Part shown: in pieces, positions 1-64,000 of the stretch | Layout of the letters: each line of letters opens with the position of its first letter | How positions within the stretch are numbered: position 1 is the stretch's first letter | NCBI GenBank assembly: GCA_964587725.1 | Contig: CAZPLO010000001.1 | Span: 16,327-80,326, forward strand | Direction: 5' to 3' | DNA length: 64,000 nt | Origin: an uncultured archaeon | GTDB lineage: Archaea > Altiarchaeota > Altiarchaeia > IMC4 > SCGC-AAA252-I15 | Program-made: the position numbers and the translations under genes | The notes under the pieces: generated by a model | Databases searched by the model: none | What the model was told of the DNA's origin: nothing | Seen by the model: only the letters and a program-made list of their open reading frames with translations

Positions 1-368
1 CCCAGCCGCCTGCACTCCTCGCACACGGTGCGTTCAGGCCGCACCTCCCAATGCAGTCTGTCTTCGAACGGAACACGTTTGTAGGATGCCTTCACCTCGA
101 CGTCGAACAGCATGCTACCTGCCTTCTCTTCCGCCCGCACCCGCAGCCGCCTTACCCTAACCCCCTCCGGCGGGTGGATGCTCTTCTCCGCGACGTCGTG
201 GAACAGTTTCATCCGGTCGTCGTACCATTTGCCTTTGAAGAACATGAGCCCGCACTCGCACACCCGGTACGAGTCCGGCTTCACCCTGAACGGGTGCTTC
301 TTCACATAGCATTCCGGGCACACGCCGCCTGAGGGGCGGCCGCAGCTTGGACACGGTAAATCAGCCAT
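1..368 (-). CDS. Partial (5' part, runs off window) NMD3-like 60S ribosomal subunit export/maturation adaptor; N-terminal Cys-cluster region
   Basis: Minus-strand ATG at 366-368 gives MADLPCPSCGRPSGGVCPECYVKKHP...CEECRRL with CxxC...CxxC clusters typical of the NMD3 N-terminus. Not in the ORF track because there is no stop codon inside the window. Confidence 0.5.
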   Translation of the reverse strand, partial: MADLPCPSCGRPSGGVCPECYVKKHPFRVKPDSYRVCECGLMFFKGKWYDDRMKLFHDVAEKSIHPPEGVRVRRLRVRAEEKAGSMLFDVEVKASYKRVPFEDRLHWEVRPERTVCEECRRL

Positions 369-407
369 ACAGGCTTTTTATAGGAAGATACCCTATAAAA
401 TAGGGTC

Positions 408-563
408 ATGGCCCGGAACAAGGAGCAGCACAAGAAGGACGAGCTCGTTAAAGCCAACAGAACCCGGAAACGAGCCCCCATATGGGTTTTCGTCAAAACA
501 GACCGGAAAGTAAGGGACAGCCCCAAAAGCAGGAGAAACTGGAGGCGCAGCAGCCTCTACTAG
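408..563 (+). CDS. rpl39e: Ribosomal protein L39e (51 aa)
   Basis: Hand translation gives MARNKEQHKKDELVKANRTRKRAPIWVFVKTDRKVRDSPKSRRNWRRSSLY. This is the classic L39e basic signature (MARNK...P.WV..KT.R.V...P.RR.WRR). It is below the ORF-track size cutoff. A TATA-like TTTTTATAGG lies about 27 nt upstream. Confidence 0.8.
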   Translation: MARNKEQHKKDELVKANRTRKRAPIWVFVKTDRKVRDSPKSRRNWRRSSLY

Positions 564-1309
564 AAGGATTCTATTAAACCAGACAGCTCCCTACGCACTC
601 GTTCATCCCGCAGGTCATGCACGTCCAGGTCTACCGGCCGATCATAGAGGTTAAGCCCGTCCAGCAGCTGCGGAATGTCTGAAGCCTCCATCTGGGACAC
701 AATCTCCTCCAGGTTATTGGAGCGGGGCTTAACCCACACCGTGGTTGAGTTGACGTATCCGTCCTTATGCTTCACCGGATGGGCTAAGGACGCCGGGTCC
801 CTCTGGACGCCATGGGCTATCTCAACCCCCTCATGCGCTATGACGGTGAAGTGCTCAAGGTCGTATTCCTTCCCGGTCATCTGCTCAAAGCCGGTTAGGG
901 TGCATCTGTCACGTATCCCCTTTGACGCTTTTTCAATGGATTCTCTGTCGCCTACAAACCATACCGTTGACATAGACGACTCCCACACGTCCGCGTAGTC
1001 TCTTGGAGTGAATGATACCACACCCCCCTCCGGAGTCTTCTTCACAACCAGACGATGTCCCGCCGGGGTTTTGTAGTCGAATCTTTCAATAGACGACTGT
1101 AGAACGGGCTCTCCAAAATAGTCCGATGGTGCGTTGAAAAAACGCAGCTTCGAGAAAAAACACTCTCCCTCCGCCGGCAGGAGAAGATGCCTGACAGCTG
1201 ACAATCCTGATATACCCTGGGGCTCGCCGCCGGCCATCAACTCAACATCCGGCACCGGCTCTTTACCCCTGTTCCTCTGACGTCCTTTACCCCCTACAGT
1301 GTTCATCAT
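560..1309 (-). CDS. Conserved hypothetical protein (249 aa)
   Basis: Long ORF with non-repetitive composition, convergent with rpl39e and overlapping it by 4 nt. It contains an H-x-T-x element (EHFTVIAH). I recognise no clear family; membership of the 2H phosphoesterase superfamily is only a weak guess. Confidence 0.45.
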   Translation of the reverse strand: MMNTVGGKGRQRNRGKEPVPDVELMAGGEPQGISGLSAVRHLLLPAEGECFFSKLRFFNAPSDYFGEPVLQSSIERFDYKTPAGHRLVVKKTPEGGVVSFTPRDYADVWESSMSTVWFVGDRESIEKASKGIRDRCTLTGFEQMTGKEYDLEHFTVIAHEGVEIAHGVQRDPASLAHPVKHKDGYVNSTTVWVKPRSNNLEEIVSQMEASDIPQLLDGLNLYDRPVDLDVHDLRDERVRRELSGLIESF

Positions 1310-1316
1310 CCCAGCT

Positions 1317-2201
1317 CTACTGATTCTTTACGTGCTGATAAGCCCGCAAAGCAGCCACACATGCTTCGCCCACGGCCTTCGCAATCTGCGGTATGCCGCC
1401 GGTGACGTCGCCTGCCGCATACACGCCCGGCAGGTTGGTGGCCATGTCACGGTTGACTTTGATGAATCCTTTGTCGTCCAGTTCCACGCCCGCCTGCGAC
1501 GCCACCTCGGCGGAGGGGACGCTGCCGGCTGCAATGAACACGCCTTCCACATCCAACGTCTCGCCGGACTTCAGCGCAACCGAGTTCAGGAACTCGTCGC
1601 CGAGTATTTCAACAACCGAGTCCGACACAGCCTCCACACCGGACGACTCCAGCCTCTCCAGCAGAACCTCCTCGGCCGTCAGCTTATCGGACACCAGGTA
1701 TGTTTTCGACGCCAACGTGTTGAGGTATAGTGCGTCCTCCACCGCCATGTTGCCGCCGCCGACGACGACAACCTTCCTGCCCTTGAAGAAGGGGCCGTCG
1801 CACGTAGCGCAGTAGCTGACGCCCTTGCCCACATAGTCTTCCTCGCCCTTCACCTTCAGTTTCCGGTGCTGGCCGCCCGTAGCCAGTATTACCGCTGATG
1901 AAGTGATTTTTTTGTCGCGCAGTGTGATTGTCTTCTCACCCCCCTGCAGGTCCATGGACACGGCCTCGTCGTATATGAACTCCGCCCCCAGGGATTTCGC
2001 GTGCTCCTCCATCCTTTTAGAAAGTTCTACGCCGCTGATAAGGGTGTCGCCGGGCCAGTTCCCTATCTCCGACGCCAACTGCATCTGCCCGCCCAAGGTC
2101 ATCCTCTCCAACACCACGGCCTTCAGTTTCCGGCGGACACAGTATATTGCCGCCGTCAAACCCGCAGGGCCGCCGCCGACGATGACCACCTCATAGTCCA
2201 T
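1317..2201 (-). CDS. trxB: Thioredoxin-disulfide reductase
   Basis: N-terminal FAD site VVIVGGGPAGLTAA, redox-active CATCDG motif, second GGGNMAVEDALYL NAD(P)-binding motif; about 294 aa. Confidence 0.9.
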   Translation of the reverse strand: MDYEVVIVGGGPAGLTAAIYCVRRKLKAVVLERMTLGGQMQLASEIGNWPGDTLISGVELSKRMEEHAKSLGAEFIYDEAVSMDLQGGEKTITLRDKKITSSAVILATGGQHRKLKVKGEEDYVGKGVSYCATCDGPFFKGRKVVVVGGGNMAVEDALYLNTLASKTYLVSDKLTAEEVLLERLESSGVEAVSDSVVEILGDEFLNSVALKSGETLDVEGVFIAAGSVPSAEVASQAGVELDDKGFIKVNRDMATNLPGVYAAGDVTGGIPQIAKAVGEACVAALRAYQHVKNQ

Positions 2202-2209
2202 AGAAAATG

Positions 2210-2623
2210 TTAAGAGACTTCAAGTATAATAGTCGCTTCACCGCCTTTCTTCAGCACCTCCACCAAGTCCCTGCCGAGGTCGCAGGCGGCCTTGTCCGCA
2301 TTTACGGCGAGGGTACGGGGGCATATGAACGCGCTCTTCCGTATGACGGCATCGGTGGGGTGCGTCAATATGAGGCCGGGGTGACCACGGGCGACGACGG
2401 TGTAGGAGACGCCACCGCATTCTACAGTCATGGTTAAGACGGCGTTTTCCGAACGCAACGCGTCCTTGAACTCCGCAGGCAGGTCCGGGAGTGATTTGTC
2501 CGCCGCAACAGCGAATATGCAGTCGCCCCGCGGCGTCAAATGCGTTTCCCGTGTGAACTCCAGCGTGGTCTCATGAAGGGACAGGACGTTCGGGTGGCCG
2601 CGGGCACGCACTTCAACCCTCAT
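2210..2623 (-). CDS. Conserved archaeal hypothetical protein (DUF371-like?)
   Basis: ORF MRVEVRARGHPNVLSLHETTLEFTRE.... The internal Met was chosen as start so that it does not overlap the RIO kinase stop. It resembles small conserved archaeal proteins of unknown function. The family assignment comes from memory only. Confidence 0.4.
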   Translation of the reverse strand: MRVEVRARGHPNVLSLHETTLEFTRETHLTPRGDCIFAVAADKSLPDLPAEFKDALRSENAVLTMTVECGGVSYTVVARGHPGLILTHPTDAVIRKSAFICPRTLAVNADKAACDLGRDLVEVLKKGGEATIILEVS

Positions 2624-3362
2624 CCAACACACCCCGCAGGGCTTCGCCGTAGTCCGCCTCCACCCCAACCTTGTTGAAGTAGTTGACTATGTTCCGGACG
2701 TCACGCTGTAGGAACTCCATCGCCTTCGGATGATCCAGCAGCACGCCGGCGCTGAAGTCTATTATCACAGGTTCACCGTAGTCGAGGATGTTGTATTCGC
2801 TCAAGTCCGCATGCACAAGACGCAGCTTACGCATTTCTTTGACATACCCCATCACCCTGCCAAAATAGGCTGCGGGCTCACTGGGCGCAGACTCCTTCAG
2901 CTTCGGGGCAGGCAGAGCATCGTCGCCGATGAACTCCATCACCAAAACGTTCCTGTAATGCTCAACCGGCTGCGGACACCTTATCTTCTCGCGCACCCTC
3001 ATCAGGTTCTTATATTCCTTCTGCGCCCACATGTGGACGAGCTGGCGGCGGTTCTTCCACGAACTGAACCGCGGGTCGCCGCGGACGTACTTGCTCATGT
3101 GCCGGAAGTCGCTGGTCTCCACCTTATACACCTTCAACGCCACATCCGCGTCGCCGCGGCGGCCGTGGTAGACGTTGGCCTCCTTGCCTGTGGAGACTAG
3201 ACTTACTATTTCACTGAAGGCGTCCTTCTTCGCCAGCTTATACAACGCCATCAGCGTCTCGCGGTCAAACACGGCCTCGCTGATTTTCCGGCTGTGAGCC
3301 TCCCTACGCGCCTCCTTCAAATCCCCGACGTCCAGGCGTTGAAAGAGTTCATCCTCCCTCAT
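2613..3362 (-). CDS. rio1: RIO-type serine/threonine protein kinase (Rio1-like)
   Basis: RIO domain signatures: ...STGKEANVYHG..., LVHADLSEYNIL, DFSAG. About 249 aa; next to aIF1A, as in many archaea. Confidence 0.9.
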   Translation of the reverse strand: MREDELFQRLDVGDLKEARREAHSRKISEAVFDRETLMALYKLAKKDAFSEIVSLVSTGKEANVYHGRRGDADVALKVYKVETSDFRHMSKYVRGDPRFSSWKNRRQLVHMWAQKEYKNLMRVREKIRCPQPVEHYRNVLVMEFIGDDALPAPKLKESAPSEPAAYFGRVMGYVKEMRKLRLVHADLSEYNILDYGEPVIIDFSAGVLLDHPKAMEFLQRDVRNIVNYFNKVGVEADYGEALRGVLDEG

Positions 3363-3396
3363 GGAAAATGCATTAGGCCGTGGCGGTTAAATAGAC

Positions 3397-3765
3397 TCAG
3401 AATTCCTCTATGCCTTCCAGGTAGCCGTGTTTCCGAAGCCAGTCGGCCTGCTGGTTGGTGTAACGCCACAGTATGTCGCCGCGCTCCTTAGACTGCACCT
3501 CCCACGGCTCCACCAACACGATGTTGCCTTCCTTAATCCAGATGCGCCGACGTATCTTCCCTGGTATGCGGCACAGGCGGGTGTGGCCGTCGGTGCAGCG
3601 GACGCTCATACGGCGGTCTCCGAGGAGCTGCTCCACCCCCCCCAATAGCTGCCCCCTCTTGGGCAACCTCACCCTGACTATGACTTCGCCGTCCTCACTC
3701 AACTCCGGTTTCGGATTATACGCCACTTTCTTTAATAACGAATGCGGCCTTATTAAATACATGGC
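3397..3765 (-). CDS. eif1a: Translation initiation factor aIF-1A
   Basis: S1-like OB core [51 protein letters not shown]...DILWRY. The ATG start at 3765 is used here. A GTG at 3727-3729 would give a typical 110-aa protein beginning (M)[13 protein letters not shown]. Confidence 0.8.
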
Positions 3766-4150
3766 CTTGTGGGATGAGCTGAAGACGCGGAAAATAAACG
3801 ACATAGACGGTCTCGTCACCGTGGTGGTGCAGGACGCGGAAAACAAGGATGTGCTGATGTTGGCGTACGCCAACCGTGAGGCGGTGGAGAAGACACTGGA
3901 AACCGGGTTGGCCCACTACTACAGCACCTCCAGAAACAAGCTGTGGTTGAAGGGCGAGAGCAGCGGAAACACCCAGAAAGTGCACGAGGTGCTGGTGGAC
4001 TGCGACGGAGACGCCCTCATATACAGGGTTGGGCAGAAGGGCGGCGCATGCCATAAAGGCTACAGGACCTGCTTCTACCGCAGGGTAGAGGATGGCAGCC
4101 TCGAAGTGGTGGGGGAGAAGGTGTTCGACCCGGACAACGCATACAAGTGA
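3761..4150 (+). CDS. hisI: Phosphoribosyl-AMP cyclohydrolase
   Basis: Internal ATG of track ORF 3473..4150; the upstream part of that ORF overlaps eif1a on the other strand. The protein MALWDELK...[29 protein letters not shown]...[29 protein letters not shown]...GACH matches HisI, with TTTAATAA about 25 nt upstream. Confidence 0.8.
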
Positions 4151-4180
4151 GCTTTTATAATACGACGCTCATATTTTACC

Positions 4181-4576
4181 ATGAAGACCGAGGAGAAAGC
4201 GGCGGTCATCGGAGTAGTGGTCGTTGTAGCCTTAGTTCTATTCCTCGGCGGAGGCGAGCAGCCCACCGCCACAACCACGACCACGGTGAGAAGGGTCACG
4301 CAGACGACGCTGATGCCGGACATACAGAACTTCAGGGAAGCCGTCGCAGGCACAGACGCCAGCGAATGCGACAAAATAGAGCGCCAGCGAATGAAGGACA
4401 TATGCATACGTGACATCGCGGTCAAAAACGACGACCTGGAGCTGTGCGGAACAATAGAGACGGAGGACCTGGCTGACCTCTGCTACTACAAGATAGCCGT
4501 GAACAGGGGAGACGGCGGAGTCTGCGGCAGCATAGCCAACGAGTTCGTGAGAAACAGCTGTCTCGACAAGACGTAA
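4181..4576 (+). CDS. Small secreted/membrane-anchored Cys-repeat protein
   Basis: N-terminal hydrophobic helix (VIGVVVVVALVLFLGG), Thr stretch, then two copies of a roughly 20-aa motif C(I/Y)xxIAVxxxDxxxCG.I. It is paralogous to 19381..19704. Confidence 0.5.
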   Translation: MKTEEKAAVIGVVVVVALVLFLGGGEQPTATTTTTVRRVTQTTLMPDIQNFREAVAGTDASECDKIERQRMKDICIRDIAVKNDDLELCGTIETEDLADLCYYKIAVNRGDGGVCGSIANEFVRNSCLDKT

Positions 4577-4577
4577 T

Positions 4578-6059
4578 TCACTCGGCGGAGTTGTTCATGC
4601 CTTTTATCTCAGATATCACCCTCTTGGGGTTCCGGTGATATTTCTGGAAGAAGTTCTGGACTGCGTCGTTGTCGCGTATCCCCTTCGCCATCATGTACTG
4701 CAGCACCTTTTCGCGGATGAGGAGTTCAGTGTTCAACCGCTTCTTGGTGATGCCGCAGTCCTTGGCTATCTTCTCCGTCAACAATATGGGGTAGTCGGTG
4801 CGCTTGACCTGGTCGCTGTTGATGTCGTAGTAGAAGATGTCGCCCAGCTGCACCACCTCCCCTTCGACGCCAGACACCTCCGAAACCTGCGTGATCCTCC
4901 TCATCATACCGCGCTTCCGGTCGAATATCCGGTTCATCACCACAATCAAATTCAACAGGGGAATCATGCGTATGGGAACGTTCATGGGCTCGTCCATCAG
5001 CCGGATGGTGGTCTCGCGGGAGTTGTTGGCGTGCAGCGTGCACATGCTCCCGTCCAATCCGATGTCCATGGCCACGAACAACGTCTCAGCCTCCTGCCCC
5101 CTCACCTCGCCGACGATGACGCGGTCGGGCCGCATGCGGAGGCTGTTTTTCAGGAGACTATGCATGCTTAATCTGTGGCTCAAATCTGTTACGGTAGGGG
5201 ATGCCTCCAGCGGCACCCAGTTCTCTATGAACTCGAAGTTAAGCTCCAACGTGTCCTCAACCGTAACCACCCGCTCCGTCTTCGGAATGAACATGGCGAG
5301 GGCGTTCAACAACGTCGTCTTCCCTGAGCCCGCGCCGCCCGCAATCAGCAAATCCACGGGCGACAGCCCGAACCCCTCCACGCACACCCACAGGAACGCC
5401 GCCAGCTCCGAGCTCATGCTCCCCAACTCGATGAGGTCTAATATGTTATAGGGGGTCTTCTTGAACTTCCGTATAGTCACCGCCGGCCCGTAGGGGGCTG
5501 CGGGAGGGATGGCCACGTTCGCCCGGCTGCCGTCGGGCATGTGCGCGTCCAGCAGCGGACTCTCCTCGTTCAGTTCGCGGCCGACGTAGTTGGCGAGCCA
5601 GTGTATCAGATCCTCCAGCGGCTCATGGGATTCGAAGTTTACGTTGGTCACGCACATCCCGTGCTTGCGGTGGACGACGAACACGGGGTTGTTGACGCCG
5701 TTGACCATGATTTCCTCCAGCATCTCATCCCTCATCAACGGCCCCAGGCGGCCGTAGCCGAGGAATATGTCGTCCATCACCGTCGAAACCACGTACTCCA
5801 GGTTCTCGGCGGAAACGTTCCGGCCCTTAATCTGCTCCTTCAAATAGTTTCGGAGGAACTCCTCCTTCTCCACGCTGCTGTGTATCTTCTCCAGCTCCGC
5901 GGTAATCTTCTTGTAGTCTCCTATGAAGTTACGGGCCTCGGAGATGACCTTCTTCTCCTCCTCAGTCAGTTCAGGCGTCAACGAGATGTAGTAGGGTATC
6001 TGGTCCCCATCCCCCTCCATAATCTTCACGTTCCCGTAGGAGTCCAGCAGCTCAGGCAT
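4578..6059 (-). CDS. Type IV filament / secretion ATPase, FlaI/PilB/GspE family (orphan copy)
   Basis: Walker A LLIAGGAGSGKTTLLNAL, Asp box and Walker B (RPDRVIVGEVRG), His box (TLHANN); 493 aa. There is no adjacent platform gene. Confidence 0.85.
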   Translation of the reverse strand: MPELLDSYGNVKIMEGDGDQIPYYISLTPELTEEEKKVISEARNFIGDYKKITAELEKIHSSVEKEEFLRNYLKEQIKGRNVSAENLEYVVSTVMDDIFLGYGRLGPLMRDEMLEEIMVNGVNNPVFVVHRKHGMCVTNVNFESHEPLEDLIHWLANYVGRELNEESPLLDAHMPDGSRANVAIPPAAPYGPAVTIRKFKKTPYNILDLIELGSMSSELAAFLWVCVEGFGLSPVDLLIAGGAGSGKTTLLNALAMFIPKTERVVTVEDTLELNFEFIENWVPLEASPTVTDLSHRLSMHSLLKNSLRMRPDRVIVGEVRGQEAETLFVAMDIGLDGSMCTLHANNSRETTIRLMDEPMNVPIRMIPLLNLIVVMNRIFDRKRGMMRRITQVSEVSGVEGEVVQLGDIFYYDINSDQVKRTDYPILLTEKIAKDCGITKKRLNTELLIREKVLQYMMAKGIRDNDAVQNFFQKYHRNPKRVISEIKGMNNSAE

Positions 6060-6089
6060 CAGTAAACTATTATGTCCCGCGAATAAAAA

Positions 6090-6911
6090 CTACAAGCGGG
6101 TGCGTGACAGCATGTCCTCGACTTCGCCGTCGTCAAACCCTATCAGCGGATGATACACCGGCACATCCTTCTTCCGCATGCTGACGTCCTCCACCGACGC
6201 AGGAGACACCAGCCCCAGGGAGCACTGGAGTGCTTCCTCCAGTGAACCGTAGACTTTCACGCCGGGGTTGCTGTAGTAACTGAGTTTCACAGCGTATTCC
6301 TTCGGACCCAGCAGGTTTATCAGGCAGCCGCGGCGCATCATCATCCACGCAGCCAACGCACCCCTTCGGGTGTTTACTTCCGCAGCCAGCGGACCCTGGG
6401 TCCCATACGGGAGGCCTCCGAATCCATCGTATGATGCGGTGTGCACGTATGCGGTGTCGGATTTCACCTCCACCCCCACCGTCACATCCGGGTTCGACAG
6501 ATCAACGGGGTTCCCGTATTCTTCCTGGATGCGGGCGCCCAGCATACTCTCCAACTCCCTGCTCGACCTCCCGTAATCCCTTGACCTGCGGACCCTAACA
6601 GCGAAGGAGCCGTCCAGGCCTCTGAACTGTTCGACAACGGATTCAGCCAGTTTCCGAGGGTCGGAGTCGACTTCGACAGCGGGGCTGACCGACTTAACCC
6701 CGAAGACTTCTGCAACCCGTTTGGCGGCCTTATCGGCTTCCGGGGACTTCAGGTATATGCGGTGCCTCTTTGTCAGAATCTTAGCCTCTAAGCCGGAGGA
6801 GTCGAGTGCGTGGCGTACGTTGCCTACCAGTTGTCGGGTGAACTGCCGGCGCACGTAGCCGCTCTTCAGAAAAATCTCGCCGTAACGGACTATGACTGTG
6901 TCGCAGTCCAT
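6090..6911 (-). CDS. ThiI-like THUMP-domain protein lacking a canonical PP-loop
   Basis: The N-terminus IVRYGEIFLKSGYVRRQF is the ThiI/THUMP signature. A C-terminal ...RPLIGFDDGEV-like element is also ThiI-like. The expected SGGxDS PP-loop is replaced by ...TRRGALAAWMMMRRG..., and the protein is about 100 aa shorter than ThiI. Confidence 0.6.
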   Translation of the reverse strand: MDCDTVIVRYGEIFLKSGYVRRQFTRQLVGNVRHALDSSGLEAKILTKRHRIYLKSPEADKAAKRVAEVFGVKSVSPAVEVDSDPRKLAESVVEQFRGLDGSFAVRVRRSRDYGRSSRELESMLGARIQEEYGNPVDLSNPDVTVGVEVKSDTAYVHTASYDGFGGLPYGTQGPLAAEVNTRRGALAAWMMMRRGCLINLLGPKEYAVKLSYYSNPGVKVYGSLEEALQCSLGLVSPASVEDVSMRKKDVPVYHPLIGFDDGEVEDMLSRTRL

Positions 6912-6917
6912 CGTGTT

Positions 6918-7265
6918 TCAGCCGCCCGTCGGTGGCTGCAGCATCCCCTGGATTTCGGAGCGCATCTGGTTGAGTTTCTCGGCTAGCTTCTTCTCCTGCT
7001 TCTCCAGCACCTTCAGCTTAGCGGAGGCGGTGTCCTTCTCGTCTCCCAGGTACTTGAGGCCGTCGTCTTTGTTGGTTTCCACCATCACCGGCCCCACCAT
7101 ACGGTACACCTTACCCTGCTGGAGTTTGTCCAGCTCCTTCCGGGCATTCTCCAAGTCCGTGCTCTGCAGCATCAGCTGTTGTTTCTGCACCGCAATCATC
7201 TGAAGCTGGTTCTGGAGGTTCTGGAACTGCGCCAGCTTATCCTGCACCTGCTGTGGAACATCCAT
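6918..7265 (-). CDS. pfdB: Prefoldin beta subunit
   Basis: 115-aa coiled-coil protein with QQ/LQ-rich helices flanking a central beta hairpin (KVYRMVGPVMVE), typical of prefoldin beta; it sits at the conserved position after pcc1/rpoP. Confidence 0.85.
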   Translation of the reverse strand: MDVPQQVQDKLAQFQNLQNQLQMIAVQKQQLMLQSTDLENARKELDKLQQGKVYRMVGPVMVETNKDDGLKYLGDEKDTASAKLKVLEKQEKKLAEKLNQMRSEIQGMLQPPTGG

Positions 7266-7287
7266 TGCCTCAATACATAAGGAGAGA

Positions 7288-7361
7288 GGGTATAAAAGGG
7301 GGGAGGGAGGAGTATAAGATATTCAGAAAAAAGTTTAAACAGTTTAAAATAAAGTTTAAAC
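7288..7361 (-). promoter_or_regulatory. pcc1-pfdB intergenic region: oligo-T terminator-like stretch, three AGTTTAAA(C) direct repeats, TATA-like box for pfdB
   Basis: The minus strand reads GTTTAAACTTTATTTTAAACTGTTTAAACTTTTTTCTGAAT...CCTTTTATACCC, located about 25-35 nt upstream of the pfdB ATG at 7265. Confidence 0.4.
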
Positions 7362-7597
7362 TATTTTGACTCCGTGAGTTTCAGGCACATGTCGAGCCAC
7401 CGTATGTAGGTGTTGGCGGCGGCCCGCATCGCATGGAGGTCCCCGGCCTTCGCATTGAGTACGATTTCGCAGTCTTCATAGGAGAGGCTGACTTCGCTGC
7501 GCTGGTAGGCGTCGGACTCCGCCTCCGGCTTAATCGACTGCAGGACTGCTTCGGCGGCTTCCACTGGAACCTTCACCCTGACAGTGAGTGTGTTCAT
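7361..7597 (-). CDS. pcc1: KEOPS complex subunit Pcc1
   Basis: 78-aa protein between rpoP and pfdB, the conserved superoperon position of Pcc1. The layout is a small alpha/beta protein (VRVKVPVEAAEAV...). Confidence 0.65.
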   Translation of the reverse strand: MNTLTVRVKVPVEAAEAVLQSIKPEAESDAYQRSEVSLSYEDCEIVLNAKAGDLHAMRAAANTYIRWLDMCLKLTESK

Positions 7598-7746
7598 CTC
7601 GCGATGACGGTCTTGGTTATGTTTTCGGGGCGCTTTTTAATCCAGATGTTGCTCCTCTTCTCAGTGCAGCTGTTGCACTTCATCTTGTTCCGCGCCAGCT
7701 CCTCGTACTCGTATTCCGCACCGCACTCTATGCATACGTAGGTCAT
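7594..7746 (-). CDS. rpoP: DNA-directed RNA polymerase subunit P (Rpo12/RpoP)
   Basis: Internal ATG of track ORF 7594..7869. The 49-aa Zn-ribbon protein is MTYVCIECGAEYEYEE...KCNSCT (CxxC..CxxC). It overlaps the rpl37ae stop by 4 nt. Confidence 0.8.
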   Translation of the reverse strand: MTYVCIECGAEYEYEELARNKMKCNSCTEKRSNIWIKKRPENITKTVIAR

Positions 7747-7991
7747 TGCTCCTCCTCCGCCGTCACCCGGCGGACAACGGGTACGTGGGAGCCGCCCGTG
7801 AACGTGTATCCGCAGGTCCGGCACATCCAGACGCCCGCGGAAACCCGCTTCAGCTTCCCCCTGCTGCATGTGGGGCAGCCGCTGGCCTTCCTCCGGTCAA
7901 CCTCCACCTTAACGGCTTCGTTCCGGAGTTTCCGGCCTACGCGGGTGCCGTAGCGGCCCATGCTCCCGACCTTGCGTGTGTGACTGAACAT
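7743..7991 (-). CDS. rpl37ae: Ribosomal protein L37ae (eL43)
   Basis: GRYGTRVGRKLRNEAVKVE...CPTCSRGKLKRVSAGVWMCRTCGYTFTGG is the classic L37ae Zn-ribbon. Confidence 0.9.
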   Translation of the reverse strand: MFSHTRKVGSMGRYGTRVGRKLRNEAVKVEVDRRKASGCPTCSRGKLKRVSAGVWMCRTCGYTFTGGSHVPVVRRVTAEEEQ

Positions 7992-8037
7992 CTTGGCTTA
8001 TGTTGTAGGAAGTAGGGGGTTATAAATATCGCCGGCC

Positions 8038-8060
8038 GGTTGGGCCGGCGATTAAAACCC
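8038..8060 (-). terminator. Perfect 9-bp-stem hairpin immediately after the rrp42 stop, followed by a TATA-like ATATTTAT ahead of rpl37ae
   Basis: TCGCCGGCC-GGTTG-GGCCGGCGA inverted repeat at 8038..8060; TTTATA element at 8031..8038. Confidence 0.45.
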
Positions 8061-8837
8061 TTATTTCTCCATCACAGACCGTATCTCCTTGCCCCTCTTG
8101 AAGGCTGTGTCGACGCACGACTTCGCCTCGTCGACGGTGAAGGAGCCTGTCCCGCCCTTCTGCAACGCGTTCAGCGTGTCCGTGGTGGTTACCGTCAGAC
8201 GCGCGTCCATCGCGTACTCTTCGTCGGTGGTCGGGTCAAGTATTATCTTGTCCCGGATCTTGTGGAAGGTCAGCGGCACGGGCGTCGACTCCATGGGGAT
8301 TTTACCGTCCCATTCCCCGCGCACGGCCCTGCCGTCCTCCAATTTCGGCATCCTCGAATCCAACAATGCTGCTGCTGCGGATATGCCGCAGGCGTCGATT
8401 AGGTTGCCGTCGTTGTTGAGTATGTGGATGTCCAAGAACAGAATCCACACCTTCCCTTCTTCGATGAAGAGTTTCTTGAAGTCTATGCAGCCTGACTCCC
8501 GTATTCCTCGGTCAACGACACGCGCCAACTCAATCGCGTGTTCACGCGGAGGCCCCGACTCGAAATACGGTGACGCAATCGGCCGCAGCTCCGCTGCCGT
8601 CGTCATGACGCCGGAGTCCGGCGAGTCCGGGTAGGGTTCCGCGACGTCCATGCTGACGCCCGTCAACACCTCGGTGTCGCCGAGTTTCACATATGCGGAG
8701 CCGCTGGACTTCTCCCCGACGTAGCCCTTTGTTATCTCCAACGGCCTTATTTCGTCGAGTTTCCGGCCGTCAACCCTCTTGCCCTCCGACACGAGGTTGG
8801 CTATGTAGTCTCTCTTGAGATAGTATTCTATTTTCAT
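8061..8837 (-). CDS. rrp42: Exosome complex component Rrp42 (RNase PH-like, inactive subunit)
   Basis: RNase PH fold protein (...[16 protein letters not shown]...[13 protein letters not shown]...) immediately after rrp41, the conserved order. Confidence 0.85.
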
Positions 8838-9562
8838 TCCTGCACCTCCACTTCCTTAAGCGTCTTCTTCATGAGTTCGTACACCTGCATGCAGCCGTCG
8901 AACGCGAGGTCGAAGGCCTTCTCGAACTCTTCCTGCGTCAATACGCCGTCCATCTGCAGCAGCACTACCTCCCCGGTCCTGGGCACGATCGCCAGCGGCA
9001 GGTCGCATTGTCCGAAGTTGTCCTCCTCCTTCATCAAATCGAGGATTATTTCTCCGTCCGCCTTCCCGGCCGCGCAGGCCACAACCAGGTCCCTCATGGG
9101 GATTCCCGCGTCCGCCAAAGCCAGCGACGCCGCAGTCAACCCGACGCACCGTGTGCCGGCGTCCGCCTGCAGTATCTCCACGAAGACGTCGATTGCCGCG
9201 TTCGGGTACTTGTGTGTGCGTACGACGTTGGTCAGCGCCTCGCTGCTTATCTTGCTGATTTCAACGCTTCTCCTGTCGGGGCCCGGCCGCTTGCGGTCGT
9301 CCACGCTGAACGCCGCCATATTGTAAGTCAGACGCACCGTAGCCTCCGTCGGGTTCTGGAGGCGCCGCGGATGCATCTCCCGCGGACCGTACACTCCAGC
9401 CAACACCTTGTTTTTACCCCACTCAACGTAGGCGGAGCCCTGGGCGTTCTTCAACACCCTGACCTTCATCTTTATCTCCCTAAGTTGGTCGAACTTTCGG
9501 CCGTCCAGTCTGACGCCCTTGTCTATCAACTTCATATTCGTTTCGCCACTCATTTGCATCAC
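8834..9562 (-). CDS. rrp41: Exosome complex exonuclease Rrp41 (RNase PH-like, catalytic subunit)
   Basis: ...[17 protein letters not shown]...[19 protein letters not shown]...; RNase PH signatures, 242 aa, overlapping-stop coupling with rrp4 and rrp42. Confidence 0.9.
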
Positions 9563-10218
9563 TTCTTCTTTGATTTTGAACTAAGGAACTTGGTAACCCT
9601 GTCTGTCAAGCCGGAGGTCTGGGCCTCCCGCTCCACCATCCGCAGCGCCTCCACCGCCAGCGGAAGGTTTCCGCCCTTCAGCCATATGAGGCCGTTCTGC
9701 CCCACGATGATATGAGATCGTGTATTATCACGTATCAACGTTATCATCGATCTTTTGCGGCCGATTATGCGGGGCACCCGCATGGGCTTAACCCTTATCA
9801 CGTACCCCTCCTCGAGCTTCCTGGGGCCCGTCAGCTGAGCCTCCTTCACCTCGTCAACGTACACTATCTTCGCACTCAACAAATCGCCGACAGAGTATGA
9901 CTCCTGCTCCCTGGGGCCGCGGCGGTCGTTCCTCGGCTCCCGGAGCACGCCCAGGTAGGGGCCGTCCAAGTCCACCAGGTATATGCCTCCGAGGTCGCGG
10001 TCTACCACGCCCAGTACGACGTCGCCTGACTTCGGCACGTACGCGCCGTCCGACGGTATGATGTTCACGTTCTTGCCGCTGACCCGCGCCAGCCCCCTCA
10101 CCAGAGAGTATGCGCTGTCTCCCTCGGCAATGCATTCTCCTTCGCATCTCACGCCTTCACCCAGTTTCTCCCCGGGCAACACTATCTGCCTGTCTTTCAC
10201 GTTACTCATGTTTAACAA
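9559..10218 (-). CDS. rrp4: Exosome RNA-binding cap subunit Rrp4 (S1 + KH)
   Basis: N-terminal domain + S1 ([26 protein letters not shown]) + C-terminal KH ([10 protein letters not shown]) arrangement; conserved position upstream of rrp41. Confidence 0.85.
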
Positions 10219-10915
10219 CCTTCGTCTTCACGTCGCCGTGTGTCATACTGTTAAGCCGGCTGAACAGTTCGTCCTGCATGCCAGCAGGTATCTCAATCAG
10301 CACGTACTGTTCGCCGCCAACCCAGTCCTCCTTCTTCACGTCACCGTATTCCCGGAGGGTGCTGTACATCTTCCCCGCGTACTCCGCGGGTATTTTCACG
10401 GCTATCTCGAGTTTCTCGAATTTGATTGGTATTATGGGCTTCAGCGCCTTCAGCACCTTCTCCACCTGCTCCCTCGCGCTCTTGGAAAGCAGTATCTCAA
10501 CCCGCGCCTCCTCCATCGCCGCCTCGATGCGATTGATTGGGTGGGGGGTGTTGGTCTGCGGGTTTATGGCGTTCCGCGCTATTACGGCGGCCACCTGTTT
10601 CCAGCGGTCCTCCATCATCTTCCGCCTCTGCTCGGTGGTGAGGTGGAGTTCGCCCTTGCGGAGTATCTCGTCGTATACCCCGTTCATGTCCTCGGCCTTG
10701 AACAGTTCGAGGAGGTGTTCCTCGCTGGCCTTCTCCCCCTTTTTGGCGTCCTTGAACACGTGCTCCGCGGCCAGTACGTCTTCGAGGCGGACGTCTCCGC
10801 CGCTCTTGTATTCGAGGGCCGGGTCTGGGTCCACGTATATCTCGTATGTTTCGCCGTGGGTCTTCAACCGCACTATCACGGCGTCTTCTAAACTGGTCAT
10901 GCTTCCACACTCCAT
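10202..10915 (-). CDS. sdo1: Ribosome maturation protein Sdo1/SBDS
   Basis: The N-terminal FYSH-like domain (VIVRLKTHGETYEIYVDPDPALEYKSG) and the 237-aa length match archaeal SBDS; conserved superoperon position. Confidence 0.85.
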   Translation of the reverse strand: MECGSMTSLEDAVIVRLKTHGETYEIYVDPDPALEYKSGGDVRLEDVLAAEHVFKDAKKGEKASEEHLLELFKAEDMNGVYDEILRKGELHLTTEQRRKMMEDRWKQVAAVIARNAINPQTNTPHPINRIEAAMEEARVEILLSKSAREQVEKVLKALKPIIPIKFEKLEIAVKIPAEYAGKMYSTLREYGDVKKEDWVGGEQYVLIEIPAGMQDELFSRLNSMTHGDVKTKVVKHE

Positions 10916-10952
10916 CCACGCACAAAAGGCAGATGATATATTCTGATGAACG

Positions 10953-11696
10953 TTACTCCTTGGGTTCCTTACTGTCTAGTTCCTTACCCAATTCTTTAAT
11001 AGACTTCTCTATCTCCCCGGTCTGCACCGGCACGTACTTGTCCTTGACTTCGACGGTTATCATGTCGACGCTCTCCGCCTTCACCTTGCCCTCGGACACC
11101 CTGTTCAATCCTATGAGGGCGAGGTTGACCGCCTCCTGCCTGCTGACCCCGGGGCTGTACTTCTCCTCCAGCAGCTTCTCCACGTCCCGCTTCCCCATCC
11201 CTATGGCGCCCGCCATGTATTCTGTGAACGCGCCGCTGGGGTCTGTCTCGAACAGATGCGGGCGGTCGTTGACCCCAGCAACCAGCAGCGCGGTGCCGAA
11301 TGGGCGTGCGCCGCCGAACTGGGTGTAAGCCTGCTTGATATCGCACAGCTCCCTGGTTAGGCCTGCAACGTTCACGGGCTCGCTGTATACGAGACGGTGG
11401 CGCTGAGCCCTCACCCGCGCGTCTTCGACAAGACGTCGGGCGTCAGCCACCAAACCGGATGTCGCAACTGCAATGTGCTCGTCTATCTGGAATATTTTCT
11501 CGATGCTTTTGGGGACAATCAGGCTGGTTGAAACGTTTTTGTCCACAGCCAACAGCACGCCGCCACCGTACACTATTCCCACCGCCGTGGTGCCCCTTTT
11601 GACTGCTTCACGGGCGTATTCGACCTGGAATAGTCTGCCATCGGGGCTGAAAACCGTTATAGCGCGGTCGTATGCCGCAGGACCTTGAGGATACAT
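10953..11696 (-). CDS. psmA: Proteasome subunit alpha
   Basis: YDRAITVFSPDGRLFQVEYA N-terminal alpha-subunit signature; 247 aa. Confidence 0.95.
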   Translation of the reverse strand: MYPQGPAAYDRAITVFSPDGRLFQVEYAREAVKRGTTAVGIVYGGGVLLAVDKNVSTSLIVPKSIEKIFQIDEHIAVATSGLVADARRLVEDARVRAQRHRLVYSEPVNVAGLTRELCDIKQAYTQFGGARPFGTALLVAGVNDRPHLFETDPSGAFTEYMAGAIGMGKRDVEKLLEEKYSPGVSRQEAVNLALIGLNRVSEGKVKAESVDMITVEVKDKYVPVQTGEIEKSIKELGKELDSKEPKE

Positions 11697-11760
11697 TTTT
11701 TCTGCCTGATTCTACCTATTCACTACGTAGCAATGAATATGTAGTTTACCTTTAAAAAGC

Positions 11761-12258
11761 CTACTTGAGGATGTCCCTCGCCAAGTTCAGCCGCTCTGCG
11801 ACGGATTTCCCTTCCCTGGGCCTGTAGCCCTTGGTTTCCCCCACGTAGTCGAGCAGATCGCTCACGTTCGCGCCTGTGAGGCTGGCTGCCTGGGTTACGG
11901 AGACTCCGCGGCTGTGTAGCCGGGAGGCAATCTTTATCCTGGCTTTCCCGACGAGGCCGCCTTCGAAGAACCCGTGTTCGCTGTCGAATTTATCTATTTC
12001 AGAGAGTATGCCGTCGAAATCGTGTTCCCCCAGCTTCATCACCGCCTTTTCAGCGATTTCCTCTGTCTTCTCGCGCATGTGGAGTTTTATGTAGATTTTG
12101 TGGAAGCAGTAGGTTACCATGGCGAGCTTTATCATGTCCTCGCCCTGGGTGGTGGATGCTTCGTCGCTGTAGTGGGACGCGAGCTCCCGCAGCTTCACCG
12201 AATCCCCTGATTTTATGGCCTCCGCGACTTCATCAAGCTTTTTCACTGTAAACTCCAC
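11761..12258 (-). CDS. Hypothetical protein with C-terminal HTH-like segment (165 aa)
   Basis: ORF between the eIF2B-like gene and psmA, overlapping the former by 16 nt. The C-terminal ...RGVSVTQAASLTGANVSDLLDYV... resembles a helix-turn-helix. No confident family. Confidence 0.4.
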   Translation of the reverse strand: MEFTVKKLDEVAEAIKSGDSVKLRELASHYSDEASTTQGEDMIKLAMVTYCFHKIYIKLHMREKTEEIAEKAVMKLGEHDFDGILSEIDKFDSEHGFFEGGLVGKARIKIASRLHSRGVSVTQAASLTGANVSDLLDYVGETKGYRPREGKSVAERLNLARDILK

Positions 12259-13139
12259 CCGAAACGTTCCTTTATGAGGTTGTATGCAGCCTCAGGGGGT
12301 ATTACCCCGTACTCGGTCACAATCATGTTCACGTATTCTTTCTGGGTGACGTCGAATGCTGGGTTGAACACGCCCACACCTTCTATGTCGGCGACTTCCT
12401 TGGGGTCGCGTTCCTCAATTTCTGAAATCATACCCTGCATGCTGTAGGGGGAGAACTTTATGGATTCCGTGCAGACTATGAATTCGACGCCCGCGTGCTT
12501 AGCGGTGACGGCAACCTGGCTGGTGCCTATCTTGTTTATGACGTCGCCGTTCGCGTACACGGTGTCCGCGCCCACGAACACCTTCTTCACGTCGCGGTGT
12601 AGCATGGTGTGGTATGCTGCGCCGTCCACAATCAAGGTCACATCCACCCCCGCCGCCGATAGGTCTTTGGCTGTGATGTGGCCCTGCCACCTCGGCCGCG
12701 TCTCGCATGCGTACACCTTGAACCGTTTCCCCTGCCCCCACGCACGGGACATGGTTTCGGTGACTGTGCGGCTGTTACATATCGTCAACAAAATGTCGCC
12801 GTCTTCGATGAGGTTCGCGCCTATGTCGGCGGCCTTGTCTATGGACGAGTCCAGCTGGGATATGAAGTCCGACACGTCCGCCAGCAGGGTGGCTTTGGCT
12901 ATGCTGGGGTCCTCGTCTCGGTGGGATTCAGCCAGGTGGAGGATGTAGTTGATGGCATTCGGGAGTGAAACAGCGGTGGGCCGCGCATCCCTCAAGATGT
13001 CGCCGGCCTTCACCAGCTCGTCATACGACGCGCCCTCCGAAATCCTCTCCTCCAAGGCCTTGGACGCCGAGACCGCAATCTTCAACGCGCCCCGAACCTC
13101 CATGGACCGAATCTTGCCGGCGGTGTCTTCGACGGACAT
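12243..13139 (-). CDS. eIF-2B alpha/beta/delta family protein (aIF-2B-like or ribose-1,5-bisphosphate isomerase)
   Basis: 298 aa with the family layout: N-terminal helical region, then Rossmann-like domain with ...TICNSRTV..., ...VFVGADTVYANGDVINKIGTSQVAV..., ...FIVCTESIKF.... Confidence 0.75.
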   Translation of the reverse strand: MSVEDTAGKIRSMEVRGALKIAVSASKALEERISEGASYDELVKAGDILRDARPTAVSLPNAINYILHLAESHRDEDPSIAKATLLADVSDFISQLDSSIDKAADIGANLIEDGDILLTICNSRTVTETMSRAWGQGKRFKVYACETRPRWQGHITAKDLSAAGVDVTLIVDGAAYHTMLHRDVKKVFVGADTVYANGDVINKIGTSQVAVTAKHAGVEFIVCTESIKFSPYSMQGMISEIEERDPKEVADIEGVGVFNPAFDVTQKEYVNMIVTEYGVIPPEAAYNLIKERFGWSLQ

Positions 13140-13159
13140 GGTAGAATATTGTTTTACAG

Positions 13160-16100
13160 TTATAAGTCCCTGAGGCCTTTTGTCCGCGGACGCCCGCGGG
13201 AGATGGCATATGCGGCTGCGGCAGCCAATGTAAACCCGGACGCAATCAGTAATCCCAGGTAGATGAGTGCTGTAGAGGCGCCGGCTTCCGGCTGCGTAGT
13301 GGACGTTGACTCCACTGCGGCGGGTGACGGAACCTCAGCCGCCAACGCTATAGTCGATGACGTTGGATGAGACGACATCATTGTGGAGTATGTCGTCTGG
13401 GTTGGGGGGGTAGAGTGGGATGACGCTGTAGAGTAGATCGTTGAAGTAGACGACGTCGTTGTGGAGTATGTCTTCGTGGTGGTCGACTGGGTTGTAGTGG
13501 CCACGCCGACCGCCTCCACCATGCATTCCATAAGCCGGTACCCACTTTTGCTAGTCAGTATCTCGTATAAGCCGGGGGCGGAGGGCGTGAAGGATACTCT
13601 GCCCCCAGAGTCGGTTTTACCCTCAAACACGAGTTCACCACCGAGATAGATTGAAACCACAGCATTCATTATAATAGCTCCTGTTCCGCGGCCATCATCC
13701 AGGCGGACGGTGATTCCGTATGGGACGCCGACCGTCAACTCACCCGGACACGCCATGCGCAGCTCAGGCTTAACGCTCCTGCCCACGCCTCCGCCTCCGG
13801 GGGCGGGGACGCTGACAGTCAATGAATAGTTTGTGGAGTTTCCGGCGTTACCCACGGAGTCGAAGCAGGACACACGCCAAGTGTATGCACCATCGGGGAG
13901 GTTTAGGGTGAACGACTGGGTTGTGTCCTCGGAGACTGTGTCGTCGGTCTCATTCAACGGGCCATTGAGGTAGAGGCTGCAGTTCGCCACATTAGACAAT
14001 ACGTCGGAGACGTTGTACCGGAGGGTTACCGTCGCGGATTGTGTTGTGGAACCGTTGTCCGGGCCCACAAGGTTCACTGTCGGCGGCGTCGAATCCGACT
14101 TCAATGATTGATTGCTATCTCCCCAGTCGCTGAGGTTGGCGTCGTCGTATGCGAGGCAGTTCCACAGGTAAAAACCGTCTTCAAGTGTCCTGGCCCAGCC
14201 GATGGCGTTCGACAAATCAGATACGTCCGCGGTTTCGTTGGCGTGCCAGCCACTCCAGTTCCCGTACAGGGTTATGTTCACCACGACGTTGTCGTCTACG
14301 GCGGAGCAATTGAAGGTCACGTTCGAAGAAGACGAGTTGAAGCCGTCCACAGGCGCGTCCAACACGACCGTGGGGGCTGAGACGCTGACCGTCAGGTTGT
14401 ATGCGGACGAGTTCCCGACGTTGCCGACGATGTCGCTGCAGTTTATGCTCCAGTTGTATTGGCCGTTCGCCAGCACCTTGGTGAAGGATTGTGTGGTGTC
14501 TTCGGCGACGGAGTCGTCTGAATCGTTCCAGACGCCATTCAGGTAGAAGGTGCAGTTTAGGATATGGGATGTGGTGTCGGACACGTTGTATTCGAAGTCT
14601 ACAACATGGGTGGTCTGCTCCAGCGTGTCGTCTCCCGGACTCTCCAAATACACTGCAGGCGGTGTGGTGTCGAGCAGGTAAGTGTTTGTTTCAGATTTGT
14701 TGTAGTTGCCGTCGGAGTCGTTGGCGGACGCGTTCAGATAGTAGAGGTCGTCCGGCAGGTTGGTGATGTTCCAGTAGAGGGGGGTTGAGGCGGAGGAGTT
14801 GGTGGCGTGCAGGGTGGAGGAGTTGTAGAGGTATGCTGTGACGTTGATTAGGTTGTCGTCCACCGCAGACACGTTGGCTGTGACGTAGTCTCTGCTGTAG
14901 TTTCCGGCTGGCGTCGTGGGGTCGGCCAACGACACCTCCGGGGTGACCCACAGGTCCGAGAGGGGGAGGTAGTCAACGTTGTCTGGTGCTAGGGTGTGGA
15001 TTTCGTCGCAGAAGCCGTCGAACAACGTGTCGTTGCAGTTTTCGCTGTGGCCGCTGCCGTCAGGATTGAGCCAGACGTTCCCGCCCAACACGTTCCCGCC
15101 CAACACGTTAACACCGGTAGCATTTGTCGTGTTCCAGTCGTTATGGTATGTGGCGCCCGCGAACTGCGCATTGACGGTGTTGTTGAAGAGGTTGTTGTAT
15201 AAGCTGTTGTCGGGGCTGGAGTATAACATTACGCCGTAGTTGCTGTTGGCGGTGAAGTTGCAAGCGGATACGGTGTTGTTGGAGCAGTACATAAAGTACA
15301 TGCCGTATGTGTTGCGTGTTATGGAGGAGTTCACCACCGACACGTTCACGCCGTAGTCGATGCGCGCCCCGTAAGAGCCGCTGCCGTTGAAGCGAAGGTC
15401 TTCGAGCATAGGGTGGTTTGAGTTGCTCACGTACAGACAGTAGTCTTTGCAGTAGTTCATGTGGATGGAGGTGAAGTTGCAGTAGTCGGAGTACTGGACT
15501 GATATGCCGTCGTCTGAGTTGTTGTCGGCTGTGAAGCCGTCGACGACCGCGTAGTGGGAGTAGTAGAGGGTCAGCGCCTCCTGGGTGTTGCTGTCGGCTG
15601 TGAGGTTGAAGAACCTGTTTCCGAACCCGTATCGGTCGTACACGCCGTAGACGTTTTCGTCCAAGGTGACGTTACTCAAGGTGATGTTGGTGGAGTTGAG
15701 CATGTAGACGCCGTAGTATGCGTTGGTGGAGTTGGAATCCAGTATGCGGGAGTTGTTCGTCCGATACAAGAAAATGAGGTCGTCTGCGGTCATTTTCACA
15801 GTCACGTTGTCGCAGCCTATCAGGCTCAAATGGGAGTATGCTGTTCCGTAGTCGAGCAGCTGGTTGTCCGGGCAGGGATTGTATACGCCGTCGAAGTATT
15901 TTACGGGCTTGCCGTTGATGGTGTTGCTGGCATCTATGTCGTTGACGTATTCGTCGGCAACCCAGAGACCTCTGACCCTCCCCCGTAATATGCTGGTGTT
16001 CCTGAACGTGTTGTTCACGCTACTGGACAGGTAGCTTCCATAGGCGGTGTTGTTCTCCAGCCACAGGTCTGCGAGGTTGTTATATGAACTCGAATACATG

Positions 16101-18277
16101 TACAGCCCCCTTGAGTTGTCGCCCGCTGTTCCATTGAATATGTTATTGTATGAACTCGAAGACAGATAGAGGCCGTAGTATTTGTTGCCGTCTGCTGTTA
16201 CGTTGAGTAGTGTGTTGTTCATGGAATCATCCACTTCAACCCCGATACCCCAGTCACCGTATAGGCCGTGGTTGTGGCTGGAGGTTGAGTTGATGAGTTT
16301 ATTGCTGGAGCCCCCGGACAACAGGATTCCGTGTTCGGAGTTGTTGTACGTCCACACGTTCCTGACCGTGCTGTAGGCGGTCGAAGACAACAGGATTCCG
16401 CGGTTGTTGTTGGTTGCGTTCACGTACTCTATAAGGCCGCCGTAGTTCGAGGCGAAGAATATGCCTGACTTGTAGTGATGATTCGTCCCGGTTATCGGTG
16501 TTGCAGTACCCACACGGACAGTACAGTTTCTCACCCGGGTGTTGTTGTAGCCGGATGTTACACCATAGTAGTAGGTGTACAAACTGCTGTTGCCATAGTC
16601 TATTGTGTGGCCTAGGCAGTCAAGGGTGACGTTGTCCGCCTCGACAGTTATGCAAGTCTCCTCTGAGAAGACGTCGTTCAACAGATAATGTGTGGTGTCT
16701 TCCAAGGTGAGGTTCCTGCAGAAGGTGACGTTCTCCCCGGTTTCGACGTTAAATGATGTGGATGCCTCGCCCCAGCTGCCGGCGGTGTCGTTGCAGTAGA
16801 ATGTGACATTGTGGAAACCGTCCGGTACTGTGGAGTTGACATAGCCAAAGTTGAAGGCCGTGATATTCCCCATGCTCGTATTTTCTCCGCCGTCGAGGCT
16901 GAATCCGCACCAGCTCCCCTCCTTGTCCAAGGTGACGTTAAAGTACACTGTCTGGGCGGAGTAGTTGCTGTACTGCGGCGAATCTATAGTAACCACCACC
17001 GGCTCACTCCCACCCTCTAAGACTATGTCGCGGACCTCATTATCGTTGCCGGAGAACATGAAATACGTTGAGTTTGTCAGGTAGCCGGCCTTGCTCGCGT
17101 TTAAGGTGTGGTTCCAGTAGGATGCGGTACCGGAGTGGTTTATGTAGTACACCAACGCCAGCAGGTCTGTCAGGCCCCCGGAGTCCGTCAGCACCTCATA
17201 CTCCAATGTGCCGGATTCATTCCACAACCTGACCTTGGCGTCCTGCAGTTGTGACGTGCTGTTGGACACATTCACCCGCAGATACCATTTCCGGACTAAA
17301 TTACACGGCCAGTTTTCAGGCATGCCCCAATTCTGGAAGTATTCTGTCTCATAGGTTGAGTTCAGGAATGTGACGTTCGAGCACTCGGACCGCATGTACA
17401 AGTCATAGTCGCCGGAGTTCTCAACCACAATGTTACTGTAGAGGTTGTGATTTCCCTGATTCAAATACATTCCATAGTCTCCGCTGTTGTTGATGTACCC
17501 GTTGACAATGCTTATCCTGTCTGAGCGGTCGTTGTAGAAGCCAGTCCAGGAACCACCCTGTATTTCAACGCCTTCAAAGTGGTTGTCGTCTGCTAGAGAA
17601 ACATAGACTGTGGAGCCCCGGACCACCACGTCCCTGTAGACGCCGTACTCGGACCACCGGATGTACATCATCTTGCCTATGGACTCCAAGTGTTCGCCGT
17701 AGGTGTACGTCTGGTCCTCCAAGTAGTAGTTGTATGAACCGCCGCTGCCGCTGACGGTGATGTTGGTCATGTTAAGGTAGTAGACGTTGGCGTTGTTGCT
17801 GTAGACGCCGTAGTATCCGTTCGACGACAGATTCAGGTTCTGGAGCAGCGCAGACCATGTGTTGCCAACCCAGACACCAAATCGGGGGCTGGTGGTGCGG
17901 GTTGTCGTGATAAGGCAGTTCCGGACCGTGGAGTCGTTGTTATATAATTCTCCGGAGGATGGCAGGATGTAGACTCCTGAGTAGAAGGTCGAGCCGGATG
18001 ATGTCCCGTAGGTGACGGTGTTGCTCCAGCTAACACAGTCGAGTGTGACGTTGGATGCGTTTATGGTGAAGCAGGTGCCTGTTGAGGACACGGGCTGGGT
18101 GAGGCGATAGGTTTTGCCGGACTCGTTCAAGACGCGGCAGCCAGTGATGTCTTCGGTGTCTGCTGAAACGGTGGAGAGCATGAACAGTAGAGCAACGGCT
18201 GACAACACAGGATATTGTTTGACGTCCAATCCGCCACCTTTATGGATTCTACACCCCTTATTTAATTCGAGTAACAC
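13160..18277 (-). CDS. Giant (1705 aa) secreted surface protein: parallel beta-helix repeats, heavily N-glycosylatable, Thr/Ser-rich stalk, C-terminal TM anchor (S-layer/adhesin candidate)
   Basis: GTG start and a signal-peptide-like N-terminus (PVLSAVALLFMLSTVSA). Many NxS/T sequons. Repeated N.GxY.YNN..N...YN type beta-helix (pectate-lyase-like) repeats. Ig-like modules near the C-terminus. The tail is a Thr-rich stalk (TTTQSTTTKTYSTTTSSTST...), a TM (ALIYLGLLIASGFTLAAAAAYAI), then a basic end (SRGRPRTK...). Confidence 0.7.
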   Translation of the reverse strand: MLLELNKGCRIHKGGGLDVKQYPVLSAVALLFMLSTVSADTEDITGCRVLNESGKTYRLTQPVSSTGTCFTINASNVTLDCVSWSNTVTYGTSSGSTFYSGVYILPSSGELYNNDSTVRNCLITTTRTTSPRFGVWVGNTWSALLQNLNLSSNGYYGVYSNNANVYYLNMTNITVSGSGGSYNYYLEDQTYTYGEHLESIGKMMYIRWSEYGVYRDVVVRGSTVYVSLADDNHFEGVEIQGGSWTGFYNDRSDRISIVNGYINNSGDYGMYLNQGNHNLYSNIVVENSGDYDLYMRSECSNVTFLNSTYETEYFQNWGMPENWPCNLVRKWYLRVNVSNSTSQLQDAKVRLWNESGTLEYEVLTDSGGLTDLLALVYYINHSGTASYWNHTLNASKAGYLTNSTYFMFSGNDNEVRDIVLEGGSEPVVVTIDSPQYSNYSAQTVYFNVTLDKEGSWCGFSLDGGENTSMGNITAFNFGYVNSTVPDGFHNVTFYCNDTAGSWGEASTSFNVETGENVTFCRNLTLEDTTHYLLNDVFSEETCITVEADNVTLDCLGHTIDYGNSSLYTYYYGVTSGYNNTRVRNCTVRVGTATPITGTNHHYKSGIFFASNYGGLIEYVNATNNNRGILLSSTAYSTVRNVWTYNNSEHGILLSGGSSNKLINSTSSHNHGLYGDWGIGVEVDDSMNNTLLNVTADGNKYYGLYLSSSSYNNIFNGTAGDNSRGLYMYSSSYNNLADLWLENNTAYGSYLSSSVNNTFRNTSILRGRVRGLWVADEYVNDIDASNTINGKPVKYFDGVYNPCPDNQLLDYGTAYSHLSLIGCDNVTVKMTADDLIFLYRTNNSRILDSNSTNAYYGVYMLNSTNITLSNVTLDENVYGVYDRYGFGNRFFNLTADSNTQEALTLYYSHYAVVDGFTADNNSDDGISVQYSDYCNFTSIHMNYCKDYCLYVSNSNHPMLEDLRFNGSGSYGARIDYGVNVSVVNSSITRNTYGMYFMYCSNNTVSACNFTANSNYGVMLYSSPDNSLYNNLFNNTVNAQFAGATYHNDWNTTNATGVNVLGGNVLGGNVWLNPDGSGHSENCNDTLFDGFCDEIHTLAPDNVDYLPLSDLWVTPEVSLADPTTPAGNYSRDYVTANVSAVDDNLINVTAYLYNSSTLHATNSSASTPLYWNITNLPDDLYYLNASANDSDGNYNKSETNTYLLDTTPPAVYLESPGDDTLEQTTHVVDFEYNVSDTTSHILNCTFYLNGVWNDSDDSVAEDTTQSFTKVLANGQYNWSINCSDIVGNVGNSSAYNLTVSVSAPTVVLDAPVDGFNSSSSNVTFNCSAVDDNVVVNITLYGNWSGWHANETADVSDLSNAIGWARTLEDGFYLWNCLAYDDANLSDWGDSNQSLKSDSTPPTVNLVGPDNGSTTQSATVTLRYNVSDVLSNVANCSLYLNGPLNETDDTVSEDTTQSFTLNLPDGAYTWRVSCFDSVGNAGNSTNYSLTVSVPAPGGGGVGRSVKPELRMACPGELTVGVPYGITVRLDDGRGTGAIIMNAVVSIYLGGELVFEGKTDSGGRVSFTPSAPGLYEILTSKSGYRLMECMVEAVGVATTTQSTTTKTYSTTTSSTSTIYSTASSHSTPPTQTTYSTMMSSHPTSSTIALAAEVPSPAAVESTSTTQPEAGASTALIYLGLLIASGFTLAAAAAYAISRGRPRTKGLRDL

Positions 18278-18322
18278 TTTTTATAAAGTATTAAGGGGTT
18301 TTCAAAACAATTTCAAACAAAG

Positions 18323-19384
18323 ATGAAGACGGAGCTGTCGAGCGTCGACCTGCGGGTGCTGGTGCGGGAGTTCCAGGAGCTGCTGGTCGGGTCGAGGGTG
18401 GATAAGGTGTTTCAGGTGGGTGAGCGGGAGCTGGTGTTCCGTTTATACGGGGGCGGGAGCAGGGAGCTCGTCTACAACCCGGACTTCATCTGCTTGACAA
18501 GATACAGGCGGACGCCGCCGAAGCAGCCGTCTTCGTTCGCGATGCAGTTGAGGAAACACTTGAGGGGGAAGGAGATAACTGGGGTCAGGCAGCACGGATT
18601 CGACCGCGTCGTGGAACTGTTATTCGATGAATATGTCTTGGTGTTCGAATTGTTCAGCAAAGGCAACGCCATACTATGCGACAACGACATGAATATTCTG
18701 GGGTTGTTGGACTGGCAGAAGTGGCGGGCTAGGACGCTGGGTGTCGGAAAAAAATACGAGTACCCACCAGAGGTGACGGACCCCTACGAAGTCGACAGGG
18801 GAGGGTTCGACCGGATTATGGAGGAATCCGGGAAAGGTGTTGCGGCGACGCTTGCCACGAAGTTCAGCCTCGGCGGAGAATACGCCGAACAGGTGTGTGA
18901 AAAGGCCGGGGTTAAGCCGGACGCGGAGGAGGGCGGGGAAGAGCTGTGGCAGGCATTCAAATCGTTTCTGGAGCGCGTGGGCGGGGAAGTCGACGCACGG
19001 GTGTCGGAGGATGATGTTACTCCGTTCGGCGGAGACGGCGAGAAAAAGGAAACCTTCAACGACGCCGTCGACGACTACTTCAGCAGGAAGGAGATTGCTG
19101 AGAAGAAGGACGTCATTGAATCCAGGGTAGACGACAGGAGGGGGAAGATAGAGGACATACTCCGGAAGCAGGAGGAAGCACTGGAGGACGCGGAGAAACG
19201 CGCTGAAGAAGAGAAGGGCATAGGCGACGCCATATACGCCCGCATGGTTGAAGTGGAGGAGGCCGGAGCTAAAGCCAGGGAGTTGCGTGACCGCGGCTTG
19301 TCGGACGAAGAAATACTCCAGGAACTCCGGAGATACGGGTTCGTGAAGGGCGTCAGCAGACCGGAGCTGGTTCTAGAATTCTAG
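18323..19384 (+). CDS. NFACT-N domain protein (short Rqc2/NEMF/FbpA-like homolog)
   Basis: The N-terminus MKTELSSVDLRVLVREFQELLVGSRVDKVFQVGERELVFRL matches the NFACT-N signature; charged coiled-coil C-terminus. At 353 aa it is shorter than typical archaeal NEMF homologs (about 600 aa or more). Confidence 0.55.
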   Translation: MKTELSSVDLRVLVREFQELLVGSRVDKVFQVGERELVFRLYGGGSRELVYNPDFICLTRYRRTPPKQPSSFAMQLRKHLRGKEITGVRQHGFDRVVELLFDEYVLVFELFSKGNAILCDNDMNILGLLDWQKWRARTLGVGKKYEYPPEVTDPYEVDRGGFDRIMEESGKGVAATLATKFSLGGEYAEQVCEKAGVKPDAEEGGEELWQAFKSFLERVGGEVDARVSEDDVTPFGGDGEKKETFNDAVDDYFSRKEIAEKKDVIESRVDDRRGKIEDILRKQEEALEDAEKRAEEEKGIGDAIYARMVEVEEAGAKARELRDRGLSDEEILQELRRYGFVKGVSRPELVLEF

Positions 19385-19704
19385 AGTGTAGCGCTGGATA
19401 TGCAGTCGTTGAGGCGCCAGTCGTCGTTTTTTATGTTAAGGCAAATCTGGACGTCCCCGACCTTCTTAGCAACCTTATGATAACAGAGGTTGCGGAGGTT
19501 ATGCATGCAAACGTCCGCACACAATGGAGCCTTGGAGCTGTGGACTGCAGCATCCACAATACACTGGTCCCTGGACTCCCCCGCCAGCCTACCGCATACG
19601 ACAAGCTCCGGCTTTGTTGAAACAGGGCATTCCGTCTCAGCCTCCGAAGTGGAGCCGATGCACCCGCAGACGAGCAGAACACACACTAGAGGCAGATACC
19701 TCAT
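19381..19704 (-). CDS. Small secreted Cys-repeat protein (paralog of 4181..4576)
   Basis: Lipobox-like N-terminus (LLVCGCIGS). Two copies of the C(Y)xK(V/I)AxxxxDxxICxxI motif (NLCYHKVAKKVGDVQICLNIKNDD). Confidence 0.5.
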   Translation of the reverse strand: MRYLPLVCVLLVCGCIGSTSEAETECPVSTKPELVVCGRLAGESRDQCIVDAAVHSSKAPLCADVCMHNLRNLCYHKVAKKVGDVQICLNIKNDDWRLNDCISSATL

Positions 19705-19745
19705 TTAGACCACCTATATATTGTTCAGTGGATAATATAAGGAGG

Positions 19746-21923
19746 ATGGATTTGAAGGACCTGCTGAAATCCAGTGTGTGGAAGCTGGGTGCGGTGGTCT
19801 TCGCCGTGTCCTTCGCGGCGAGGGCGGTGCTCGACTTCATGTTCCAGAGCCGCCTGGGATGGCATGCAGTCAACCACGCGGAGTCCTGGCTGTATACCGG
19901 CGTCATGAAAGGCACCCATGTCACAGGCTACATGCTCCAAGACCCGACGGTGTGGCTTCTTCGCGGGGTGGGCGTTTTCTTCCCCGGCAACCTAGCACTG
20001 TATGGCGTGTTCTTAACCTCGGCGGCTTTGTCCGCCCTCACTGCCTCCCTCATACTCCTCCTGGCTTCGGAATTGTACGACAAGAAGACGGGGTTTATCG
20101 CAGGCATGGCATACGGGGGGATGGTGGAGCCCCTGGCTCTGTCGCTGTCGGGGTTCACCCACGACCACCTGCAGCTGCCGGTGATGGTGCTGCTGCTTTG
20201 GATGACAGTGAAGGCTGTTAAGGTCAAGGGCTGGATGCGGTACAGCCTGGTTGTCGCGTACGCGATCATAGTGTATTGGGCGCGGTTCATCAACGAAGTC
20301 GTCTACGTCGCGGTCGGCGCATCCGCAGTGTATGTCGGATACGTTGTGCTTGAAAGATACTATGGGGGGAGGAACGTACACGCCGCCTATATGACATTGG
20401 GTTTGGTGGCGTTGGCGGCCGCCGGTCAGTGGGGCCTCAACACGTACCTCGCATCCAAGCTCGAACTCCTCCCGCAGGGGAGGATGGGGAGCGTCGACGT
20501 GCTGCCCCTGAGCATGCTGACGTTCTGGCTCAGATACAACATGCTGTTGTTCCTCATGCCCTTCGGCGTAGCAGCCGCGTACAAAAGGAGGGACACTGTG
20601 GGGCTGACGCTTACGGCGGTCGGGTTTGTGGTGGCGACGGTGATGGACCGGGGTACGAGGATAAGCGACCTCGGCGTAGCGTTGTTGTTTTCTTACGCGG
20701 TCGTGGACTGGGGTGTGAAGGAGAAGGTCTTGGGGCTGGACAGGAGAAACAGGCTGTACCTGACCGCCGGTTCCGGGGTGCTTGCGTCCGCGTACGTCTA
20801 CTTCAACACCCACCAGCCGCTGCATTACAACATCATATACCTTCTGGGGGGGGCAGTCCTACTCTTCACACTGTGGAGGGTCAATGGCGTGAAGGGCATG
20901 GTTGCCGCCGCTTCCGTTGTTGTTTTGGTGGGTGTAGCGGCCAACGCGGCGTACGTATACAATCTGGAGCCTAGGAGGATAGTGTCGGACACTGAATACC
21001 ATGTCCTTGAATGGCTGCGCGGCAACAACGACGGAGGCATGGTGCTGACGGGGTGGGACCGCGGATACATGGTGGAGGTGGTGTCCGGGTTGGAAGCCGC
21101 TTCCACGCCGGGGAGGATACGGGCTGAAGTACACGACATGCTGTGGCAGCTGGACCGTCAGGCGGCAGCCAACCTCCGTAAAGCCGGCGTACGGTATGTG
21201 ATGCTGACCAGCGAACACTTCAACGTGGTAAAGATGGGGGATGAGATGGCCTACCGGATAAGCGGGGGGTTAGTGTTCGCCCCAGAAAACCAGCCGCCGA
21301 TGGAGTTCACCAACCGCCTCACAGTGTACAAGCTGAGACACGACACCGCACCCCGGTACTTCAGACTGTTGAAAAACGAGACGGACCCCTCCACTGGCGT
21401 GAAGGTGATGCTGTACGAGGTGGCTTCAGAACCGGCGGAGGGTTCGTTGGTCGGGGGCATCGCAGTCAACCACGGCTCTGAAAAAAACGCGTCCCTGGAG
21501 GCTGCAGCCTACGGCAGCAGGGAATACTCTGAGGTCTACGTGGAAACCTTCAAGTCGAACGAGGTGAAGGAGGTGGTGTATCCTGTGGGGAAGTGGATGC
21601 GGGAGTTCAACTGCAGTCTGGCGCCCGTGGACGAGTGGGGATACACCGGAACCATAACGTACCTGAACATGGGGGGAGCCCACACAGTTGACGCTAACGT
21701 TGTTTTAGTGGACGCGGGTTCAGGGGAGACTGTGGACTCCGCTCTCCTCAGGATTAGTTTCAGAGCAGGAGAAAAGAGGACAGTCCAGTACACCTTCAAA
21801 CCCGAGGACCTGTCCAGGGAGTACCTAGTGGGCCACAACGTCATAGAAGGCGTCGACGTGTTGGAGAACGAGTCCACGCCCCCCGTCCTTGAGGGCGTGG
21901 GCGTGCTGGCTATGTTCTGCTAG
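19746..21923 (+). CDS. aglB: AglB/STT3-like oligosaccharyltransferase (GT-C fold) with degenerate WWDYG motif
   Basis: Internal ATG of track ORF 19524..21923, preceded by GGAGG. About 13 predicted TM helices, then a soluble C-terminal domain. The segment TEYHVLEWLRGNNDGGMVLTGWDRGYMVEV matches the STT3/PglB pattern E..L.W(L/V)RENt.....V.sWWDYGY in position and spacing. Confidence 0.55.
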   Translation: MDLKDLLKSSVWKLGAVVFAVSFAARAVLDFMFQSRLGWHAVNHAESWLYTGVMKGTHVTGYMLQDPTVWLLRGVGVFFPGNLALYGVFLTSAALSALTASLILLLASELYDKKTGFIAGMAYGGMVEPLALSLSGFTHDHLQLPVMVLLLWMTVKAVKVKGWMRYSLVVAYAIIVYWARFINEVVYVAVGASAVYVGYVVLERYYGGRNVHAAYMTLGLVALAAAGQWGLNTYLASKLELLPQGRMGSVDVLPLSMLTFWLRYNMLLFLMPFGVAAAYKRRDTVGLTLTAVGFVVATVMDRGTRISDLGVALLFSYAVVDWGVKEKVLGLDRRNRLYLTAGSGVLASAYVYFNTHQPLHYNIIYLLGGAVLLFTLWRVNGVKGMVAAASVVVLVGVAANAAYVYNLEPRRIVSDTEYHVLEWLRGNNDGGMVLTGWDRGYMVEVVSGLEAASTPGRIRAEVHDMLWQLDRQAAANLRKAGVRYVMLTSEHFNVVKMGDEMAYRISGGLVFAPENQPPMEFTNRLTVYKLRHDTAPRYFRLLKNETDPSTGVKVMLYEVASEPAEGSLVGGIAVNHGSEKNASLEAAAYGSREYSEVYVETFKSNEVKEVVYPVGKWMREFNCSLAPVDEWGYTGTITYLNMGGAHTVDANVVLVDAGSGETVDSALLRISFRAGEKRTVQYTFKPEDLSREYLVGHNVIEGVDVLENESTPPVLEGVGVLAMFC

Positions 21924-23668
21924 GTAACCGGCGCCACCCCGCCGACGACGTTGCTGCCGGCCTGCCCCTGCGCGAACAACCAGTCGAACAGCGCCGGCAA
22001 TGCCACGGCCAGTATGGCCACGAACCACACCATCAGCACGAAATCCAGCAATGCCGTGTATTTGCTGCCGCCGTCCACCATCTTTATCGAGTAAGCTGAA
22101 AAGGCCGCGTGTAGCAGCAGCACGATGAACAGGAGGTCCTGCACCAAAGGCACGTTTATTTCACCTATCGACGGGAGCAGGCCCTGAGTGAGGCTGCTAA
22201 CCGACGGCGTCTGAGCTATCGCCGCGAAAGACTGCTTGAACGTGTTGTCTAGTATGCCGACCATCCGGAGTGTGGCGTAGGCTGAACCGGTGACCCCCAG
22301 CAGCGTCCCGTAGTATACGCCTTTGACGCTGGACGCCAGCTGAAGCCGCAGCTCCCTAAGGGACAGCAGCTGTATGAAGTTGTCGCTGATTATCTGGCTC
22401 GCCTCCTCCGGGTCGCCTCCGAGGTTGATGACCTGTATGAATATGCTGCCGAACTTCTCTATCATGTTGCTGCCTGTCTCGCCGGCGAAGTACATCCACG
22501 ACTGGAATTTGTCGCAACGCACCTTCAAACGCATGTAGAGTTTGTTGACCGCGTCGTTGAGGACCCCGAACTCGTGTATCCTGAGCGGCCCTATGGTACT
22601 GTATAAACTGCCGCCGCGGGCCGACAGTGAGCCGCCGAGGGAGCGGACGAACGCGGGGAAAGCCTGATCCTTGCGTATTACGGCGTTCTCCATCTGCTGG
22701 GACATGAACCCTATCACCGCCAGGGGGGAGGCGGAAATGGCCATCAGCACGGGAAACCAGGGGAGGGGTCTGAATATTAGGAGGGGTACGCCCAAGACGA
22801 AGCAGGACGCTATTACGGGTATCAAAACCCGCCTCATTTTCTTATATTCTGGAGGCTTGATGGGGAGGCGGTGGGTTATGGGGTCGTGGGTTATGAAACT
22901 GTCTATGAACACAATCGACAGCAGATCTATGAAGAATAGTGCGAGTGCGCTGAGGCCGACGAGCATGTAGATGTTGTAGCCCATCACCAACGGCAACATA
23001 AAGGCGATGGCCATCATGAAGGATATGGCTATGGTGAGTGATACAAGGGCGTCCTGGACCAGGCTAAGTGTTTGGAGGCTCTGCTTGTACTCGGATGCAA
23101 AGTCCTCCATGACGGCGGACTGCTCCTTCCGGAGGAAGGCGTCGATGCGTTCACCGAAGTCGAAGGCCGCGCTCATCCGGTCCAGGAAGTTGCCGAGAAT
23201 CTTCGACGGCACAAGGGTGCTGAGTTTCCTGCACGTCCTCACCAGCCCCAGGTTCCAGTAGTCCGACAAATACGCGACCTTCTCCATCACCTTCGCAATC
23301 TCCCCGTATTCGACGCGCTGGGATGCTAGGCGGAACAGCTGCCGGCGTTTCACGTGCAGGGTTGAGAGGGCGCCGGCGTAGGTTATGAAGTAGTGTATGT
23401 TCTCGTGTATGTTCACCTTAATACGCTCTATCACGTAGTAGGGGTAGACGAAGATGGCGGAAACCCCGAGTATCATTATTATCATCGGCGCCAGCAGCAA
23501 AACCATGGGGGGCACGCCCAGGTCGAAGGTGCCGCCGTAGAATACCACGAACAGTAGGCCGGAGATGAACAACACCATGGTGACCGCCAGCACCGGTGCC
23601 ACGAATTTCTTGAAGTAGTCGTCTACAGTGTTGTAGCCTGCTAGCCTGATTGCCTCCTCGAAGTCCAT
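21920..23668 (-). CDS. flaJ: Type IV filament platform membrane protein FlaJ/TadC family (two T2SSF-like halves)
   Basis: 582-aa polytopic membrane protein with two repeated cytoplasmic T2SSF-type domains, immediately downstream of the FlaI-like ATPase (adjacent stop and start codons, 1-nt gap). Confidence 0.8.
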   Translation of the reverse strand: MDFEEAIRLAGYNTVDDYFKKFVAPVLAVTMVLFISGLLFVVFYGGTFDLGVPPMVLLLAPMIIMILGVSAIFVYPYYVIERIKVNIHENIHYFITYAGALSTLHVKRRQLFRLASQRVEYGEIAKVMEKVAYLSDYWNLGLVRTCRKLSTLVPSKILGNFLDRMSAAFDFGERIDAFLRKEQSAVMEDFASEYKQSLQTLSLVQDALVSLTIAISFMMAIAFMLPLVMGYNIYMLVGLSALALFFIDLLSIVFIDSFITHDPITHRLPIKPPEYKKMRRVLIPVIASCFVLGVPLLIFRPLPWFPVLMAISASPLAVIGFMSQQMENAVIRKDQAFPAFVRSLGGSLSARGGSLYSTIGPLRIHEFGVLNDAVNKLYMRLKVRCDKFQSWMYFAGETGSNMIEKFGSIFIQVINLGGDPEEASQIISDNFIQLLSLRELRLQLASSVKGVYYGTLLGVTGSAYATLRMVGILDNTFKQSFAAIAQTPSVSSLTQGLLPSIGEINVPLVQDLLFIVLLLHAAFSAYSIKMVDGGSKYTALLDFVLMVWFVAILAVALPALFDWLFAQGQAGSNVVGGVAPVT

Positions 23669-23669
23669 G

Positions 23670-25322
23670 TTACACCGAGAATGGGAGACCCTCCTTGCCC
23701 TTGTAGTAGTAGGACTTTATTATCTCCCACACGTCGAAGTAGTTGAATATGCCCTCAGATATCATCTTGTTTATGATTTTTGCCCTGTACTCGAGTTCAT
23801 TGTATATTTCGCGCACGTCCTTGTAGCCGAGCATCCGGGCTATCTTCTCCTCCAGGATGTAACTGTTGTGGTAGCCGAGGAAGCCGAACTCGTCCGACGT
23901 CGGCACCCACTCGAACACGGCCGCGGTTCCGACCTTGCCGAGTTCGTCGTAGTATTTGATAAGCTCTGTGACGCTCAGGACACGGCGGACGAACTTCCCG
24001 TGAAGGTACACGGCCTGCTGGATTAAGACGACGTTGAGGTTGTCTATCGCAGATATGGGGACGTTGATTGGGTGGCCGGTCATACGCTGTATCATCTTGT
24101 GGGGGTCGCCGGCGTGGAAGGTGCTCATAACCGGGTGGCCGGTCTGCATCGCCTGGAACGCTATGTTGCCCTCTTTCTCACGTATCTCACCCACGATGAT
24201 GTAGTTGGGCCTTGACCGGAGGGCCGCCACCAGCAGCGTCATCATGGTCACGTCCGTTTCCTTCCCGGACTCCCTAGTTACGAGGTGCTGCCACGCCGGA
24301 TGCGGCATCGTTACCTCGGGTGTGTTTTCGACGCTGTAGACCTTAGCGTCCGGTTTGATGAATGCGCTGACAGCGTTCAACGTCGTCGTCTTCCCGGAGG
24401 CTGTTTCGCCGCAGATGAATATGCTCATCCCGTTCTCCAGGCACAGCCACATGTATGCGGCCATGTCCGCGGTCATCGTGCGCCAGTTCACCAATTGGGT
24501 GATGCTGATGGGGACCTTGCTGAACTTCCGGATGGTGAAGCTGCTGCCCTCCAAACTTACTTCGCGACCGTAGATGAAGTTGGCCCGGCTGCCATCCGGC
24601 ATGATGGCGTCCACCACCGGCTGCGCCTCGCTAACCGGCCGCTCCACCCGCTCGCTGCTGTTGAAGACGTACTTGTCCAACTGCAGGTCTGTGTTGAATA
24701 TGATGTTTGTGGCAACCATCTCGAAAATCTTGTGGATGGTATACACTCTCGCGACGCCTATGCAGTGTATGTCCTCTATGTAGGGGTCACGGAGCAGCGG
24801 CTCCAGTATGCCGTAGCCGACCCGTTCGCGGATGAGAAAGTACTTGATTTTCTCGTACTCCTGCTGGGTCATCCTGATTCTTCCGCCACCTCCTAACTGC
24901 GACATAATATTTTCTATGGCGCCTTTCTTCCTGCCGGACTCCAGCCTCTTACCCTCCACCTCCACCAAATCACCCATCAGCTTCACCAGTATGTCGCTGA
25001 GGTCCTCGGTGGTCTCGCTGGTGTCCATGGTGTGAGCTATCTTAATCAGCTGGTCGCTGATTTTGTTGAACATCTCCTGCTCATGCGGCATCAGCTGAGG
25101 CTCCACCGCAATGTACTGGGTCTCGTTCTCCCCGGGGCGGCGGAGGATGTGGATGAATATGGGGTCGCCGACGGGGTACATGATGTTGGGGAACTCCTCC
25201 CCCTTCAGACTCCGGTCCAGCTGCACGTAGAAGTCCGGCTTCTCCACGCTCTTGTTCTGCAGGTACTCCCGCAGGTGCGGGTTCCTCGCCTGCGCCTCCT
25301 GGAACTCCTTCTCGTCCGGCAT
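23670..25322 (-). CDS. flaI: Archaeal type IV filament ATPase FlaI/ArlI-like
   Basis: Walker A FICGETASGKTTTLNAV, Walker B (RPNYIIVGEIREKEG), His box (MSTFHAGD); 550 aa with the FlaI-like N-terminal domain. Confidence 0.9.
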   Translation of the reverse strand: MPDEKEFQEAQARNPHLREYLQNKSVEKPDFYVQLDRSLKGEEFPNIMYPVGDPIFIHILRRPGENETQYIAVEPQLMPHEQEMFNKISDQLIKIAHTMDTSETTEDLSDILVKLMGDLVEVEGKRLESGRKKGAIENIMSQLGGGGRIRMTQQEYEKIKYFLIRERVGYGILEPLLRDPYIEDIHCIGVARVYTIHKIFEMVATNIIFNTDLQLDKYVFNSSERVERPVSEAQPVVDAIMPDGSRANFIYGREVSLEGSSFTIRKFSKVPISITQLVNWRTMTADMAAYMWLCLENGMSIFICGETASGKTTTLNAVSAFIKPDAKVYSVENTPEVTMPHPAWQHLVTRESGKETDVTMMTLLVAALRSRPNYIIVGEIREKEGNIAFQAMQTGHPVMSTFHAGDPHKMIQRMTGHPINVPISAIDNLNVVLIQQAVYLHGKFVRRVLSVTELIKYYDELGKVGTAAVFEWVPTSDEFGFLGYHNSYILEEKIARMLGYKDVREIYNELEYRAKIINKMISEGIFNYFDVWEIIKSYYYKGKEGLPFSV

Positions 25323-25323
25323 C

Positions 25324-26052
25324 CTAAGCCAAACCTCCTATGTCTATGATGAGGCCCTGGCCCGGCTCAACACGGAACGCAATCTGGGGAACAACCTGTA
25401 TCTTGCTGCGCTTGAACCGGTTCACCGCCATGTACTTCTTGGTTTCCCCTCCCAGCTCCTTCATCCCGAACTCCAGGTATATGTCCGACACCGACCGGAA
25501 GAGCGTTAACAGGCTCTTGTTCAATTGGTCGGGGTCGACGGTCATCATCACAATCTTCCCCTTGTTGGTGAGTTTCTTGAAGAACTTAATGACCTCGAAT
25601 GCTTTCTCGTCGCTGATGTTGCCCTGCACCAGCAGAAAGGATATGGTATCTATGATTATCACCGTCTTCTCGAATAGTTTCTTGGCGGACAGCAGCCTTT
25701 CAAGAAAGTCTTTCCGCAGTTTTCCTCCGCCTATGAACGGGAACATGGGTATGAACAGGAGGCGCTCGTCTATCACGTATTCGTCGACCACGTACTGGAG
25801 GGAGTCCATCTGCTCCAGGAACTCCTTCGTCGACAGTTCCGCGCTGATGTAGGTGGCGGTTGCGCCGTTAACCAGCGACGAATACAGGAGACGCTGGACC
25901 AGCAGGCTCTTGCCCATCCCGTCCTTCCCCTCTATAAGCATCAGGGAACCGTAGGGAAGGGCGCCGCCTAACTTGGTGTGCAGCATGTCCCTTTTAATCC
26001 GCATGCTCAGGAACTGGTTGTCGGATTCCTGCTCGTCTGGTTCCTCAGCCAT
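25324..26052 (-). CDS. flaH: FlaH/ArlH-like KaiC/RecA-superfamily ATPase
   Basis: Single RecA-like domain of about 240 aa with Walker A LIEGKDGMGKSLLVQ. Located immediately upstream of flaI, as in archaellum operons. Confidence 0.75.
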   Translation of the reverse strand: MAEEPDEQESDNQFLSMRIKRDMLHTKLGGALPYGSLMLIEGKDGMGKSLLVQRLLYSSLVNGATATYISAELSTKEFLEQMDSLQYVVDEYVIDERLLFIPMFPFIGGGKLRKDFLERLLSAKKLFEKTVIIIDTISFLLVQGNISDEKAFEVIKFFKKLTNKGKIVMMTVDPDQLNKSLLTLFRSVSDIYLEFGMKELGGETKKYMAVNRFKRSKIQVVPQIAFRVEPGQGLIIDIGGLA

Positions 26053-26083
26053 CCTGCGTTACAGTATTTGTAAAGGGTATATA

Positions 26084-26419
26084 TTATTCCGATTCAGCGT
26101 TCTCCTGCGCCTCCTGCTGTCCCTGTTCCCTGACACCCGCCTTCTCCAGCAGGTTTTCCGACATGGCTATGATCCTCTCCAGATTGTCTTCGATGCTGGT
26201 GAGCCGCTCCTGATTCTCGTGAGTGAGTTCAAGGGTTTTTGAGACTGTAACGTCGAGTTCGTCGGTTTTGGACTCCAGCGTGTGTATGCGGTCGTTTATC
26301 TGCTCCTTTGCTTCGTTGAACTCCTTGACCTGTTCGGCAATAATTTCCAGTCTGACGGTGGTGACACTCTTCTTCCGCCTGAATAACCCCCCCAACTTGT
26401 TCAGCAATCCGTCCAACAT
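26084..26419 (-). CDS. Small coiled-coil protein (111 aa) in the FlaHIJ-like operon
   Basis: Heptad-rich sequence (EQVKEFNEAKEQINDRIHTLESKTDELDVTVSKTLELTHENQERLTSIEDNLERI); position where FlaC/D/E/G/F-type accessory genes would occur. Confidence 0.45.
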   Translation of the reverse strand: MLDGLLNKLGGLFRRKKSVTTVRLEIIAEQVKEFNEAKEQINDRIHTLESKTDELDVTVSKTLELTHENQERLTSIEDNLERIIAMSENLLEKAGVREQGQQEAQENAESE

Positions 26420-26467
26420 AGACCCGGGACACCCAAGAGTACTTACGTTTAAGCGTATAAAACGGCT

Positions 26468-27193
26468 TCAGCGGGGGCATACCAGCGAGTACCCGCGTTC
26501 CAGCTGGGTCTCGCATTCCGCCACCTTCATAGGGTTCATGAACGACCTGCACAGGCTCTCGTTGTTGAGGTTGAACGCCACGCACATGATGCATTTGTCG
26601 TGTATCGCCATCAAGTCGATGTCCTCGCCGGGAACACGCTTGCATATCTCTGTGTCGTTGAGTTTCATCCCCACCGACCCGTAGCAGTTGTATGTTGCCT
26701 TCTGCGTGGACAGTTTGTCGCATAAGGTGACGTTGGCTGTGCTCAACGCGAGGGAGAGGAAGCAGCGGTCTCGCTCCGCCGGGTCGGTTTTTTTATCGCA
26801 GAGTTTGACTGTCTGGAAGGTGGTGGTGTAATAGACTGCCACCGCCACCACGAGAATCAACAGCGCCACAACCGCCACCACAAACCATTTGGTGAAGTTT
26901 ATCCGCTCCAGGATGTGTATTTTCCCGCGTTTCTCCTCCACCGTGCGATGGTACCCTGGGACGTGGAGGGTCTCCTTCGCCAGCACCTCCTTCGTCCTCT
27001 CCAGGCCGACGTAGTCGATGAAAACGTTTTTGATTATCCTGTTGAGGACCAGCTTCAGCTGCTCGTCCTTCAGCTCGTCCTCCGAGACGCCGGTTTTCTT
27101 GACCGCCTGGTCTACCTTCTGAACTCCATCGGGACCCTCGTAGAGTACGAACGCCTTCTTCCGGAGGTCCTCTATCTTCGGGTTCATATACAT
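26468..27193 (-). CDS. Bitopic membrane protein: N-terminal cytoplasmic domain, single TM, Cys-rich (about 14 Cys) extracellular domain
   Basis: TM helix WFVVAVVALLILVVAVAVYY; the ectodomain has LCDK...C..L...YNCYG...C repeats. First gene of the minus-strand FlaHIJ-like operon. Confidence 0.5.
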   Translation of the reverse strand: MYMNPKIEDLRKKAFVLYEGPDGVQKVDQAVKKTGVSEDELKDEQLKLVLNRIIKNVFIDYVGLERTKEVLAKETLHVPGYHRTVEEKRGKIHILERINFTKWFVVAVVALLILVVAVAVYYTTTFQTVKLCDKKTDPAERDRCFLSLALSTANVTLCDKLSTQKATYNCYGSVGMKLNDTEICKRVPGEDIDLMAIHDKCIMCVAFNLNNESLCRSFMNPMKVAECETQLERGYSLVCPR

Positions 27194-27238
27194 GAGTATA
27201 TGCGGTGTTTAATAAAATACCCGGCTTATATTCTATCG
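27194..27238. promoter_or_regulatory. Divergent promoter region between the FlaHIJ-like operon (-) and the five-gene pilin operon (+)
   Basis: AT-rich 45-bp spacer with TTTAATAAAAT about 25 nt upstream of the pilin ATG (27239) and a TATA-like CATATACAT / ATATGTATATG element on the other side. Confidence 0.4.
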
Positions 27239-27667
27239 ATGAGTGGTCAGGCCTCGGTGGAATGGATTGTGATAATGTCCGTCGCCATACTGGTGCTCGC
27301 CATCATGCTCTCCCTGAACGAAAACAGCTACCAGACGTTCAAGAGCAACGTCCGCGTGGGGAAGGCGAAGGCGGCGTTGAACGACATCAAAAACGCGGTG
27401 GACTTCGTGTACAGCCAGGGAACGGGCGCCAAGACCAGACTCTATGTCACGGTGCCGGAGGCCAGCAACTTCACCATAACCACGCTGCCCGGTGGCGTGG
27501 GACACATACAGTGCATAGTGTATGTGCGCGGTCAGGAGGAGGTGTTCGACGCGTTCACTGACGCTAACATAACAGGGAGCATACCGTCGACATCTGGAGG
27601 ATACTGCATCGACGTGGAATACGCGGAAGCGGCGGTCAGCATAACCAGGAGCAGCGGCTCGTGTTGA
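27239..27667 (+). CDS. Type IV pilin-like protein, class III signal peptide (DUF361/QxSxEY type)
   Basis: Internal ATG of track ORF 26915..27667. MSG|QASVEWIVIMSVAILVLAI is a prepilin-peptidase-type signal peptide; TTTAATAAAAT TATA box about 25 nt upstream. Confidence 0.75.
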   Translation: MSGQASVEWIVIMSVAILVLAIMLSLNENSYQTFKSNVRVGKAKAALNDIKNAVDFVYSQGTGAKTRLYVTVPEASNFTITTLPGGVGHIQCIVYVRGQEEVFDAFTDANITGSIPSTSGGYCIDVEYAEAAVSITRSSGSC

Positions 27668-28080
27668 GGATGAACGGGGGACAGGTTACGGTGGAATACA
27701 TCATAATCACCGGGATAGTGTCCATTATCTTTCTGGTGGCGTTCAACTTCATATCCGAGGAGCGGAAGACCACGGCAGAGGACATCTGGTCCATGGACGG
27801 CGACAAGACTGCGGAGGCCGTAGCCCACGCCATAAACACCGCATACCTCGCAGGCGACGGCGCGGAAGTCAACGTCACCCTGCCTGAGAAGCTGACAGGT
27901 GGCTTAGACTACACGGTGACGGTGTATCGGCGGCTGGTGACAGTGGAGGTGCCCTCCTACGGCAGGGAGTTCGAGTGGAAGTACGTCACCGGCGGAGTAA
28001 ATGGAACCACGGACGGCCTCACACTCGGCAAAGGCACGGTGACTGTTGAAAACAGGAACGGGACAATCTATTTGACATGA
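27661..28080 (+). CDS. Type IV pilin-like protein, class III signal peptide
   Basis: (MLR)MNGG|QVTVEYIIITGIVSIIFLVAF has the QxxVEY motif followed by a hydrophobic helix; tightly packed with neighbouring genes. Confidence 0.7.
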   Translation: MLRMNGGQVTVEYIIITGIVSIIFLVAFNFISEERKTTAEDIWSMDGDKTAEAVAHAINTAYLAGDGAEVNVTLPEKLTGGLDYTVTVYRRLVTVEVPSYGREFEWKYVTGGVNGTTDGLTLGKGTVTVENRNGTIYLT

Positions 28081-28592
28081 AATCTTCGGACAACAGGGGG
28101 CTGGTGTTGACGTTGGATTTAGTGGCGGCGCTGCTGCTTTTCCTGGTTATAATACTGACGGTTCTGTGGCTGTGGGGGCTTTCAAGAACCAATGTAACGG
28201 ATTACCGGGAGACGGACGCCCGCCAGGAGAGGCTGCTGGCTGTGTCTTCCATGCTGGTCGGCACGGGGGGGCAGCCTCCTGACTGGCACCTCCAGGGATC
28301 GATAGACAGGGATAACGTCGACGCCCTCGGCCTCGCATCCGATCCGCACATACTGGACAGGAACAAACTGGAGGCGTTAGAGGCCGCAGACTACCAGGAC
28401 CTCCGGGAGATACTGGGGCTGGGGGACGAAGAATTCAACGTCAGCGTAATAGAGAACTGGAGCGGCGACGCCAGGGTATTGTACAGCGCCGGCCGGACGG
28501 TGGAGTCTGGTGAGGTCAGGGTTTTCAGGCGCTACGCGCTGCTGAACGATACGAGGGTGGAGTTGAGGTTGGAGGCGTACTACGACAAATGA
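28077..28592 (+). CDS. Pilin-like / pilus accessory protein with N-terminal hydrophobic helix
   Basis: MKSSDNRG|LVLTLDLVAALLLFLVIILTV...; 4-nt overlaps with both neighbouring genes. Confidence 0.5.
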   Translation: MKSSDNRGLVLTLDLVAALLLFLVIILTVLWLWGLSRTNVTDYRETDARQERLLAVSSMLVGTGGQPPDWHLQGSIDRDNVDALGLASDPHILDRNKLEALEAADYQDLREILGLGDEEFNVSVIENWSGDARVLYSAGRTVESGEVRVFRRYALLNDTRVELRLEAYYDK

Positions 28593-28978
28593 AAAAAGGG
28601 TTCATACTCACCATGGACGCGATGGTGGCCCTCATGGTGGGGGCGGTGCTGGTGACCGGCATACTGTATTTCGTAACCCGCCCCAGCCACGACACCGGCG
28701 AACAAATGTATGCGGCGGCCGCTGACTTCCTGGCCGTGGGAGACAAGGAGGGCAGCATCGTCGACGCGTTGAACGGCCGGCCGGGAGACGTCAGCGAGCT
28801 CATGTATTCGATGCCCCATAACCTGTGCCTCAACCTGACGGTGGTGAACGCATCAGGGCAAGTGTTTTACAGCAACAGCAGCGGCTGCAACGAATCATAC
28901 AGTTACGTGATGGCGAAACGCATCATAGTGAACGGCACCGACTATTACACAGCCAGGGCGAGGGTGTGGTCGAGATGA
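28589..28978 (+). CDS. Type IV pilin-like protein, class III signal peptide
   Basis: MKKG|FILTMDAMVALMVGAVLV resembles the bacterial G|FTLxE type; NxS/T sequons in the C-terminal part. Confidence 0.65.
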   Translation: MKKGFILTMDAMVALMVGAVLVTGILYFVTRPSHDTGEQMYAAAADFLAVGDKEGSIVDALNGRPGDVSELMYSMPHNLCLNLTVVNASGQVFYSNSSGCNESYSYVMAKRIIVNGTDYYTARARVWSR

Positions 28979-30234
28979 GAGGCTACCTGTTCACCGCCTT
29001 GACGGTGTTGATGCTGGCGTCCCTGTTCGTATTCTCCTACTACTTCTACACCACAGACTACGCCTCCACCGCCGCAGACATACGAGCCGAAAAAACAGCC
29101 AACGTATTCGACGACGTCGCCTGTGACGTGGAGGAAATACTGGGGTTGGACGCCGCCGTTAGGGCGGGCTCGGACACCGTATACGGGTTCAACGACCGGT
29201 TCCCCGCCGCAGGAATACCGTCGACCATACGGAACTACACAGACTACGTTGAAGGCGCGTACGCCACTGAAACAGCGGCGGAACTCTCGTTGAACGCTGG
29301 AGCACTGTCTTCTGCCACCGCGTCGGTGGACTTCACACTCCATCCGTTCAAGTACGCGTACGGTTACGGGAACCTCAGCAAGAAGACGGTTTGGTTCAGG
29401 AACCTCACCCTGGAGTACGAGCCCCTGGAATTGAACCTGACGCTCGACTTCCGCGGCGAGAACGCTAAAGACATGATATGGACGGAGGCTGAAGACTACT
29501 CCCTCACAGGCGAAACAGTGGTGGACGACTCCGACGCGTCCGAAGACAGCTACGTAAGGGACTTCGCCTCCATGAACACGTTCATAGATGTGCCCTTGAA
29601 CGTTAACTACACGTTATGGGTCAGAACAGTATACGACAATAGCAGCAAAAACTTCACCGTGGAAATAGACGGACGGAATAGCAGCAGATTCGACTTGAGG
29701 GATGAGGGGGCATCTTCCGCGTCGTTCAAATGGTTCAACGACACCGACGAATTCAACCTCACCGCCGGGGTGAAGACGGTGAAGGTGCATTCACTGGGCG
29801 CCGGGACGGAGTCCATAGACGTCATCATGCTGACGACGGACTACCTCGACCTGGCGGACGCGCACAATACCCGGCCCCGAGACCCCTTCACATTCTACAA
29901 CATAAGCGGTGGAGACATGGAGGTGAATGTGAAGGTGTTGTTCGACAACGCCAACCACACCCACACGTCGGATTTGAGCAGGACTGCGGAGTCGCAGTGG
30001 AACATCACATTCAGGGACGGGGACGGGGTGAACGTGCGTCTCGGAGGAGCGGATGGACACTACAGCAGCTTCACCGCGGCATTGAACGACACAGTGAACT
30101 CCAGCAACGGAAACCTGAACTCTTCGGCGGTGTTCTCGGACACGGGCGACGAACGGTACGTGGACAGCGGCTGCACGCTCAACCAGGCCGGCGGACTCGC
30201 TAGAACAGGAAGGCTGTGGCTCGCAGCCGGCTGA
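28975..30234 (+). CDS. Large pilin-like / pilus-tip candidate protein (419 aa), N-glycosylatable
   Basis: Internal ATG of track ORF 28825..30234 (ATGA overlap with the upstream gene). N-terminus MRG|YLFTALTVLMLASLFVFSYYF; more than 15 NxS/T sequons. Confidence 0.55.
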   Translation: MRGYLFTALTVLMLASLFVFSYYFYTTDYASTAADIRAEKTANVFDDVACDVEEILGLDAAVRAGSDTVYGFNDRFPAAGIPSTIRNYTDYVEGAYATETAAELSLNAGALSSATASVDFTLHPFKYAYGYGNLSKKTVWFRNLTLEYEPLELNLTLDFRGENAKDMIWTEAEDYSLTGETVVDDSDASEDSYVRDFASMNTFIDVPLNVNYTLWVRTVYDNSSKNFTVEIDGRNSSRFDLRDEGASSASFKWFNDTDEFNLTAGVKTVKVHSLGAGTESIDVIMLTTDYLDLADAHNTRPRDPFTFYNISGGDMEVNVKVLFDNANHTHTSDLSRTAESQWNITFRDGDGVNVRLGGADGHYSSFTAALNDTVNSSNGNLNSSAVFSDTGDERYVDSGCTLNQAGGLARTGRLWLAAG

Positions 30235-30268
30235 AGTTTTTATTACTGCACAGTAATGGTTTAGTAGG

Positions 30269-32008
30269 ATGGTCGAGATCAGGACTAAAGCGGACGCGCT
30301 GGTCGACGCGGTGAGGAAGTCCGAGGAGGGGGTGGGACTCGACCGCCTCGCAAAGGAAGCCGGCGTCGACGCAGACACAGCGGAACGCTGGGTCAACCAG
30401 ATGGAGGACATGCTGGACATAGACTACAGCATAAACCTGTTCAAGAAACCCACCGTCCGGATGAAAAAAGCCGAAGTCAAACGCACACCCAACATATTCC
30501 TAGACAGCGAAGGTGAGACCATCGAATCCTACGACATAACCGTCGACAAGGTCCCCGCGCAGATAATCATCCAGGACCGGAAAGGCGACTTCATGCGCAC
30601 CTACTACGTTGGAATGCCTGTTTTGGGAGAGGGAACCCACACCCTACTCAACAACGTGGTTAAGGAACTCGCGGTGAAGGTGTCCACCCGCACCGAAGAC
30701 ATATCAGACCCCCGGAAGGCGTCCGAGATAAAAGGCAAGTTCAGGATGGAGGCGCGGCAGAGGATACTTGACGAGATGCCGGTTACGGAGGAGCAGGCCG
30801 ACATACTCTCCGGGCTGATAATGCACAGGGTGTACGGCCTCGACGACCTGGAGATAATCCTGGGAGACGACCTCATAGAGGAACTGTGCATAAACGCCGG
30901 CGACCTCCCCATCATAGTGTATCACAGGAAGTACGGGTGGCTGAAGACCAACGTCGTCGTGCCGGAGGAGAAGGACATATTCGACTACGCCTCCCTCATC
31001 GGCCGTAAGGTGGGTAAGGACATCACCAACTTGAACCCGCTGATGGACGCCCGCCTCATCACCGGCGACCGCGTCGCGGCGTCGCTGTTCCCCATCTCCT
31101 CACAGGGGAATACGATAACCATACGGAAGTTCGCGCGGGAGCCGTGGACGATAGTGGACTTCATGAGCCCGGAATACAACACCATCTCTTCCGAGATAGC
31201 GGCGTTCCTGTGGCTGTGCATACAATACGAGTTGAGCGTCATGGTCGCCGGCGGCACAGCCTCCGGGAAGACGAGCATGCTCAACAGTTTGTGCGCGTTC
31301 ATACCGCCGGGGCAGAGGGTGGTAAGCATAGAGGACACCCGCGAGATACAACTGCCGTCGCACCTGGGATTGAACTGGATACAGCTGACCACGCGGGAGC
31401 CGAACCCCGACGGCCTCGGAGGCGTCACCATGCTGGATTTGATTGTGTCTTCGCTGAGGATGCGACCGGACCGCGTGATAGTGGGCGAGATACGGAACCG
31501 GGACGAGGCGGAGGTATTGTTCGAGGCCATGCACACCGGCCACTCAGTGTATTCGACGATGCACGCGGACACCGCCATGCACGTCCGCCGGCGGGTGACG
31601 GAGCCGCCGATACAGATTCCGGAGGCCGAATTGGAGGCACTGCAGGTGATACTTACACAGTACCGTGACCGCCTGCACGGGATACGCCGCACATTCGAGA
31701 TAGCGGAGGTCATACCTGGGACGAGGGAGCGGCGGCTGGAGCTGAAGTACCTTTACAGGTGGAGGATCAAGACCGACACCTTCGAACAGGTCGACAGAAG
31801 CAACCGCGTATACAACGACCTCAACCTGTACACCGGCATGAGCGTGAAGGAGATAGAGCAGGACCTGCTGGAAAAAAAGCAGGTGCTGGAGTGGCTGCTG
31901 GAGAACAAAGTCAACCGGATGGACGAGATAGGGCAGGTCATGAACATGTACTACACGGACAAGGACGAACTCATAAACGCGGTCCAAGCCAAGAAGAAGA
32001 TAGAATGA
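30269..32008 (+). CDS. TadA/FlaI/VirB11-family secretion ATPase with N-terminal extra domain
   Basis: Walker A MVAGGTASGKTSMLNSL, Walker B (RPDRVIVGEIRNRDE), His box (VYSTMHAD); 579 aa with an N-terminal HTH-like segment (GLDRLAKEAGVDADTAERWVNQ). Confidence 0.85.
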   Translation: MVEIRTKADALVDAVRKSEEGVGLDRLAKEAGVDADTAERWVNQMEDMLDIDYSINLFKKPTVRMKKAEVKRTPNIFLDSEGETIESYDITVDKVPAQIIIQDRKGDFMRTYYVGMPVLGEGTHTLLNNVVKELAVKVSTRTEDISDPRKASEIKGKFRMEARQRILDEMPVTEEQADILSGLIMHRVYGLDDLEIILGDDLIEELCINAGDLPIIVYHRKYGWLKTNVVVPEEKDIFDYASLIGRKVGKDITNLNPLMDARLITGDRVAASLFPISSQGNTITIRKFAREPWTIVDFMSPEYNTISSEIAAFLWLCIQYELSVMVAGGTASGKTSMLNSLCAFIPPGQRVVSIEDTREIQLPSHLGLNWIQLTTREPNPDGLGGVTMLDLIVSSLRMRPDRVIVGEIRNRDEAEVLFEAMHTGHSVYSTMHADTAMHVRRRVTEPPIQIPEAELEALQVILTQYRDRLHGIRRTFEIAEVIPGTRERRLELKYLYRWRIKTDTFEQVDRSNRVYNDLNLYTGMSVKEIEQDLLEKKQVLEWLLENKVNRMDEIGQVMNMYYTDKDELINAVQAKKKIE

Positions 32009-32892
32009 GGGTCTACGCCATGGTGCTGCCTCAGGCGGCGGGCAGGAAACTCGGCAGCAGGTTCGAGTGGCTGGGGAGGATTCTGACGGACTTCACGCCG
32101 CAGCTGAAAAGCGACATCGTGCTGTCGAACATAGACATGACCGCGGAGGAATACATGGTGTCTTCGCTGGCGTCCGCGTCCATACTGGGGGCTATGATGT
32201 TCACCTTCACCTACCTGCCAGTTTATTTACTGGAGATGGTGCCCGGCAGCGAACTCATCGTTTCCATTGCGCCGGCGGTGGTGATAGCGTTGCTGGACTT
32301 CTTCATAATGATGCAATATCCTCGGATACTCGCCGTTAAACGGGCGGAGCTTATAGACCGAGACCTCATATACGCGCTCAAGGAGCTGCTGCTGAACATG
32401 AGCGCCGGCCTGAGCCTGTTCGAAAGCCTCCGCCGGGTGTCGGACGCCAATTACGGGTACGTGTCATCCGACCTCCGGGGGGTGGTGGAGAAGACCACGC
32501 AGGGGACTCCGTTGGACGACGCCCTTGAAGGCCTCGCCCTCCGGACGTCGAGCGAGTACATGAGGAACGCGCTGTGGCAGACGGTGAACGCGGTGAAGGC
32601 TGGCACCAGCGTCAAAGAAGCATTGTCGGGCATAATAGACGCGCTGGTGCGGGAGCAGACGCGGAAGATACGCAATTACATACAGGAATTGAACGTCCTC
32701 ACCATGGTGTATATGCTGTTCGCAGTCGCCGTCCCCACCATAATAACGACTGTACTGGTGGTATTGACTTCGCTGATGGGGACGGGGGTGGACGAGATAA
32801 CCTACGTAACCGTCATAGTGGTGTGCATATTCATACAGGTGGCGTTGGTGGGTTTCATAAGGAGCAGGCGGCCGCTGGTCTACAGCATCTAG
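32005..32892 (+). CDS. Single-domain T2SSF-family platform protein (TadB/TadC-like)
   Basis: Internal ATG of track ORF 31759..32892, overlapping the ATPase stop (ATGA). One cytoplasmic T2SSF-like domain flanked by TM helices. Confidence 0.7.
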   Translation: MRVYAMVLPQAAGRKLGSRFEWLGRILTDFTPQLKSDIVLSNIDMTAEEYMVSSLASASILGAMMFTFTYLPVYLLEMVPGSELIVSIAPAVVIALLDFFIMMQYPRILAVKRAELIDRDLIYALKELLLNMSAGLSLFESLRRVSDANYGYVSSDLRGVVEKTTQGTPLDDALEGLALRTSSEYMRNALWQTVNAVKAGTSVKEALSGIIDALVREQTRKIRNYIQELNVLTMVYMLFAVAVPTIITTVLVVLTSLMGTGVDEITYVTVIVVCIFIQVALVGFIRSRRPLVYSI

Positions 32893-33209
32893 GCCTCCGG
32901 CTTCCCCATCAGGTTGGGGCTGCGGGGTTTCTTGTAGCCTCTGTCGTGGACGCGGTAGGATTCCTCGTTCAAGCCCAGTATGCTCACCAGCTCCGAACGC
33001 GCCACCAGAAACCTGCTGTGCCCGAGGAACGTGGACAGGTAGTCGGTGGTCAGACCGTTCAGCAGGCTCTCTTTTTCGACATCGCTCATGTGCTCGACGT
33101 CCATTATGCCTAGTTTCTTCATCTCGTTAACCAGGACCAATCCCCCGGACTTGCCGGACCACTTGAACATGAACTCCAGCAGCTGTCTGCCCACCTTGGC
33201 CATCTTCAC
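32889..33209 (-). CDS. Small hypothetical protein (106 aa) coupled to the KaiC-like ATPase
   Basis: Its start overlaps the KaiC-like stop by 4 nt; no recognisable family. Confidence 0.4.
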   Translation of the reverse strand: MKMAKVGRQLLEFMFKWSGKSGGLVLVNEMKKLGIMDVEHMSDVEKESLLNGLTTDYLSTFLGHSRFLVARSELVSILGLNEESYRVHDRGYKKPRSPNLMGKPEA

Positions 33210-33913
33210 TTATACAGTACCTTCAATCCCTCCGACGATATGTCGTAGTCTACGAAGTTTTTGACGTGATTTGAGCCGCGCATCTTATGGACCTTCACCT
33301 GCCGCCCCCACTCCTCCCTGATTCGGAACAACGTGACGGAGTCGGCTAGGAAGTCCTCCATGCCGAAACGGCTGGTGTCGTTCGACGAATACGGTATCTC
33401 GGTGGTGAACACGGTGGTGATGCCCATCTTCTTCAGCGACACCATGAAACGGAACAGCTCCGCCCTGAATACTTTCTCGTCCTCGTACGCGATAGCCAGC
33501 GGCACCACGCTGTCCAACCCCAGGCGGACTGCATCGCTGTAGTTCAACTGTATGAACTCCAGCAGGTTCTCGAAGCGGAGCGGACTCTCCGGGCTCTCCA
33601 CCTCGTCGGCGGTGTTCAACGCGTTGACACGTAGCGAGGACAGGTCGAACATGGTGAGCATGTCATCGTCCACGTCCTCCAGGTCGAGGCCGACCGTTTT
33701 GCTGTCCCTTACTATGTGGTCCCTCATCTCCTCCAAGGTAATGTAAACTCCCTTCTGCCCGTACTTCACCGCCCCGTTGTAGAGAAAGTAGAGGGTGAAC
33801 AGGGTCTTCCCGGAGCCGCTGCACCCGCACAGCAGGTTTATGCTGTGGGGTATAAAGCCGCCCCCCAAAAGGTTGTCGTAGCCTTCAATGCCGGTCTTGA
33901 TTCGCTCATCCAT
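33206..33913 (-). CDS. KaiC-like / FlaH-like single-domain RecA-superfamily ATPase
   Basis: GIEGYDNLLGGGFIPHSINLLCGCSGSGKTLFTLYFLYNG (Walker A) with the KaiC/RadA-like layout; 235 aa. Confidence 0.8.
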   Translation of the reverse strand: MDERIKTGIEGYDNLLGGGFIPHSINLLCGCSGSGKTLFTLYFLYNGAVKYGQKGVYITLEEMRDHIVRDSKTVGLDLEDVDDDMLTMFDLSSLRVNALNTADEVESPESPLRFENLLEFIQLNYSDAVRLGLDSVVPLAIAYEDEKVFRAELFRFMVSLKKMGITTVFTTEIPYSSNDTSRFGMEDFLADSVTLFRIREEWGRQVKVHKMRGSNHVKNFVDYDISSEGLKVLYK

Positions 33914-33983
33914 AATAAAACCCCCCTTAGAACGTTAGATATTGAATGTTTTATTAAAATAACCGGGATTTAATACATTACCT

Positions 33984-34964
33984 ATGGAACGGACCTACAT
34001 CCTCGCCTCCCGGATTTTCCCATCCAGGGTTAATAGAAGCATCAGCGACCTCCTCAGGTACTGCGGAAGCACCATGACGGCCGAGACCTGGCTGGGGAGG
34101 GCCGCCATAATCAGCATCATAATATTCGTTTTAACGGCGGCGGTGTTTTTGTTCACCGTCCAAAACCCCCTGATGGCCCTGTTCCTGGTATTGGTGGGGC
34201 TCCTGATATTCCACGTGGCAAACTACATGCTCCTGTATTTGAAGGCGGAGAGCAGGGCTAGGGCTGTGGAACGCGTTCTCCCCAATCTCCTGCAGCTGAT
34301 AGCCGCCAACCTCAACTCCGGGATGACGCCTTTCCAGGCTGTGAAGGAGGCGTCTAGGATAGAGTTCGGAATCCTGAAGGAGGAGATAGACACCGCCATC
34401 GCATTGTCGCTGGGGACCATGCCTTTCCCGGACGCGCTGATGTACATGACGACGAAGGTGAAATCCGAAACCTTCAGGAACGTGATGGAGTTGTTCGTGG
34501 AGGGGATGAGGACGGGGGGGCCCCTGGCCACCCTGCTGAACGACATAGCAGACGACATAATAGAGAACCTGGACCTGCGGCGGGAGATTGTCACGCGGAG
34601 CAAAAGCTACATACTGTTCATATCCTTCATCGTGGTGGTGGGGGCTCCGCTGCTGTCGGCGGTGTCGATACACTTCATCCGCACCATCACCAGCATAACA
34701 AGCACCGTCGCCTTGGACGTGCCGGAGGTGGCTAACGTGGGCGGCATAACATTCGGGCAGCTGAGCCTCACCGAAAGCTTCCTCACCACCGTGTCGGTGG
34801 CCAACATACTGGTGACCGCGTTGATTGCGAGCTGGCTGATTGCCATAATAGCGGAGGGCAGGGACAAGTACATGTTCAAGTACGCCATAATGCTGGTGCC
34901 GTTCTCCATGGTCATGTTCTACTCCCTCGACTACCTGATAGCGCTGGTATTGACCGTAGAATGA
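33984..34964 (+). CDS. Single-domain T2SSF-family platform protein (TadC-like)
   Basis: N-terminal TM helices, then one T2SSF-type cytoplasmic domain (...NLNSGMTPFQAVKEA...), then C-terminal TM helices; 326 aa. Confidence 0.7.
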   Translation: MERTYILASRIFPSRVNRSISDLLRYCGSTMTAETWLGRAAIISIIIFVLTAAVFLFTVQNPLMALFLVLVGLLIFHVANYMLLYLKAESRARAVERVLPNLLQLIAANLNSGMTPFQAVKEASRIEFGILKEEIDTAIALSLGTMPFPDALMYMTTKVKSETFRNVMELFVEGMRTGGPLATLLNDIADDIIENLDLRREIVTRSKSYILFISFIVVVGAPLLSAVSIHFIRTITSITSTVALDVPEVANVGGITFGQLSLTESFLTTVSVANILVTALIASWLIAIIAEGRDKYMFKYAIMLVPFSMVMFYSLDYLIALVLTVE

Positions 34965-36064
34965 AAATAGCGTTGATCTGCGAGTTCTTCCCGGAGTCCA
35001 GCGGCCGGGAGATGCGAGGGGGCGTCGAAGCCCGGACGTACTTCATGGGCAGGGGCCTGGCGAAACGACACGACGTCACCGTATACAGCGTCAAAGAACC
35101 GGGGTTTACGAACACTTCCATTGACGGCATGGACGTGGTGCGGGTGGGGCCGGAGATGAAGTACACGCAGGCGTCGTCGCTGCCAGACAGAATCCGTTTC
35201 ATGCGAGACGCCGCCGAGCAGGTGAAAGGCTTTGACGTGGTGGACGGAGCCAGCGTCATAGGCTACCCGGCCGCGTGGTGGAGCAAATGCCCCGTGAAGA
35301 CTGTGACATACCATGACGTGTGGGTCGGACGCTGGATTCGAAACATCGGGTGGAAGGGCGCGTTCGGCGAACTCATGGAACGATACGTGCTGTCGCGCCG
35401 GTGGAATCTGGTGACGGCGGTGAGCGAGTACACGAAACAGAATCTCGTGAAACACGGCGTAGACGCTGAAAAGATTACGGTGGCGCCGAACGGCATAGAC
35501 GTCCGCGAATACGCGGGGGTGAAGGCGGAGAAATTCGACAAACCCACCGTGTGCACGGTAGCGAGGCTGGTGAAGTACAAGCGGGTCGGCGACCTCATTC
35601 AAGCGGCTGCGAATATGAAGGAGGACGTACCCGGCCTTCAGGTGAAGGTTGTGGGGACGGGGCCGGAGAGGAAAACCCTGGAGCGTCTCGCACGTGACCT
35701 CGGAGTAGATGCGGATTTCATGGGGTACGTGCCAAAACACTCCAGGGTGTTGGAGACAGTGAAGGCGTCGCACGCGTTCTGCTTGCCCAGCGCGGTGGAA
35801 GGCTACGGCATCACCGTCGTGGAGGCGATGGCGTTGGATGTCCCGTACGTGGCGTCCGACATACCCGCCGTCAGGGAGGCGACGCGGAACGGTTCAGGGG
35901 GCCTGCTGTATGAGACAGGCAACATAGGGAAGCTTGCAGACGGACTGAAGACTGTGCTGCAGGGAGGCGTTGAAGGCGGCGTGGACTTCATCGGCGAATA
36001 CGAGTGGAGCCGTACGGTGGAGAAGGTGGAGGAGGCGTATGAAAGGGCATCTGACATTAAGTGA
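34961..36064 (+). CDS. GT4-family (GT-B) glycosyltransferase
   Basis: N-terminus MKIALICEFFPESSGREMRGG. The C-terminal EX7E motif is ...PSAVEGYGITVVEAMA.... Confidence 0.85.
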   Translation: MKIALICEFFPESSGREMRGGVEARTYFMGRGLAKRHDVTVYSVKEPGFTNTSIDGMDVVRVGPEMKYTQASSLPDRIRFMRDAAEQVKGFDVVDGASVIGYPAAWWSKCPVKTVTYHDVWVGRWIRNIGWKGAFGELMERYVLSRRWNLVTAVSEYTKQNLVKHGVDAEKITVAPNGIDVREYAGVKAEKFDKPTVCTVARLVKYKRVGDLIQAAANMKEDVPGLQVKVVGTGPERKTLERLARDLGVDADFMGYVPKHSRVLETVKASHAFCLPSAVEGYGITVVEAMALDVPYVASDIPAVREATRNGSGGLLYETGNIGKLADGLKTVLQGGVEGGVDFIGEYEWSRTVEKVEEAYERASDIK

Positions 36065-37592
36065 CCGGCACGGGCTGGCAGTCATACTGCTGGTTGCTCT
36101 GGCGCTGATGCTCCAGCACATAGGCGGCGCCTTCGGGGGATACCACGGATTCAACGAAGCATTCTACACCCGGCTGGCCGGGAGCATAGCAGAAAACCCC
36201 CTGTCGTATCCGCGGCTGCCCGAAGGCAGAGCAGACTACAACATACCCCCGCTCCTCGCCTACCTCCTCGGATACGCGTTCATACTGTTCGGGGAAGGGG
36301 AGGCGGTTGCGAGGATGGTTCCCGTAGCATTCAGCCTCCTCGCGGTCGCATCAACATACCTCATCGGCAGGAGACTGTATGGGGGGCGGACGGGGCTGGC
36401 GGCGGCCGCCATACTTTCCGTGACGCCCATGCACTTCATCGTAGGCAGGAACGTGCAGACGGACATGGTGTTCGTGGCATTGGGGTTGACCGCAGTATAC
36501 CTGTATCTCCGAGGGTCGGTGAAGGCCGCCGGCGCAGTATTGGGGCTGGGATTCCTCGCCAAACAGCCGGCGGCACTGTATTACGTGGGGTTGCTGGCGT
36601 ACGAGGTTTGGCGGACGCACGACTCGGAAGACCGCCGTGGAACCTTGAAAAAGTTCGCAGTGTTCACTGCGTGCGCCGCTGCAGTGGCAGCACCGTATAT
36701 AATATACAATCTCGTCAACGACCCCGGAGGGTTCCTGGGCGGGCAGACACGCGACGTCATGCTCGCCTCGACCGGCGGCCCGGGATTGTTCGCGCTAGCC
36801 TCCGAAGCATACAATGGATTGTCTCCGCTGACTACATTGGCATTCATCGCAGGCGTCATACTCGTGCTGCGTAAACGTGAACGCGACCTCACACTCATCT
36901 ACACGGCATTGTTTGCGGTGTTCTTCCTGTTCTACAACTTCCACTCATACTATGCGCTGCCGCTGGCGGCGTTCGCTGCATTGGCGGCGGCACGGGCATG
37001 CTCAGGGATACCGTCTAAGAAACTCCGCCTAGCAGCCATCTTACTACTCTACTGCGCTGGACTCTTCAACACCGCGCTGATGATGTGCGCCAACAAATAC
37101 GGGTACGAAGAGTTCAGGAGGCTGCCCCGGCACATCCCCGAACAGGATGCTGTGCTTGTTGCTTCAGACGTCATAGAACGCAGTTACCTGCCGGTGCTCC
37201 AATACTATGCGGACAAGGAGGTGGTTGCAGCCGGCGGATACGACGTCGAAGCAGGTGAAATGTATCCGCTGGACTACTCGAAACCCACGTATGCGCTGAT
37301 ACACCGGAGCGAAGTGGACCTGGGGCGGCTGACCGAACAGCACCGGCAGAGACTAGTTGACAACGGCGTCTACGCGGACGTGCACGCGCTAGCCCTGGGC
37401 GGCGTGGTATTCCACCGGCCGCCCATAAACCCCCACTTCTTCACCAACGGCCCACTACAGGTGGAGTGGCTGCTTCCCCCAACATCATACGGGGTCGTGA
37501 AGGTGGGTGAGGTGCCGGAGGTGTTCGCCGTGAAACTGCGGCCCAGCGAACGCCTGTACAGAAGCGACAGAGGAGGCTACAGCATCAGATAG
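36039..37592 (+). CDS. GT-C membrane glycosyltransferase, GT39/GT83 (PMT/ArnT)-like
   Basis: Internal ATG of track ORF 35970..37592. Polytopic membrane protein with ...VAVASTYLIGRRLYGGRTGLAAAAILSVTPMHFIVGRNVQTDMVFVALGL..., typical of the PMT/ArnT family. Confidence 0.65.
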   Translation: MKGHLTLSDRHGLAVILLVALALMLQHIGGAFGGYHGFNEAFYTRLAGSIAENPLSYPRLPEGRADYNIPPLLAYLLGYAFILFGEGEAVARMVPVAFSLLAVASTYLIGRRLYGGRTGLAAAAILSVTPMHFIVGRNVQTDMVFVALGLTAVYLYLRGSVKAAGAVLGLGFLAKQPAALYYVGLLAYEVWRTHDSEDRRGTLKKFAVFTACAAAVAAPYIIYNLVNDPGGFLGGQTRDVMLASTGGPGLFALASEAYNGLSPLTTLAFIAGVILVLRKRERDLTLIYTALFAVFFLFYNFHSYYALPLAAFAALAAARACSGIPSKKLRLAAILLLYCAGLFNTALMMCANKYGYEEFRRLPRHIPEQDAVLVASDVIERSYLPVLQYYADKEVVAAGGYDVEAGEMYPLDYSKPTYALIHRSEVDLGRLTEQHRQRLVDNGVYADVHALALGGVVFHRPPINPHFFTNGPLQVEWLLPPTSYGVVKVGEVPEVFAVKLRPSERLYRSDRGGYSIR

Positions 37593-37638
37593 TGTTTTTA
37601 ACCGTCTCTTTGAATACATTACATCAAGGTGATAGACT

Positions 37639-38337
37639 ATGGTTGAGCGCGTTCAAACGGGTATACCGGGGCTCGACGAGCTCCTCGGCGGCGGATTCAT
37701 CAGGAGACGGCATGTTGTCATATGCGGCGGCCCGGGAACCGGAAAGACCACGCTGGCATACGAGTTCCTGTACCGGGGGGCCGAACAATACGGTGAGAAA
37801 GGGTTGTTCGTGTCATTGGAGCAGAGCCCCGAACGGGTGGTGGATGGGGCGAAGGCGTTGTTCAGCAGCTGGGACTGGGACAGACACCTGGACTCTAACA
37901 TAGTGGTGACGAGGGTGCAGATAGACGACTTCACCCACCTCCAGGACATCATAGGAAACTACGTCAAGGAACACGGTGTGAAGCGGGTGGCGTTGGACAG
38001 CCTAACCCTGCTGCGGCTGTATTTCAGGGGCGAAGACGCGTACCGGAACAATCTGTATGAGCTGCTCACGTTCCTCGGAGACCTCGACTGCACCACCCTG
38101 CTGACGCTGGAGAAGGCGATGAACCGACGGTCCGACGCCCAATACGACATGGAGGAGTTCGTAGCAGACGGCGTAATCAACATGTATCTGGTTCCGAAGG
38201 AGCGGGACCGTCTGAGGGTATTGGAGATTGTGAAGATGAGGGACACCGACCACAGCACCCGCCTTAGCCCGTTCAAGATAACACCGGACGGACTGATGAT
38301 TTCCCCTGACGCGCAGATGTTCGGAGACATCGAGTGA
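37639..38337 (+). CDS. KaiC-like single-domain RecA-superfamily ATPase
   Basis: GIPGLDELLGGGFIRRRHVVICGGPGTGKTTLAYEFLYRG; 232 aa; related to 33206..33913. Confidence 0.8.
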   Translation: MVERVQTGIPGLDELLGGGFIRRRHVVICGGPGTGKTTLAYEFLYRGAEQYGEKGLFVSLEQSPERVVDGAKALFSSWDWDRHLDSNIVVTRVQIDDFTHLQDIIGNYVKEHGVKRVALDSLTLLRLYFRGEDAYRNNLYELLTFLGDLDCTTLLTLEKAMNRRSDAQYDMEEFVADGVINMYLVPKERDRLRVLEIVKMRDTDHSTRLSPFKITPDGLMISPDAQMFGDIE

Positions 38338-39221
38338 AGATGGACAAGGCATCCCGGGTGTACTCCAGCCTGCTCGCCGGCGAAACAGCATACCTTGCTA
38401 AGGTGAACCCGCAGCTGGCTGCGAAGACGCTGGAGGAGAAGGCGGAGGCGCTGAAGAAGGCCGGCGTACAGTATACTGTAGAAGGCGGTCTGAAGATAAC
38501 CGAGGCACCCGAAAACTCCGGGGAGCTGCTGTATCAGACCATACTCGACTTGGCAGCACCCTATGAGAAACAGTACGGGGTGAACAAGCTCTGGAACCCG
38601 CTGAAGACCGTGATAGTGAAGGTGTTCCAGAAGAACCGGGACGTGGTCCGGGAGACGGGCATGGAGGTTCCCGTCGCAAAGTACGAGATAGAGTACATGA
38701 TACTGGAGACGCTGTTCGGCTTCCAGGGCACCGACTTCCGGAAGAAGAGGTGGATAAACGGGGCCGTGCTCGTGACAAACCACGAAATCGTGCTGCCGGA
38801 GGACGGCGGCGCAGAACACATTCCCTTGCAGGCCGTCGCCACCGTCGGCCGCGAAATATACGTGGGCTACGAGCACGAGATGACCAAGGGGATAGTACGG
38901 GCCATAGACTACCAGGTGAAGGAGTCCGGGATGTCCTGTGCGGTGCTGCTGGCGAAGGGGGAGTTGATGAAGGAGTTCATGAAGGTCGCGTCCGTCATGA
39001 GGGCGGAGTATCGGAGGCTGAACCCCACGGAGGAGAGGATACTGCTCGCATTATACGATGAGACGCCGGTTGAACAGCTGGCGGGAAAGACAGGTGTGAA
39101 GGGGGTCGACGTGACGGCCGCCTTCAAGCGGCTGATGGAGCTCCGGTACACGGACGGGAAAGGCCACCTCACGTCGTATGGCATTAACGCTTCAATGGAG
39201 TTGAAACAGAGAGGTAGATGA
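38334..39221 (+). CDS. Hypothetical protein (295 aa) with C-terminal winged-helix-like region, translationally coupled to the KaiC-like ATPase
   Basis: ATGA overlap with the upstream gene. The C-terminal ...TEERILLALYDETPVEQLAGKTGVKGVDVTAAFKRLMELRY... looks like a wHTH. The N-terminal 230 aa are not recognised. Confidence 0.45.
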   Translation: MKMDKASRVYSSLLAGETAYLAKVNPQLAAKTLEEKAEALKKAGVQYTVEGGLKITEAPENSGELLYQTILDLAAPYEKQYGVNKLWNPLKTVIVKVFQKNRDVVRETGMEVPVAKYEIEYMILETLFGFQGTDFRKKRWINGAVLVTNHEIVLPEDGGAEHIPLQAVATVGREIYVGYEHEMTKGIVRAIDYQVKESGMSCAVLLAKGELMKEFMKVASVMRAEYRRLNPTEERILLALYDETPVEQLAGKTGVKGVDVTAAFKRLMELRYTDGKGHLTSYGINASMELKQRGR

Positions 39222-39919
39222 AGATGACGGTTGATTTAAGGAGGAGTGTTGTTGTGAACTTTAAGACGTACGAGCAGGCCACCGGCGCCAAGGCAGTGGC
39301 GTTGGCGAAAGTATGCGACGAGGTGGCGCGGGAGCTCGGCGCCAACATCGTGGTTACTGTACAGGCAGTGGACTTGAAGGCCGTGGCTGACGCCGTCGGC
39401 ATACCAGTGTTCGCACAGCACATCGACCCCGTGAGGTACGGCAGCAACACCGGGTGGGTGCTGGCCGAAGCCGTTAAGGAGGCCGGCGCGGTCGGGACGC
39501 TGATTAACCACAGCGAACACAAGCTGCCGCTGGAGGAAATCAGGAAACGGATTGAACGGGCCCGTGAAATAGGTCTGACGACAATCGTATGCTCCGGCAA
39601 GGACAGCAACGAGGAGACAATCGACGAAACCAAAGCTATTGCGGCGTTGAAGCCCGACTTCGTGGCCGCTGAACCCCCGGACCTCATCGGCGGAGACGTT
39701 TCAGTGACCACACGGCCGGAGCTGGTGACGGGTGTCGTGGATGCCGTGAACGAAGTGGACTCCGGAGTCGGCGTGTTGACGGGGGCGGGGGTGAAGACGG
39801 GAGACGACGTCCGGGATGCACTGAAGCTCGGCACACTCGGCGTGCTGCTCGCCTCCGGGGTTACGAAGGCGAAGGACCCGGCGGCTGCGCTGAAGAACCT
39901 GTGCAGGGGGCTGGAATAA
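39218..39919 (+). CDS. tpiA: Triosephosphate isomerase (archaeal type)
   Basis: VVVNFKTYEQATG, LINHSEH, ...GGDVSVTT...; about 225 aa, the archaeal short TIM. Confidence 0.85.
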   Translation: MKMTVDLRRSVVVNFKTYEQATGAKAVALAKVCDEVARELGANIVVTVQAVDLKAVADAVGIPVFAQHIDPVRYGSNTGWVLAEAVKEAGAVGTLINHSEHKLPLEEIRKRIERAREIGLTTIVCSGKDSNEETIDETKAIAALKPDFVAAEPPDLIGGDVSVTTRPELVTGVVDAVNEVDSGVGVLTGAGVKTGDDVRDALKLGTLGVLLASGVTKAKDPAAALKNLCRGLE

Positions 39920-39981
39920 ACCAGCCCTTTCACAATTATTATAATTTATTTAAAATAGTTTATAATTTTTTCTAAACAGTT

Positions 39982-40992
39982 TCAACTGCGTTTTCTGCGG
40001 TATTTTTCTATGATTCCTTCGACGTCCGCCGGCTGCTCGGACAGTTCAGCAAGCTGTTCGGCGTTTATGTGGTAGTAGCCGTGGGTGCGCTGGAGTTCGG
40101 AGGAGTCGTATACGGGGACGCCTTTTTCCAGGAGGTGTTCGCGCACCTTCTTCTTGGACGTGAACGCAGCCTTCAACCCCTCCACTGACTCCGGGACCTG
40201 CTCCACCAGCGCCATCCCGCAGACGACGTTGGGGCAGACCCCCACCAACAACGTGCTCCCCAACATGACATCATCCAGCAGGCGGCGGCACTCAGACAGC
40301 TCCCCCACCTTCCGGGACAGTGTTTTGACTCGGGGGCCGGGCTTCACCTTCGGACGGGACTTCACGTGTTTACGGCGTTTCTCGGCAGCCAACTTCTCCT
40401 TTAGAACCTGTATTGTTTCGTCGCGTTCAGACGCCTCATTGGAGAGGACCCTAACCCGCTTCTCAAGGGAGCGTATCTGTTTCTCCTCCTCAGACGGTTC
40501 ACGGTGGGGCTGCGCTTCAACCTCCCGCTCCTCATCCTCCGGATCCTCCTCCAAAGACTGACAGGCCCGGCTGATGCTCTTGCCCTGCAGCACAAAGTGC
40601 TTAACATCCTCCCCCAGGCCGAGGGACTCTATCTTCTGCATCTTGTTCCTGAACTGGCTGAACGCGTGCAATGCGGCAGCCAATGCGTCACGCTGGTGGG
40701 CGTCGGAGACATCATATTCCCTGGTCAACTCCAGCTTCTCCTGAACCGTCAAAGACTTTTCAGGCACGTAGAAGGTGACGCCGAAGTTTGACGCGATGCG
40801 GGAAACAAACTCCGGGCCGGGGCGGACGTCGCATGCTATGACAGACGGATGACCCATGGACACTATGTACTCTATCGCGGAAGACAAGCCCATCTCCTTC
40901 CCGCTTGTCACCCCAACCAGTCCACCCTTCAGGTCGACCGCAGCCACCGCGGTGGTGGTCCCCGGGTCGACTCCAAAGATAAGGTGTTTCAT
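39982..40992 (-). CDS. DUF460-like archaeal protein with N-terminal RNase H-like (YqgF/RuvC-like) fold and central coiled coil
   Basis: MKHLIFGVDPGTTTAVAAVDLKG is an RNase-H-like-fold start; charged coiled-coil middle; 4-nt overlap with purF. Confidence 0.5.
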   Translation of the reverse strand: MKHLIFGVDPGTTTAVAAVDLKGGLVGVTSGKEMGLSSAIEYIVSMGHPSVIACDVRPGPEFVSRIASNFGVTFYVPEKSLTVQEKLELTREYDVSDAHQRDALAAALHAFSQFRNKMQKIESLGLGEDVKHFVLQGKSISRACQSLEEDPEDEEREVEAQPHREPSEEEKQIRSLEKRVRVLSNEASERDETIQVLKEKLAAEKRRKHVKSRPKVKPGPRVKTLSRKVGELSECRRLLDDVMLGSTLLVGVCPNVVCGMALVEQVPESVEGLKAAFTSKKKVREHLLEKGVPVYDSSELQRTHGYYHINAEQLAELSEQPADVEGIIEKYRRKRS

Positions 40993-42344
40993 GACAGTCT
41001 GGTCTGACGGTCCTCAAGGGGATACGCGCCGGTGAGGCATGCGAGGCACAGCTGCTTATCCCCATGGCCTATCGCTTCGACGAGGCCGTCGACGCTGAGG
41101 TATGCGATGGAATCCGCGCCTATGGCGTCGCCTATCTCCTCCACCGTCTTCTCCGACGCGATGAACTCCTTGGCGGTCTGCATGTCTATGCCGTACAGGC
41201 ACGGGTTCTTAATCGGCGGCGACGCTATGCGAACGTGGACCTCCCGCGCACCCGCCCCGCGGAGCAGCGAAACGATGCGCTTCAACGTGGTGCCGCGGAC
41301 TATGGAGTCGTCAACGATTATGATGCGCTTGCCCTCCACCTCCGACTTCACGGGATTCAACTTCACCCTCACACCCAGGTCCCGCTGCCTCTGGTCCGGC
41401 ATTATGAAGGTGCGGCCGACGTAACGGTTTTTTATCAAACCCTCGCCGTAGCTGATGCCGGAGCCCTCCGAGTAGCCGATGGCGTGTGTGATTCCGCTGT
41501 CCGGAACCGCACACACCAGATCAGCGCCGACGGGCGACTCCTCAGCCAGTATCCTGCCCAGGTTCCTCCGCACCTCGTACACGGACTTACCGTCTATGAT
41601 GCTGTCCTCGCGGGCGAAGTAGACGTACTCGAACATGCAGTGACACATTCTGCCCTTGGGGCCGGTGTAGGAGCGGAGCGTGTCGCCCAACACAATAATC
41701 TCCGACGGCTTCACGTCCCGCACCAGCTCCGCACCCAACACATCCAATGCGCAGCTCTCCGAGGCGAGATAGTATGCGTCGTCTAACTGGCCGAGGCACA
41801 GGGGGCGGACGCCGCCGGGGTCCCGGACGCCTATTACGCCACCGTCGTAGAGTATGGCGAGTGAGTATGAGCCCACCAGCTGCTTCATCGCCGCCTTCAC
41901 CGCCTTGATGAAGTCGCCCTGGCGGAGGTGCTCCTGCGCAATAAGCTTTGCAATGATTTCGGTGTCCGTGGTGGTGGTGAATATTCCGCCAGTGGACTCG
42001 AGTTTCTGACGGAGTTCGGCGTGGTTGACGATGTTGCCGTTGTGGGCTATGGCGAACGAATGCTGGCCGTAGTTTATAAGCAGCGGCTGCGCGTTCTCCG
42101 GCCGGGACTCCCCCGTCGTCGAGTAGCGTACGTGTCCGATGCCGCATCCCCCAGACAGGTAAGCGTTTTTGAAGACTTCGGTTACCAGCCCCATCCCCTT
42201 GTGCACACGTATTTTGTCGTTGCAGGTGGCTATGCCGGCGCTCTCCTGGCCGCGGTGCTGCATGGAGTGGAGGGCGTAGTACACGCTTTCGAAGACGTCC
42301 GTGCCGGATTTAGCCCCGAATACCGCGCATTTCTCCCTCATTCT
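40989..42344 (-). CDS. purF: Amidophosphoribosyltransferase
   Basis: N-terminal nucleophile region (MREK)CAVFGA, a glutamine amidotransferase class-II domain, and a PRTase motif ...IIIVDDSIVRGTTLKRIV.... The start was placed at Met17 of the track ORF, leaving a 3-residue propeptide before the catalytic Cys. Confidence 0.85.
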   Translation of the reverse strand, partial: RMREKCAVFGAKSGTDVFESVYYALHSMQHRGQESAGIATCNDKIRVHKGMGLVTEVFKNAYLSGGCGIGHVRYSTTGESRPENAQPLLINYGQHSFAIAHNGNIVNHAELRQKLESTGGIFTTTTDTEIIAKLIAQEHLRQGDFIKAVKAAMKQLVGSYSLAILYDGGVIGVRDPGGVRPLCLGQLDDAYYLASESCALDVLGAELVRDVKPSEIIVLGDTLRSYTGPKGRMCHCMFEYVYFAREDSIIDGKSVYEVRRNLGRILAEESPVGADLVCAVPDSGITHAIGYSEGSGISYGEGLIKNRYVGRTFIMPDQRQRDLGVRVKLNPVKSEVEGKRIIIVDDSIVRGTTLKRIVSLLRGAGAREVHVRIASPPIKNPCLYGIDMQTAKEFIASEKTVEEIGDAIGADSIAYLSVDGLVEAIGHGDKQLCLACLTGAYPLEDRQTRLS

Positions 42345-42390
42345 GACGAAGGTAATACTTTTCAACACCAGGGTATAATAATGTAAGGCC

Positions 42391-43539
42391 ATGAAATACA
42401 GGAGGAAATACTACGGCGTCTGCCAGCCGGGGTTCAAGGCCGGCGGCTCCCGGAAGGGAAAATACGGCGTCGCACTGATACTCGCCGACAGAGTCTGTGA
42501 AACCGCTGCGGTGTTCACGCGGAACACCGTGAAGGCCGCGCCTGTGAAGTACACAAGACGCATGTTCAGGAGGGGGGTGCAGGCCGTGGTCGCCAACTCC
42601 GGGAACGCCAACTGCTGCGTCCCCGAGGGGATGAATGACGCCGGAGAGATGGTGGAGGAAGCAGCCGACGTTCTGAAAGTCGATGTAGGAGATGTTGCCG
42701 TATCCTCCACCGGCATAATAGGTCGTCGAATGGATGTGAAAACCGTCCGCCAGCTGATACGGGAGACGTCCGTGCGTTCCGGGCGCCGCGGCAGCTCCGA
42801 CGCCGCGAAGGCCATCATGACCACGGACACGCGGATGAAGATGTACGCCGCAGAATACCGCGGCATACGTGTGGGGGGCATATGCAAGGGCGCCGGCATG
42901 ATTGCGCCCGACATGGCCACCATGCTCTGTTACATAACAACCAACGCCGACCTCCCGCGCAGCAGACTGCAGGAGGCATTGTCGGAGGCGGTGGGGGACA
43001 GCTTCAACATGATTTCGGTGGAGGGGGACATGAGCACCAACGACACCGTGTTGTTGATGAGCAACCGGACACGCAAATGCGGTGTGAAGGACTTCAAGGG
43101 GCTGATGAAGCACGTCACCGCGGAGCTGGCGAAGATGATAGTCCGCGACGGCGAAGGCGCCAGCAAATTCATCGAAGTCGAGGTAAAGGGTGCCAAATCA
43201 GTGAAGGATGCGAGGACGGCGGTGAATGCCGTCATAAACTCCCCGCTGGTGAAGACCGCGTTCTACGGCGAGAACCCCAACTGGGGCCGCATAACAGCAG
43301 CCATCGGGTCCAGAATCAAGGTGGACGAGTCCAGGGTGGACATCACCTACTCGTCTGGGAGGAAGCGGGTGAAGCTGGTGTCCAAGGGCGGGGGCCGGAG
43401 GACTCCGGAAGCGAAGAAGGTTATGAAAAACAGGGACATCAAGGTCACAGTAGACCTCCGCATGGGACGGTATCAGGCTGTTGGGTGGGGATGCGACCTC
43501 ACAGAGGAATACGTGCGGGTGAACGCGGGCTACAGCTGA
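42391..43539 (+). CDS. argJ: Glutamate N-acetyltransferase / ornithine acetyltransferase ArgJ
   Basis: ...GFKAGGSRKGKYGVALI... N-terminus and the autoproteolytic ATML site (PDMATMLCYITTNA). Confidence 0.85.
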   Translation: MKYRRKYYGVCQPGFKAGGSRKGKYGVALILADRVCETAAVFTRNTVKAAPVKYTRRMFRRGVQAVVANSGNANCCVPEGMNDAGEMVEEAADVLKVDVGDVAVSSTGIIGRRMDVKTVRQLIRETSVRSGRRGSSDAAKAIMTTDTRMKMYAAEYRGIRVGGICKGAGMIAPDMATMLCYITTNADLPRSRLQEALSEAVGDSFNMISVEGDMSTNDTVLLMSNRTRKCGVKDFKGLMKHVTAELAKMIVRDGEGASKFIEVEVKGAKSVKDARTAVNAVINSPLVKTAFYGENPNWGRITAAIGSRIKVDESRVDITYSSGRKRVKLVSKGGGRRTPEAKKVMKNRDIKVTVDLRMGRYQAVGWGCDLTEEYVRVNAGYS

Positions 43540-43572
43540 GCTTTTATATGCCAAACACTTATGTAGTGTGAA

Positions 43573-44187
43573 ATGTTTTGGATGCAGCGCGGAAGGGTCA
43601 TAGAGTATCTGATACTAGCTAACGCCTTCATGTTCATGGTGACGGTGGCGGTTCCCGAGCTGGCCATACGTTACCTTGCCGTGACCCCCGACAGGGTGCT
43701 GCAGATGCCGTGGACGCTCGTAACAAACATGTTCGTGCACGCCGGGGTCATGCACTTGTTCTTCAACATGTTCTTCGGCGTGTTGATGTTCGGCGGCTAC
43801 CTTGAAAGGATCATAGGGGAACGGGAGTTTCTGCGGGTGTATTTCCTCGGCGGACTCGCAGCCGCACTGTTTTACGTGCTGTTGGCGCTGGGTTTCGGGT
43901 TCCCAGACCCCAGTACTCCCGCGGTCGGCGCGTCGGGTGCGGTGTTCGCCGTAATAGGAGCGTTGGTTATGCTGCGGCCGAACATGCAGATTTTCCTATA
44001 CTTCCTGTTCCCCATGCCCCTGTGGGTGTTCGCCGGATTCTATGTGTTATACAGCATATTCGCGATACCCACCATGGGGGGGGTTGCCGTGTCGGCGCAC
44101 CTAGGCGGACTGCTGGCGGGCCTCTACTTCGGGCTTAAGAACAAAGGCGGTGGGGAGCCCGAATACCAGTACGTAAGGTACTACTGA
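43573..44187 (+). CDS. Rhomboid-family intramembrane serine protease
   Basis: Six TM helices with the GxSG motif (GASGAVFAV) and a downstream His (AHLGGLLAG). Confidence 0.8.
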   Translation: MFWMQRGRVIEYLILANAFMFMVTVAVPELAIRYLAVTPDRVLQMPWTLVTNMFVHAGVMHLFFNMFFGVLMFGGYLERIIGEREFLRVYFLGGLAAALFYVLLALGFGFPDPSTPAVGASGAVFAVIGALVMLRPNMQIFLYFLFPMPLWVFAGFYVLYSIFAIPTMGGVAVSAHLGGLLAGLYFGLKNKGGGEPEYQYVRYY

Positions 44188-45056
44188 TCAGGTATCAGCC
44201 GTACGGTGCCGCCGCCGACCGGGTAAACCTGTTTTCCACCGTATCCCATATCGCCTTTATACAGTATCCATAGGCCGTGGCCGCGGTAGCCGTGTTCGCC
44301 GACCGCATTCAATACTGTGTCGTCGTATGAGCCAACGTAGGGGTCGTAGCGGAACGTCTGAACCGCCCGTCGGGGAACATACGTTGCGTACGAGGGGTAG
44401 AATCCAGTCTCCGACACCGCGTCTGCAAAGGTTACGTAGTCGTCGCCCACCAGGTAGGATGCAACCAGCAGAACCAGGAGGGTGACTGCAGAAATCCGCA
44501 GAGCCCTCTTCAACTCCCCCCTACGGTCCATCGACCCCGATTTATCCACGACACGGGCGGCTAAAAAATATACCAACCCGAAGCCGAACAGTAGGCCTGT
44601 CATCAGACGGAGTTCGTTGCTGCTCTCCCGCATCATCAGAAGCGTCTGGGTGATGCCGTCCACAGTCAATGGAATGAAGGACAGTATCAGGAAGGGGACG
44701 GACCTGAAGAAACGGTGAAGCTTCAACCCCAGAAGCGGAGTCAAACCGCCGAGGAGGCAGCCGAAGTACACCCCCATGTCTCGGGCGCACATCGGCGTCT
44801 GAAAGCCGTTCAGGAACAGGGAGCGCTGTGGCATCTGATGGCAGTTGGTTGCTAGGTAGCCGTAGTTGTATGCTAGCATGCTCAGTCCGAACAGCAGCCT
44901 GCTGGAGGACTGCGCCAGCAGCGGCGTCAGCAGAAACCACGCCAACATTATCGCGTCCAACGCAACGTATACCAGCAGCAGAAGGTAGAGGAACTCCACA
45001 GTCGACTGCCTGTTCATGTAAGACGTCAGCAGGGATTTCAGTTGTTGCGCGTCCAT
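44181..45056 (-). CDS. DUF2085-family membrane protein
   Basis: Contains the NCHQMPQRS(F) motif characteristic of DUF2085, plus multiple TM helices. Confidence 0.6.
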   Translation of the reverse strand: MDAQQLKSLLTSYMNRQSTVEFLYLLLLVYVALDAIMLAWFLLTPLLAQSSSRLLFGLSMLAYNYGYLATNCHQMPQRSLFLNGFQTPMCARDMGVYFGCLLGGLTPLLGLKLHRFFRSVPFLILSFIPLTVDGITQTLLMMRESSNELRLMTGLLFGFGLVYFLAARVVDKSGSMDRRGELKRALRISAVTLLVLLVASYLVGDDYVTFADAVSETGFYPSYATYVPRRAVQTFRYDPYVGSYDDTVLNAVGEHGYRGHGLWILYKGDMGYGGKQVYPVGGGTVRLIPDQ

Positions 45057-45057
45057 G

Positions 45058-45585
45058 TTAGAACCTGTTGTACGATACAGTGTCGTTTAAATCCTTCCGC
45101 GGCTTCGGGTCCGGCTCCTCCCAGGGCACACCGAATGCTAGAAGGGCGATGGGAGAATAAGACTCCTGAATCCCGAACATTTCTGTGAACTCTTCCACTC
45201 CTGTTTCGTCCATGGGGGAGGTCATGACGATGCCCCCGTAGCCCAGGTCGACCGCTGCCAGGAGCATGTTCTCGCACGCCAGCATCGTAGACCAGTCGAA
45301 GCGCGGCTTAGAAGCGTCCGCGCATGCCAGAACTAGGATGCCAGCCTCCAGGAAGGAGGAGTCCTGCTCGTACAGTCTCAGCCGTTCACGGGCGCGGTCG
45401 TACAAGCCCCTCAACTTCTTCTTCAGCCCTGGTTCGTCGACGACTATGAAACGCCACGGTTGCGTGTTCAAACCGGACGGAGCCCACCGCCCCGCCTCCA
45501 ATATCTTTTTCAAATCGTCTTCCGGCACAGGCTCGGTGAACCTGCGCACCGACCTCCGGCGCAAAGCCAGGTCAAGAAAACCCAT
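45058..45585 (-). CDS. Nitroreductase-family protein
   Basis: N-terminal RRSVRRF...GRWAPSGLNTQPWRFIVV is the typical nitroreductase FMN-binding signature. Confidence 0.75.
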   Translation of the reverse strand: MGFLDLALRRRSVRRFTEPVPEDDLKKILEAGRWAPSGLNTQPWRFIVVDEPGLKKKLRGLYDRARERLRLYEQDSSFLEAGILVLACADASKPRFDWSTMLACENMLLAAVDLGYGGIVMTSPMDETGVEEFTEMFGIQESYSPIALLAFGVPWEEPDPKPRKDLNDTVSYNRF

Positions 45586-45646
45586 GGGAGAATATCTGAT
45601 TCCGCGCTTTTATAACAGGAACCCCTTGTAGTATAAGGTTGATTCA

Positions 45647-45880
45647 ATGGACGTCAAAGTTTATTCTACCCCCACCTGCCCCTGGTGCAAACGCACCAAG
45701 GAGTTTCTGGACAAAAACGGCGTGGAATACGAGGACGTTAACGTGTCCGGCAACCAGGAGGCCGCGCAGGAGATGGTTAAGAAGAGCAAGCAGATGGGCG
45801 TCCCGGTGGTGGACGTGGACGGCACCATCGTGGTGGGATACGACGAGGACGCGCTCAGGAAGGCGCTCAACCTTAACTGA
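45647..45880 (+). CDS. Glutaredoxin/NrdH-like small redoxin
   Basis: 77 aa, VKVYSTPTCPWCKRTKEFL (CPWC active site). Confidence 0.8.
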   Translation: MDVKVYSTPTCPWCKRTKEFLDKNGVEYEDVNVSGNQEAAQEMVKKSKQMGVPVVDVDGTIVVGYDEDALRKALNLN

Positions 45881-45890
45881 CGGATTATCT

Positions 45891-46091
45891 ATGGCTAAGT
45901 GGATTATCGAACACGACCGTGACGCGTGCATCGGCTGCGGAGCCTGCGAGAAGGCGTGCGAGAACTGGGCTATGATGCCCGACGGAAAAAGCAAGCCCAA
46001 GAAGACCGATGTGGACGAGGTGGGGTGTAACCGTGACGCCGTCGACGTATGCCCCGTAGCATGCATTAAAGTGGTTGAAAAGAAGAAGTGA
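45891..46091 (+). CDS. 4Fe-4S ferredoxin (66 aa)
   Basis: Internal ATG of track ORF 45639..46091. CIGCGACEKAC plus a second Cys cluster ...C....D.CPVAC. Confidence 0.75.
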   Translation: MAKWIIEHDRDACIGCGACEKACENWAMMPDGKSKPKKTDVDEVGCNRDAVDVCPVACIKVVEKKK

Positions 46092-46110
46092 AAGGGGTTT
46101 AACCCCCTTT
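46091..46110. terminator. GC hairpin between convergent ferredoxin (+) and PC4-like (-) genes
   Basis: AAAGGGG-TTTAA-CCCCCTTT directly after the ferredoxin stop codon; flanked by A/T runs on both strands, so it could act bidirectionally. Confidence 0.45.
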
Positions 46111-46117
46111 GCAGATT

Positions 46118-46387
46118 CTAGTCCTCCAGGTCTTCGCCTGCGGACTCTGACTCGCCCGCCGGCACCTTCATGACCGACTGAAGCTTCTCTATTATCCCGT
46201 TTACTATCTCCTCCTCGGGCGGGAAACCAATCCCCCTCTGGTATCTCTTCTCCCCCTCTGGGGTGTAGTAGCCCTTGCTTATGTTCAAGAACACCGCGTT
46301 GTCTGGCATGACGCGCTTCTTTGATATCTCAATAAACTTGTTGCGTCCGTAGTCCACGTATTCTCCGGATATTGTCTCGTATTCCAT
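46118..46387 (-). CDS. PC4/YdbC-like putative ssDNA-binding protein (89 aa)
   Basis: ...GRNKFIEISKKRV....AVFLNISKGYYTPEGEKRYQRGIGFPPEE... resembles the PC4 C-terminal domain pattern (G..R.V.V..F.GK..IDIREY....G...PG.KGISL..EQ). Confidence 0.4.
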   Translation of the reverse strand: MEYETISGEYVDYGRNKFIEISKKRVMPDNAVFLNISKGYYTPEGEKRYQRGIGFPPEEEIVNGIIEKLQSVMKVPAGESESAGEDLED

Positions 46388-46460
46388 TTCCTTACCTCAA
46401 AACCTAAAGCCTAGTTTATAAGTAATCTATATTATAATTTAAATAGGAGAGGGTGAGAGA
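46388..46460 (+). promoter_or_regulatory. Promoter region of the second pilin operon
   Basis: AT-rich segment with TTTATAAGTAAT and TATATTATAATTTAAATAGG upstream of pilin gene 46461..46886. Confidence 0.35.
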
Positions 46461-46886
46461 TTGACTTCTAAGGGACAGGCTTCGCTGGAGTACATGGTTA
46501 TGCTGGCCATTTCGCTGGCGGTGTTCGCCGCCGTACTGTACGTCACCAGCATCCTCATCAGCACGAGCAGCGTTCAGGTGGGGGTGGACTCTGCCAACCG
46601 GGCTGTTGAGAAGCTCAAGTCTGCGGCGGACTTCATATACGTCCACGGCCACCCGTCGAGGACGGAGGTGAACGTCTACATACCCCCGAACATAGAAAAC
46701 ATGGACATCGTCGGCCGAAACAACAGTCTGAGGGCTAGGGTGGCGGTGGGGGAGACGTACACGGACATATACGGCGTGACGAAGGGGAAGATTTACGGCG
46801 ATTTGTCCTACGTGGACAAGGAAGGATACTACGTTTTGAGGGTGGAGTCGACTTCCCCCCACACCATAAACATCAGCGTGTTATGA
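46461..46886 (+). CDS. Type IV pilin, class III signal peptide (canonical DUF361 KG|QASLEY)
   Basis: (M)TSKG|QASLEYMVMLAISLAVFAAVLYV. The non-ATG start is taken from the track. An AT-rich promoter region lies upstream. Confidence 0.8.
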   Translation: MTSKGQASLEYMVMLAISLAVFAAVLYVTSILISTSSVQVGVDSANRAVEKLKSAADFIYVHGHPSRTEVNVYIPPNIENMDIVGRNNSLRARVAVGETYTDIYGVTKGKIYGDLSYVDKEGYYVLRVESTSPHTINISVL

Positions 46887-47834
46887 ATGCTCATGGACCG
46901 CAGAGCACAAGCGAGTATAGAGTTCATGGTGGTGGTGGGCGTAGTGCTGATGGTGTTCATCATACTCGGGTACGTCGTCTACAGGAATTTCGTGAAAAGC
47001 AATGACCTGAAGATACACATAGACGGCACCCGGGTGGCCAACCACGTGGCCGACAGCATCAACACAGTCAACGTCCTCGGCGACGGCTACAGCACCACCT
47101 CCATGGTCCCTGGCACACTCTACGGAGGCCGCCCGTACACCGTCAACTTCTACGAGAACGAGTCCGCAGTGTATTTGATGGGGAGCGGGTTCTCAACAGG
47201 CAGCGAACTCACCTTCAGCAGCCCGTTGTATACGAGCCAGATAGAATGCCTGCTCCCCGGTTGCGCCTCGGGATGCAACCAGACCGGCGGGGAACAGTGC
47301 CTGCAGGTCAACGACTCCATGACTGTGAAGCTGACGGGGTGGGGTGGAAGTGTGTACTTGAGCCCGAAGTTCAACGTGGAACAGCAGAGCTTGAGGGGGG
47401 ATGTAGTGTCTTATACCTCATACCAGGACCCCGACCCCTTCGCGGCCGAAGGCTTCGTATTGGGCGAGGAAGTGAACTGGAACGTGATGTATGTACATGA
47501 GAACGTCGACGACGGCTCGTTGAGCCTGGTGTTCAGCCTTAACCTGTCGGGGGAGGGGTTTAGGGCCGACGTCGAGGAGGTCTTGGGGGAGCGGGTGGAG
47601 TTCGGGTCGAACGATGACTTGGACGAATTCAACATGGACGTCGTGCCAGGAGCCGACGAGGGCCGGTGGAGTTCCGGCGGAGGGGACGTCGACGGAGGCT
47701 ACGTGAAATACGCCGGCGGATTCAGGGTGTGCGTGCAGCCGGAGACCATGCCGTCCGTGGAGTGGAGGTTCCTCAGCTCCGACGGAAACCACCTGACATT
47801 ATACGATGAGAGAGTATGCGTAACGTATCCGTGA
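46887..47834 (+). CDS. Pilin-like protein, class III signal peptide (315 aa)
   Basis: MLMDRRA|QASIEFMVVVGVVLMVFIILGYV (QASIEF motif); the start abuts the previous stop (TGAATG). Confidence 0.6.
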   Translation: MLMDRRAQASIEFMVVVGVVLMVFIILGYVVYRNFVKSNDLKIHIDGTRVANHVADSINTVNVLGDGYSTTSMVPGTLYGGRPYTVNFYENESAVYLMGSGFSTGSELTFSSPLYTSQIECLLPGCASGCNQTGGEQCLQVNDSMTVKLTGWGGSVYLSPKFNVEQQSLRGDVVSYTSYQDPDPFAAEGFVLGEEVNWNVMYVHENVDDGSLSLVFSLNLSGEGFRADVEEVLGERVEFGSNDDLDEFNMDVVPGADEGRWSSGGGDVDGGYVKYAGGFRVCVQPETMPSVEWRFLSSDGNHLTLYDERVCVTYP

Positions 47835-47836
47835 CG

Positions 47837-50086
47837 ATGAAGAAGGGGCAGATTTTCACGTGGGACATGATATTCGGGATTACGGTATTCCTGGTCGCCC
47901 TGGTGTTGGTGGTTTACCTGTGGGAGGCATCCTACCGTGAGCTCCGTCATGCGGAGGAAGCCTATGGGATGAACTGGCTTGCGGAGACGGTGTCGGAGCA
48001 GCTGGTGCGCACCGGCGGAGAGCCTCATTACTGGATTCCTGAGCAGGTGGTGGCATACGGATTAGCGGAGGTGCGCGGAGGGGAGGTGGCCGTGGATCCC
48101 CATGATCTGCAGATCAAGGTTTCGAGGAAGCCTGTGGAGAGCAGGGTGTTGGACGCGGACAAGATACTGTACCTGATAAAAGCCTTCCAAGAAGACTACG
48201 AGGGAGTCAGGAACAGGATGCTCGGTTCCTCCAGATACGATCTGTATGTGGAGCTGTCGTGCGTCAACCGCAGCGACCTCACCTGCCTGCAGGGATTGCA
48301 CCTGGACAACGTCAACGAACCCGTGCACTGCACAAACACCAGGGTAAGCGTCAGCGGATTCAGGACAGACAGTTACGTGTGGCTGGAGGCCGAGGACGTG
48401 TGGGGCAGCCCATCATCATCATTCTGCCTGAAGGGATGCAGCGGCGGAAACACGAGCAGGATAGATGATGTGGAACCTGTGACAGTGGGCATAGACCCGG
48501 GAAAGTACCAGATATGGGTTCGGGCCTACGAAGACAACAGCGACGCCAAGATAGTGTTGGATGGCGTGGAACACGGGATATATGGCCTCAGGCGACCGGG
48601 CAGCCTGGGGTGGAGCCACGTTGGCGAACAGGATCTCGACAGCGAAGTGGTGATAGGGTTCGCCGACACGGAGGATGGAAACCGGGTGGATGCTGTACTG
48701 CTTTCAACCGAAGGATCCTACACCCCCGGCGTAGAAAACATAGAATTTTACGGCAACCCCAACACCTTCGAATCGTGTATAATTGGAAATCCGAGTGAGG
48801 GAAGCGATACTGTGAGCTCCGCCAAAACCGCGGTGGTTGGCGTGCCCCTGAGCAGGACGGAGTTGCTGGGGGGCGTGCACAGGATACTCGACAAAGTGGT
48901 TGAGGTGAAGGTGGTTGTGTGGGGCGGGGAGGCTCTGCCGCCGCGTGAGATATCCGGGGAGTCGGCGACAACAACGACTACTACCCTGCCTCCAACGGAC
49001 ATAATATGCAGCGGCGGTGAACTGACGGAATACTGCGTAGCCAACTACCCGCCGGCCATAGACGTGACCGGCGTTAAGTTCTCCGGGGGGAACACGCTGT
49101 CGTGCGGAGACAGCAAGGACTTTACGGTGTCGTGGAGGGGCACCCACCTCAGGGACCCCAACTATTTCGCGTTCTACTTAGACAACAGGAGCTTCTTCCT
49201 CGGCGCCTGCAGCAGCTTCGTGGACGAAGGCGACCTCGGCTACCACAATTACAACATGAGCTGCGCCGTGGACGTGCCGGAAGGGCTGGATGTGGTGGAC
49301 GGGCAGCACGAGTTTATCGTAACCGCAGAAGACGAGGACGGATACTGCATGCCCGGTGACGAACGTGCCGACGACCAGGAATCCTACGCCGTCAACATCC
49401 AGAACTGTCTCGGCTACGCCAACCTGCCCTGTTCGCAGACGTACGGCAAGAAGAGTGGGTGCGTGGAGAACGTGAACAGCGTGGACACAGTATACAGGAT
49501 GGAGTCGAACGGTCTGGAGTGCACCAACTACGGCAACACCGCGGACACCTACTGGGGCGGCGGCCACGGAGACAGTGGGACAGTGTACTGGACCTATCTC
49601 CTGGAGGTCGACGGCTCATACGTGTGCCTCGCCACCTGCGAGTCCACGGGGGCGACAGCACACTATAACATGAGCTGCACGTTGAACCTGGGATCCGACT
49701 GCGACGGAAATCCATTAAACATTCCGGACGGACAGTACCGTCTGCTGGTTACCGCGGAAACCCACCCCGAAAACTACTGCAGAGACCCAGAGGCCGCGGA
49801 TGCTGTGGGCTCCGGCACGGTGTCTTGGAGCTGCGAAACCGGAGGGAGTAACGTCTTACTCACGTATTATATAGCCGACGCGTCCGGCGTCGAAGAGGCG
49901 GAACTATACTCTGACGTGTCAGGCAGCTGGGGTTACACCGCGGTTGAACCAGCCCCCACCCATAATGCGGGGGAGAATGCGGTGTTGTTGGTGAACGTGC
50001 CCCCAGGCACCTACCAGTGGAACATCAAACTACAGCCCCTGAGAGGCTTCTTATATGGGGAAAACCAAGTTTTTACTGTGGAGTAA
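47837..50086 (+). CDS. Large pilin-like adhesin (about 749 aa), class III signal peptide, Cys-rich
   Basis: Internal ATG of track ORF 47816..50086. MKKG|QIFTWDMIFGITVFLVALVLVV; many paired Cys, NxS/T sequons, Thr linker (ATTTTTTLPPT). Confidence 0.6.
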   Translation: MKKGQIFTWDMIFGITVFLVALVLVVYLWEASYRELRHAEEAYGMNWLAETVSEQLVRTGGEPHYWIPEQVVAYGLAEVRGGEVAVDPHDLQIKVSRKPVESRVLDADKILYLIKAFQEDYEGVRNRMLGSSRYDLYVELSCVNRSDLTCLQGLHLDNVNEPVHCTNTRVSVSGFRTDSYVWLEAEDVWGSPSSSFCLKGCSGGNTSRIDDVEPVTVGIDPGKYQIWVRAYEDNSDAKIVLDGVEHGIYGLRRPGSLGWSHVGEQDLDSEVVIGFADTEDGNRVDAVLLSTEGSYTPGVENIEFYGNPNTFESCIIGNPSEGSDTVSSAKTAVVGVPLSRTELLGGVHRILDKVVEVKVVVWGGEALPPREISGESATTTTTTLPPTDIICSGGELTEYCVANYPPAIDVTGVKFSGGNTLSCGDSKDFTVSWRGTHLRDPNYFAFYLDNRSFFLGACSSFVDEGDLGYHNYNMSCAVDVPEGLDVVDGQHEFIVTAEDEDGYCMPGDERADDQESYAVNIQNCLGYANLPCSQTYGKKSGCVENVNSVDTVYRMESNGLECTNYGNTADTYWGGGHGDSGTVYWTYLLEVDGSYVCLATCESTGATAHYNMSCTLNLGSDCDGNPLNIPDGQYRLLVTAETHPENYCRDPEAADAVGSGTVSWSCETGGSNVLLTYYIADASGVEEAELYSDVSGSWGYTAVEPAPTHNAGENAVLLVNVPPGTYQWNIKLQPLRGFLYGENQVFTVE

Positions 50087-50087
50087 C

Positions 50088-52196
50088 ATGAGGTGGCAGC
50101 ATATTATGGTGGTGGCGGTTCTTGCTTCCGCGGCCGCGGGGCAGCTGTCGATGCAGGTGGACGAGAGCAGCCAGACCTCCGGCGGCGGAGAATCCGTGGA
50201 ATACGGTTTAACGGTCACCAACGATGGAGCCGCCACACTGTGGGTGGACTTCCAGGCAATCGGTTTAAGCGAGGGTATGTCGGCTGCGATAGTCTACCGG
50301 GGGGGTTTCCTGGCTCCAGGAAACTCAAAAAATGCGATGGTGAAGGTGACGTCGGCCCCGTATGTTCCTGTCGGCTCATATCCCCTGCAGTTGAAGGCGA
50401 TACCGTCTGAGGGAATCCCTGTTGAAGTATCCGTAACATACAACGTGAACTCCACCCCCGTCACCACCACAACACTGTACCCGCCCACAACAACATCTTC
50501 AACCACTACGACACAGCCGACGACGTCGACCACAGTACCAACCAACGAAACCAGCACATCAACCAGCACACCAAGTTCGTCAACAAGTAGCACCTCATCC
50601 AGCACCAGCACGGCACCGTCAACCGCCTCAACCAGCTCATCATCAACCACCACGCCAAGTTCAACAAGCACGGCACCTTCTACCACAACCAGCACCGAAA
50701 CACCCACTACAACCACACTACCTCCAACCACCACGACCATAGTCAACATCACCACCACAACCTCCACAACCCAGCCGACCACCACCACCATACCCTCCTC
50801 CCTCGTGGCGGAGGGGACGGTGTACAGCTGCCCCGGCTCCTGCTACGACACCTACTGGTTCGACTCATCCAGCTTGTGCGGCGGCGCGCAGATAGGGGAC
50901 TGGGTTGGCTTCTACACCGGCGTGGAAACAGGGAACTGCTATCAGATTGCAGACACGTACTGCGACTACTGCTGGGACATATACCCGTGCGTGGATTTAG
51001 GGGTTCCGGTGAGGATAGCCACGAACGACCAGTTCAAGGTCTGGGGGCTGCAGGCCGACTGCCTTAACACGGTTCCGTCAACCACGACAACCACCCTGGC
51101 GCCGACCACAACGACACTGGCCCCCACAACCACTACAGTCACCAACGCCACAACCACCACACAGGCTCCGACCACCACGACCACGCCTTCTGGGCAGATA
51201 CTCCAGGGCACAGTATACAGCTGCTGGGAAGACTGCGCCAACGCAGACTACATAGACTCAACAGCACTCTGCGGGCCGGCGCAAACCGGAGACTACATAG
51301 GCTTCGCCACCGGACCCTCCGCGGGAACATGCGTTGAAATAATAGACCTGTACTGCGACGGATGCTGGAACATCGATTTCAACTGCGTCGGATTCCCCAC
51401 CCCGTTGACCATACAACCAGGAGACACCTTCGAAATATACGCCACACAGACGGAATGCGCAACCAACATGCCATCGACCACAACCACAACATCCACGACA
51501 ACCACCCTGGCGCCGACCACAACCATACCACCAACCACAACCACACGACCAACAGGCATGATACTCCAAGGCACAGTATACAGCTGCCCCGAACCATGCG
51601 ACAACACAGACTACATAGACTCAACAGCACTCTGCGGGCCGGCGCAAACCGGAGACTACATAGGCTTCGCCACCGGACCCTCCGCGGGAACATGCGTTGA
51701 AATAATAGACCTGTACTGCGACGGATGCTGGAACATCGATTTCAACTGCGTCGGATTCCCCACCCCGTTGACCATACAACCAGGAGACACCTTCGAAATA
51801 TACGCCACACAGACGGAATGCGCAACCAACATGCCATCGACCACAACCACAACATCCACGACAACCACCCTGGCGCCGACCACAACCATACCACCAACCA
51901 CAACCACACGACCAACAGGCATGATACTCCAAGGCACAGTATACAGCTGCTGGGAAGACTGCGCCAACGCAGACTACATAGACAGCCCCAGCCTATGTGG
52001 AGGCACCCAGGTAGGAGATTGGGTCGGCTTCTACAACGGCACCGAGGCAGGGAACTGCTACGAAGTAATAGACATATACTGTGACTACTGCTGGGGGGAC
52101 TACCCGTGCATAGGGACCGGCTTGGGAATGCAGCTGACGGAGGGAGACCTCTTCAGGGTGTGGGGGGCGCAGACGGAGTGTGTAAACTCGTTCTGA
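50088..52196 (+). CDS. Secreted modular protein: N-terminal domain + Thr/Ser-rich linkers + four roughly 100-aa Cys-rich (8 Cys) domains (A-B-B-A' arrangement)
   Basis: Internal ATG of the track ORF. Signal peptide MRWQHIMVVAVLASAAAGQ. Four repeats of GTVYSC..C....(Y)(I)DS..LCG..Q.GD..GF..G...G.C.E.ID.YCD.CW.....C........GD.F......TEC, separated by poly-Thr linkers. Repeats 2 and 3 are nearly identical. Confidence 0.65.
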   Translation: MRWQHIMVVAVLASAAAGQLSMQVDESSQTSGGGESVEYGLTVTNDGAATLWVDFQAIGLSEGMSAAIVYRGGFLAPGNSKNAMVKVTSAPYVPVGSYPLQLKAIPSEGIPVEVSVTYNVNSTPVTTTTLYPPTTTSSTTTTQPTTSTTVPTNETSTSTSTPSSSTSSTSSSTSTAPSTASTSSSSTTTPSSTSTAPSTTTSTETPTTTTLPPTTTTIVNITTTTSTTQPTTTTIPSSLVAEGTVYSCPGSCYDTYWFDSSSLCGGAQIGDWVGFYTGVETGNCYQIADTYCDYCWDIYPCVDLGVPVRIATNDQFKVWGLQADCLNTVPSTTTTTLAPTTTTLAPTTTTVTNATTTTQAPTTTTTPSGQILQGTVYSCWEDCANADYIDSTALCGPAQTGDYIGFATGPSAGTCVEIIDLYCDGCWNIDFNCVGFPTPLTIQPGDTFEIYATQTECATNMPSTTTTTSTTTTLAPTTTIPPTTTTRPTGMILQGTVYSCPEPCDNTDYIDSTALCGPAQTGDYIGFATGPSAGTCVEIIDLYCDGCWNIDFNCVGFPTPLTIQPGDTFEIYATQTECATNMPSTTTTTSTTTTLAPTTTIPPTTTTRPTGMILQGTVYSCWEDCANADYIDSPSLCGGTQVGDWVGFYNGTEAGNCYEVIDIYCDYCWGDYPCIGTGLGMQLTEGDLFRVWGAQTECVNSF
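51244..51961 (+). repeat. Perfect tandem duplication, 2 x 363 bp (about 355 bp of identity per copy), inside CDS 50088..52196
   Basis: A long identical DNA string begins around 51244 and again around 51607 (gactacatagactcaacagcactctgcgggccggcgcaaaccggagactacatagg...). The ORF track shows identical antisense ORFs offset by exactly 363 nt (51258..51569 and 51621..51932). Confidence 0.85.
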
Positions 52197-52229
52197 CGGG
52201 TTTTTAGACCCTAGTCTGTATTATAGTAC

Positions 52230-53702
52230 ATGGTCGCGTGGAGGAGGATAGCGTCTGAAACCCCCAGGTATCTGCCATACGCATTACTCGCCGTGATGGT
52301 GCTGGGGCATTTCATAGGGTTCTCCGCGACCGTGTTGAACGAGTTCAACAGGTTCTGGTACGGGAACTTCGACCTCGGCATACCAGACCAGGGCATGTGG
52401 CTGCTGTCGCGGTTCCACAACCCCTACCTGACGACGAGGGGCCTGCATTTGTTCGGAGACCACGCATCCTACATACACCTTCTGGTGGCGCCCCTGTACT
52501 GGATATGGAATGATGTGAAGGCGCTGCTGCTGCTCCACACCGCAGTCCTCGCGATAGGGGCGGTGCCCGTGTACCTGCTGGCTAAAGACAGATTCGGAGA
52601 CCGGTGGACTCCCCTGGTCTTCTCCCTCTCCTACCTGATGCTGCCTGCGCTTCATTACAGCAACCTCGACCAAGGATACCACTACGAGTCGTTCATGGTT
52701 CCGCTGATGCTGTTCGGCCACTGGCTCCTCACCCGCAAAAAAACCCGGCTGTACTACGGCACCGTTTTCCTGTCGCTGATATGTAAGGAGGAGATTGCGT
52801 TGACGTACATACTCTACGGGCTGTACGTGGCGTTGAAGCACGACCGCCGCGCAGGATTGACAACCTCCGTGGTTTCGCTAGTGTACCTGCTGGCAGTGAT
52901 GACTGTGCTGCTGCCGGCGTTCAACCAGGAGGGCGCGTTCTACAGCGGCAGGACACTTGGCTCGTACGGAGACACCATGGGGGAGAAAATAAGAAGCCTC
53001 ACCAACCCCTACTTCATGGAGGACAAAATCAACACCCCCGTGAACAGGAGATACGTGAAGGAGGTGCTGGCGCCCGTAGGCTACCTGCCGGTGTTAGAGC
53101 CGCTGGCGATAGCGTCTTCCGGTTCGCTGTGGCTTAACCTCCTCCAGGACTGGCCGTACGCCCACCATATACAGTACCACTATGTCACACCCATCATACC
53201 GATGATTTACATCGCCCTCATAGCCGGCGTCGGAAGGTTCAAAAATAATCTGTGGCTGAAGCAGGTGCTTTTGTTCACGGTCCTCGCATCCGCCGTGATA
53301 GGAAACTACCTGTACGCGCCCGACCAGAGCAGCCTCCGAGACCCAGGGCGAATGCTGGAGGAGGTTAGGAACTTCGACCGCGTGTCGGACGAGAACAGGG
53401 AGATACTCGAGTTGATGGAGTCCATACCCGACGACGCCTCCGTGTCGGCTTCATACGACTTCGTCAGCCACCTCAGCCACCGCATAACAATCTACATGTT
53501 CCCCAACCCCTTCCGCGTCAACCTCTACGGCATAGACGACAAAGGCGTCCACCCGGACCGGCGTGTCGACTACGTGCTCCTGGACGCCCGCCTCACAGAT
53601 GAGGAGGAAAGGGAACACGGCACCGTCAGCATGGTGAGGGACGAATACGAGCTGGTAGACGGCAGGGGGTACGCGCAGCTGTGGAAGAGAAAAAGTGAAT
53701 AA
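52230..53702 (+). CDS. DUF2079-like polytopic membrane protein (probable GT-C-type glycosyl/lipid transferase)
   Basis: 490 aa, about 11 TM helices, large loop with conserved-looking Asp/His residues (FGDHASYIHLL). The family assignment comes from memory of overall layout. Confidence 0.5.
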   Translation: MVAWRRIASETPRYLPYALLAVMVLGHFIGFSATVLNEFNRFWYGNFDLGIPDQGMWLLSRFHNPYLTTRGLHLFGDHASYIHLLVAPLYWIWNDVKALLLLHTAVLAIGAVPVYLLAKDRFGDRWTPLVFSLSYLMLPALHYSNLDQGYHYESFMVPLMLFGHWLLTRKKTRLYYGTVFLSLICKEEIALTYILYGLYVALKHDRRAGLTTSVVSLVYLLAVMTVLLPAFNQEGAFYSGRTLGSYGDTMGEKIRSLTNPYFMEDKINTPVNRRYVKEVLAPVGYLPVLEPLAIASSGSLWLNLLQDWPYAHHIQYHYVTPIIPMIYIALIAGVGRFKNNLWLKQVLLFTVLASAVIGNYLYAPDQSSLRDPGRMLEEVRNFDRVSDENREILELMESIPDDASVSASYDFVSHLSHRITIYMFPNPFRVNLYGIDDKGVHPDRRVDYVLLDARLTDEEEREHGTVSMVRDEYELVDGRGYAQLWKRKSE

Positions 53703-53750
53703 TTTAAATGAATTATAAAATAGTTTGAAGATAAGTTCAAATAATTTAAA

Positions 53751-54437
53751 ATGCCCGAGTACAGCGTGTTGATTCCCGTATACAACGAGGAGGCGATACT
53801 GGAGGAGAAGCTGAAGCAGCTGGCAGACTACCTTGACGTCTTCAACCCCGACTACGAGGTCATCGTGTGCAGCAACGGCAGCAACGACCGTACGGACGAG
53901 GTAGGAGAGTCGTTGGGGATGCCGAAGGTCAGGTTCGCCGCCATCCCCGACAGGGGTGTGGGCAGGGCCTTCAAAAAAATGGTTCAGGAAGCCGGAAGCG
54001 AAAAAATTATTTCGATGGACGTGGATTTGAGCTCCGACCTCGAGTTCATACCAGAGTGCGTGCGCATGCTAGACGAATACGACGTCGTAGTCGGCTCAAA
54101 ACGGAAGGGGGAGCAGGAGCGGCAGTGGCACCGGACCTTCATAAGCGGCGTGTTCATTTGGATGGTTAAGGTGCTGCTCGGCCTAACATACGGGGACTAC
54201 AGCATCGGCACCAAGGGTTGGCGGCGGAGCAGCATAATAGGGTACGTTGATGGAATAGACCACGGCAGCTCCTACGTGGTGGAACTCATATACTATGTGG
54301 AACGCTCAGGCGGGAAGGTCATCGAGGTGCCCGTGTACTGTTCGGACACCCGGGGCAGCAGATTCAATCTCGTGCACGAGGTGTTCTACAGACTGAAGAA
54401 CCTTTTAAGCTTCTGGCTGCGGCCGAAGACCGTGTAG
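53751..54437 (+). CDS. GT2-family glycosyltransferase (dolichyl-phosphate hexose synthase-like)
   Basis: YSVLIPVYNEE N-terminus and a DxD-like motif (MDVDLSSD); 228 aa; an AT-rich promoter is upstream. The 3' end overlaps the convergent gene by about 50 nt, so one of the two ends is uncertain. Confidence 0.8.
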   Translation: MPEYSVLIPVYNEEAILEEKLKQLADYLDVFNPDYEVIVCSNGSNDRTDEVGESLGMPKVRFAAIPDRGVGRAFKKMVQEAGSEKIISMDVDLSSDLEFIPECVRMLDEYDVVVGSKRKGEQERQWHRTFISGVFIWMVKVLLGLTYGDYSIGTKGWRRSSIIGYVDGIDHGSSYVVELIYYVERSGGKVIEVPVYCSDTRGSRFNLVHEVFYRLKNLLSFWLRPKTV

Positions 54438-56593
54438 AGTATTACGGCGGCCGCGGAGACGGTGAGGAGGATGCCCAGCCAATCCACCGCGGTCTTACTG
54501 TATACCAGCCGCACCCGCTCCTCCGCCGGATAAACCAGCATGAAAGACGGCGACACCAGATAGACCCTGTCCGCGCCCTCCGCCCGCCAGCTCGGATAAT
54601 AGGAGACGCTTATTATGTGGGGTTCGCCCACGCAGTCGGTGGTGAACTCTATCGACTCCGCCTCCACGATTTCCCGGACGCTGCACTCCCTGCCGACGGG
54701 AGCTCCTTCCAGGGTTTCGAGGTCGCCCATCACCGCATCCTCGTAGACGGAGGTGAAGTGCTCACGGTCCACCGAATCCACGGAGTGTTTGAAGGCCACG
54801 GGCGTGTCCAACAGTTCAACGCGCTTGAACCATTGGTAGCTGATGTTCTTCCAGTCCGACGTCTCAAACAATACCGGACGGTTCTCTGGAACAGTCACGT
54901 ACTGCCCGGTGTTGGTGGTGAGCTCCCACACCTCAAACGGGTCCTCCGAGTAGGCGAGCCGCCACTCCGGATGCTCTCTTAAAGCTTTTTTGGCTTTCTC
55001 GCTCCGCGCAACCAGATACTGTGTGTTGAACAGCTTCAGGTGCTCGGTGCCGTTTCCAAGATTGAATGAGGTGCACGGATATATCGCCCAGAAGGGGCAG
55101 CTCTGCTGTTCACTCACCTCCGACTGTATGTAGAATGTGAAGGGGGACGTGTGTATGGACTGCATGTACAGGCCCTCCAGTATGCTGCGGCCCGCGAACA
55201 AAGGTATGCTCTCGAATGCACGCACGGTGCCGGCTGCGTTGTGCTGGTCGCTGTGCTCGAACTTCGCCCTCGGGCTGGCTACGCCGCCCCCCATGAAGTC
55301 GTTCACCGCCTTATACTGCGGCCACAGACTCTTCCTTTCGAACCCTTCGTAGTTCCACCGCACCCAGTGGGGGGTGAATCCGCTGTACTTCCACTCCAGC
55401 AGCTGCGGAACAACCTGGTTGGTGTTGAACTTCACCCCGTCGTCGGAGACCGACACAACAGCCTTGCTGCCGTTCACCCAGTAAACTGTGAGCAGTACTA
55501 CAATCAACGGGACAATCCATTTGGCCTTCAGCGGGCGGATGAGCTGCTGCAGCCCGTATGCGCCGGCGAGCATCAGCGTAACATAAACGAACGGGAGGAA
55601 CCGTATGTCCACCACACCCAGCTTCGAGGCGAGGAAGAAGAACACCAGACCCGACAATATGGAGTAGCCGAGATACCAGACCCTCTTATCCCGGCTGTAC
55701 AGTGAGGTGAAGAAGCCGAACCCCGCCAAAACCACGAACGGCCACAGAATCGGAGGCATCACGTCCTCCGTAATCCGCCAGGGTATGTCGTATGCTGTGG
55801 TGTATTTTATGCGGGCCAGCAGGGGTATAATCCAGAAGCCAGTAAGCATGAACGCGAGCGGATAGGATTTCGCCATGTACAGTATGCGAGATTTCACGTC
55901 GTCCATGTTTTTCCTCAGCAGCAGATAGGTAGTTGACAGCACAGCCCACAACACCGTGTACACGTGGGTCAACGCCACGAACGCCAGCAACACTGAGTTG
56001 TGGAGCACGTATTTCCTGTCTTCCATGCCGCGGTACATGAGGCCGAGGAACAGTATCGTCAGCGACAGGCTTATGCTGTAGCTGAATTCGCCGGCGAGGG
56101 TGCTGGGGATGTTGCCCCCCCACATGCTGTGGGACTCCATGAACAGGAACGGGAGAGAGAATGCGGCCGCCGCAGAGGGTACGGGGAACTTGAACCGCAT
56201 CAGCTTCATGCACGCGTAAGCCGTCAAAGGCAGGGTGAACACCCCCAGCACGGTCACCAGCTTGAACGCTATCTGCAGGGGCATCACATAGCTCATCAGC
56301 GCCATCAACACGAACGGGACCGTGAAGTAGAACTGGAACAACGGCATGCCGCCGTACCATCCCGGCAGCCACCCCATAACATGGCCTTTAGGCAGCAGTT
56401 CGTCGCGTAGGAACTCCGCAGGATAGTAATGTGATGCGGTGTCTCCGCCGGCGGTTATGGTCTCGCTCAACATCACGTCTGGGGTGAATACACTCAGGAG
56501 GAAGCCGTAGACCGCCAGCAACACCACCGCATCAACCACTGACTCCGCGGCGACCTCAACCCTGCGCCCCATGAACTCGAATGTGCGGCTCAT
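54386..56593 (-). CDS. Large polytopic membrane protein (about 735 aa), GT-C-like/YfhO-like candidate
   Basis: Start placed at the internal Met (MSRTFEF...), which gives a 4-nt overlap with the upstream CARDB-like gene. About 13 TM helices, a first loop with a D..SHYY element, a soluble C-terminal domain and a final TM. Confidence 0.5.
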   Translation of the reverse strand: MSRTFEFMGRRVEVAAESVVDAVVLLAVYGFLLSVFTPDVMLSETITAGGDTASHYYPAEFLRDELLPKGHVMGWLPGWYGGMPLFQFYFTVPFVLMALMSYVMPLQIAFKLVTVLGVFTLPLTAYACMKLMRFKFPVPSAAAAFSLPFLFMESHSMWGGNIPSTLAGEFSYSISLSLTILFLGLMYRGMEDRKYVLHNSVLLAFVALTHVYTVLWAVLSTTYLLLRKNMDDVKSRILYMAKSYPLAFMLTGFWIIPLLARIKYTTAYDIPWRITEDVMPPILWPFVVLAGFGFFTSLYSRDKRVWYLGYSILSGLVFFFLASKLGVVDIRFLPFVYVTLMLAGAYGLQQLIRPLKAKWIVPLIVVLLTVYWVNGSKAVVSVSDDGVKFNTNQVVPQLLEWKYSGFTPHWVRWNYEGFERKSLWPQYKAVNDFMGGGVASPRAKFEHSDQHNAAGTVRAFESIPLFAGRSILEGLYMQSIHTSPFTFYIQSEVSEQQSCPFWAIYPCTSFNLGNGTEHLKLFNTQYLVARSEKAKKALREHPEWRLAYSEDPFEVWELTTNTGQYVTVPENRPVLFETSDWKNISYQWFKRVELLDTPVAFKHSVDSVDREHFTSVYEDAVMGDLETLEGAPVGRECSVREIVEAESIEFTTDCVGEPHIISVSYYPSWRAEGADRVYLVSPSFMLVYPAEERVRLVYSKTAVDWLGILLTVSAAAVILYTVFGRSQKLKRFFSL

Positions 56594-57402
56594 CTCCGCA
56601 CCTGATAGTAAAGTAGTACGACAACCAGCGCAGCCAGTATTAATAGCGGCGTCCAAGGGGGGAGGCCGCCCTCACCCGCCTCCACAATGGACACCATGCC
56701 ATTGGCGGCCGCGCTGTAGTGGAAGTCCTCCTCAGCGTAGTCCATGGTCGCGAAAACAACGTAGCTGGACCCAGGCAGCGCCCCGAACGATTTCACCGGA
56801 AAAGACAGCCGGCTTATGCCCCGGGCTGGGACTTCAATGTCTCTGACGTAGTAGTTGGCTGCGAGTTCATCCGGGAGGTGCAGGCGGACGGTGACGTCAT
56901 GGGGTTTTTCGTCTAGGTTGCTGACCTCCAGGCGTAGGTCGCCTCCTTGTTCAGGGGTTATCTTGAGCTCCTCCACGGCTCCGCGAAGGCGGAACGGGGT
57001 GGGGTTCATGTAGCGTATGAACAGGGGGGAGATGGTGGAGAAGGGGTATGCGTTGGCGTCAGTGTAATGCGTCTTCAACACCACCGCATAGGTTCCCGGC
57101 TTCACGGAGTCGTTGACGGACACGGTGTAGGAGTGCGTCTGGGGTGCATTGGGGTTGAGCACGCCCAGGTGCGCCGGTTCAGCGGTGAAGCCTTCCGGAA
57201 GCACCAAATCCACTTGGACGTCGTATGCCGGCTCGTCGCCGGTGTTCAACACGGTCACGTTCAATGGGAAAGAGTCTTCCGTTACCACCTCCGTCTGCGC
57301 CACAGACACCGTCATCTGTATGTAGGATGCCGAACAAGACCCCGACAGAAGGCATAAGACTAAAAACGCGTTTAAAAGTCCGTCTTTCATGAAATCAGCC
57401 AC
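56590..57402 (-). CDS. Secreted CARDB/DUF11-like Ig-fold protein with C-terminal TM anchor
   Basis: Signal peptide (LLNAFLVLCLLSGSCSA). Two beta-sandwich-like modules (NVTVLNTGDEPAYDVQVDL..., LRLEVSNLDEKPHDVTVRL...). C-terminal TM followed by RR. Confidence 0.55.
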   Translation of the reverse strand: MADFMKDGLLNAFLVLCLLSGSCSASYIQMTVSVAQTEVVTEDSFPLNVTVLNTGDEPAYDVQVDLVLPEGFTAEPAHLGVLNPNAPQTHSYTVSVNDSVKPGTYAVVLKTHYTDANAYPFSTISPLFIRYMNPTPFRLRGAVEELKITPEQGGDLRLEVSNLDEKPHDVTVRLHLPDELAANYYVRDIEVPARGISRLSFPVKSFGALPGSSYVVFATMDYAEEDFHYSAAANGMVSIVEAGEGGLPPWTPLLILAALVVVLLYYQVRR

Positions 57403-57451
57403 TCCCTTTTAATTGGAAATCAATATTATTAACTAGTCGGTTAATAAAAGA

Positions 57452-59176
57452 ATGAATTTCTTAAGACGGCGTGGGCGCGCGGGGCAGGCGGGTTTGGAGA
57501 GCATAATACTCTACGGGGGCGTCATAGTCGTCTTGGCCGTGGGCTTGGTGGTGGTGTGGCAGAGCGGCATCCTCCGCCCCTTCCTGGGCCTCAAAGGCTA
57601 CGTGGGATTCAGCCAGGTGGTGCCTGAGGACTGGTCTGTGGGCGTGGACAACGTAGCCTACATGAGTTTGAAGAACACCGGCAGCGCGCCGGTCAACATA
57701 CACGCCCTCGGCGTCGACGTACGTGTTGGGAGGGTACAGTGTGAGCCCTCTCCTCTGGAGGCGGAGGCCGTGCAGCCTGGAGGCGGAGCCATACTGACGT
57801 TCATATGCCCCGGCCCGCCGCCGATAAACGATGAATACGAGGTCGGAGACTACTACGAAGCGGACGTCACCATAAACTACACCAACCTTGTTTCAAACCG
57901 GTTCCACCAGAGCGTGGGCAAACTATACGGTCTCATGGAGGTCGCGGACCTTCCCATCCCAACCACCGTCACCACCATGACGGGAACGACGCTGCCGTGC
58001 GGATGCTTTGAATGCGAATGCAACAAGTCGGGGGAGATAGATGAGGAAAACTGTGAGAAAATACGGTACGGACAGAGCTGCGACTACTGCCCGGAGAGAC
58101 TGGACCTGGACGGCAAGCGGAAGTGCTGGTACAGGGGCAAATGCGGGGACAACTGCAACATCAACAAGGACTGCGTGGACCGCAACGCCAACTACGGACA
58201 CCTTAACGTCTGCAGGGACTGCGTGGACGGAAAGTGCAGGGAGAGCTCGCACCCCTGGTATCCATCCTGCGGCCAGTGCGATTCGGAGGACGCGGGCACA
58301 CTCTACAGCCCTAAATGCGACGGCGAAGAATGCCCGTACTGCCAGAGGGAGTGGGTGCAGTTGAGCGAGCTCCCCGGCGAAAGCGAAGGATACTATAGTT
58401 ACTCCTGCACCACAGGAGACGACTGCGGGGACTCCTGCCTGAACTTCGGAGACGACGTGTACGAGGAGTGCCAGGTACGGTGCGTGCACTGCAGCGAAAC
58501 CCCTGGCGGAGAGCCCACCTGCAGCCAGGGAAGCTGCGGGGAACGCTGCAGCGTAACAGACGACCCCACCTGCAACAGAGGCTGCCTGTGGTGCAACCTC
58601 ACAACGTACAAGTGCGAATTGGGAGACTGCGGCAGACCCTGCGTGATAGGGGACGACGCCTGCCAGCTCGGCTGTGATACTTGCTGGGACGGACGGTGCG
58701 TCGACACCGAAGTAGGCGTCACCATAGACGCGCACAACGGCACCGGCGGAGACGTGGTGGCTGAGAACACCACCATCCACCTGGACGTCCGCGGAGAATG
58801 CGACGACGGAATACACCGGATTCTGGTCAGCAACAGCATACCTCTGCCCCGTGGATTCGACGGCATCACCAGCTGCAGGGACGTGGCCAACGACCGAAAC
58901 AGGCTCGGCGCGATAGAGGATCCGTACGGCGACCCCCAGACTGCGGAGTGGATGAACACGTGGAACATAACCTGGAACGACACATATAGCTGCGGCGGCG
59001 TGAGCCCCTGCGCCAACGTGTGGGAGACCAACGAGTCCGAGATAAACGTTTACTGTTATTTCGCATTGGCTCAGAAGCAGACGCTGTTCGGCGGAGGCAG
59101 GTGGAGCATGATAGCGTCCGACTACATCCAGGTAGGGGACATCGACGTCTACCTTGCTTTCCCGCCTCCCTTTTAG
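57452..59176 (+). CDS. Pilin-like protein with class III signal peptide and hyper-Cys-rich extracellular region (574 aa, more than 60 Cys)
   Basis: MNFLRRRGRAG|QAGLESIILYGGVIVVLAVGLVVV is a QxxxE prepilin-like start followed by a hydrophobic helix. Residues about 185-400 are packed with CxxC, CGxC and DCxDGKC-type motifs. Confidence 0.6.
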   Translation: MNFLRRRGRAGQAGLESIILYGGVIVVLAVGLVVVWQSGILRPFLGLKGYVGFSQVVPEDWSVGVDNVAYMSLKNTGSAPVNIHALGVDVRVGRVQCEPSPLEAEAVQPGGGAILTFICPGPPPINDEYEVGDYYEADVTINYTNLVSNRFHQSVGKLYGLMEVADLPIPTTVTTMTGTTLPCGCFECECNKSGEIDEENCEKIRYGQSCDYCPERLDLDGKRKCWYRGKCGDNCNINKDCVDRNANYGHLNVCRDCVDGKCRESSHPWYPSCGQCDSEDAGTLYSPKCDGEECPYCQREWVQLSELPGESEGYYSYSCTTGDDCGDSCLNFGDDVYEECQVRCVHCSETPGGEPTCSQGSCGERCSVTDDPTCNRGCLWCNLTTYKCELGDCGRPCVIGDDACQLGCDTCWDGRCVDTEVGVTIDAHNGTGGDVVAENTTIHLDVRGECDDGIHRILVSNSIPLPRGFDGITSCRDVANDRNRLGAIEDPYGDPQTAEWMNTWNITWNDTYSCGGVSPCANVWETNESEINVYCYFALAQKQTLFGGGRWSMIASDYIQVGDIDVYLAFPPPF

Positions 59177-59183
59177 GTTTAAG

Positions 59184-62100
59184 ATGAGCAGAGGCTACGT
59201 GGTCACCTGGGACGCGCTGATTGCCCTCAGCTTCGTCCTCTTCCTGATGGTGGGTTTCATAGGCGTACAGTACTTCGGCCGCGTCGCCCGCGGAGGCAGC
59301 GCCTTCGAACGCGCTCACGCGGTGGCCGAGAACGCCATGGACACCATGAACCGCCAGGGTGTGCTGGAGGAGATAGCCCAGGAGTGGGCTCTCGGAAACA
59401 ACGCGTCCGCAGGAAACCTAACCAAAGAATACTTCGACAACGTAATACCCCCGCAGATGGGATACCGCCTTGAGGCCGTCACCCCCGGGGGTGTGAAGGC
59501 CATATACGGCAGCGGAGACGACCGGCCCCCGGAAGAAGACGCCACGGACCAGACCAAAGCCTCCAGACACCTCTCCGGATACAAGGAGGACGCCCCCAGG
59601 TCGGGGTGGACGGGCCGCGCGTGGCTCATAGAAAACCAGAGCTGGTCCGTAAACCTCGTCTCGAACAGGAGCTCTTTTTTCCCGGGCTGGGAGAGCGTGT
59701 CCCTGAAATACAGTCCTGTTCCCCTGAGAAACAACACATTCTATCTCTTGGTGCCGGGTGGAAGCAGCCTTAAACACGCCTCCTTCAACGTCAGCTGGGA
59801 GGGGGGGTCGGTCCCCTCCTACACCACCTTAACCTCTTCATCCAGTTCGTCGTCCTCCAGCTCAACCTCCTCTTCCTCCACCACGGAGCCGAGGGACTGC
59901 CACGACTGTCCGCCAGGAGAAGGCTGCGGCACACCCGGATGGCATGAGATGTCCGGGGACGACTACAACTACCACAACTTCACCATCGGTTCTGGGGACA
60001 GCTGCAACCTCAACCTTAACATATACCGGGAACCGGCCAACCACATGCTGGGGTTCAACCTCTATGACATATACTTCAACCGGATGGACTACTGCGAGCC
60101 CTGCCCGCCGGATGACCCTAACTGCCAGTGCATGTGCAGCCACCCCGAGAGCAGGCCGGACCTGAGGCCCTGGGACTGCGAGACCATAGACATTTTCTAC
60201 GAAAGCTACGAATCCTGTCCAGTGCCGGACCTGCCTCCCGGAACCTACGAGATTATGGTGGACTGCTGGAACCCTGAGGGGATTTCAGTCGACTTCTGCC
60301 CCGGCAGATACTACGTGTACGTAACCTCCGACGGCGGCGACAACTGCCCCAACGACCCGCCCCCGTCCTTCTCCACATCAACTTCCACCGCGGCGACCAC
60401 CGTGGAGGAACCGGGCATGATAGCGCACTGGAAGTTCGACGAAAGCACCGGGCAGATTGCCCTAGACTCCATAGGCGACCACGACGGCACCCTGTACGGG
60501 CCCGAGCGAACGGATGATGCGGTGGACGGACGGGCTTTGTATTTCACCGGCACCGGCGACCTAGTCAGCGTACCCGACGATTCCGCTCTGGATTTGGCGG
60601 AATTCACCCTTGTGGCGTGGATTAAAATGGACAGCAGCGCCCAGCTAGACAATTACCCCGCCATAGTGGGTAAGGGAACGGGGGGTAACAGTAACAGAAA
60701 CTACCGGATGGGGGTGATACAGGCCTCAGGGACAGCTGAGGGAGGCTTCCACAACACCGCCGGGGGATGGATTTCCGTTGAGGGAGATTACGTGGGAGAC
60801 AACACCTGGCACCATGTGGTGTTAACCTATGACCGGTCCCATCTGAGGATATACGTGGACGGTGAAGAACCAAACTCCTTACCGGCGACCGGCACGCCCG
60901 CAACAAACAACGAACCCCTGGAGATAGGCAATGTTGAAGGTGATGATTTAAAGGGTATCGTAGACGACGTGAGGATGTACAATTACGCCCTTGACGCGGG
61001 GGAGGTTCAGTCCATCTACGATGAAACAAGGCCGGACAACAAGGGAGACGCCTGCACCGAGGACAGCGACTGCATGTCGGGGAACTGCGCGCCAGACTAC
61101 GACGGGGATGGAAGCTGGTGTGCTCCGGCGGGCAACTGCGCCCACAGCCCCACCAGCTCATGCGATGAAACCTGCTACGGATACCGACAGGGAGACTACG
61201 GCGCAGACTGCATAGACGACACCCACCTGCACCAGTGCGACCCGGACGGAAACGGCGACGGGGTGTGGGGAATCGTTCTCTGCCCGGTATGCAGTCCCGC
61301 GGAGCCGGAACCCAAGGACACCCCCTGCATAGGAAGGTGGATGTGCCAGGACACCGGCGGCCATGCCTCCTGCGACGCAGGCTGCACCAGAGACGGGGCG
61401 GCATGCGACTTCTGCGGAAGCTACGCCAGGGACACGCCAGGAAGCGACACTTGGTACGACGGAGAATGCCTGGCCGGGGTGTGCGAGACCGTTAAGATAG
61501 AGTGCCAGCGTTGTATGTCCTGCAGGAACCTGTCACAGTACGAGTGTTTGTGCACGGCAACCGGAGGCGTCAACAACTACGTCTACGGCGAGGAGGATAA
61601 CGTGGGACCCAACACCTGCTACGGAACACAATACTGTGACGGCGCGGGGGGCTGCCTGTCGCCGGTAACATGCTCCAACTGGCCCATCAACATAATATAT
61701 GAGTCAGATATGTGCTCCGACTCGTGGGACTGCGACGACGACGGAAGCGAAGACGGCAACCACACGAGGTTAAGCTGGAGAAACCATGGTTCCGGAGACT
61801 ACTACATTGGGGGGTGGCACGAGTATGATGACCCTGTGGAGGAATGGACTCACACGAACCGGGACGACGATGACGTCTCCATAGGGGTGGAGCAGGTAGA
61901 TTTTGACGGAAGCCCCTACGTACACCACGGCTCCTCATTCGACTTCACAGCCTACGTGGGGGAGGGAGTCGACACGTTAAGCTTTGGCTTCTCTGCCATG
62001 CCAAGAGGCAACTGCTATGAAACAGTAGAACTCTACGCCTCCGGAACCCTGCTGGGATCCTGCGACATAGGGGGCGTGGACTGCAACAACGACAACCTGC

Positions 62101-62300
62101 TACCCCCCGTAGGTGATTCGGTGTGGCATTACTGCACCATAGATGTGAGTGGAATCCAGGGCGGGGGACCGGTGACGCCGGGTGCGGTCAACACATTCAA
62201 CGTCGAATTCCCGCTGCTCCCCGGTGTTTCTGGACCGATGGGTTGCAGCGCGTACCCGTGCACCATGTTCATCGACGCGATAGGTATTACATGCGGCTGA
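59184..62300 (+). CDS. Giant pilin-like adhesin (about 1038 aa) with LamG/ConA-like lectin domain and Cys-rich modules
   Basis: Internal ATG of track ORF 59154..62300. MSRG|YVVTWDALIALSFVLFLMVGF N-terminus. Central LamG-like signature (...GRALYFTGTGDLVSVPDDSALDLAEFTLVAWIKMDS...WHHVVLTYDRSHLRIYVDGEE...DDVRMYNYAL). Ser linker SSSSSSSSSSTSSSS. Many Cys. Confidence 0.6.
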   Translation: MSRGYVVTWDALIALSFVLFLMVGFIGVQYFGRVARGGSAFERAHAVAENAMDTMNRQGVLEEIAQEWALGNNASAGNLTKEYFDNVIPPQMGYRLEAVTPGGVKAIYGSGDDRPPEEDATDQTKASRHLSGYKEDAPRSGWTGRAWLIENQSWSVNLVSNRSSFFPGWESVSLKYSPVPLRNNTFYLLVPGGSSLKHASFNVSWEGGSVPSYTTLTSSSSSSSSSSTSSSSTTEPRDCHDCPPGEGCGTPGWHEMSGDDYNYHNFTIGSGDSCNLNLNIYREPANHMLGFNLYDIYFNRMDYCEPCPPDDPNCQCMCSHPESRPDLRPWDCETIDIFYESYESCPVPDLPPGTYEIMVDCWNPEGISVDFCPGRYYVYVTSDGGDNCPNDPPPSFSTSTSTAATTVEEPGMIAHWKFDESTGQIALDSIGDHDGTLYGPERTDDAVDGRALYFTGTGDLVSVPDDSALDLAEFTLVAWIKMDSSAQLDNYPAIVGKGTGGNSNRNYRMGVIQASGTAEGGFHNTAGGWISVEGDYVGDNTWHHVVLTYDRSHLRIYVDGEEPNSLPATGTPATNNEPLEIGNVEGDDLKGIVDDVRMYNYALDAGEVQSIYDETRPDNKGDACTEDSDCMSGNCAPDYDGDGSWCAPAGNCAHSPTSSCDETCYGYRQGDYGADCIDDTHLHQCDPDGNGDGVWGIVLCPVCSPAEPEPKDTPCIGRWMCQDTGGHASCDAGCTRDGAACDFCGSYARDTPGSDTWYDGECLAGVCETVKIECQRCMSCRNLSQYECLCTATGGVNNYVYGEEDNVGPNTCYGTQYCDGAGGCLSPVTCSNWPINIIYESDMCSDSWDCDDDGSEDGNHTRLSWRNHGSGDYYIGGWHEYDDPVEEWTHTNRDDDDVSIGVEQVDFDGSPYVHHGSSFDFTAYVGEGVDTLSFGFSAMPRGNCYETVELYASGTLLGSCDIGGVDCNNDNLLPPVGDSVWHYCTIDVSGIQGGGPVTPGAVNTFNVEFPLLPGVSGPMGCSAYPCTMFIDAIGITCG

Positions 62301-62338
62301 CGGGCCTGTATTTAAGTCCGAATTCCATAATATAATGG

Positions 62339-62839
62339 ATGGCTTCGGTGATGAAATCCGCTGTTGTTCGCAACATTCTATCGGAGTCCATGAGCGAAAA
62401 CCACATCTGCGTCCTGGATAAGCTGTCCGGGCCCAAGTACGACGAAGACATCGCGTCCGATCTGGGACTGAAGGCCACCATTATTCGAACACTGTTGAAC
62501 GACCTTCACCAGAATAGCCTCGTCGAGTACCAGAGGACGAAAAACAAGAGGACCGGGTGGTACACGTACCTGTGGGTTAGGCGGGAGGACAAGATAAAGG
62601 ACTACGTGCAGGGATACCTGAAAACGCAGCTTTTAGACCTTAACGACCGCCTTGGGGATGAGACGAACGTGGTGACGTTCCAGTGCGAGTGCATGCGCGT
62701 CCCCTATGACGCGGCTATGGAGGCGGGTTTCATATGCCCCCGCTGCAGTAAGCCGTTTGTGGAGTGCGACAACAGCCTGGTCATCGACGGGATAGTTAGC
62801 GAGGTCGCCCGCATAAACAGTCTGCTGGAGCAGACGTGA
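62339..62839 (+). CDS. tfe: Transcription factor E (TFE, TFIIE-alpha homolog)
   Basis: N-terminal winged helix (...ICVLDKLSGPKYDEDIASDLGLKATIIRTLLNDLHQNSLVEY...) plus C-terminal Zn ribbon (FQCECMRVPYDAAMEAGFICPRCSKPF). Confidence 0.8.
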   Translation: MASVMKSAVVRNILSESMSENHICVLDKLSGPKYDEDIASDLGLKATIIRTLLNDLHQNSLVEYQRTKNKRTGWYTYLWVRREDKIKDYVQGYLKTQLLDLNDRLGDETNVVTFQCECMRVPYDAAMEAGFICPRCSKPFVECDNSLVIDGIVSEVARINSLLEQT

Positions 62840-62840
62840 G

Positions 62841-63356
62841 ATGTCTGAGTTAAGCAGGGAAGACGCCATCCGGTTGCTGTCAGATAACAATACACCCCAA
62901 AGAGTTATTGAACATTGTTTAACCGTTTCTTCTTTGGCTGTTGGGATTGCAGAGAAAATAAGGGCTGCCGGCCATGAAGTCGACGTCGAATTCATAGAAA
63001 CAGCCGCCTTATTACACGACATCGGACGCTCCAGGACACAGGAGATGCGGCACAACGTAGAAGGCGCCGACATACTGAAAAAGTATCCGAGGTACGCTCG
63101 AGTGGCTGAACGCCACATCGGGGCAGGCATAACAAAAGCTGAGGCCGCCGAACTCGGACTGCCCGCTAAAGACTATCTGCCTGAAACACTGGAGGAGGGG
63201 ATAATAGCGTACGCAGACAACCTCGTGGACGAAGACCGCGTAGTCAGCTTCGATGAAACTCTGGACAGGTTCAAACGGGAACTCGGACCACAACACCCCG
63301 CAGTCGGACGGCTTAAGAAACTGCACAGGAGAATAACCGAGATAGGGGGTAGTTAG
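62841..63356 (+). CDS. HD-domain phosphohydrolase
   Basis: H...HD motif (ALLHDIGRS) and downstream His/Asp residues (AERHIGAG, AYADNL); 171 aa. Confidence 0.75.
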   Translation: MSELSREDAIRLLSDNNTPQRVIEHCLTVSSLAVGIAEKIRAAGHEVDVEFIETAALLHDIGRSRTQEMRHNVEGADILKKYPRYARVAERHIGAGITKAEAAELGLPAKDYLPETLEEGIIAYADNLVDEDRVVSFDETLDRFKRELGPQHPAVGRLKKLHRRITEIGGS

Positions 63357-64000
63357 ACGAACATGCTGTTTCTGCGGCGCATGGAATAATACAGGTAGCC
63401 GAGAACGGTCAGCAGAAGCATGGACACCATGACCGCCGCCCGGTTGGAATAAATCAGCGAGAAAACCATGTTGGCTAAGACGAAGGTCCTGTCCTGGACA
63501 ACCCTGACGTCCGGCACATCCAATCCGCCGCCGGGCAGGGGAATCCTCAAAGGCTCCAAGACAGTGACCTCCGACATTTCACGTGACCTCAGACTGCCGG
63601 CGGAGTCATATGCGGCTACGGAGAGGTTATGCCTGACGCCCGCGCCCTCCGAAACCGACACCTCCCAGACCACCGACTCCGGCACACCCGCCTCCAAATC
63701 CAATGTCACCCCAGCCGGTGAGCTAAGAACCATGCCTTCAGAGTCCATGAAGCTCAGGTTCACACCGTTTACGTCCCTGGTGGACTGGACTTCAGCCTCC
63801 ACAGTGAATTCCTCGCCAGGGTGGACGTAGTTCCTCGAACGAAGCCTCAAGGTGATGTTAAATTCTGAAGTGGAAACCACGTCCGCTTCACGTATAGATG
63901 GAACATCCTCCGACACAGAATACCCCCCATGTCTCCCCCCACCGAGGGTGGTGGTTGTAGAAGACACGGAGGTGGTGGATGTTGTCGTAGAGGATGTGGT
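63353..64000 (-). CDS. Partial (C-terminal part) Thr-rich surface protein with C-terminal TM anchor; N-terminus lies beyond the window
   Basis: The minus-strand reading frame is open to the window edge (…TTSSTTTSTTSVSSTTTTLGGG...); beta-sandwich-like segment; TM (VMVSMLLLTVLGYLYY) followed by RRR. Confidence 0.5.
   Translation of the reverse strand, partial: TTSSTTTSTTSVSSTTTTLGGGRHGGYSVSEDVPSIREADVVSTSEFNITLRLRSRNYVHPGEEFTVEAEVQSTRDVNGVNLSFMDSEGMVLSSPAGVTLDLEAGVPESVVWEVSVSEGAGVRHNLSVAAYDSAGSLRSREMSEVTVLEPLRIPLPGGGLDVPDVRVVQDRTFVLANMVFSLIYSNRAAVMVSMLLLTVLGYLYYSMRRRNSMFV

Follow-up and report, generated by a model that had tools for sequence, protein, structure and literature searches.

Results

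Inventory of type IV filament genes

The window analyzed here is a 64,000-nucleotide stretch from an uncultured archaeon (GCA_964587725.1 CAZPLO010000001.1:16327-80326), in which genes for type IV filament components lie between positions 4578 and 62300. Scans of the window with Pfam and NCBIfam confirmed all nine ATPase and platform genes listed by the first-pass annotation, with unchanged coordinates. Three FlaI/TadA-family ATPases carry a T2SSE domain (PF00437), at 4578-6059 (minus strand; 123 bits), 23670-25322 (minus; 108 bits) and 30269-32008 (plus; 109 bits), and are called FlaI-1, ArlI and FlaI-3 below. Three KaiC-like ATPases match PF06745, at 25324-26052 (minus; 55 bits), 33206-33913 (minus; 167 bits) and 37639-38337 (plus; 192 bits), with Walker A motifs GSGKT and GTGKT visible in the KaiC-like proteins scoring 167 and 192 bits. 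The count of three T2SSF platform proteins held only in part: PF00482 was detected at 32005-32892 (plus; 62 bits) and 33984-34964 (plus; 58 bits), but these two are halves of one split platform. The third, at 21920-23668 (minus), reached only 18 bits against PF00482 and 428 bits against the NCBIfam ArlJ model.

At least ten prepilin-like N-termini had been expected. A pattern search for [KR][GA], then Q/L/F/Y, then a hydrophobic stretch, recovered ten of class III type, in genes starting at 27239, 27670, 28077, 28589, 28975, 46461, 46887, 47816, 57452 and 59154. The predicted glycosyltransferases and GT-C-like membrane proteins were recognized by Pfam as GT4 at 34961, PMT_2 at 36039, DUF2079 at 52230, GT2 at 53751 and PTPS_related at 54386, and the giant surface proteins are 1705, 1048, 756, 713 and 574 aa long. 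Several of the components counted in this way are ordinary parts of known machines, as they include ArlH among the KaiC-like proteins, ArlI among the ATPases and ArlJ among the platforms.

An archaellum motor core with two lineage-specific upstream genes

The minus-strand genes for ArlH (FlaH; 25324-26052), ArlI (FlaI; 23670-25322) and ArlJ (FlaJ; 21920-23668) follow each other in the order H-I-J at 1-bp spacing, with arlH 1 bp upstream of arlI. ArlI, the motor ATPase, scored 716 bits against the NCBIfam equivalog NF058587 (cut-off 550) and is 86-89% identical in relatives, while the KaiC-like ATP-binding protein ArlH scored 226 bits against NF052589 (cut-off 215). The membrane platform is full length (582 aa) and has ArlJ/FlaJ as its best NCBIfam match, under the cut-off of 550; its ortholog in a relative, Bin_400, is 77% identical. 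We consider it likely that the three genes form a tightly packed operon for the archaellum motor core, preceded by two lineage-specific genes.

The first of these encodes a 111-aa coiled-coil protein (26084-26419, minus) with only weak matches to coiled-coil families. It accompanies ArlHIJ in Bin_400 and in the relatives' loci L007-L009 and is missing from L010, a locus likewise without ArlHIJ, and it is a candidate stand-in for ArlC/ArlX. The second (26468-27193, minus) encodes a 241-aa membrane protein specific to the clade, which has a conserved helical domain on the cytoplasmic side, a single transmembrane helix and a Cys-rich TPR-like ectodomain. This gene is always divergent from a pilin operon, described below.

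None of the window proteins scanned matched archaellins ArlA/B or the stator proteins ArlF/ArlG (PF01917), or the FlaC, FlaD/E and ArlX families; these scans covered the 111-aa and 241-aa proteins with both Pfam and NCBIfam. The five pilins of the divergently transcribed operon and both proteins encoded ahead of arlH were considered as possible archaellin, FlaF/G/C/D/E or ArlX and rejected by the same two databases. As it appears here the archaellum locus is incomplete, since neither the surroundings of ArlHIJ in the window nor the gene tables of the relatives' loci yielded a recognizable archaellin, ArlF/G or ArlCDE/X. Simple searches may miss ArlCDE/ArlX components that have diverged too far (Makarova 2016).

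A five-pilin operon, FlaI-3 and a split platform

On the plus strand, five pilins with class III (Epd-type) signals and Q at +1 are encoded in one operon with 4-bp gene overlaps (27239-27667, 27670-28080, 28077-28592, 28589-28978 and 28975-30234), and Bin_400, L010 and L008 share this set. The family of the first pilin comprises 447 representatives; among 61 members scanned, 12 matched PF04021 and none matched the archaellin family PF01917. A pilin HMM built from remote homologs matched four pilins of the window (27239, 46461, 27670 and 46887).

After a gap of 34 bp, the last pilin gene is followed by that for FlaI-3. This 579-aa pilus assembly ATPase has an N-terminal extension and a weak PilB3_C match, its best PDB match is 2OAP (236 bits), and orthologs in three Altiarchaeota metagenome-assembled genomes are 71-75% identical. 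It is followed by the N-terminal half of the split platform (32005-32892), TadB/C-like with one T2SSF domain, which aligns to 3-248 of a 555-position ArlJ model. The C-terminal half (33984-34964), also with one T2SSF domain, aligns to 192-461 of a 465-position ArlJ model. Between the halves lies a minus-strand pair with a 4-bp overlap: the single-domain KaiC-like ATPase at 33206-33913, which falls under the cut-offs of every NCBIfam KaiC family, and a 106-aa partner (32889-33209) without a Pfam or NCBIfam match. The partner is 69-78% identical and syntenic in Bin_400 and L010, and the position of the KaiC-like gene between the platform halves is conserved in Bin_400, L010 and L003.

From this arrangement, we propose a divergent operon that runs from the five Epd-type pilins through the assembly ATPase to the first platform half, with the second half following the minus-strand pair. 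The gene content suggests that the FlaI-3 locus encodes an Epd/Tad-like adhesive pilus, in which the KaiC-like protein at 33206 may serve as a secondary, FlaH-like ATPase. FlaI-3 and the two-piece platform would polymerize pilins already cut by a prepilin peptidase encoded elsewhere: no prepilin peptidase (EppA / Peptidase_A24) was found in the window by Pfam, and one relative carries a Peptidase_A24 gene about 9 kb from FlaI-1.

Which machine assembles the pilins?

The Epd-type pilin operon, headed by the membrane protein with the TPR-like ectodomain, sits between ArlHIJ and the pilus assembly module, and it occurs in relatives with either one alone. An alternative assignment is that the operon belongs to, or is shared with, the archaellum-type motor, with Epd-type pilins and the accessory proteins 26468 and 26084 replacing archaellins and ArlF/G/CDE. 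The pilin set and the first gene of the arl operon consistently point away from each other, with 45 bp between the start codons, and in L008 the set lies beside ArlHIJ with no FlaI-3 after the pilins. The missing matches to PF01917, ArlF/G and ArlCDE in the window and in the relatives' gene tables also fit this assignment, as do the gene tables of Bird 2016, in which Alti-2 is listed with FlaH and FlaJ but not with archaellin.

Other observations argue against it. The pilins are of PF04021/Epd type with Q at +1, and their 61 scanned relatives include no archaellin-like protein. L010 has the same pilins and a 26468 homolog together with FlaI-3 and the split platform, without ArlHIJ, and pilins and FlaI-3 form one operon both in the window and in L010. 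In addition, genes for archaellins often lie at other sites in a genome (PMC4858521), and the comparison covers genome fragments only. On balance, we regard assembly of these pilins by the archaellum-type motor as unlikely. It is somewhat more doubtful still that a rotary ArlHIJ motor builds or rotates a filament of pilin type, or has subunits in common with the pilus machine, as a non-canonical archaellum or a living pilus-archaellum intermediate. Assembly by FlaI-3 and the split platform is the assignment that we prefer.

A third KaiC-like ATPase with a distinct partner

The third KaiC-like gene (37639-38337, plus) is followed by the gene for a 295-aa partner (38334-39221, plus) in which a helical N-domain and a PH-like domain precede a wHTH at the C-terminus, and a TIM gene is coupled downstream. 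This pair could act as a nucleotide-dependent switch over filament gene expression or activity, and we infer regulatory roles for the KaiC-like proteins of the region.

FlaI-1 and further pilin/adhesin sets

FlaI-1 (4578-6059, minus) is an orphan CpaF/TadA-like ATPase at the end of an exosome superoperon (prefoldin beta, THUMP), a location shared by L094, L095 and L010. Its best PDB matches are Archaeoglobus fulgidus GspE2 (2OAP; 245 bits) and bacterial CpaF (236 bits), and orthologs that are 47-82% identical come from many assemblies named Altiarchaeota or Altiarchaeales. Convergent with it lies a gene (4181-4576, plus) for a single-pass membrane or lipoprotein-like protein with a Cys-rich helical-repeat ectodomain. 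This protein is a paralog of the ectodomain encoded at 26468-27193 (BLASTP, 27% over 116 aa, E=6e-6), and its orthologs, some with lipobox-like N-termini, adjoin FlaI-1 in L010, L011 and L094.

An inverted repeat (5382-5411 / 31190-31219) falls within two paralogous ATPase genes on opposite strands. It was considered as a structural element and is read instead as shared coding sequence of the paralogs.

Two further groups of pilin-like genes lie downstream. The second pilin/adhesin set (46461-52196, plus) contains 363-bp tandem repeats and encodes a 141-aa paralog of the major pilin (46461), two pilin-like proteins (315 and 756 aa) and a secreted Cys-/Thr-rich repeat protein of 713 aa. The products of 46461 and 46887 match Pfam Class_IIIsignal (PF04021) and the pilin HMM (E=2e-30 and E=1e-8, respectively). 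A third set (57452-62300, plus) consists of two giant Cys-rich proteins with class III N-termini, of 574 aa and of 1048 aa with a LamG domain (Laminin_G_3, 95 bits), containing 45 and 51 cysteines; they are probable tip adhesins or minor pilins. An ortholog of 59154 directly adjoins the homologs of FlaI-1 and 4181 in L011/L012.

No platform gene adjoins FlaI-1 in the window. For this reason, and because the window encodes no prepilin peptidase, the matching of each ATPase to a pilin set is putative. CpaF-like and phylum-wide, FlaI-1 may work in trans with the pilins and adhesins of the sets at 46-52 kb and 57-62 kb.

Predicted glycosylation genes and a large S-layer-like protein

Several genes for envelope glycosylation are interspersed with the filament genes. 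The GT4 glycosyltransferase (34961-36064, plus) and the PMT_2 GT-C mannosyltransferase-like protein (36039-37592, plus) were identified by Pfam in one operon with a platform half; L010 and L004 keep PMT_2 and miss GT4. Convergent with arlJ, an adjacency conserved in Bin_400 and L007, is a divergent AglB/STT3-like GT-C membrane protein (19752-21923, plus). Its description as an AglB-like oligosaccharyltransferase is the weakest item of the first-pass annotation: it has a weak PMT_2 match but no STT3 Pfam match, no PDB sequence match and 'GWDRGY' where WWDYG is expected, although a 43%-identical ortholog in L094 is STT3-positive.

A four-gene envelope glycosylation cassette (52230-57402) encodes DUF2079, GT2, a PTPS_related membrane protein and a CARDB/NPCBM_assoc transmembrane protein, as recognized by Pfam. 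Three or four of these genes occur together on many distant metagenome contigs with no match to any window pilin, so the cassette is independent of the pilins and widespread without them. Contigs anchored on DUF2079 were mostly distant and non-Altiarchaeota, and none among these matches was a relative's contig spanning 42-62 kb.

The 1705-aa S-layer-like surface glycoprotein (13160-18277, minus) has a signal peptide, NosD/beta-helix repeats, Ig-like domains (Pfam Beta_helix/NosD/Big_13), a Ser/Thr stalk, a C-terminal transmembrane anchor and 87 N-x-S/T sequons. Its gene is missing between IF-2B and NFACT in L094/L095. GT4/PMT_2, the AglB-like protein and the separate cassette probably glycosylate the pilins and this S-layer-like protein.

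Conservation, composition and paralogy of the region

Relatives were examined to see whether the region is conserved or variable, and both were found: in three or four relatives, each covered by at most 22 kb per locus, one (Bin_400) is collinear over 19.7-42.4 kb, but two others hold the same modules in other orders. Gene order in the core is conserved at about 75% protein identity, and Bin_400 has two extra genes in the pilin operon. In L010, FlaI-1 stands beside the pilin/FlaI-3 module and ArlHIJ is missing, whereas L011 and L007, on one 31.7-kb contig, combine FlaI-1, a giant adhesin, a prepilin peptidase, ArlHIJ and pilins. The concentration of filament genes is non-random, which supports the first-pass annotation in this respect, and relatives likewise hold at least two of the same modules within 7-25 kb. 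That module order varies between lineages indicates a neighborhood prone to rearrangement.

This variation is one of the features that would fit an island of surface-appendage genes that is hypervariable or came by horizontal transfer and acts as a hotspot of filament duplication and diversification. Others are the rapid divergence of the pilins (28-63% identity, against 86-89% for ArlI), the presence or absence of the S-layer-like gene and GT4 by relative, and the extra genes in the Bin_400 pilin operon. However, the filament genes equal the housekeeping genes in GC, GC3 and codon usage, and there are no tRNA genes, IS elements or flanking repeats; a mobile island was rejected on these grounds. 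Recent duplication was likewise rejected, as identities of 24-33% between paralogs imply that the duplications are ancient; the ATPases are 28-33% and the KaiC-like proteins 30% identical, so the idea of ongoing filament diversification is not supported. Nor do the genes form a single supercluster, as they are interspersed with exosome/proteasome genes, NFACT, TIM, PurF, ArgJ, rhomboid and nitroreductase. These interspersed housekeeping genes are syntenic in relatives, and the core order is conserved. An island origin is therefore improbable.

Functionally meaningless co-location of unrelated genes by chance is very improbable: the filament genes clearly have no dependence on the glycosylation cassette or on the housekeeping genes, but three ATPases within 27 kb would have a probability below 1e-3 by a rough estimate (about 3*(27/2000)^2, or roughly 6e-4, assuming a genome of about 2 Mb), all four relatives with visible context keep at least two modules together, and further pilus modules lie directly beside FlaI-1 in two differently arranged lineages.

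We instead favor, with fair confidence, the reading that the source is an uncultured Altiarchaeota of Alti-2 type and that the roughly 58 kb are a native chromosomal neighborhood, in which several separate type IV filament modules of ancient divergence adjoin one another, with housekeeping genes in between. Directly shown are the identities of the genes and their spacing in operons, the synteny with relatives, the great age of the paralogs and the native composition.

Discussion

The abundant, still uncultured Altiarchaeota fix carbon in the subsurface, and they are known for their hami, which are unique appendages, and for a double membrane. The double membrane has been reported for the phylum at least in Ca. 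Altiarchaeum (PMC4975002). For an Alti-2-type member, the region provides a compact parts list. It comprises a motor core and an Epd/Tad-like pilus, an orphan ATPase that occurs across the phylum, three sets of pilins and adhesins, and putative KaiC switches with new partner proteins, in modules reshuffled around fixed anchors. Its value is chiefly annotation. All components are known kinds of system, the neighborhood is common to relatives in rearranged form, and earlier work on archaea has described the linkage of KaiC to pili, split platforms and genomes with more than one system. The missing canonical archaellin, in the window and in the relatives' loci, is the sole lead to something new; if these lineages were shown to truly lack archaellins, the locus would matter more, as it would bear on the evolution of archaella from pili.

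Compared with known archaella, the arl genes share the H-I-J order at 1-bp spacing, ArlI and ArlH above equivalog cut-offs, a full-length platform and another KaiC-like gene nearby, comparable to cirA in the Haloferax arl cluster. Unlike in known archaella, adjacent archaellin, ArlF, ArlG, ArlCDE and ArlX are unrecognized, ArlJ is under its cut-off, and the upstream genes encode a 111-aa coiled-coil protein and a clade-specific TPR-like transmembrane protein.

The KaiC-like proteins resemble the KaiC regulators of archaeal T4P/archaellum loci (arCOG01171-01175; Haloferax CirA) in their single KaiC/RecA-like domain with intact Walker A, and in having genes inside or beside ATPase/TadC operons, one paired with a small partner protein. 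KaiC-pilus linkage, along with loci that have two tadC genes and genomes that have 1-7 ATPases (PMC4858521), pairing of KaiC with a small alpha-helical protein (Makarova 2016) and repression of motility by the KaiC-like CirA, encoded in the Haloferax arl cluster (PMC10983859), have been described. In contrast, the partners here come from narrow clade-specific families (9 matches for the 295-aa partner), a KaiB-like gene is absent, and the combination of PH-like domain and wHTH in one partner is undescribed in the KaiC/pilus literature cited here.

The 1705-aa protein differs from the hamus/S-layer protein of Ca. Altiarchaeum hamiconexum in that no S_Layer_N or FKBP_C domain was detected and its gene is missing at this position in relatives. 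By description, both have a NosD beta-helix, comparable lengths (hamus, 1808 aa) and heavy predicted glycosylation.

The FlaI-3 locus differs from Epd-like/Tad-like archaeal pili (Makarova 2016 clades 1 and 2; Denise 2019) in that its platform genes are split apart by an opposite-strand KaiC pair and that the window contains no EppA/prepilin peptidase or MinD/FleN gene. The Epd-like assignment is made on gene content; PDB similarity is ambiguous, as FlaI-1 and not FlaI-3 is closest to bacterial CpaF, which sits awkwardly with an Epd/Tad-like label for the FlaI-3 locus. Epd-like systems have two one-domain platform genes and a FlaH-like ATPase (PMC6668835). In common with these pili, the locus has short major pilins (about 140 aa, with the class III signal Q-x-S-x-E) alongside several minor ones, a single ATPase with two single-T2SSF-domain platform genes, a FlaH/KaiC-like secondary ATPase and large LamG-type adhesin-like pilins encoded nearby.

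Filament, KaiC and surface genes

Genes were called with a self-trained codon model, and the proteins were scanned against Pfam and NCBIfam. The first-pass annotation had described a supercluster of filament and KaiC components at 4578-62300, and every element it listed was recovered in place. These were three T2SSE-family ATPases (4578-6059 and 23670-25322 on the minus strand, 30269-32008 on the plus strand), three KaiC-domain proteins (25324-26052 and 33206-33913, minus; 37639-38337, plus), three T2SSF proteins (21920-23668, minus; 32005-32892 and 33984-34964, plus), ten proteins with class III-type N-termini (FlaFind-like pattern), glycosylation genes (GT4, PMT_2, DUF2079, GT2, PTPS_related), and large surface proteins of 574-1705 aa. 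The sole soft item was the AglB-like OST at 19752-21923: precomputed Pfam annotation assigns STT3 to a 43%-identical ortholog in one relative, but the window protein itself had no STT3 match in Pfam and no PDB match, with GWDRGY replacing WWDYG.

The only identical proteins came from Logan assemblies of SRR7048218 and SRR7048219, and the nearest genome matches of the 30269 ATPase were Candidatus Altiarchaeota/Altiarchaeales MAGs (71-75% identity). A GC content of 57% and the lack of a hamus-type S_Layer_N protein in the window fit the 'Alti-2' part of the group, which is poor in hami.

A pilus operon with a split platform, next to an archaellum motor core

Seven tightly packed genes form a pilus operon: five pilins (27239-30234), the 30269 ATPase (FlaI-3), and the one-domain T2SSF protein 32005. 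In ArlJ models, 32005 aligns to the N-terminal half and 33984 to the C-terminal half; together they make up a split platform. Between the halves, the minus strand carries the KaiC-like ATPase 33206 and a 106-aa partner, overlapping by 4 bp. For pilin 27239, 447 remote relatives were recovered; 12 of the 61 scanned matched Pfam Class_IIIsignal, and none matched the archaellin family. FlaI-3 has an N-terminal extension of ~120-170 aa before its FlaI/GspE2-aligning ATPase domains, which the 4578 ATPase (FlaI-1) lacks. We infer, rather than observe, which pilin set goes with which ATPase.

Across an AT-rich spacer of 45 bp, on the opposite strand, begins a gene for a 241-aa membrane protein (26468), which together with a 111-aa coiled-coil gene lies upstream of 25324, 23670 and 21920. 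By their model matches these three, spaced 1 bp apart, are ArlH, ArlI and, probably, ArlJ, the archaellum motor core: ArlI scored 716 bits against an NCBIfam cut-off of 550 and ArlH 226 against 215, while ArlJ was the top NCBIfam match for 21920 at 428 bits, under the model's own cut-off. Beside them, neither the window nor the relatives' loci, all genome fragments, showed a recognisable archaellin, ArlF/G or ArlCDE/X, and the gene tables of Bird 2016 include FlaH and FlaJ with no archaellin among the entries. Both observations would suit a motor that uses pilins instead. However, because archaellin genes are frequently located elsewhere in the genome (PMC4858521) and each genome was seen only as fragments, we consider a pilin-using archaellum motor unlikely.

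KaiC proteins with possible regulatory roles

The second platform half, 33984, heads an operon of GT4, PMT_2, the third KaiC (37639), a 295-aa partner and triosephosphate isomerase (TIM). The partner belongs to a family of nine members. A confident AF2 model of it (pLDDT 87) shows three parts: an N-domain made of helices, a PH-like domain and, at the C-terminus, a wHTH. Within 37639-39919, the TIM gene overlaps the end of the partner gene by 4 bp, a position kept in the relative Bin_400 (WJMO01) and in locus L004, so that a gene of central glycolysis apparently shares an operon with a putative KaiC switch. KaiC-family ATPases are strongly linked to archaellum and pilus loci and are sometimes accompanied by a small helical protein (Makarova, Koonin and Albers 2016, PMC4858521), and the KaiC-like CirA, inside the Haloferax arl cluster, represses arl transcription (PMC10983859). 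The window's KaiC proteins may have regulatory roles.

An orphan ATPase beside the exosome superoperon

FlaI-1, closest to A. fulgidus GspE2 and bacterial CpaF, has no platform gene beside it. Its orthologs (47-82% identity) occur throughout Altiarchaeota, and it follows the exosome superoperon and prefoldin here and in relatives' contigs L094, L095 and L010. This classical archaeal superoperon (6090-13139, minus; IF-2B family protein, proteasome alpha, SBDS, Rrp4, Rrp41, Rrp42, L37ae, Pcc1, prefoldin beta, THUMP) runs directly into the FlaI-1 gene, a linkage kept in several Altiarchaeota. The protein of neighboring gene 4181 shares a Cys-rich, TPR-like helical ectodomain with 26468, and part of the 4181 homologs are lipoprotein-like; a role for either in envelope anchoring or piloting is our guess.

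Further pilin sets and surface proteins

Two further pilin sets lie at 46461-52196 and 57452-62300. The first begins with a full-length paralog of 27239 (46461; HMM E=2e-30). Their giant proteins are Cys-rich, one with a LamG domain. In these pilin-like and secreted proteins cysteines number 22 (47816-50086), 32 (50055-52196), 45 (57452-59176) and 51 (59154-62300), which is unusual for a presumed anaerobe's extracellular proteins. Within the 713-aa secreted protein 50055-52196, three tandem 363-bp repeats (50458-51983) encode Thr/Pro-rich linkers and Cys-containing modules.

Between these sets lies a cassette (52230-57402) for DUF2079 and GT2 proteins, a membrane protein of the PTPS_related type and a TM protein with CARDB/NPCBM_assoc. 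These genes, three or all four of them, co-occur in numerous distant metagenome contigs (L015, L025, L031, L091, L019, L065) that have no match to the window's pilins; therefore, this cassette is independent of the filaments. It is a widespread envelope-glycosylation module. The 1705-aa product of 13160-18277 (minus) is probably an S-layer-type glycoprotein: it combines a signal peptide and a C-terminal TM anchor with Ig-like domains, NosD/beta-helix repeats and 87 sequons for N-glycosylation. L094 and L095 lack its gene between IF-2B and NFACT.

A probably native neighborhood with rearranged modules

In Bin_400 the stretch between the AglB-like gene and PurF, both included (window 19.7-42.4 kb), is collinear, with two extra genes in the pilin operon. 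In a second relative, JAZDMS01, the order is prefoldin, FlaI-1, homologs of 4181 and 26468, five pilins, FlaI-3, platform half, KaiC pair, platform half, PMT_2, KaiC, partner and TIM; ArlHIJ and the 111-aa gene are absent from this locus. One 31.7-kb contig of a third lineage (L011 with L007) carries FlaI-1, homologs of 4181 and 59154, TFE and HD, next a prepilin peptidase, and after it the AglB-like gene and ArlJIH with the two genes upstream of the motor and the pilins; in L008, of the same lineage, a pilin set has no FlaI-3 downstream. The window's HD-domain gene (62841-63356, plus), downstream of TFE-alpha, is syntenic with its L011 orthologs although both its GC3 (0.54, clearly) and its codon score are below those of all its neighbors. 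The invariant unit is the 26468 gene divergent from a pilin set; only some lineages have the archaellum motor at its flank, and the same holds for the FlaI-3 module. The more distant L095 has the same left-end order (FlaI-1, 4181, hisI, eIF1A, RIO1), as does L096 except for the 4181 homolog, so this arrangement is probably ancestral, and the two arrangements with pilus modules directly beside FlaI-1 look derived.

The dense clustering first noticed is real, and its interpretation as a surface-appendage supercluster and possible diversification hotspot is partly supported. A single island or recent diversification site is disfavored: filament genes match housekeeping genes in GC, GC3 and codon usage; tRNA genes, IS elements and flanking repeats are all absent; paralogs are only 24-33% identical, so the duplications are ancient; and housekeeping genes (exosome, proteasome, NFACT, TIM, PurF, ArgJ, rhomboid) are interspersed. 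Such clustering is normal for the lineage, which, as the first-pass annotation itself allowed, makes it less noteworthy.

Comparison with known systems

Archaeal genomes encode one to seven secretion ATPases, ATPase/TadC modules and pilin sets have independent evolutionary histories, modules can have a pilin set in common, and Aciduliprofundum has two ATPases within one locus (Makarova, Koonin and Albers 2016, PMC4858521). Two tadC genes are common in euryarchaeal pilus loci (PMC4858521), and the pilus operon resembles Epd-like/Tad-like systems in its two one-domain platform genes, short pilins and FlaH-like secondary ATPase (PMC6668835). The giant Cys-rich proteins resemble large adhesin-like pilins published for clade 1 systems, and a NosD domain, as in the 13160-18277 protein, also occurs in the 1808-aa hamus protein of Ca. 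Altiarchaeum (PMC4975002). What the window contributes to this repertoire is a set of lineage-specific partners and an unusually compact layout, rather than a new kind of system.

Follow-up and report, generated by a model that had tools for sequence, protein, structure and literature searches.

The ThiI-like gene described here, in a window of 64 kb (the whole stretch of DNA analysed), quite probably encodes a PH1313-type ThiI-like protein: a descendant of ThiI/TtuI that acts as a non-catalytic binder of tRNA or RNA 3′ ends. Its NFLD-THUMP module would have been kept from ThiI, where NFLD-THUMP clamps the tRNA acceptor stem and 3′-CCA end, and its PP-loop pyrophosphatase domain would have shrunk to a small Rossmann-like scaffold. 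An inactive, tRNA-binding relative of ThiI was the first alternative offered by a first-pass annotation of this DNA, and it is the one that we favour: the catalytic elements are lost and the RNA-binding residues are the most conserved. The open reading frame is intact, with an ATG start, a TAG stop and 273 codons (ORF list and sequence), and the protein contains the strings quoted in that annotation, IVRYGEIFLKSGYVRRQF (residues 7–24) and NTRRGALAAWMMMRRG (residues 180–195). At this length it is approximately 90–120 residues shorter than archaeal ThiI (360–400 aa), close to the 100 residues first estimated. Its only cysteines are C3, C196 and C230. The features of the gene and its surroundings are collected in Table 1.

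Table 1. The ThiI-like gene, its parts and its two neighbours, in window coordinates.
Feature	Position (nt)	Strand	Residues	Evidence and remarks
ATPase gene, FlaI/GspE/CpaF-like	4578..6059	(-)	493 aa	Pfam T2SSE, E 1.3e-35; start 30 nt downstream of the ThiI-like gene
ThiI-like gene, complete	6090..6911	(-)		CDS 6093-6911; TAG stop 6090-6092
Remnant Rossmann-like domain	6093..6431	(-)	161-273 (113 aa)	Derived from PP-loop pyrophosphatase domain, truncated
PLIGFDDGEV	6120..6149	(-)	255-264	Aligns with ThiI RPLIGMDKEEI
PP-loop-equivalent site	6360..6380	(-)	178-184	E178-V179-N180-T181-R182-R183-G184 versus ThiI L-L-S-G-G-I-D-S
Inter-domain linker GGLPYGTQG	6393..6419	(-)	165-173	Common to canonical ThiI
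THUMP domain	6432..6683	(-)	77-160	Pfam PF02926, residues 93-156, E 3.5e-11
VDLSNPD, equivalent of the 3′-CCA-binding loop	6486-6506	(-)	136-142	Alignment to ThiI
ThiI_fer-matching segment	6684..6911	(-)		Pfam PF22025 ThiI_fer, residues 6-76, E 1.5e-17
RNA-binding loop VRYGEIFLKSGYVRR	6846-6890	(-)	8-22	Alignment to ThiI; inside the 6684..6911 segment
Prefoldin beta gene	6918..7265	(-)		Pfam Prefoldin_2, E 6.2e-23; end 6 nt upstream of the ThiI-like start

The ferredoxin-like/THUMP N-terminus had been called canonical at first pass, and both of its domains were matched by Pfam. The residues expected to touch RNA were located by alignment to ThiI from Thermotoga maritima. Within the RNA-binding loop, R9, Y10, E12, L15 and K16 are invariant across the family of short homologues, and R21 is at least 90% conserved; loop residues align with R10, K17 and R21 of the T. 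maritima protein, which contact RNA (PMC4041423). In the THUMP domain, the invariant residues F103, G125, V136, L138 and P141 align with T. maritima strand 102–109, G126 and the CCA-loop residues V138, V140 and P143. The linker that follows is similarly constrained, with G165, G166 and P168 invariant and L167, Y169, G170 and Q172 at least 90% conserved, and its GGLPYGTQG motif was seen in all canonical ThiI matches. Invariant positions in the short family number 19 and cluster in the RNA-binding module, and the residues predicted to contact the acceptor stem and 3′-CCA end are its best-conserved part. The window protein would most likely still bind tRNA or another RNA 3′ end.

The third domain has fared differently. 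In the AlphaFold2 model it forms strand–helix repeats (strands 172–178, 196–201 and 219–221; helices 182–193, 204–211, 224–229 and 261–269). At the site of the PP-loop, N180-T181-R182-(gap)-R183-G184 lies opposite ThiI S-G-G-I-D-S in alignments with 4kr6, 2c5s and archaeal ThiI, one residue shorter, and the stretch is variable inside the short family. The absence of an SGGxDS PP-loop, reported at first pass, is thus borne out by alignment to T. maritima and archaeal ThiI, and a motif search of all frames agrees. The ATP-binding residues of T. maritima ThiI comprise G286, E287, N288, Q291 and Q295 of the DI-loop, together with Arg264 (PMC4041423). The DI-loop motif GE..GQVASQT, which carries the first five, is missing, with SPASVEDVSMR at that position; the segment holding Arg264 and the CxxC region is deleted, and no C..C motif occurs. 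ThiI/TtuI proteins have a second sulfur element, either a rhodanese domain or CxxC (+C) ligands of a [4Fe-4S] cluster (PMC9825150), and in bacterial ThiI it is the rhodanese domain that thiazole synthesis requires, according to the title of a paper cited in PMC9957541. No rhodanese domain was matched by Pfam in the window protein. A ThiI-like C-terminal element, PLIGFDDGEV, is kept, as the first-pass annotation had noticed, with P251, P255 and L256 conserved in the short family. The chain stops nine residues further on, before the catalytic-Cys segment of ThiI, so that the whole C-terminal subdomain is missing, and with it any counterpart of the catalytic cysteine (Cys344 in Escherichia coli and T. 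maritima, Cys348 in Methanococcus maripaludis).

Profile scores reflect these losses. The window protein falls below the cut-offs both of PF02568, the ThiI PP-loop domain (13 bits versus 20.5), and of TIGR00342 for ThiI (137.4 bits versus 264.5), where only profile positions 1–201 of 373 were matched. Within the short family, mean pairwise identity is 0.24 over residues 201–273 and 0.45 over the NFLD; the region of canonical ThiI that corresponds to this remnant core stands at 0.45, and the remnant domain evolves roughly twice as fast. It holds no new conserved residues that would hint at a new active site. The positions that are conserved on this side of the protein (GGLPYGTQG, RRGC and P..PL.G) are all common to canonical ThiI. 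Because the catalytic motifs are all absent, we infer that the window protein would be unable to adenylate U8 or to transfer sulfur, and thus would not be a 4-thiouridine synthetase. Missing known motifs do leave room for unrecognised chemistry. Since the ThiI dimer interface lies mainly in this domain, the remnant is probably a scaffold for dimerisation or spacing.

Structure prediction, one of the checks proposed at first pass, gave a confident model (pLDDT 94.8, pTM 0.90) with the fold of ThiI and PH1313. PH1313 of Pyrococcus horikoshii, the founding member of the family, was crystallised in 2005. By Foldseek, the model best matched this structure (1vbk; E 5.5e-27, TMq 0.87), followed by ThiI 2c5s (0.79) and 4kr7 (0.77). 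The sequence gave the same order, with 1vbk the best match in the PDB (E 1.7e-29) ahead of bacterial ThiI (1.7e-15 and 4e-13). [quoted passage not shown] Like the window protein, it comprises NFLD, THUMP and a reduced Rossmann-like domain, reads HDELSA at the SGGxDS site in a loop one residue shorter than that of ThiI, and ends before the catalytic-Cys subdomain. The two differ in that PH1313 is 34 residues longer; they are 28% identical by structural alignment, and past residue ~200 their sequence alignment has no significance. By domain build and by best sequence and fold match, the window protein is of the PH1313 type.

Compared with ThiI/TtuI (the archaeal CxxC+C [4Fe-4S] class of M. maripaludis and Pyrococcus furiosus, T. 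maritima 4KR6 and Bacillus anthracis 2C5S), the window protein has homologous NFLD and THUMP domains with the same RNA-contact residues, the same overall fold (TMq 0.77–0.79), the linker, the first helix of the remnant (LAAWMMMRRGC) and the PLIG.D motif. Unlike them, it is about 100 residues shorter and has no PP-loop or DI-loop, none of the ATP ligands (Arg264 among them), no CxxC, no catalytic cysteine and no rhodanese domain. The first-pass annotation had allowed for a different THUMP enzyme (Trm11, Trm14 or Tan1), and this alternative is not supported. An NFLD/THUMP portion at the N-terminus recurs in Trm11, Trm14, TrmN and the deaminase CDAT8 (Foldseek E 1e-8 to 1e-11), but their C-terminal domains, SAM methyltransferase or deaminase, are unrelated to that of the window protein. 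A THUMP methyltransferase identity is disfavoured by the score of the methyltransferase model TIGR01177 (21.7 bits versus 316.55) and by the Foldseek TMq to Trm14, TrmN and Trm11, which reached 0.43–0.47 over the N-terminal half only. Tan1/THUMPD1, a non-catalytic NFLD+THUMP adaptor that brings tRNA to the acetyltransferase Kre33/NAT10 (PMC9957541), is a functional analogue only, setting a precedent for an NFLD+THUMP protein without a catalytic domain: Tan1 does not descend from ThiI and consists of two domains only, whereas the window protein has a third domain and a ThiI_fer match. By this analogy we speculate that the window protein could serve as an RNA-binding adaptor or chaperone without catalysis, as Tan1/THUMPD1 does for Nat10. 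No NAT10 homologue, acetyltransferase or other conserved partner was found beside the ThiI-like gene.

Retention of the tRNA-binding half could also mean that the protein works in trans, as the subunit of an s4U8 heterodimer in which its NFLD-THUMP holds the tRNA while the PP-loop domain of a canonical ThiI/TtuI partner modifies U8, or equally as a regulatory or dominant-negative subunit. Pyrococcus genomes have several ThiI homologues each (PMC9957541), and the linker and the first helix of the remnant are well conserved and common to ThiI. We nonetheless regard this arrangement as improbable, as the PPase surface is mostly deleted or divergent, the 64-kb window has no canonical thiI, and short and canonical forms were not seen together in the Altiarchaeota-titled genomes among the matches listed (approximately 4–5 with the short form, 6–7 with canonical ThiI and none with both, a count weakened by the incompleteness of MAGs). 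The gene order of the canonical ThiI locus of Altiarchaeota type, Yip1-ThiI-DTD2-KaiC-Alba-FKBP, is likewise absent from the window, in which no tRNA genes or Rfam families were found. The proteins P0041, P0018 and P0025, looked up as candidates for a canonical ThiI of the same organism, all trace to other samples or assemblies.

The short, motif-less form is widespread. Of the 150 top-ranking cluster representatives from a library of 1.8 billion proteins, 129 have it, hence at least 129 clusters at 50% identity, as do 62 of the 80 GTDB loci kept, among the matches listed, where short means 335 residues or less. The GTDB records with this form, again among the matches listed, are titled Altiarchaeota, Thermoplasmata, Archaeoglobaceae and Woesearchaeota, and close homologues are labelled 'thiamine biosynthesis protein ThiI' or 'tRNA uracil 4-sulfurtransferase'. 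In a neighbour-joining tree of 189 sequences (residues 1–198), the window protein fell in a 27-member PP-less clade adjoining canonical ThiI of the Altiarchaeota type, and PH1313 in a separate PP-less grouping of 62 members, among them loci titled Thermoplasmata, Archaeoglobaceae and Woesearchaeota; because the deep nodes have bootstraps below 20, a single loss shared with PH1313 is unproven. Forms that look intermediate, with SNDINS (P0022, P0027 and P0028) or SDL-NS (L015) at the PP-loop site, or with the PP-loop gone and CxxC kept (Aenigmarchaeota), suggest repeated decay.

The genes around the ThiI-like gene confirm the translation/RNA-processing superoperon context proposed at first pass. 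In Altiarchaeota-like loci, as judged by record titles and best named matches, the gene is flanked by prefoldin beta and the ATPase where the exosome superoperon ends. From the 6-nt distance to the end of prefoldin beta, the gene is probably co-transcribed with it, and the same order recurs in L003/L007, L008, L012, L015, L092 and L094. In five loci (L095–L099), prefoldin beta is followed directly by the ATPase and the ThiI-like gene is cleanly absent; the ATPase orthologues of these loci are 68–76% identical, and the loci are interspersed among relatives that keep the gene. Identity of the ThiI-like protein among close relatives is 39–57%, against 54–70% and 61–79% for its two neighbours. Missing from this position in five close relatives and evolving faster than both neighbours, the gene looks dispensable, and it is apparently accessory in the Altiarchaeota-like lineage, several close relatives having lost it from the locus. 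Weak selection would account for the repeated loss and the fast evolution just as well as an accessory role.

These losses, the fast evolution, the disappearance of every catalytic motif and the intermediate-looking forms are also what recommends an evolutionary relic, a decayed ThiI gene whose product has no selected role in the lineage. Such a relic seems to us a poor bet: the open reading frame is unbroken and keeps its length in relatives with as little as 30% identity, the invariant residues cluster in the RNA-binding module, the AlphaFold2 model is confidently folded, and a functionless gene would not persist, intact and conserved, in so many clusters.

The downstream ATPase scored 278 bits with the NCBIfam FlaI model, against a cut-off of 550, and its best match in the PDB is Archaeoglobus fulgidus GspE (2oap); no T2SSF/TadC partner was seen adjoining it. 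The ThiI-like protein and this ATPase might form a two-gene module specific to Altiarchaeota, for example one in which a secretion or pilus ATPase is coupled to a signal from RNA or nucleotides. The two genes do adjoin on the same strand, with gaps of 14–37 nt, in L003/7, L004/5, L008, L009, L010, L019, L020 and L091–94, even where both outer flanks differ. We judge such a module very unlikely. The clean absence of the ThiI-like gene beside five ATPase orthologues indicates that it is not an obligate partner, the short-form loci titled Thermoplasmata and Archaeoglobaceae have no such ATPase nearby, and a T-rich box, TTTTTATT, located 22–29 nt ahead of the ATPase ATG, may be the ATPase's own promoter. 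Literature searches on a link between THUMP and type IV pili ATPases, on the superoperon and on DUF371 were unproductive. Across lineages, no neighbour gene was found to be conserved that would hint at a partner for an adaptor: near the short ThiI-like gene lie PolB, an aminotransferase, L15e and a GTPase in Thermoplasmata-titled loci, and ApbA, a 2-hydroxyacid dehydrogenase, an MBL hydrolase and a tRNA endonuclease in another group of loci.

Lastly, a canonical thiI frameshifted or truncated by sequencing or assembly error has practically no probability and was rejected with no evidence found in its support: a search of positions 5801–7100 in all six frames found none of the motifs S.G.[DE][ST], GQ.[AS]SQ and C..C[KR]R, which refutes the frameshift that the first-pass annotation had wanted checked; the next gene, the ATPase, begins only 30 nt past the stop; identical copies of the protein (P0001) were called on three independently assembled contigs; and dozens of homologues have the same architecture, with at least 35 clusters showing the same length and the same motif losses.

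The window protein is not new in kind; it joins the already recognised PH1313 class, and beyond membership this copy adds little except its fast evolution and the repeated loss of its gene in the lineage. Conceivably, though we think it rather unlikely, PH1313-type proteins at large are widespread archaeal ThiI pseudoenzymes that act as non-catalytic tRNA 3′-end adaptors or chaperones, in which the THUMP ruler would present or protect the acceptor-stem/position 6–10 region for a partner, or s4U8 would be regulated through ThiI heterodimers. In Altiarchaeota, the partner of such an adaptor could be linked to the prefoldin beta–ATPase module with which the exosome superoperon ends. Labels such as ThiI or tRNA uracil 4-sulfurtransferase would mis-annotate a large family unable to carry out that reaction, a point of importance for predictions of s4U or thiamine capability in uncultured archaea. 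The function of this big family, for which a crystal structure has been available since 2005, is a legitimate, if modest, question in tRNA biology.

The ThiI-like gene is an intact open reading frame of 273 codons, read directly from the sequence, starting with ATG and ending in TAG. Its product matched the Pfam models for the ThiI-type ferredoxin-like domain (NFLD; residues 6–76, E 1.5e-17) and THUMP (residues 93–156, E 3.5e-11), bearing out the N-terminal architecture proposed in the first-pass annotation, and every string quoted there was found in the protein. PF02568, the model of the ThiI PP-loop domain, scored below its cut-off (13 versus 20.5 bits), and Pfam detected no rhodanese domain. 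Against the NCBIfam ThiI equivalog TIGR00342, the protein scored 137 bits (cut-off 264.5) and covered only profile positions 1–201 of 373.

The features that define ThiI/TtuI were drawn from the structure of T. maritima ThiI with RNA and ATP (PMC4041423) and from work on the archaeal [4Fe-4S] TtuI (PMC9825150), and mapped by HMMER alignment to 4kr6 and a 62-sequence alignment that included archaeal ThiI. At the PP-loop, S182-G-G-I-D-S187, the protein reads N180-T181-R182-(deletion)-R183-G184, so the reported absence of SGGxDS stands. The ATP loop at the dimer interface, GE..GQVASQT, corresponds to SPASVEDVSMR, and the CxxC cluster-ligand segment (YTCVVCKR in archaeal ThiI) is deleted. PLIGFDDGEV, rightly recognised earlier as a ThiI-like C-terminal element, is the counterpart of RPLIGMDKEEI; the protein ends 9 residues past it and therefore lacks the C-terminal subdomain, which houses the catalytic cysteine (Cys344 in the E. 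coli and T. maritima enzymes, Cys348 in that of M. maripaludis; PMC4041423, PMC9825150). Only three cysteines occur, C3, C196 and C230. Positions that touch RNA in the T. maritima enzyme are kept: R10, K17 and R21 are matched by R9, K16 and R21, G126 by G125, and the 3′-CCA-binding loop VDVRNPD by VDLSNPD. An alignment of 35 short homologues (PP-less ThiI relatives of at most 335 aa) shows no variation at R9, K16, G125, V136, L138 or P141, and at least 90% conservation of R21.

Mean pairwise identity across the short family is 0.45 in the NFLD, 0.35 in THUMP and 0.52 in the linker and first helix, falling to 0.24 in the rest of the remnant domain (residues 161–273); canonical ThiI shows no such drop, its pyrophosphatase core (0.45) matching the N-terminal half (0.43) in conservation. 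Since the well-conserved remnant positions of the short family (GGLPYGTQG, LA.WMMMRRGC and P...PL.G) are all common to canonical ThiI, none of them is a candidate for a new active site. The pI is 9.0 (basic) for the N-terminal half and 5.8 (acidic) for the remnant. In ThiI, the dimer interface is mostly formed by the PP-loop domain (PMC4041423). From these comparisons, it appears to be the RNA-binding module that carries the selected function, and the third domain would persist as a scaffold.

AlphaFold2, run on the 62-sequence alignment, gave a very confident model (pLDDT 94.8, pTM 0.90). The model's top Foldseek match in the PDB was PH1313 of P. horikoshii (1vbk; E 5.5e-27, query-normalised TM 0.87), followed by ThiI of B. 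anthracis (0.79) and T. maritima (0.77). PH1313 also led the PDB sequence search (E 1.7e-29; bacterial ThiI, 1.7e-15 and 4e-13). The earlier suggestion of a different THUMP enzyme fared poorly, as THUMP methyltransferases and CDAT8 aligned over the front half only (TM 0.43–0.47). PH1313 has HDELSA where the PP-loop would be and shares a one-residue shortening with our protein. A 2023 review calls it a "ThiI-like protein" without several conserved ThiI residues, with a PP-loop domain made smaller by a C-terminal deletion and an activity never confirmed (PMC9957541); elsewhere it is named a truncated TtuI form (PMC9825150). The window protein is thus probably a PH1313-type, non-catalytic ThiI descendant that binds RNA 3′ ends or tRNA through its NFLD-THUMP module. 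The sequences show the loss of the catalytic elements and a conservation pattern centred on the RNA contacts, and these favour the inactive, tRNA-binding ThiI relative envisaged in the first-pass annotation; by analogy with ThiI structures, NFLD-THUMP would still bind an RNA 3′ end or tRNA, and the remnant may act as a scaffold or dimer element.

A search of 5.8 billion proteins returned 373 relatives; among the best 120, there are 35 clusters of 273–305 aa, all without a PP-loop. Searching 1.84 billion cluster representatives with a profile gave 2079 matches at E ≤ 1e-30; 129 of the best 150 are short, with neither PP-loop nor CxxC. Among GTDB species representatives, the short form occupies 62 of the 80 best loci, in records titled Altiarchaeota, Archaeoglobaceae, Woesearchaeota and many Thermoplasmata, including Methanomassiliicoccales and Methanomethylophilaceae. 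Others have the look of partial decay: 353-aa forms, short forms still reading SNDINS or SDL-NS, and Aenigmarchaeota-titled proteins of 372–378 aa that lack the PP-loop but keep CxxC and the C-terminal Cys. In the last (homologue loci L036 10001–11134, L037 3628–4743 and L058 10001–11125), NGNCSS or TGDCGS replaces the PP-loop and the GQVASQT loop is also gone; this is a partial degeneration of a different kind, which might retain an Fe-S cluster without ATP binding. A neighbour-joining tree of 189 sequences placed the window protein inside a 27-member PP-less clade beside Altiarchaeota-type canonical ThiI, and PH1313 in a separate 62-member PP-less grouping; because deep-node bootstrap is below 20, the tree accommodates one loss as well as several.

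No canonical thiI was found within the 64-kb window, nor was the Altiarchaeota-type canonical locus, whose ThiI (370–385 aa; PP-loop variants STGIDS, SLGIDS and SGGIDS) has other neighbours: a DTD2-type tRNA deacylase, a KaiC-like ATPase, Alba and FKBP. In five such loci (L090 1426–3247, L014, L016, L033 and L045), a full-length ThiI of about 371 aa with non-canonical STGIDS or SLGIDS overlaps at its 3′ end the PF04414 tRNA_deacylase (DTD2) gene, and the KaiC-like, Alba and FKBP genes follow. That KaiC-like neighbour, used as query, matched three ORFs in the window (Table). Among the GTDB matches listed, Altiarchaeota-titled genomes carry the short or the canonical form, never both; as the pattern is confined to those matches and the genomes are MAGs, mutual exclusivity is only suggestive. 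That the short protein serves canonical ThiI as a trans-acting or regulatory subunit seems unlikely.

The gene order on the minus strand (Table) agrees with the translation/RNA-processing superoperon context assigned earlier, and the closest loci are from Altiarchaeota by best named matches and record titles. This gene order is that of the archaeal exosome superoperon, reportedly described from comparative genomics by Koonin, Wolf and Aravind in 2001. The ThiI-like start lies 6 nt after the prefoldin beta stop.

Table. Genes, ORFs and spacers of the window
Feature	Position	Strand	Remark
Very long ORF	13160-18277	-	1705 aa, GTG start; directly upstream of IF-2B family gene
IF-2B family	12246-13139	-	
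Proteasome alpha	10956-11696	-	
SBDS	10205-10915	-	
Rrp4	9562-10218	-	
Rrp41	8837-9562	-	
Rrp42	8064-8837	-	
L37Ae	7746-7991	-	
50-aa zinc ribbon	7597-7746	-	four cysteines; between L37Ae and Pcc1, the place that RpoP (Rpo12) takes in the exosome superoperon; weak Zn_Tnp_IS91 match only, under Pfam cut-off
Pcc1	7364-7597	-	
Spacer, Pcc1/prefoldin beta	7266-7360	-	95 nt, AT-rich; two copies of the palindrome GTTTAAAC plus a TTTATA/TATAC-like stretch; possibly an internal superoperon promoter for prefoldin beta and ThiI-like gene
Prefoldin beta	6921-7265	-	
ThiI-like gene	6093-6911 (6090-6911 with stop)	-	
Spacer, ThiI-like stop to ATPase start	6060-6089	-	30 nt, TTTTTATTCGCGGGACATAATAGTTTACTG; T-rich box 22–29 nt upstream of ATPase ATG, a candidate archaeal oligo-T terminator or TATA box of a leaderless ATPase transcript
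FlaI/GspE/CpaF-like ATPase	4581-6059 (4578-6059 with stop)	-	secretion superfamily, 493 aa
131-aa ORF	4181-4576	+	N-terminal hydrophobic segment, Thr-rich linker, Cys-rich C-terminal part; no Pfam match; convergent to ATPase, position kept in L001 and L003
DUF371 gene	2210-2623	-	MTH639-like; PDB 3cbn and 7y7n, both uncharacterised
KaiC/RecA-like ATPase ORF	25327-26058	-	
KaiC/RecA-like ATPase ORF	33209-33934	-	
KaiC/RecA-like ATPase ORF	37636-38334	+	

The order prefoldin beta, ThiI-like gene, ATPase recurs in other records (L003/L007, L008, L012, L015, L092 and L094), and the ThiI-like/ATPase pair is kept despite differing outer flanks on both sides in L004/5, L009, L010 and L020. The pair looked functional and was therefore tested from the ATPase side, in nine full orthologue loci from metagenomes (68–81% identical). 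Four contain the ThiI-like gene; in five (L095–L099), prefoldin beta is followed directly by the ATPase, with no ThiI-like remnant between. As these five are interspersed with the four by ATPase identity, and the more distant ATPase loci all have the gene, it has evidently disappeared from this site on more than one occasion, or may have moved. Such repeated loss, together with fast evolution (39–57% identity to the window copy in three-gene loci, versus 54–70% for prefoldin beta and 61–79% for the ATPase), would suit a decaying relic with no selected function; however, the ORFs are intact and the RNA-binding residues invariant across at least 129 clusters, and we hold a relic to be improbable. 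The five loci without the gene show that the ATPase can do without it as a neighbour, and short ThiI-like genes elsewhere have differing, lineage-specific neighbours, with no partner common across lineages; a functional module of the two proteins is quite doubtful.

The ATPase has A. fulgidus GspE (2oap) as its top PDB match and does not reach the cut-off of the FlaI equivalog; in the loci inspected (window, L095–L099, L003 and L004), it has no adjoining membrane partner of the T2SSF/TadC type. In Altiarchaeota-like loci it keeps its place right after prefoldin beta, whether or not the ThiI-like gene intervenes. The DUF371 gene is the fourth gene after the ATPase in the window and in L003, and directly follows it in the Alti-2-like L004/L005, L009 and L010 (10386–10814 in L004, 12380–12805 in L009).

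A frameshifted thiI, a concern raised in the first-pass annotation, is excluded: a six-frame search of window 5801–7100 found none of S.G.[DE][ST], GQ.[AS]SQ and C..C[KR]R, the next gene starts 30 nt after the stop, and an identical protein was called on three independently assembled contigs. The loss of the motif is confirmed, and an artefact is scarcely credible.

For the PH1313-type descendant that we favour, an adaptor role towards a putative partner, resembling that of Tan1/THUMPD1, the adaptor of NAT10 (PMC9957541), would be speculative analogy. One source labels close homologues "thiamine biosynthesis protein ThiI" or "tRNA uracil 4-sulfurtransferase", names that are very unlikely to be right because the catalytic motifs are missing. 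The PH1313-type kind is already known, though uncharacterised, and it is this state that makes the family of interest; the window copy is an added member, contributing only its membership, a superoperon location and evidence of dispensability in its own lineage.

Follow-up and report, generated by a model that had tools for sequence, protein, structure and literature searches.

The window that we analysed, a 64-kb stretch of DNA from an Altiarchaeote of the Alti-2 type, may hold two separable type-IV-filament gene sets. One would be the core of an archaellum that lacks filament and stator genes locally; the other would be a second pilus set that includes five pilin genes. We consider this the best explanation of the locus and give it about an even chance of being correct. 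The features are listed in Table 1.

Table 1. Features of the locus, with coordinates counted from the first letter of the window.
Feature	Coordinates	Strand	Evidence or remarks
GT-C-type glycosyltransferase, polytopic, 725 aa; divergent AglB/STT3-like candidate	19746..21923	+	weak PMT_2, motif
ArlJ/FlaJ, membrane platform protein, 582 aa	21920..23668	-	NF004704 and identity to canonical ArlJ
ArlI/FlaI, assembly and motor ATPase, 550 aa	23670..25322	-	NF058587, PDB FlaI 4II7
ArlH/FlaH, KaiC-like ATP-binding protein, 242 aa	25324..26052	-	NF052589, PDB FlaH 4WIA
ArlC-like soluble coiled coil, 111 aa	26084..26419	-	FlaC_arch-type coiled coil only
cys241, Cys-rich bitopic protein, 241 aa; first arl operon gene	26468..27193	-	one TM segment (103-121)
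Divergent intergenic region, 45 bp	27194..27238		two A/T-rich TATA-like boxes
pil1, DUF361-type pilin, 142 aa	27239..27667	+	N-terminus MSG/QASVEW (slash, predicted cleavage)
pil2, DUF361-type pilin, 136-139 aa	27661 or 27670..28080	+	GG/QVTVEY; weak PF04021
pil3, minor pilin, 171 aa	28077..28592	+	RG/LVLTLD
pil4, minor pilin, 129 aa	28589..28978	+	KKG/FILTMD
pil5, pilin-like protein, 419 aa	28975..30234	+	RG/YLFTAL; 16 N-X-S/T sequons
ATPase2, T2SSE pilus-assembly ATPase, 579 aa	30269..32008	+	PF00437 E 2e-31; weak PilB3_C
TadC2a, first half-size platform protein, 295 aa	32005..32892	+	PF00482 E 5.7e-17
Helical protein downstream of KaiC2, 106 aa	32889..33209	-	kept with KaiC2 in L003
KaiC2, generic single-domain KaiC-family ATPase, 235 aa	33206..33913	-	PF06745 167 bits
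TadC2b, second half-size platform protein, 326 aa	33984..34964	+	PF00482 E 1.5e-15

Judged by sequence, the minus-strand genes at 21920-27193 encode the core of an archaellum, with its cytoplasmic and membrane parts. The FlaH-, FlaI- and FlaJ-like genes among them are true archaellum-type orthologs and neither generic KaiC nor pilus paralogs. An earlier note on this DNA had listed a Cys-rich bitopic protein, a coiled-coil protein and these three genes on this strand; all five ORFs are where it placed them, and their identities were upheld. In archaella, ArlI is the hexameric ATPase and has ArlH as its KaiC-like partner; ArlJ forms the platform, and ArlC is a scaffold of the coiled-coil type. 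The ArlI encoded here passes the NCBI equivalog model NF058587 with 716 bits (cut-off 550) and matches PDB FlaI 4II7 over residues 27-537 (E 2.7e-125). Its identity is 28-30% to ATPase2 and 56-62% to the ArlI proteins of canonical DPANN loci; outside Altiarchaeota, its nearest relatives, with this 56-62% identity, are found in canonical archaellum loci. ArlH, a KaiC-like protein of the arCOG04148 type, passes the equivalog NF052589 (225.8 bits, cut-off 215) and scores 210.4 on NF006320, below the cut-off of 215. Its top PDB match is Methanocaldococcus jannaschii FlaH 4WIA (E 2.8e-45), far above its matches to KaiC (2.6e-10 or weaker). The earlier note had named clustering with generic KaiC paralogs as a refutation; the FlaH-like protein does not cluster with them. 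ArlJ matches NF004704 over its full length with 428 bits, under the cut-off of 550, and is 36-43% identical to ArlJ in canonical DPANN archaellum loci. At matched ArlI divergence its identity to DPANN ArlJ is 39%, compared with 46% expected. ArlJ is an ortholog by synteny that is more diverged than expected, and this slight excess counts against the two-set explanation.

The canonical archaellum cluster (arlB-arlC/D/E-arlF-arlG-arlH-arlI-arlJ; Euryarchaeota and Woesearchaeota/Nanobdellota, L010-L030) has the same H-I-J order as the operon described here, which also carries an ArlC-type coiled-coil gene upstream. The similarity of the coiled-coil protein to the DPANN ArlC-fusion family is seen with hhalign (probability 94.7%, E 6e-8) and with hmmsearch (E 1.7e-6), coiled-coil similarity being intrinsically weak evidence. 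The same hmmsearch recovers ArlC-like orthologs in nine of 11 Altiarchaeota loci; the gene is missing from L041. No ArlD/E domain was found in the 111-aa protein or in the arl locus. The locus also differs from canonical clusters in that cys241, which has no counterpart there, is the first gene of the operon, and in that the AglB-like gene converges on arlJ. The cys241 protein contains 10 Cys. In its AF2 model (mean pLDDT 80), an N-domain of four helices on the cytoplasmic side is joined by one TM helix to an extracellular alpha-helical repeat domain rich in Cys; a Foldseek search of the PDB with this model gave no significant match. The family has about 10 full-length representatives, and all those with a source name are labelled Altiarchaeota. 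Thus, among named family representatives, cys241 is by sequence restricted to Altiarchaeota.

The earlier note reported no FlaB, FlaF or FlaG, and this held true for the whole window with both Pfam and DPANN-derived HMMs. There was no PF01917 match among the scanned window ORFs, and HMMs built from DPANN ArlB and ArlF gave E > 0.5 on every stop-to-stop ORF of the window. BLAST and HMM searches found no ArlB, ArlF or ArlG in the window, including the DNA just beyond the locus. Nor did they find any in 11 orthologous loci of Altiarchaeota, searched to +/-10 kb, where the DPANN ArlB HMM again gave E > 0.5 on the ORFs. By comparison, ArlB, an ArlC fusion, ArlF/G and ArlD/E accompany ArlHIJ in 21/21 DPANN or other relatives, with ArlB, the ArlC fusion and ArlF/G nearby; none of the Altiarchaeota loci has this arrangement.

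One could suppose that the arl operon is the remnant of a lost archaellum, either decaying or kept for a filament-free function such as regulation or secretion. The local absence of arlB, arlF and arlG would fit this, as would one comparative study that described Altiarchaeota as without archaella (PMC8407392). However, ArlH and ArlI pass equivalog cut-offs, every gene of the operon is intact, ArlI shows 72-89% identity between species-level genomes of Altiarchaeota, and Walker motifs are present (by direct reading, GETASGKTT in ArlI and GKDGMGKS in ArlH). These features indicate purifying selection, not decay, and we consider a remnant very improbable. The operon architecture is kept in at least 10 Altiarchaeota contigs.

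Where the missing genes might be is suggested by L040, a 5.8-kb contig from an Altiarchaeota-labelled MAG. Its genes are arlCDE, arlF and arlG, then one on the reverse strand and three arlB; arlH does not come after arlG, and arlHIJ does not follow. This gene content is the exact complement of the arl operon and hints at a split archaellum cluster; L040 is placed in Altiarchaeota by the MAG label, and a tetranucleotide comparison did not decide its binning. Because of these archaellins, a genome-wide lack of archaellins cannot be assumed. Against archaellins encoded elsewhere in the genome counts an ortholog table of seven Altiarchaeales genomes, in which FlaH and FlaJ are listed with no flagellin (PMC4975002 supplement).

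On the plus strand, facing cys241, are the five pilin genes. The earlier note's 45-bp divergent gap is confirmed at 27194-27238, and its five consecutive genes with class III signals are borne out by motifs read at all five N-termini. The predicted signals consist of a [KR]G/ or G/Q cleavage motif and a hydrophobic helix in all pilin orthologs. In the gap, the two TATA-like boxes each have a start codon of the divergent pair at a distance of about 25-35 nt, and a TTATATT box is found again in most orthologous intergenic regions; from its sequence, we regard the gap as a putative promoter region. Of the five pilins, pil1 shows the highest conservation and is our candidate major pilin. Its AF2 model is type IV pilin-like, unlike archaellins, and the pil families had no match to ArlB/ArlF profiles. 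Pil3 and pil4 are paralogs. Pil5 has a weak CBM_35 match only; its 16 sequons agree with the earlier description of a heavily N-glycosylatable 419-aa protein, which may serve as a tip subunit or adhesin. The 4-nt overlaps given in the earlier note are present as ATGA at pil2/3, pil3/4 and pil4/5, but the pil1/2 junction varies with the start chosen, and ArlH/ArlI and ArlI/ArlJ are each 1 nt apart, with no overlap. A second, paralogous pilin cassette is located at 46.4-52.2 kb, far from any ATPase. Adjacency is thus a weak guide to partnership.

The gene next to arlJ had been called an AglB-like OST. It does converge on arlJ with a 4-nt overlap, the synteny is kept, and all its Altiarchaeota orthologs carry xWD[RHY]GY in the place that WWDYG occupies in OSTs, the first Trp not being conserved. 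However, the only profile match is a sub-threshold one to PMT_2 (E 0.0016), and there was no PF02516 (Pfam), NCBIfam or PDB sequence match. In L037, a 956-aa ortholog likewise has only weak PMT_2, and an adjoining gene has weak STT3 and PMT_2. The AglB-like assignment is plausible but weak on such sequence evidence.

The earlier note ended the locus at 30234 and had FlaH accompany an apparent adhesive-pilus gene set. In that form, the second point is not supported: starting 34 bp after the end of pil5, the pilins are followed on the same strand by their own ATPase2, and then come two TadC genes and KaiC2. ATPase2 is not an ArlI ortholog (264 on the FlaI model, with a cut-off of 550). Its best PDB match is Archaeoglobus fulgidus GspE 2OAP, not FlaI, and it matches CpaF structures with E of about 6e-41. 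KaiC2 scores only 31 bits on the ArlH model. The 106-aa protein, which has no family match, is possibly a KaiC partner, by analogy with Makarova 2016. No Peptidase_A24-type match to a prepilin peptidase (EppA/PibD/FlaK type) was found among the scanned window ORFs, and this gene may be elsewhere in the genome.

Collinear cassettes in two other genomes link the pilins to this second set. In L015 (Nanobdellota) the order is Q-pilin, p175, p139, 277 aa, 194 aa, ATPase, TadC, TadC. Pil2 is homologous over its full length to the first pilin of this cassette (hhalign 98.5%, E 1.8e-15), pil3 resembles p175 (97.9%), pil4 resembles p139 (96%), and the cassette ATPase is 47% identical to ATPase2. In L036, another Altiarchaeota genome, pil3-, pil4- and pil5-like genes are followed by MinD, then by an ATPase that shares 50% identity with ATPase2, and by TadC, TadC; pil3 is 39% identical to the 176-aa protein, the pil4 homolog is the 127-aa protein, and pil5 matches its homolog at 33% over 136 aa. 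TadC2a and TadC2b have orthologs in both. Because the L015 and L036 cassettes are collinear, with ATPase-TadC-TadC after the pilins, the pilins are most likely part of the second pilus set, and they would then be polymerised by ATPase2. In addition, L007 lacks the pilins, TadC2b and all that lies between them as one unit, which counts for the pilins and the ATPase2 set as one system.

The conservation of the divergent pairing suggests a different explanation. The arlC-like, arlH, arlI and arlJ genes, cys241 and the five pilins could form a single system. This would be a machine that descends from an archaellum but no longer has archaellins, ArlF or ArlG; it would build, and might also turn, a filament made up of DUF361-type pilins, with cys241 as a new envelope anchor or stator. 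Pil1 and cys241 are paired over a gap of 45-80 bp in about 10 Alti-2 contigs (the window, L003, L005, L006/L037, L008, L009, L031, L032, L033 and L035), and the pairing persists while pil5 orthologs have diverged to 29-44% identity. It is much better conserved than ATPase2 adjacency: the cassette leads into ATPase2 in just two cases, the window and, with two genes inserted between, L003, and large surface proteins take its place in L006, L008 and L035. The kept pairing with lost ATPase2 adjacency counts against the two-set explanation. A single system would also fit the failure to find ArlB, ArlF and ArlG in the window or within 10 kb of the 11 loci, the lack of an annotated flagellin in the seven Altiarchaeales genomes, the modest excess divergence of ArlJ, and the finding that archaeal ATPase/TadC modules share or exchange pilin sets (PMC4858521). 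However, the cassette is collinear with those of L015 and L036, which lie ahead of ATPase2-type ATPases; in L015 it lies beside a complete canonical archaellum locus with its own archaellins; the arl operon is present without the cassette in L004 and L007; L040 suggests that Altiarchaeota possess archaellins, ArlF and ArlG; and the remoteness of the 46.4-52.2 kb cassette from ATPases weakens any argument from adjacency. We regard a single system as rather unlikely.

In the window as in L003, the cassette has an ATPase/platform module on either side, which would suit a third possibility, a shared pool of pilins. Here, the cassette pilins would serve ATPase2/TadC2 as well as ArlI/ArlJ, for example one for adhesive pili and the other for another mode or condition, with ArlH and KaiC2 switching between the two. 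Two ATPases at one pilin locus and the exchange of pilin sets have precedents (PMC4858521), and motility control in Haloferax involves genetic interactions among adhesion pilins, ArlI, ArlJ and the KaiC-like CirA (PMC10983859). The Haloferax link, however, is one of regulation and not of shared assembly. Moreover, we know of no organism in which ArlI/ArlJ polymerise non-archaellin pilins, which counts against a shared pool. We think this possibility improbable.

Among known systems, the region 27239-34964 is like the euryarchaeal clade 2 pili (Haloferax PilB3/PilB4-type) and the Methanococcus Epd pili with DUF361 pilins (Makarova, Koonin and Albers 2016, PMC4858521) in having a VirB11/GspE-family ATPase, two tadC-like genes, a multi-pilin set with a large sequon-rich pilin, QxSxE-type signals and a KaiC-family ATPase in the locus. 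KaiC-family ATPases adjoining clade 2 T4P loci have already been described (PMC4858521). The set described here differs in that its pilins have only a weak PF04021 match and no other Pfam or NCBIfam assignment, in that no prepilin peptidase was recognised among the scanned window ORFs, and in that it lies back-to-back with an arl operon. The ‘flagellar-like’ type IV pilus locus of Pyrobaculum calidifontis (Kreutzberger et al. 2023, PMC10334743) likewise has a KaiC/FlaH-family protein without FlaF/FlaG and has been discussed as standing between pili and archaella. However, its KaiC-like gene was not reported as a FlaH ortholog and its ATPase is of the pilus type, whereas here ArlH, ArlI and ArlJ are true orthologs and the pilins are pilin-like in the model. 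The bacterial Tad/Flp pilus (CpaF, TadB and TadC, Flp and TadE/F/G) is similar in its platform split into two half-size T2SSF proteins and in its short major pilin with several minor pilins in one operon. Here, though, the signals are archaeal class III, and both a secretin and Tad-specific accessory genes are absent; kinship is at the superfamily level only.

Based on these comparisons, we propose a model with two gene sets. The five pilins would be the front part of an Epd- or ‘clade 2’-like adhesive pilus set with its own ATPase2, two TadC half-platforms and KaiC2. Pil1 and pil2 would be candidate filament subunits, and pil3, pil4 and pil5 candidate minor or tip subunits, which may be N-glycosylated by the neighbouring glycosylation genes. 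For the archaellum, we hypothesize that arlB, arlF and arlG are most likely elsewhere in the genome, as the other part of a split cluster. The cytoplasmic helical domain of cys241 may contact the motor, and its disulfide-rich extracellular domain may contact the envelope. Finally, the conserved back-to-back promoters may couple the expression of adhesion and motility genes.

The FlaH- and FlaI-like genes described in the earlier note are archaellum genes, and the FlaJ-like gene probably is too. ORF listing and translation recovered every gene it described at the expected position, and the minus-strand genes are transcribed in the order cys241 (the Cys-rich bitopic protein that heads the arl operon), 111-aa coiled coil, ArlH, ArlI and ArlJ. 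ArlI scored 716 bits on the NCBI ArlI equivalog model (cut-off 550), and among solved structures Sulfolobus FlaI matches it best (E 2.7e-125, full length). ArlJ gave a full-length alignment to its model with 428 bits, under the cut-off of 550. ArlH passed its equivalog cut-off (225.8 vs 215) and matched the FlaH structure 4WIA at E 2.8e-45, with KaiC 35 orders of magnitude worse; thus, the objection that the FlaH-like protein might group with generic KaiC paralogs does not hold. The KaiC-family genes at 33206-33913 and 37639-38337 are generic KaiC, unlike ArlH. The window is from an Altiarchaeota genome: the closest relatives of its ArlI, at 72-89% identity, are in seven MAGs, of which six are labelled Candidatus Altiarchaeota or Altiarchaeales and the seventh (L008) uncultured archaeon. 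The next relatives, at 56-62%, come mostly from MAGs labelled Woesearchaeota, Nanobdellota or Nanoarchaeota, and several are labelled uncultured Methanosarcinales.

Genes of the arl operon and of the second pilus machine
Feature	Coordinates	Strand	Description
cys241	26468-27193	-	241 aa, one TM segment, 10 cysteines
ArlC-like coiled-coil protein	26084-26419	-	111 aa
ArlH, KaiC-like	25324-26052	-	242 aa
ArlI, T2SSE ATPase	23670-25322	-	550 aa
ArlJ, polytopic membrane protein	21920-23668	-	582 aa
ATPase2, T2SSE	30269-32008	+	579 aa
TadC2a half-platform	32005-32892	+	
106-aa protein and generic KaiC (KaiC2)	between the two TadC genes	-	
TadC2b, second TadC	33984-34964	+	followed by GT4 glycosyltransferase

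Rotating archaella are taken to differ from ordinary archaeal pili in having ArlH together with ArlF and ArlG. Searches of the 64-kb window and of 11 orthologous Altiarchaeota loci found no archaellin, ArlF or ArlG (no Pfam match; DPANN ArlB and ArlF HMMs, E > 0.5), which upholds the claim that FlaB, FlaF and FlaG are missing from the locus. Identical queries showed that all 21 of the non-Altiarchaeota loci fetched via ArlI have ArlB, an ArlC fusion and ArlF/G beside ArlHIJ. Thus, the local absence of ArlB, ArlF and ArlG is a real trait of the lineage. In a 2016 survey, all archaellated archaea had all seven component classes (PMC4858521).

When a DPANN archaellin N-domain profile was run against a large protein collection, one archaellin named by NCBI as 'Candidatus Altiarchaeota archaeon' (P0265, MFC2154632.1) was among the best 120. 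The archaellin contig L040 (1-5799, 5.8 kb; GCA_042584785.1, JBHOSM010000066.1) carries a 530-aa ArlC/D/E fusion, ArlF, ArlG, a reverse-strand gene and three archaellins, exactly the gene set that the arl operon of the window is missing. No ArlH follows its ArlG, a break seen in 0 of 21 DPANN loci. Because L040 complements the window operon, it suggests that the archaellum cluster is split at the G|H boundary, with L040 as a possible second half. This is a lead and not proof: L040 is a short contig that belongs to Altiarchaeota by MAG label, and tetranucleotide comparison is confounded by shared gene content and GC.

In hhalign, the 111-aa protein aligned with the FlaC_arch coiled-coil region of DPANN ArlC-fusion proteins (94.7%, E 6e-8). 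An hmmsearch with the DPANN ArlC fusion found it at E 1.7e-6 and picked out exactly the orthologous small ORFs in nine of 11 Altiarchaeota loci; the gene is absent in one lineage (L041). Coiled-coil similarity being weak evidence, we describe the protein as putatively ArlC-like.

For cys241, the product of the first gene of the operon, AlphaFold (mean pLDDT 80) predicts a four-helix domain on the cytoplasmic side, a TM helix and, outside the cell, an all-alpha domain of Cys-rich repeats; a fold search gave no significant match. The complete architecture was seen in only about 10 cluster representatives; all of these that have a named source are labelled Altiarchaeota. Family searches returned 11 proteins for cys241 and 13 for pil3, too few for phylogenetic profiling. 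The Cys-rich helical repeat by itself is widespread: it was found in 3798 proteins of the representative library, as many as 14 times in one protein, and lacks a Pfam model. It is also shared between the cys241 extracellular domain (26468-26830 (-)) and a secreted 107-aa Cys-rich protein at 19381-19704 (-). When the cys241 N-domain was compared with the 106-aa partner of KaiC2, hhalign aligned the expected region at 2% probability, and we keep the match only as a lead. No similarity was found between cys241 and the 295-aa partner of the third KaiC-family ATPase.

Across a 45-bp gap from cys241 lie the five plus-strand genes pil1-pil5. Translation confirmed that their products start with class-III-type signal peptides (MSG|QASVEW, GG|QVTVEY, RG|LVLTLD, KKG|FILTMD and RG|YLFTAL, in order), and that the last, a 419-aa tip candidate, has 16 N-X-S/T sequons. 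The 4-nt overlaps ascribed to the locus were found in part: ATGA overlaps join pil2/3, pil3/4 and pil4/5, but arlH/I and arlI/J do not overlap, each pair being spaced by 1 nt. A pil1 family profile gave nothing below E 0.17 against PDB sequences, and a metagenome scan with it returned five loci, all with the same Alti-2 architecture. We also considered whether these pilins are divergent archaellins or stator proteins. Comparison with profiles of the ArlB and ArlF families gave probabilities of <=5%; therefore, pil1-pil5 are neither. In the Altiarchaeota locus L005, a pil3 ortholog (1-1193 (-)) is joined via a run of about 30 threonines to an extra C-terminal domain of >200 aa, and thus minor pilins can bear extra modules.

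The window holds other filament-like genes. A second, paralogous pilin cassette at 46461-52196 (+), with no ATPase beside it, encodes two DUF361 pilins (PF04021, E 9e-6 and 1.5e-3) that align over their full length with pil1 and pil2, then a 756-aa protein with a pil3-like N-terminus (KKG|QIFTWDM...TGGEPHYW) and a 713-aa protein. At 57452-62300 (+), a 574-aa protein with a class-III-like N-terminus (RAG|QAGLES and a hydrophobic helix) precedes a 1048-aa Laminin_G_3/concanavalin-like protein; these two are possibly a further adhesin pair.

Genes on the pilin strand resume 34 bp beyond position 30234, where the earlier note had ended the feature, and encode a second machine. Its ATPase2 is not ArlI: it scored 264 on the FlaI model, whose cut-off is 550, has A. 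fulgidus GspE as its closest relative of solved structure and shows a weak PilB3_C match. Three comparison loci bear on which machine the pilins belong to. In L015 (Nanobdellota), a QSSVEF pilin comes first, then 175-aa and 139-aa proteins and two more ORFs; an ATPase that shares 47% identity with ATPase2 and a pair of TadC genes close the series. Over its full length the QSSVEF pilin is homologous to pil2 (hhalign 98.5%), and the 175-aa and 139-aa proteins are pil3-like (97.9%) and pil4-like (96%). This same locus also has a complete canonical archaellum cluster, textbook by Pfam, with its own archaellins. In L036, from more distant Altiarchaeota, pil3-, pil4- and pil5-like genes are followed by MinD, an ATPase sharing 50% identity with ATPase2 and, again, a pair of TadC genes. 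The arl operon of L007 lies immediately next to the GT4 gene, the block from the pilins to TadC2b missing as one unit. These three loci tie the pilin cassette to the ATPase2/TadC machine. Two TadC genes, own pilin sets and neighbouring KaiC ATPases are the traits of the 'clade 2' pili of Makarova et al. 2016 (PMC4858521), and the same traits are seen at 27239-34964. This pilus half is of an ordinary, already-known type.

Two other ATPase settings were seen. A third T2SSE ATPase at 4578-6059 (-) (493 aa, PF00437 E 1.3e-35) is isolated: its neighbours are housekeeping genes (eIF1A, RIO kinase, DUF371, thioredoxin-reductase-like) and include neither TadC nor a pilin. At 37639-39221 (+), the third KaiC-family ATPase has a 4-nt overlap with a downstream 295-aa soluble protein (38334-39221). 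We rejected CheF-arch as an identity for the latter (sub-threshold Pfam E 0.003, not confirmed by NCBIfam). L007 (571-2237) has a KaiC-family ATPase, with a 320-aa partner and a GT4 gene, immediately next to its arl operon.

The links in L015 and L036 and the block loss in L007 weaken the idea of a single FlaH and adhesive-pilus system, although the conserved divergent pairing speaks for it. The back-to-back arrangement of pil1 and cys241 is kept in about 10 distinct Alti-2 contigs, even though pil5 falls to 29-44% identity, and the orthologous intergenic regions remain short, with a TTATATT box. ATPase2 adjacency is not kept: ATPase2 follows the cassette in the window and, past two inserted genes, only in L003, and large surface proteins take its place in the Altiarchaeota loci L006/L037, L008 and L035. 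For Alti-2 Altiarchaeota we weighed a hybrid, in which the ArlC-like/H/I/J core, uncoupled from archaellins and ArlF/ArlG, would assemble or drive a filament of the divergently encoded DUF361-type pilins, with cys241 as a new trans-membrane anchor or stator. Additionally, the ortholog table of Bird et al. 2016 lists FlaH and FlaJ and no flagellin for seven Altiarchaeales genomes (PMC4975002), and at matched ArlI divergence ArlJ is somewhat more diverged than expected (39% between Altiarchaeota and DPANN vs 46% among DPANN ArlJ). Exchange of pilin sets between ATPase/TadC modules is also thought to occur (PMC4858521). Set against the L015, L036 and L007 loci, we consider the hybrid unlikely.

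In L005 the cys241/pil1 gap (2046-2276) is about 220 bp vs about 45-60 bp elsewhere; the insert is rich in inverted repeats and is possibly a small mobile element or regulatory RNA. In other Altiarchaeota loci, pil5 is directly followed by large surface proteins. The window has a 1705-aa surface protein at 13160-18277 (-), sequon-rich, with right-handed beta-helix/NosD repeats, Big_13 Ig-like domains and a C-terminal TM anchor.

The AglB-like oligosaccharyltransferase placed beside the operon (19746-21923, 725 aa) stands in part. Its PMT_2 match is only sub-threshold and it has no PDB relative, but its convergence on arlJ is conserved, and all orthologs keep xWD[RHY]GY directly after the TM region, where oligosaccharyltransferases have WWDYG. 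A divergent AglB-like GT-C enzyme, with putative oligosaccharyltransferase activity, is a fair description. Glycosylation and envelope genes are dense at 34961-37592 and 52230-56656 (GT4, PMT_2 GT-C enzyme, DUF2079, GT2, PTPS_related membrane protein), in keeping with heavily glycosylated filament and surface proteins.

Based on these data, we propose a composite model, to which we give about an even chance: an archaellum core with a split cluster, and a separate ATPase2/TadC2 pilus that uses the five pilins. The probability left by the composite and the hybrid falls jointly on a shared pilin pool or a remnant operon. In the composite model, ArlI (ATPase), ArlH (its KaiC-like partner), ArlJ (platform) and the ArlC-like coiled coil would form the cytoplasmic and membrane core, and the filament and stator genes are probably at a second locus. 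The lineage-specific cys241 would be a membrane-spanning accessory, whose topology makes a link between motor and envelope plausible. ATPase2 on the TadC2a/b platform would polymerise the five pilins into an adhesive, N-glycosylated pilus, and KaiC2 and its small partner would modulate this machine. Adhesion and motility may be coupled through the promoter region that the two divergent gene sets share. Motility control in Haloferax involves a genetic link among adhesion pilins, ArlI, ArlJ and the KaiC-like CirA (PMC10983859).

The arl half is new: a split or reduced archaellum cluster with a new accessory gene. We found no paper describing this operon. Bird et al. 2016 mentioned, with no detail, that Alti-2 has 'flagellar genes' (PMC4975002), and a 2021 DPANN survey gave Altiarchaeota as without archaella (PMC8407392); the operon corrects this published picture. 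An arlHIJ operon that is conserved across an uncultivated phylum-level lineage, has shed arlB, arlF and arlG and has gained a membrane-spanning first gene has two possible meanings. If the cluster splits at G|H, this is a new organisation, and detectors demanding co-localisation would miss motility here. If the motor core works with other subunits, it would bear directly on the evolution of rotation from type IV pili; the hybrid, if true, would be a natural cross of an archaellum motor and a type IV pilus filament.
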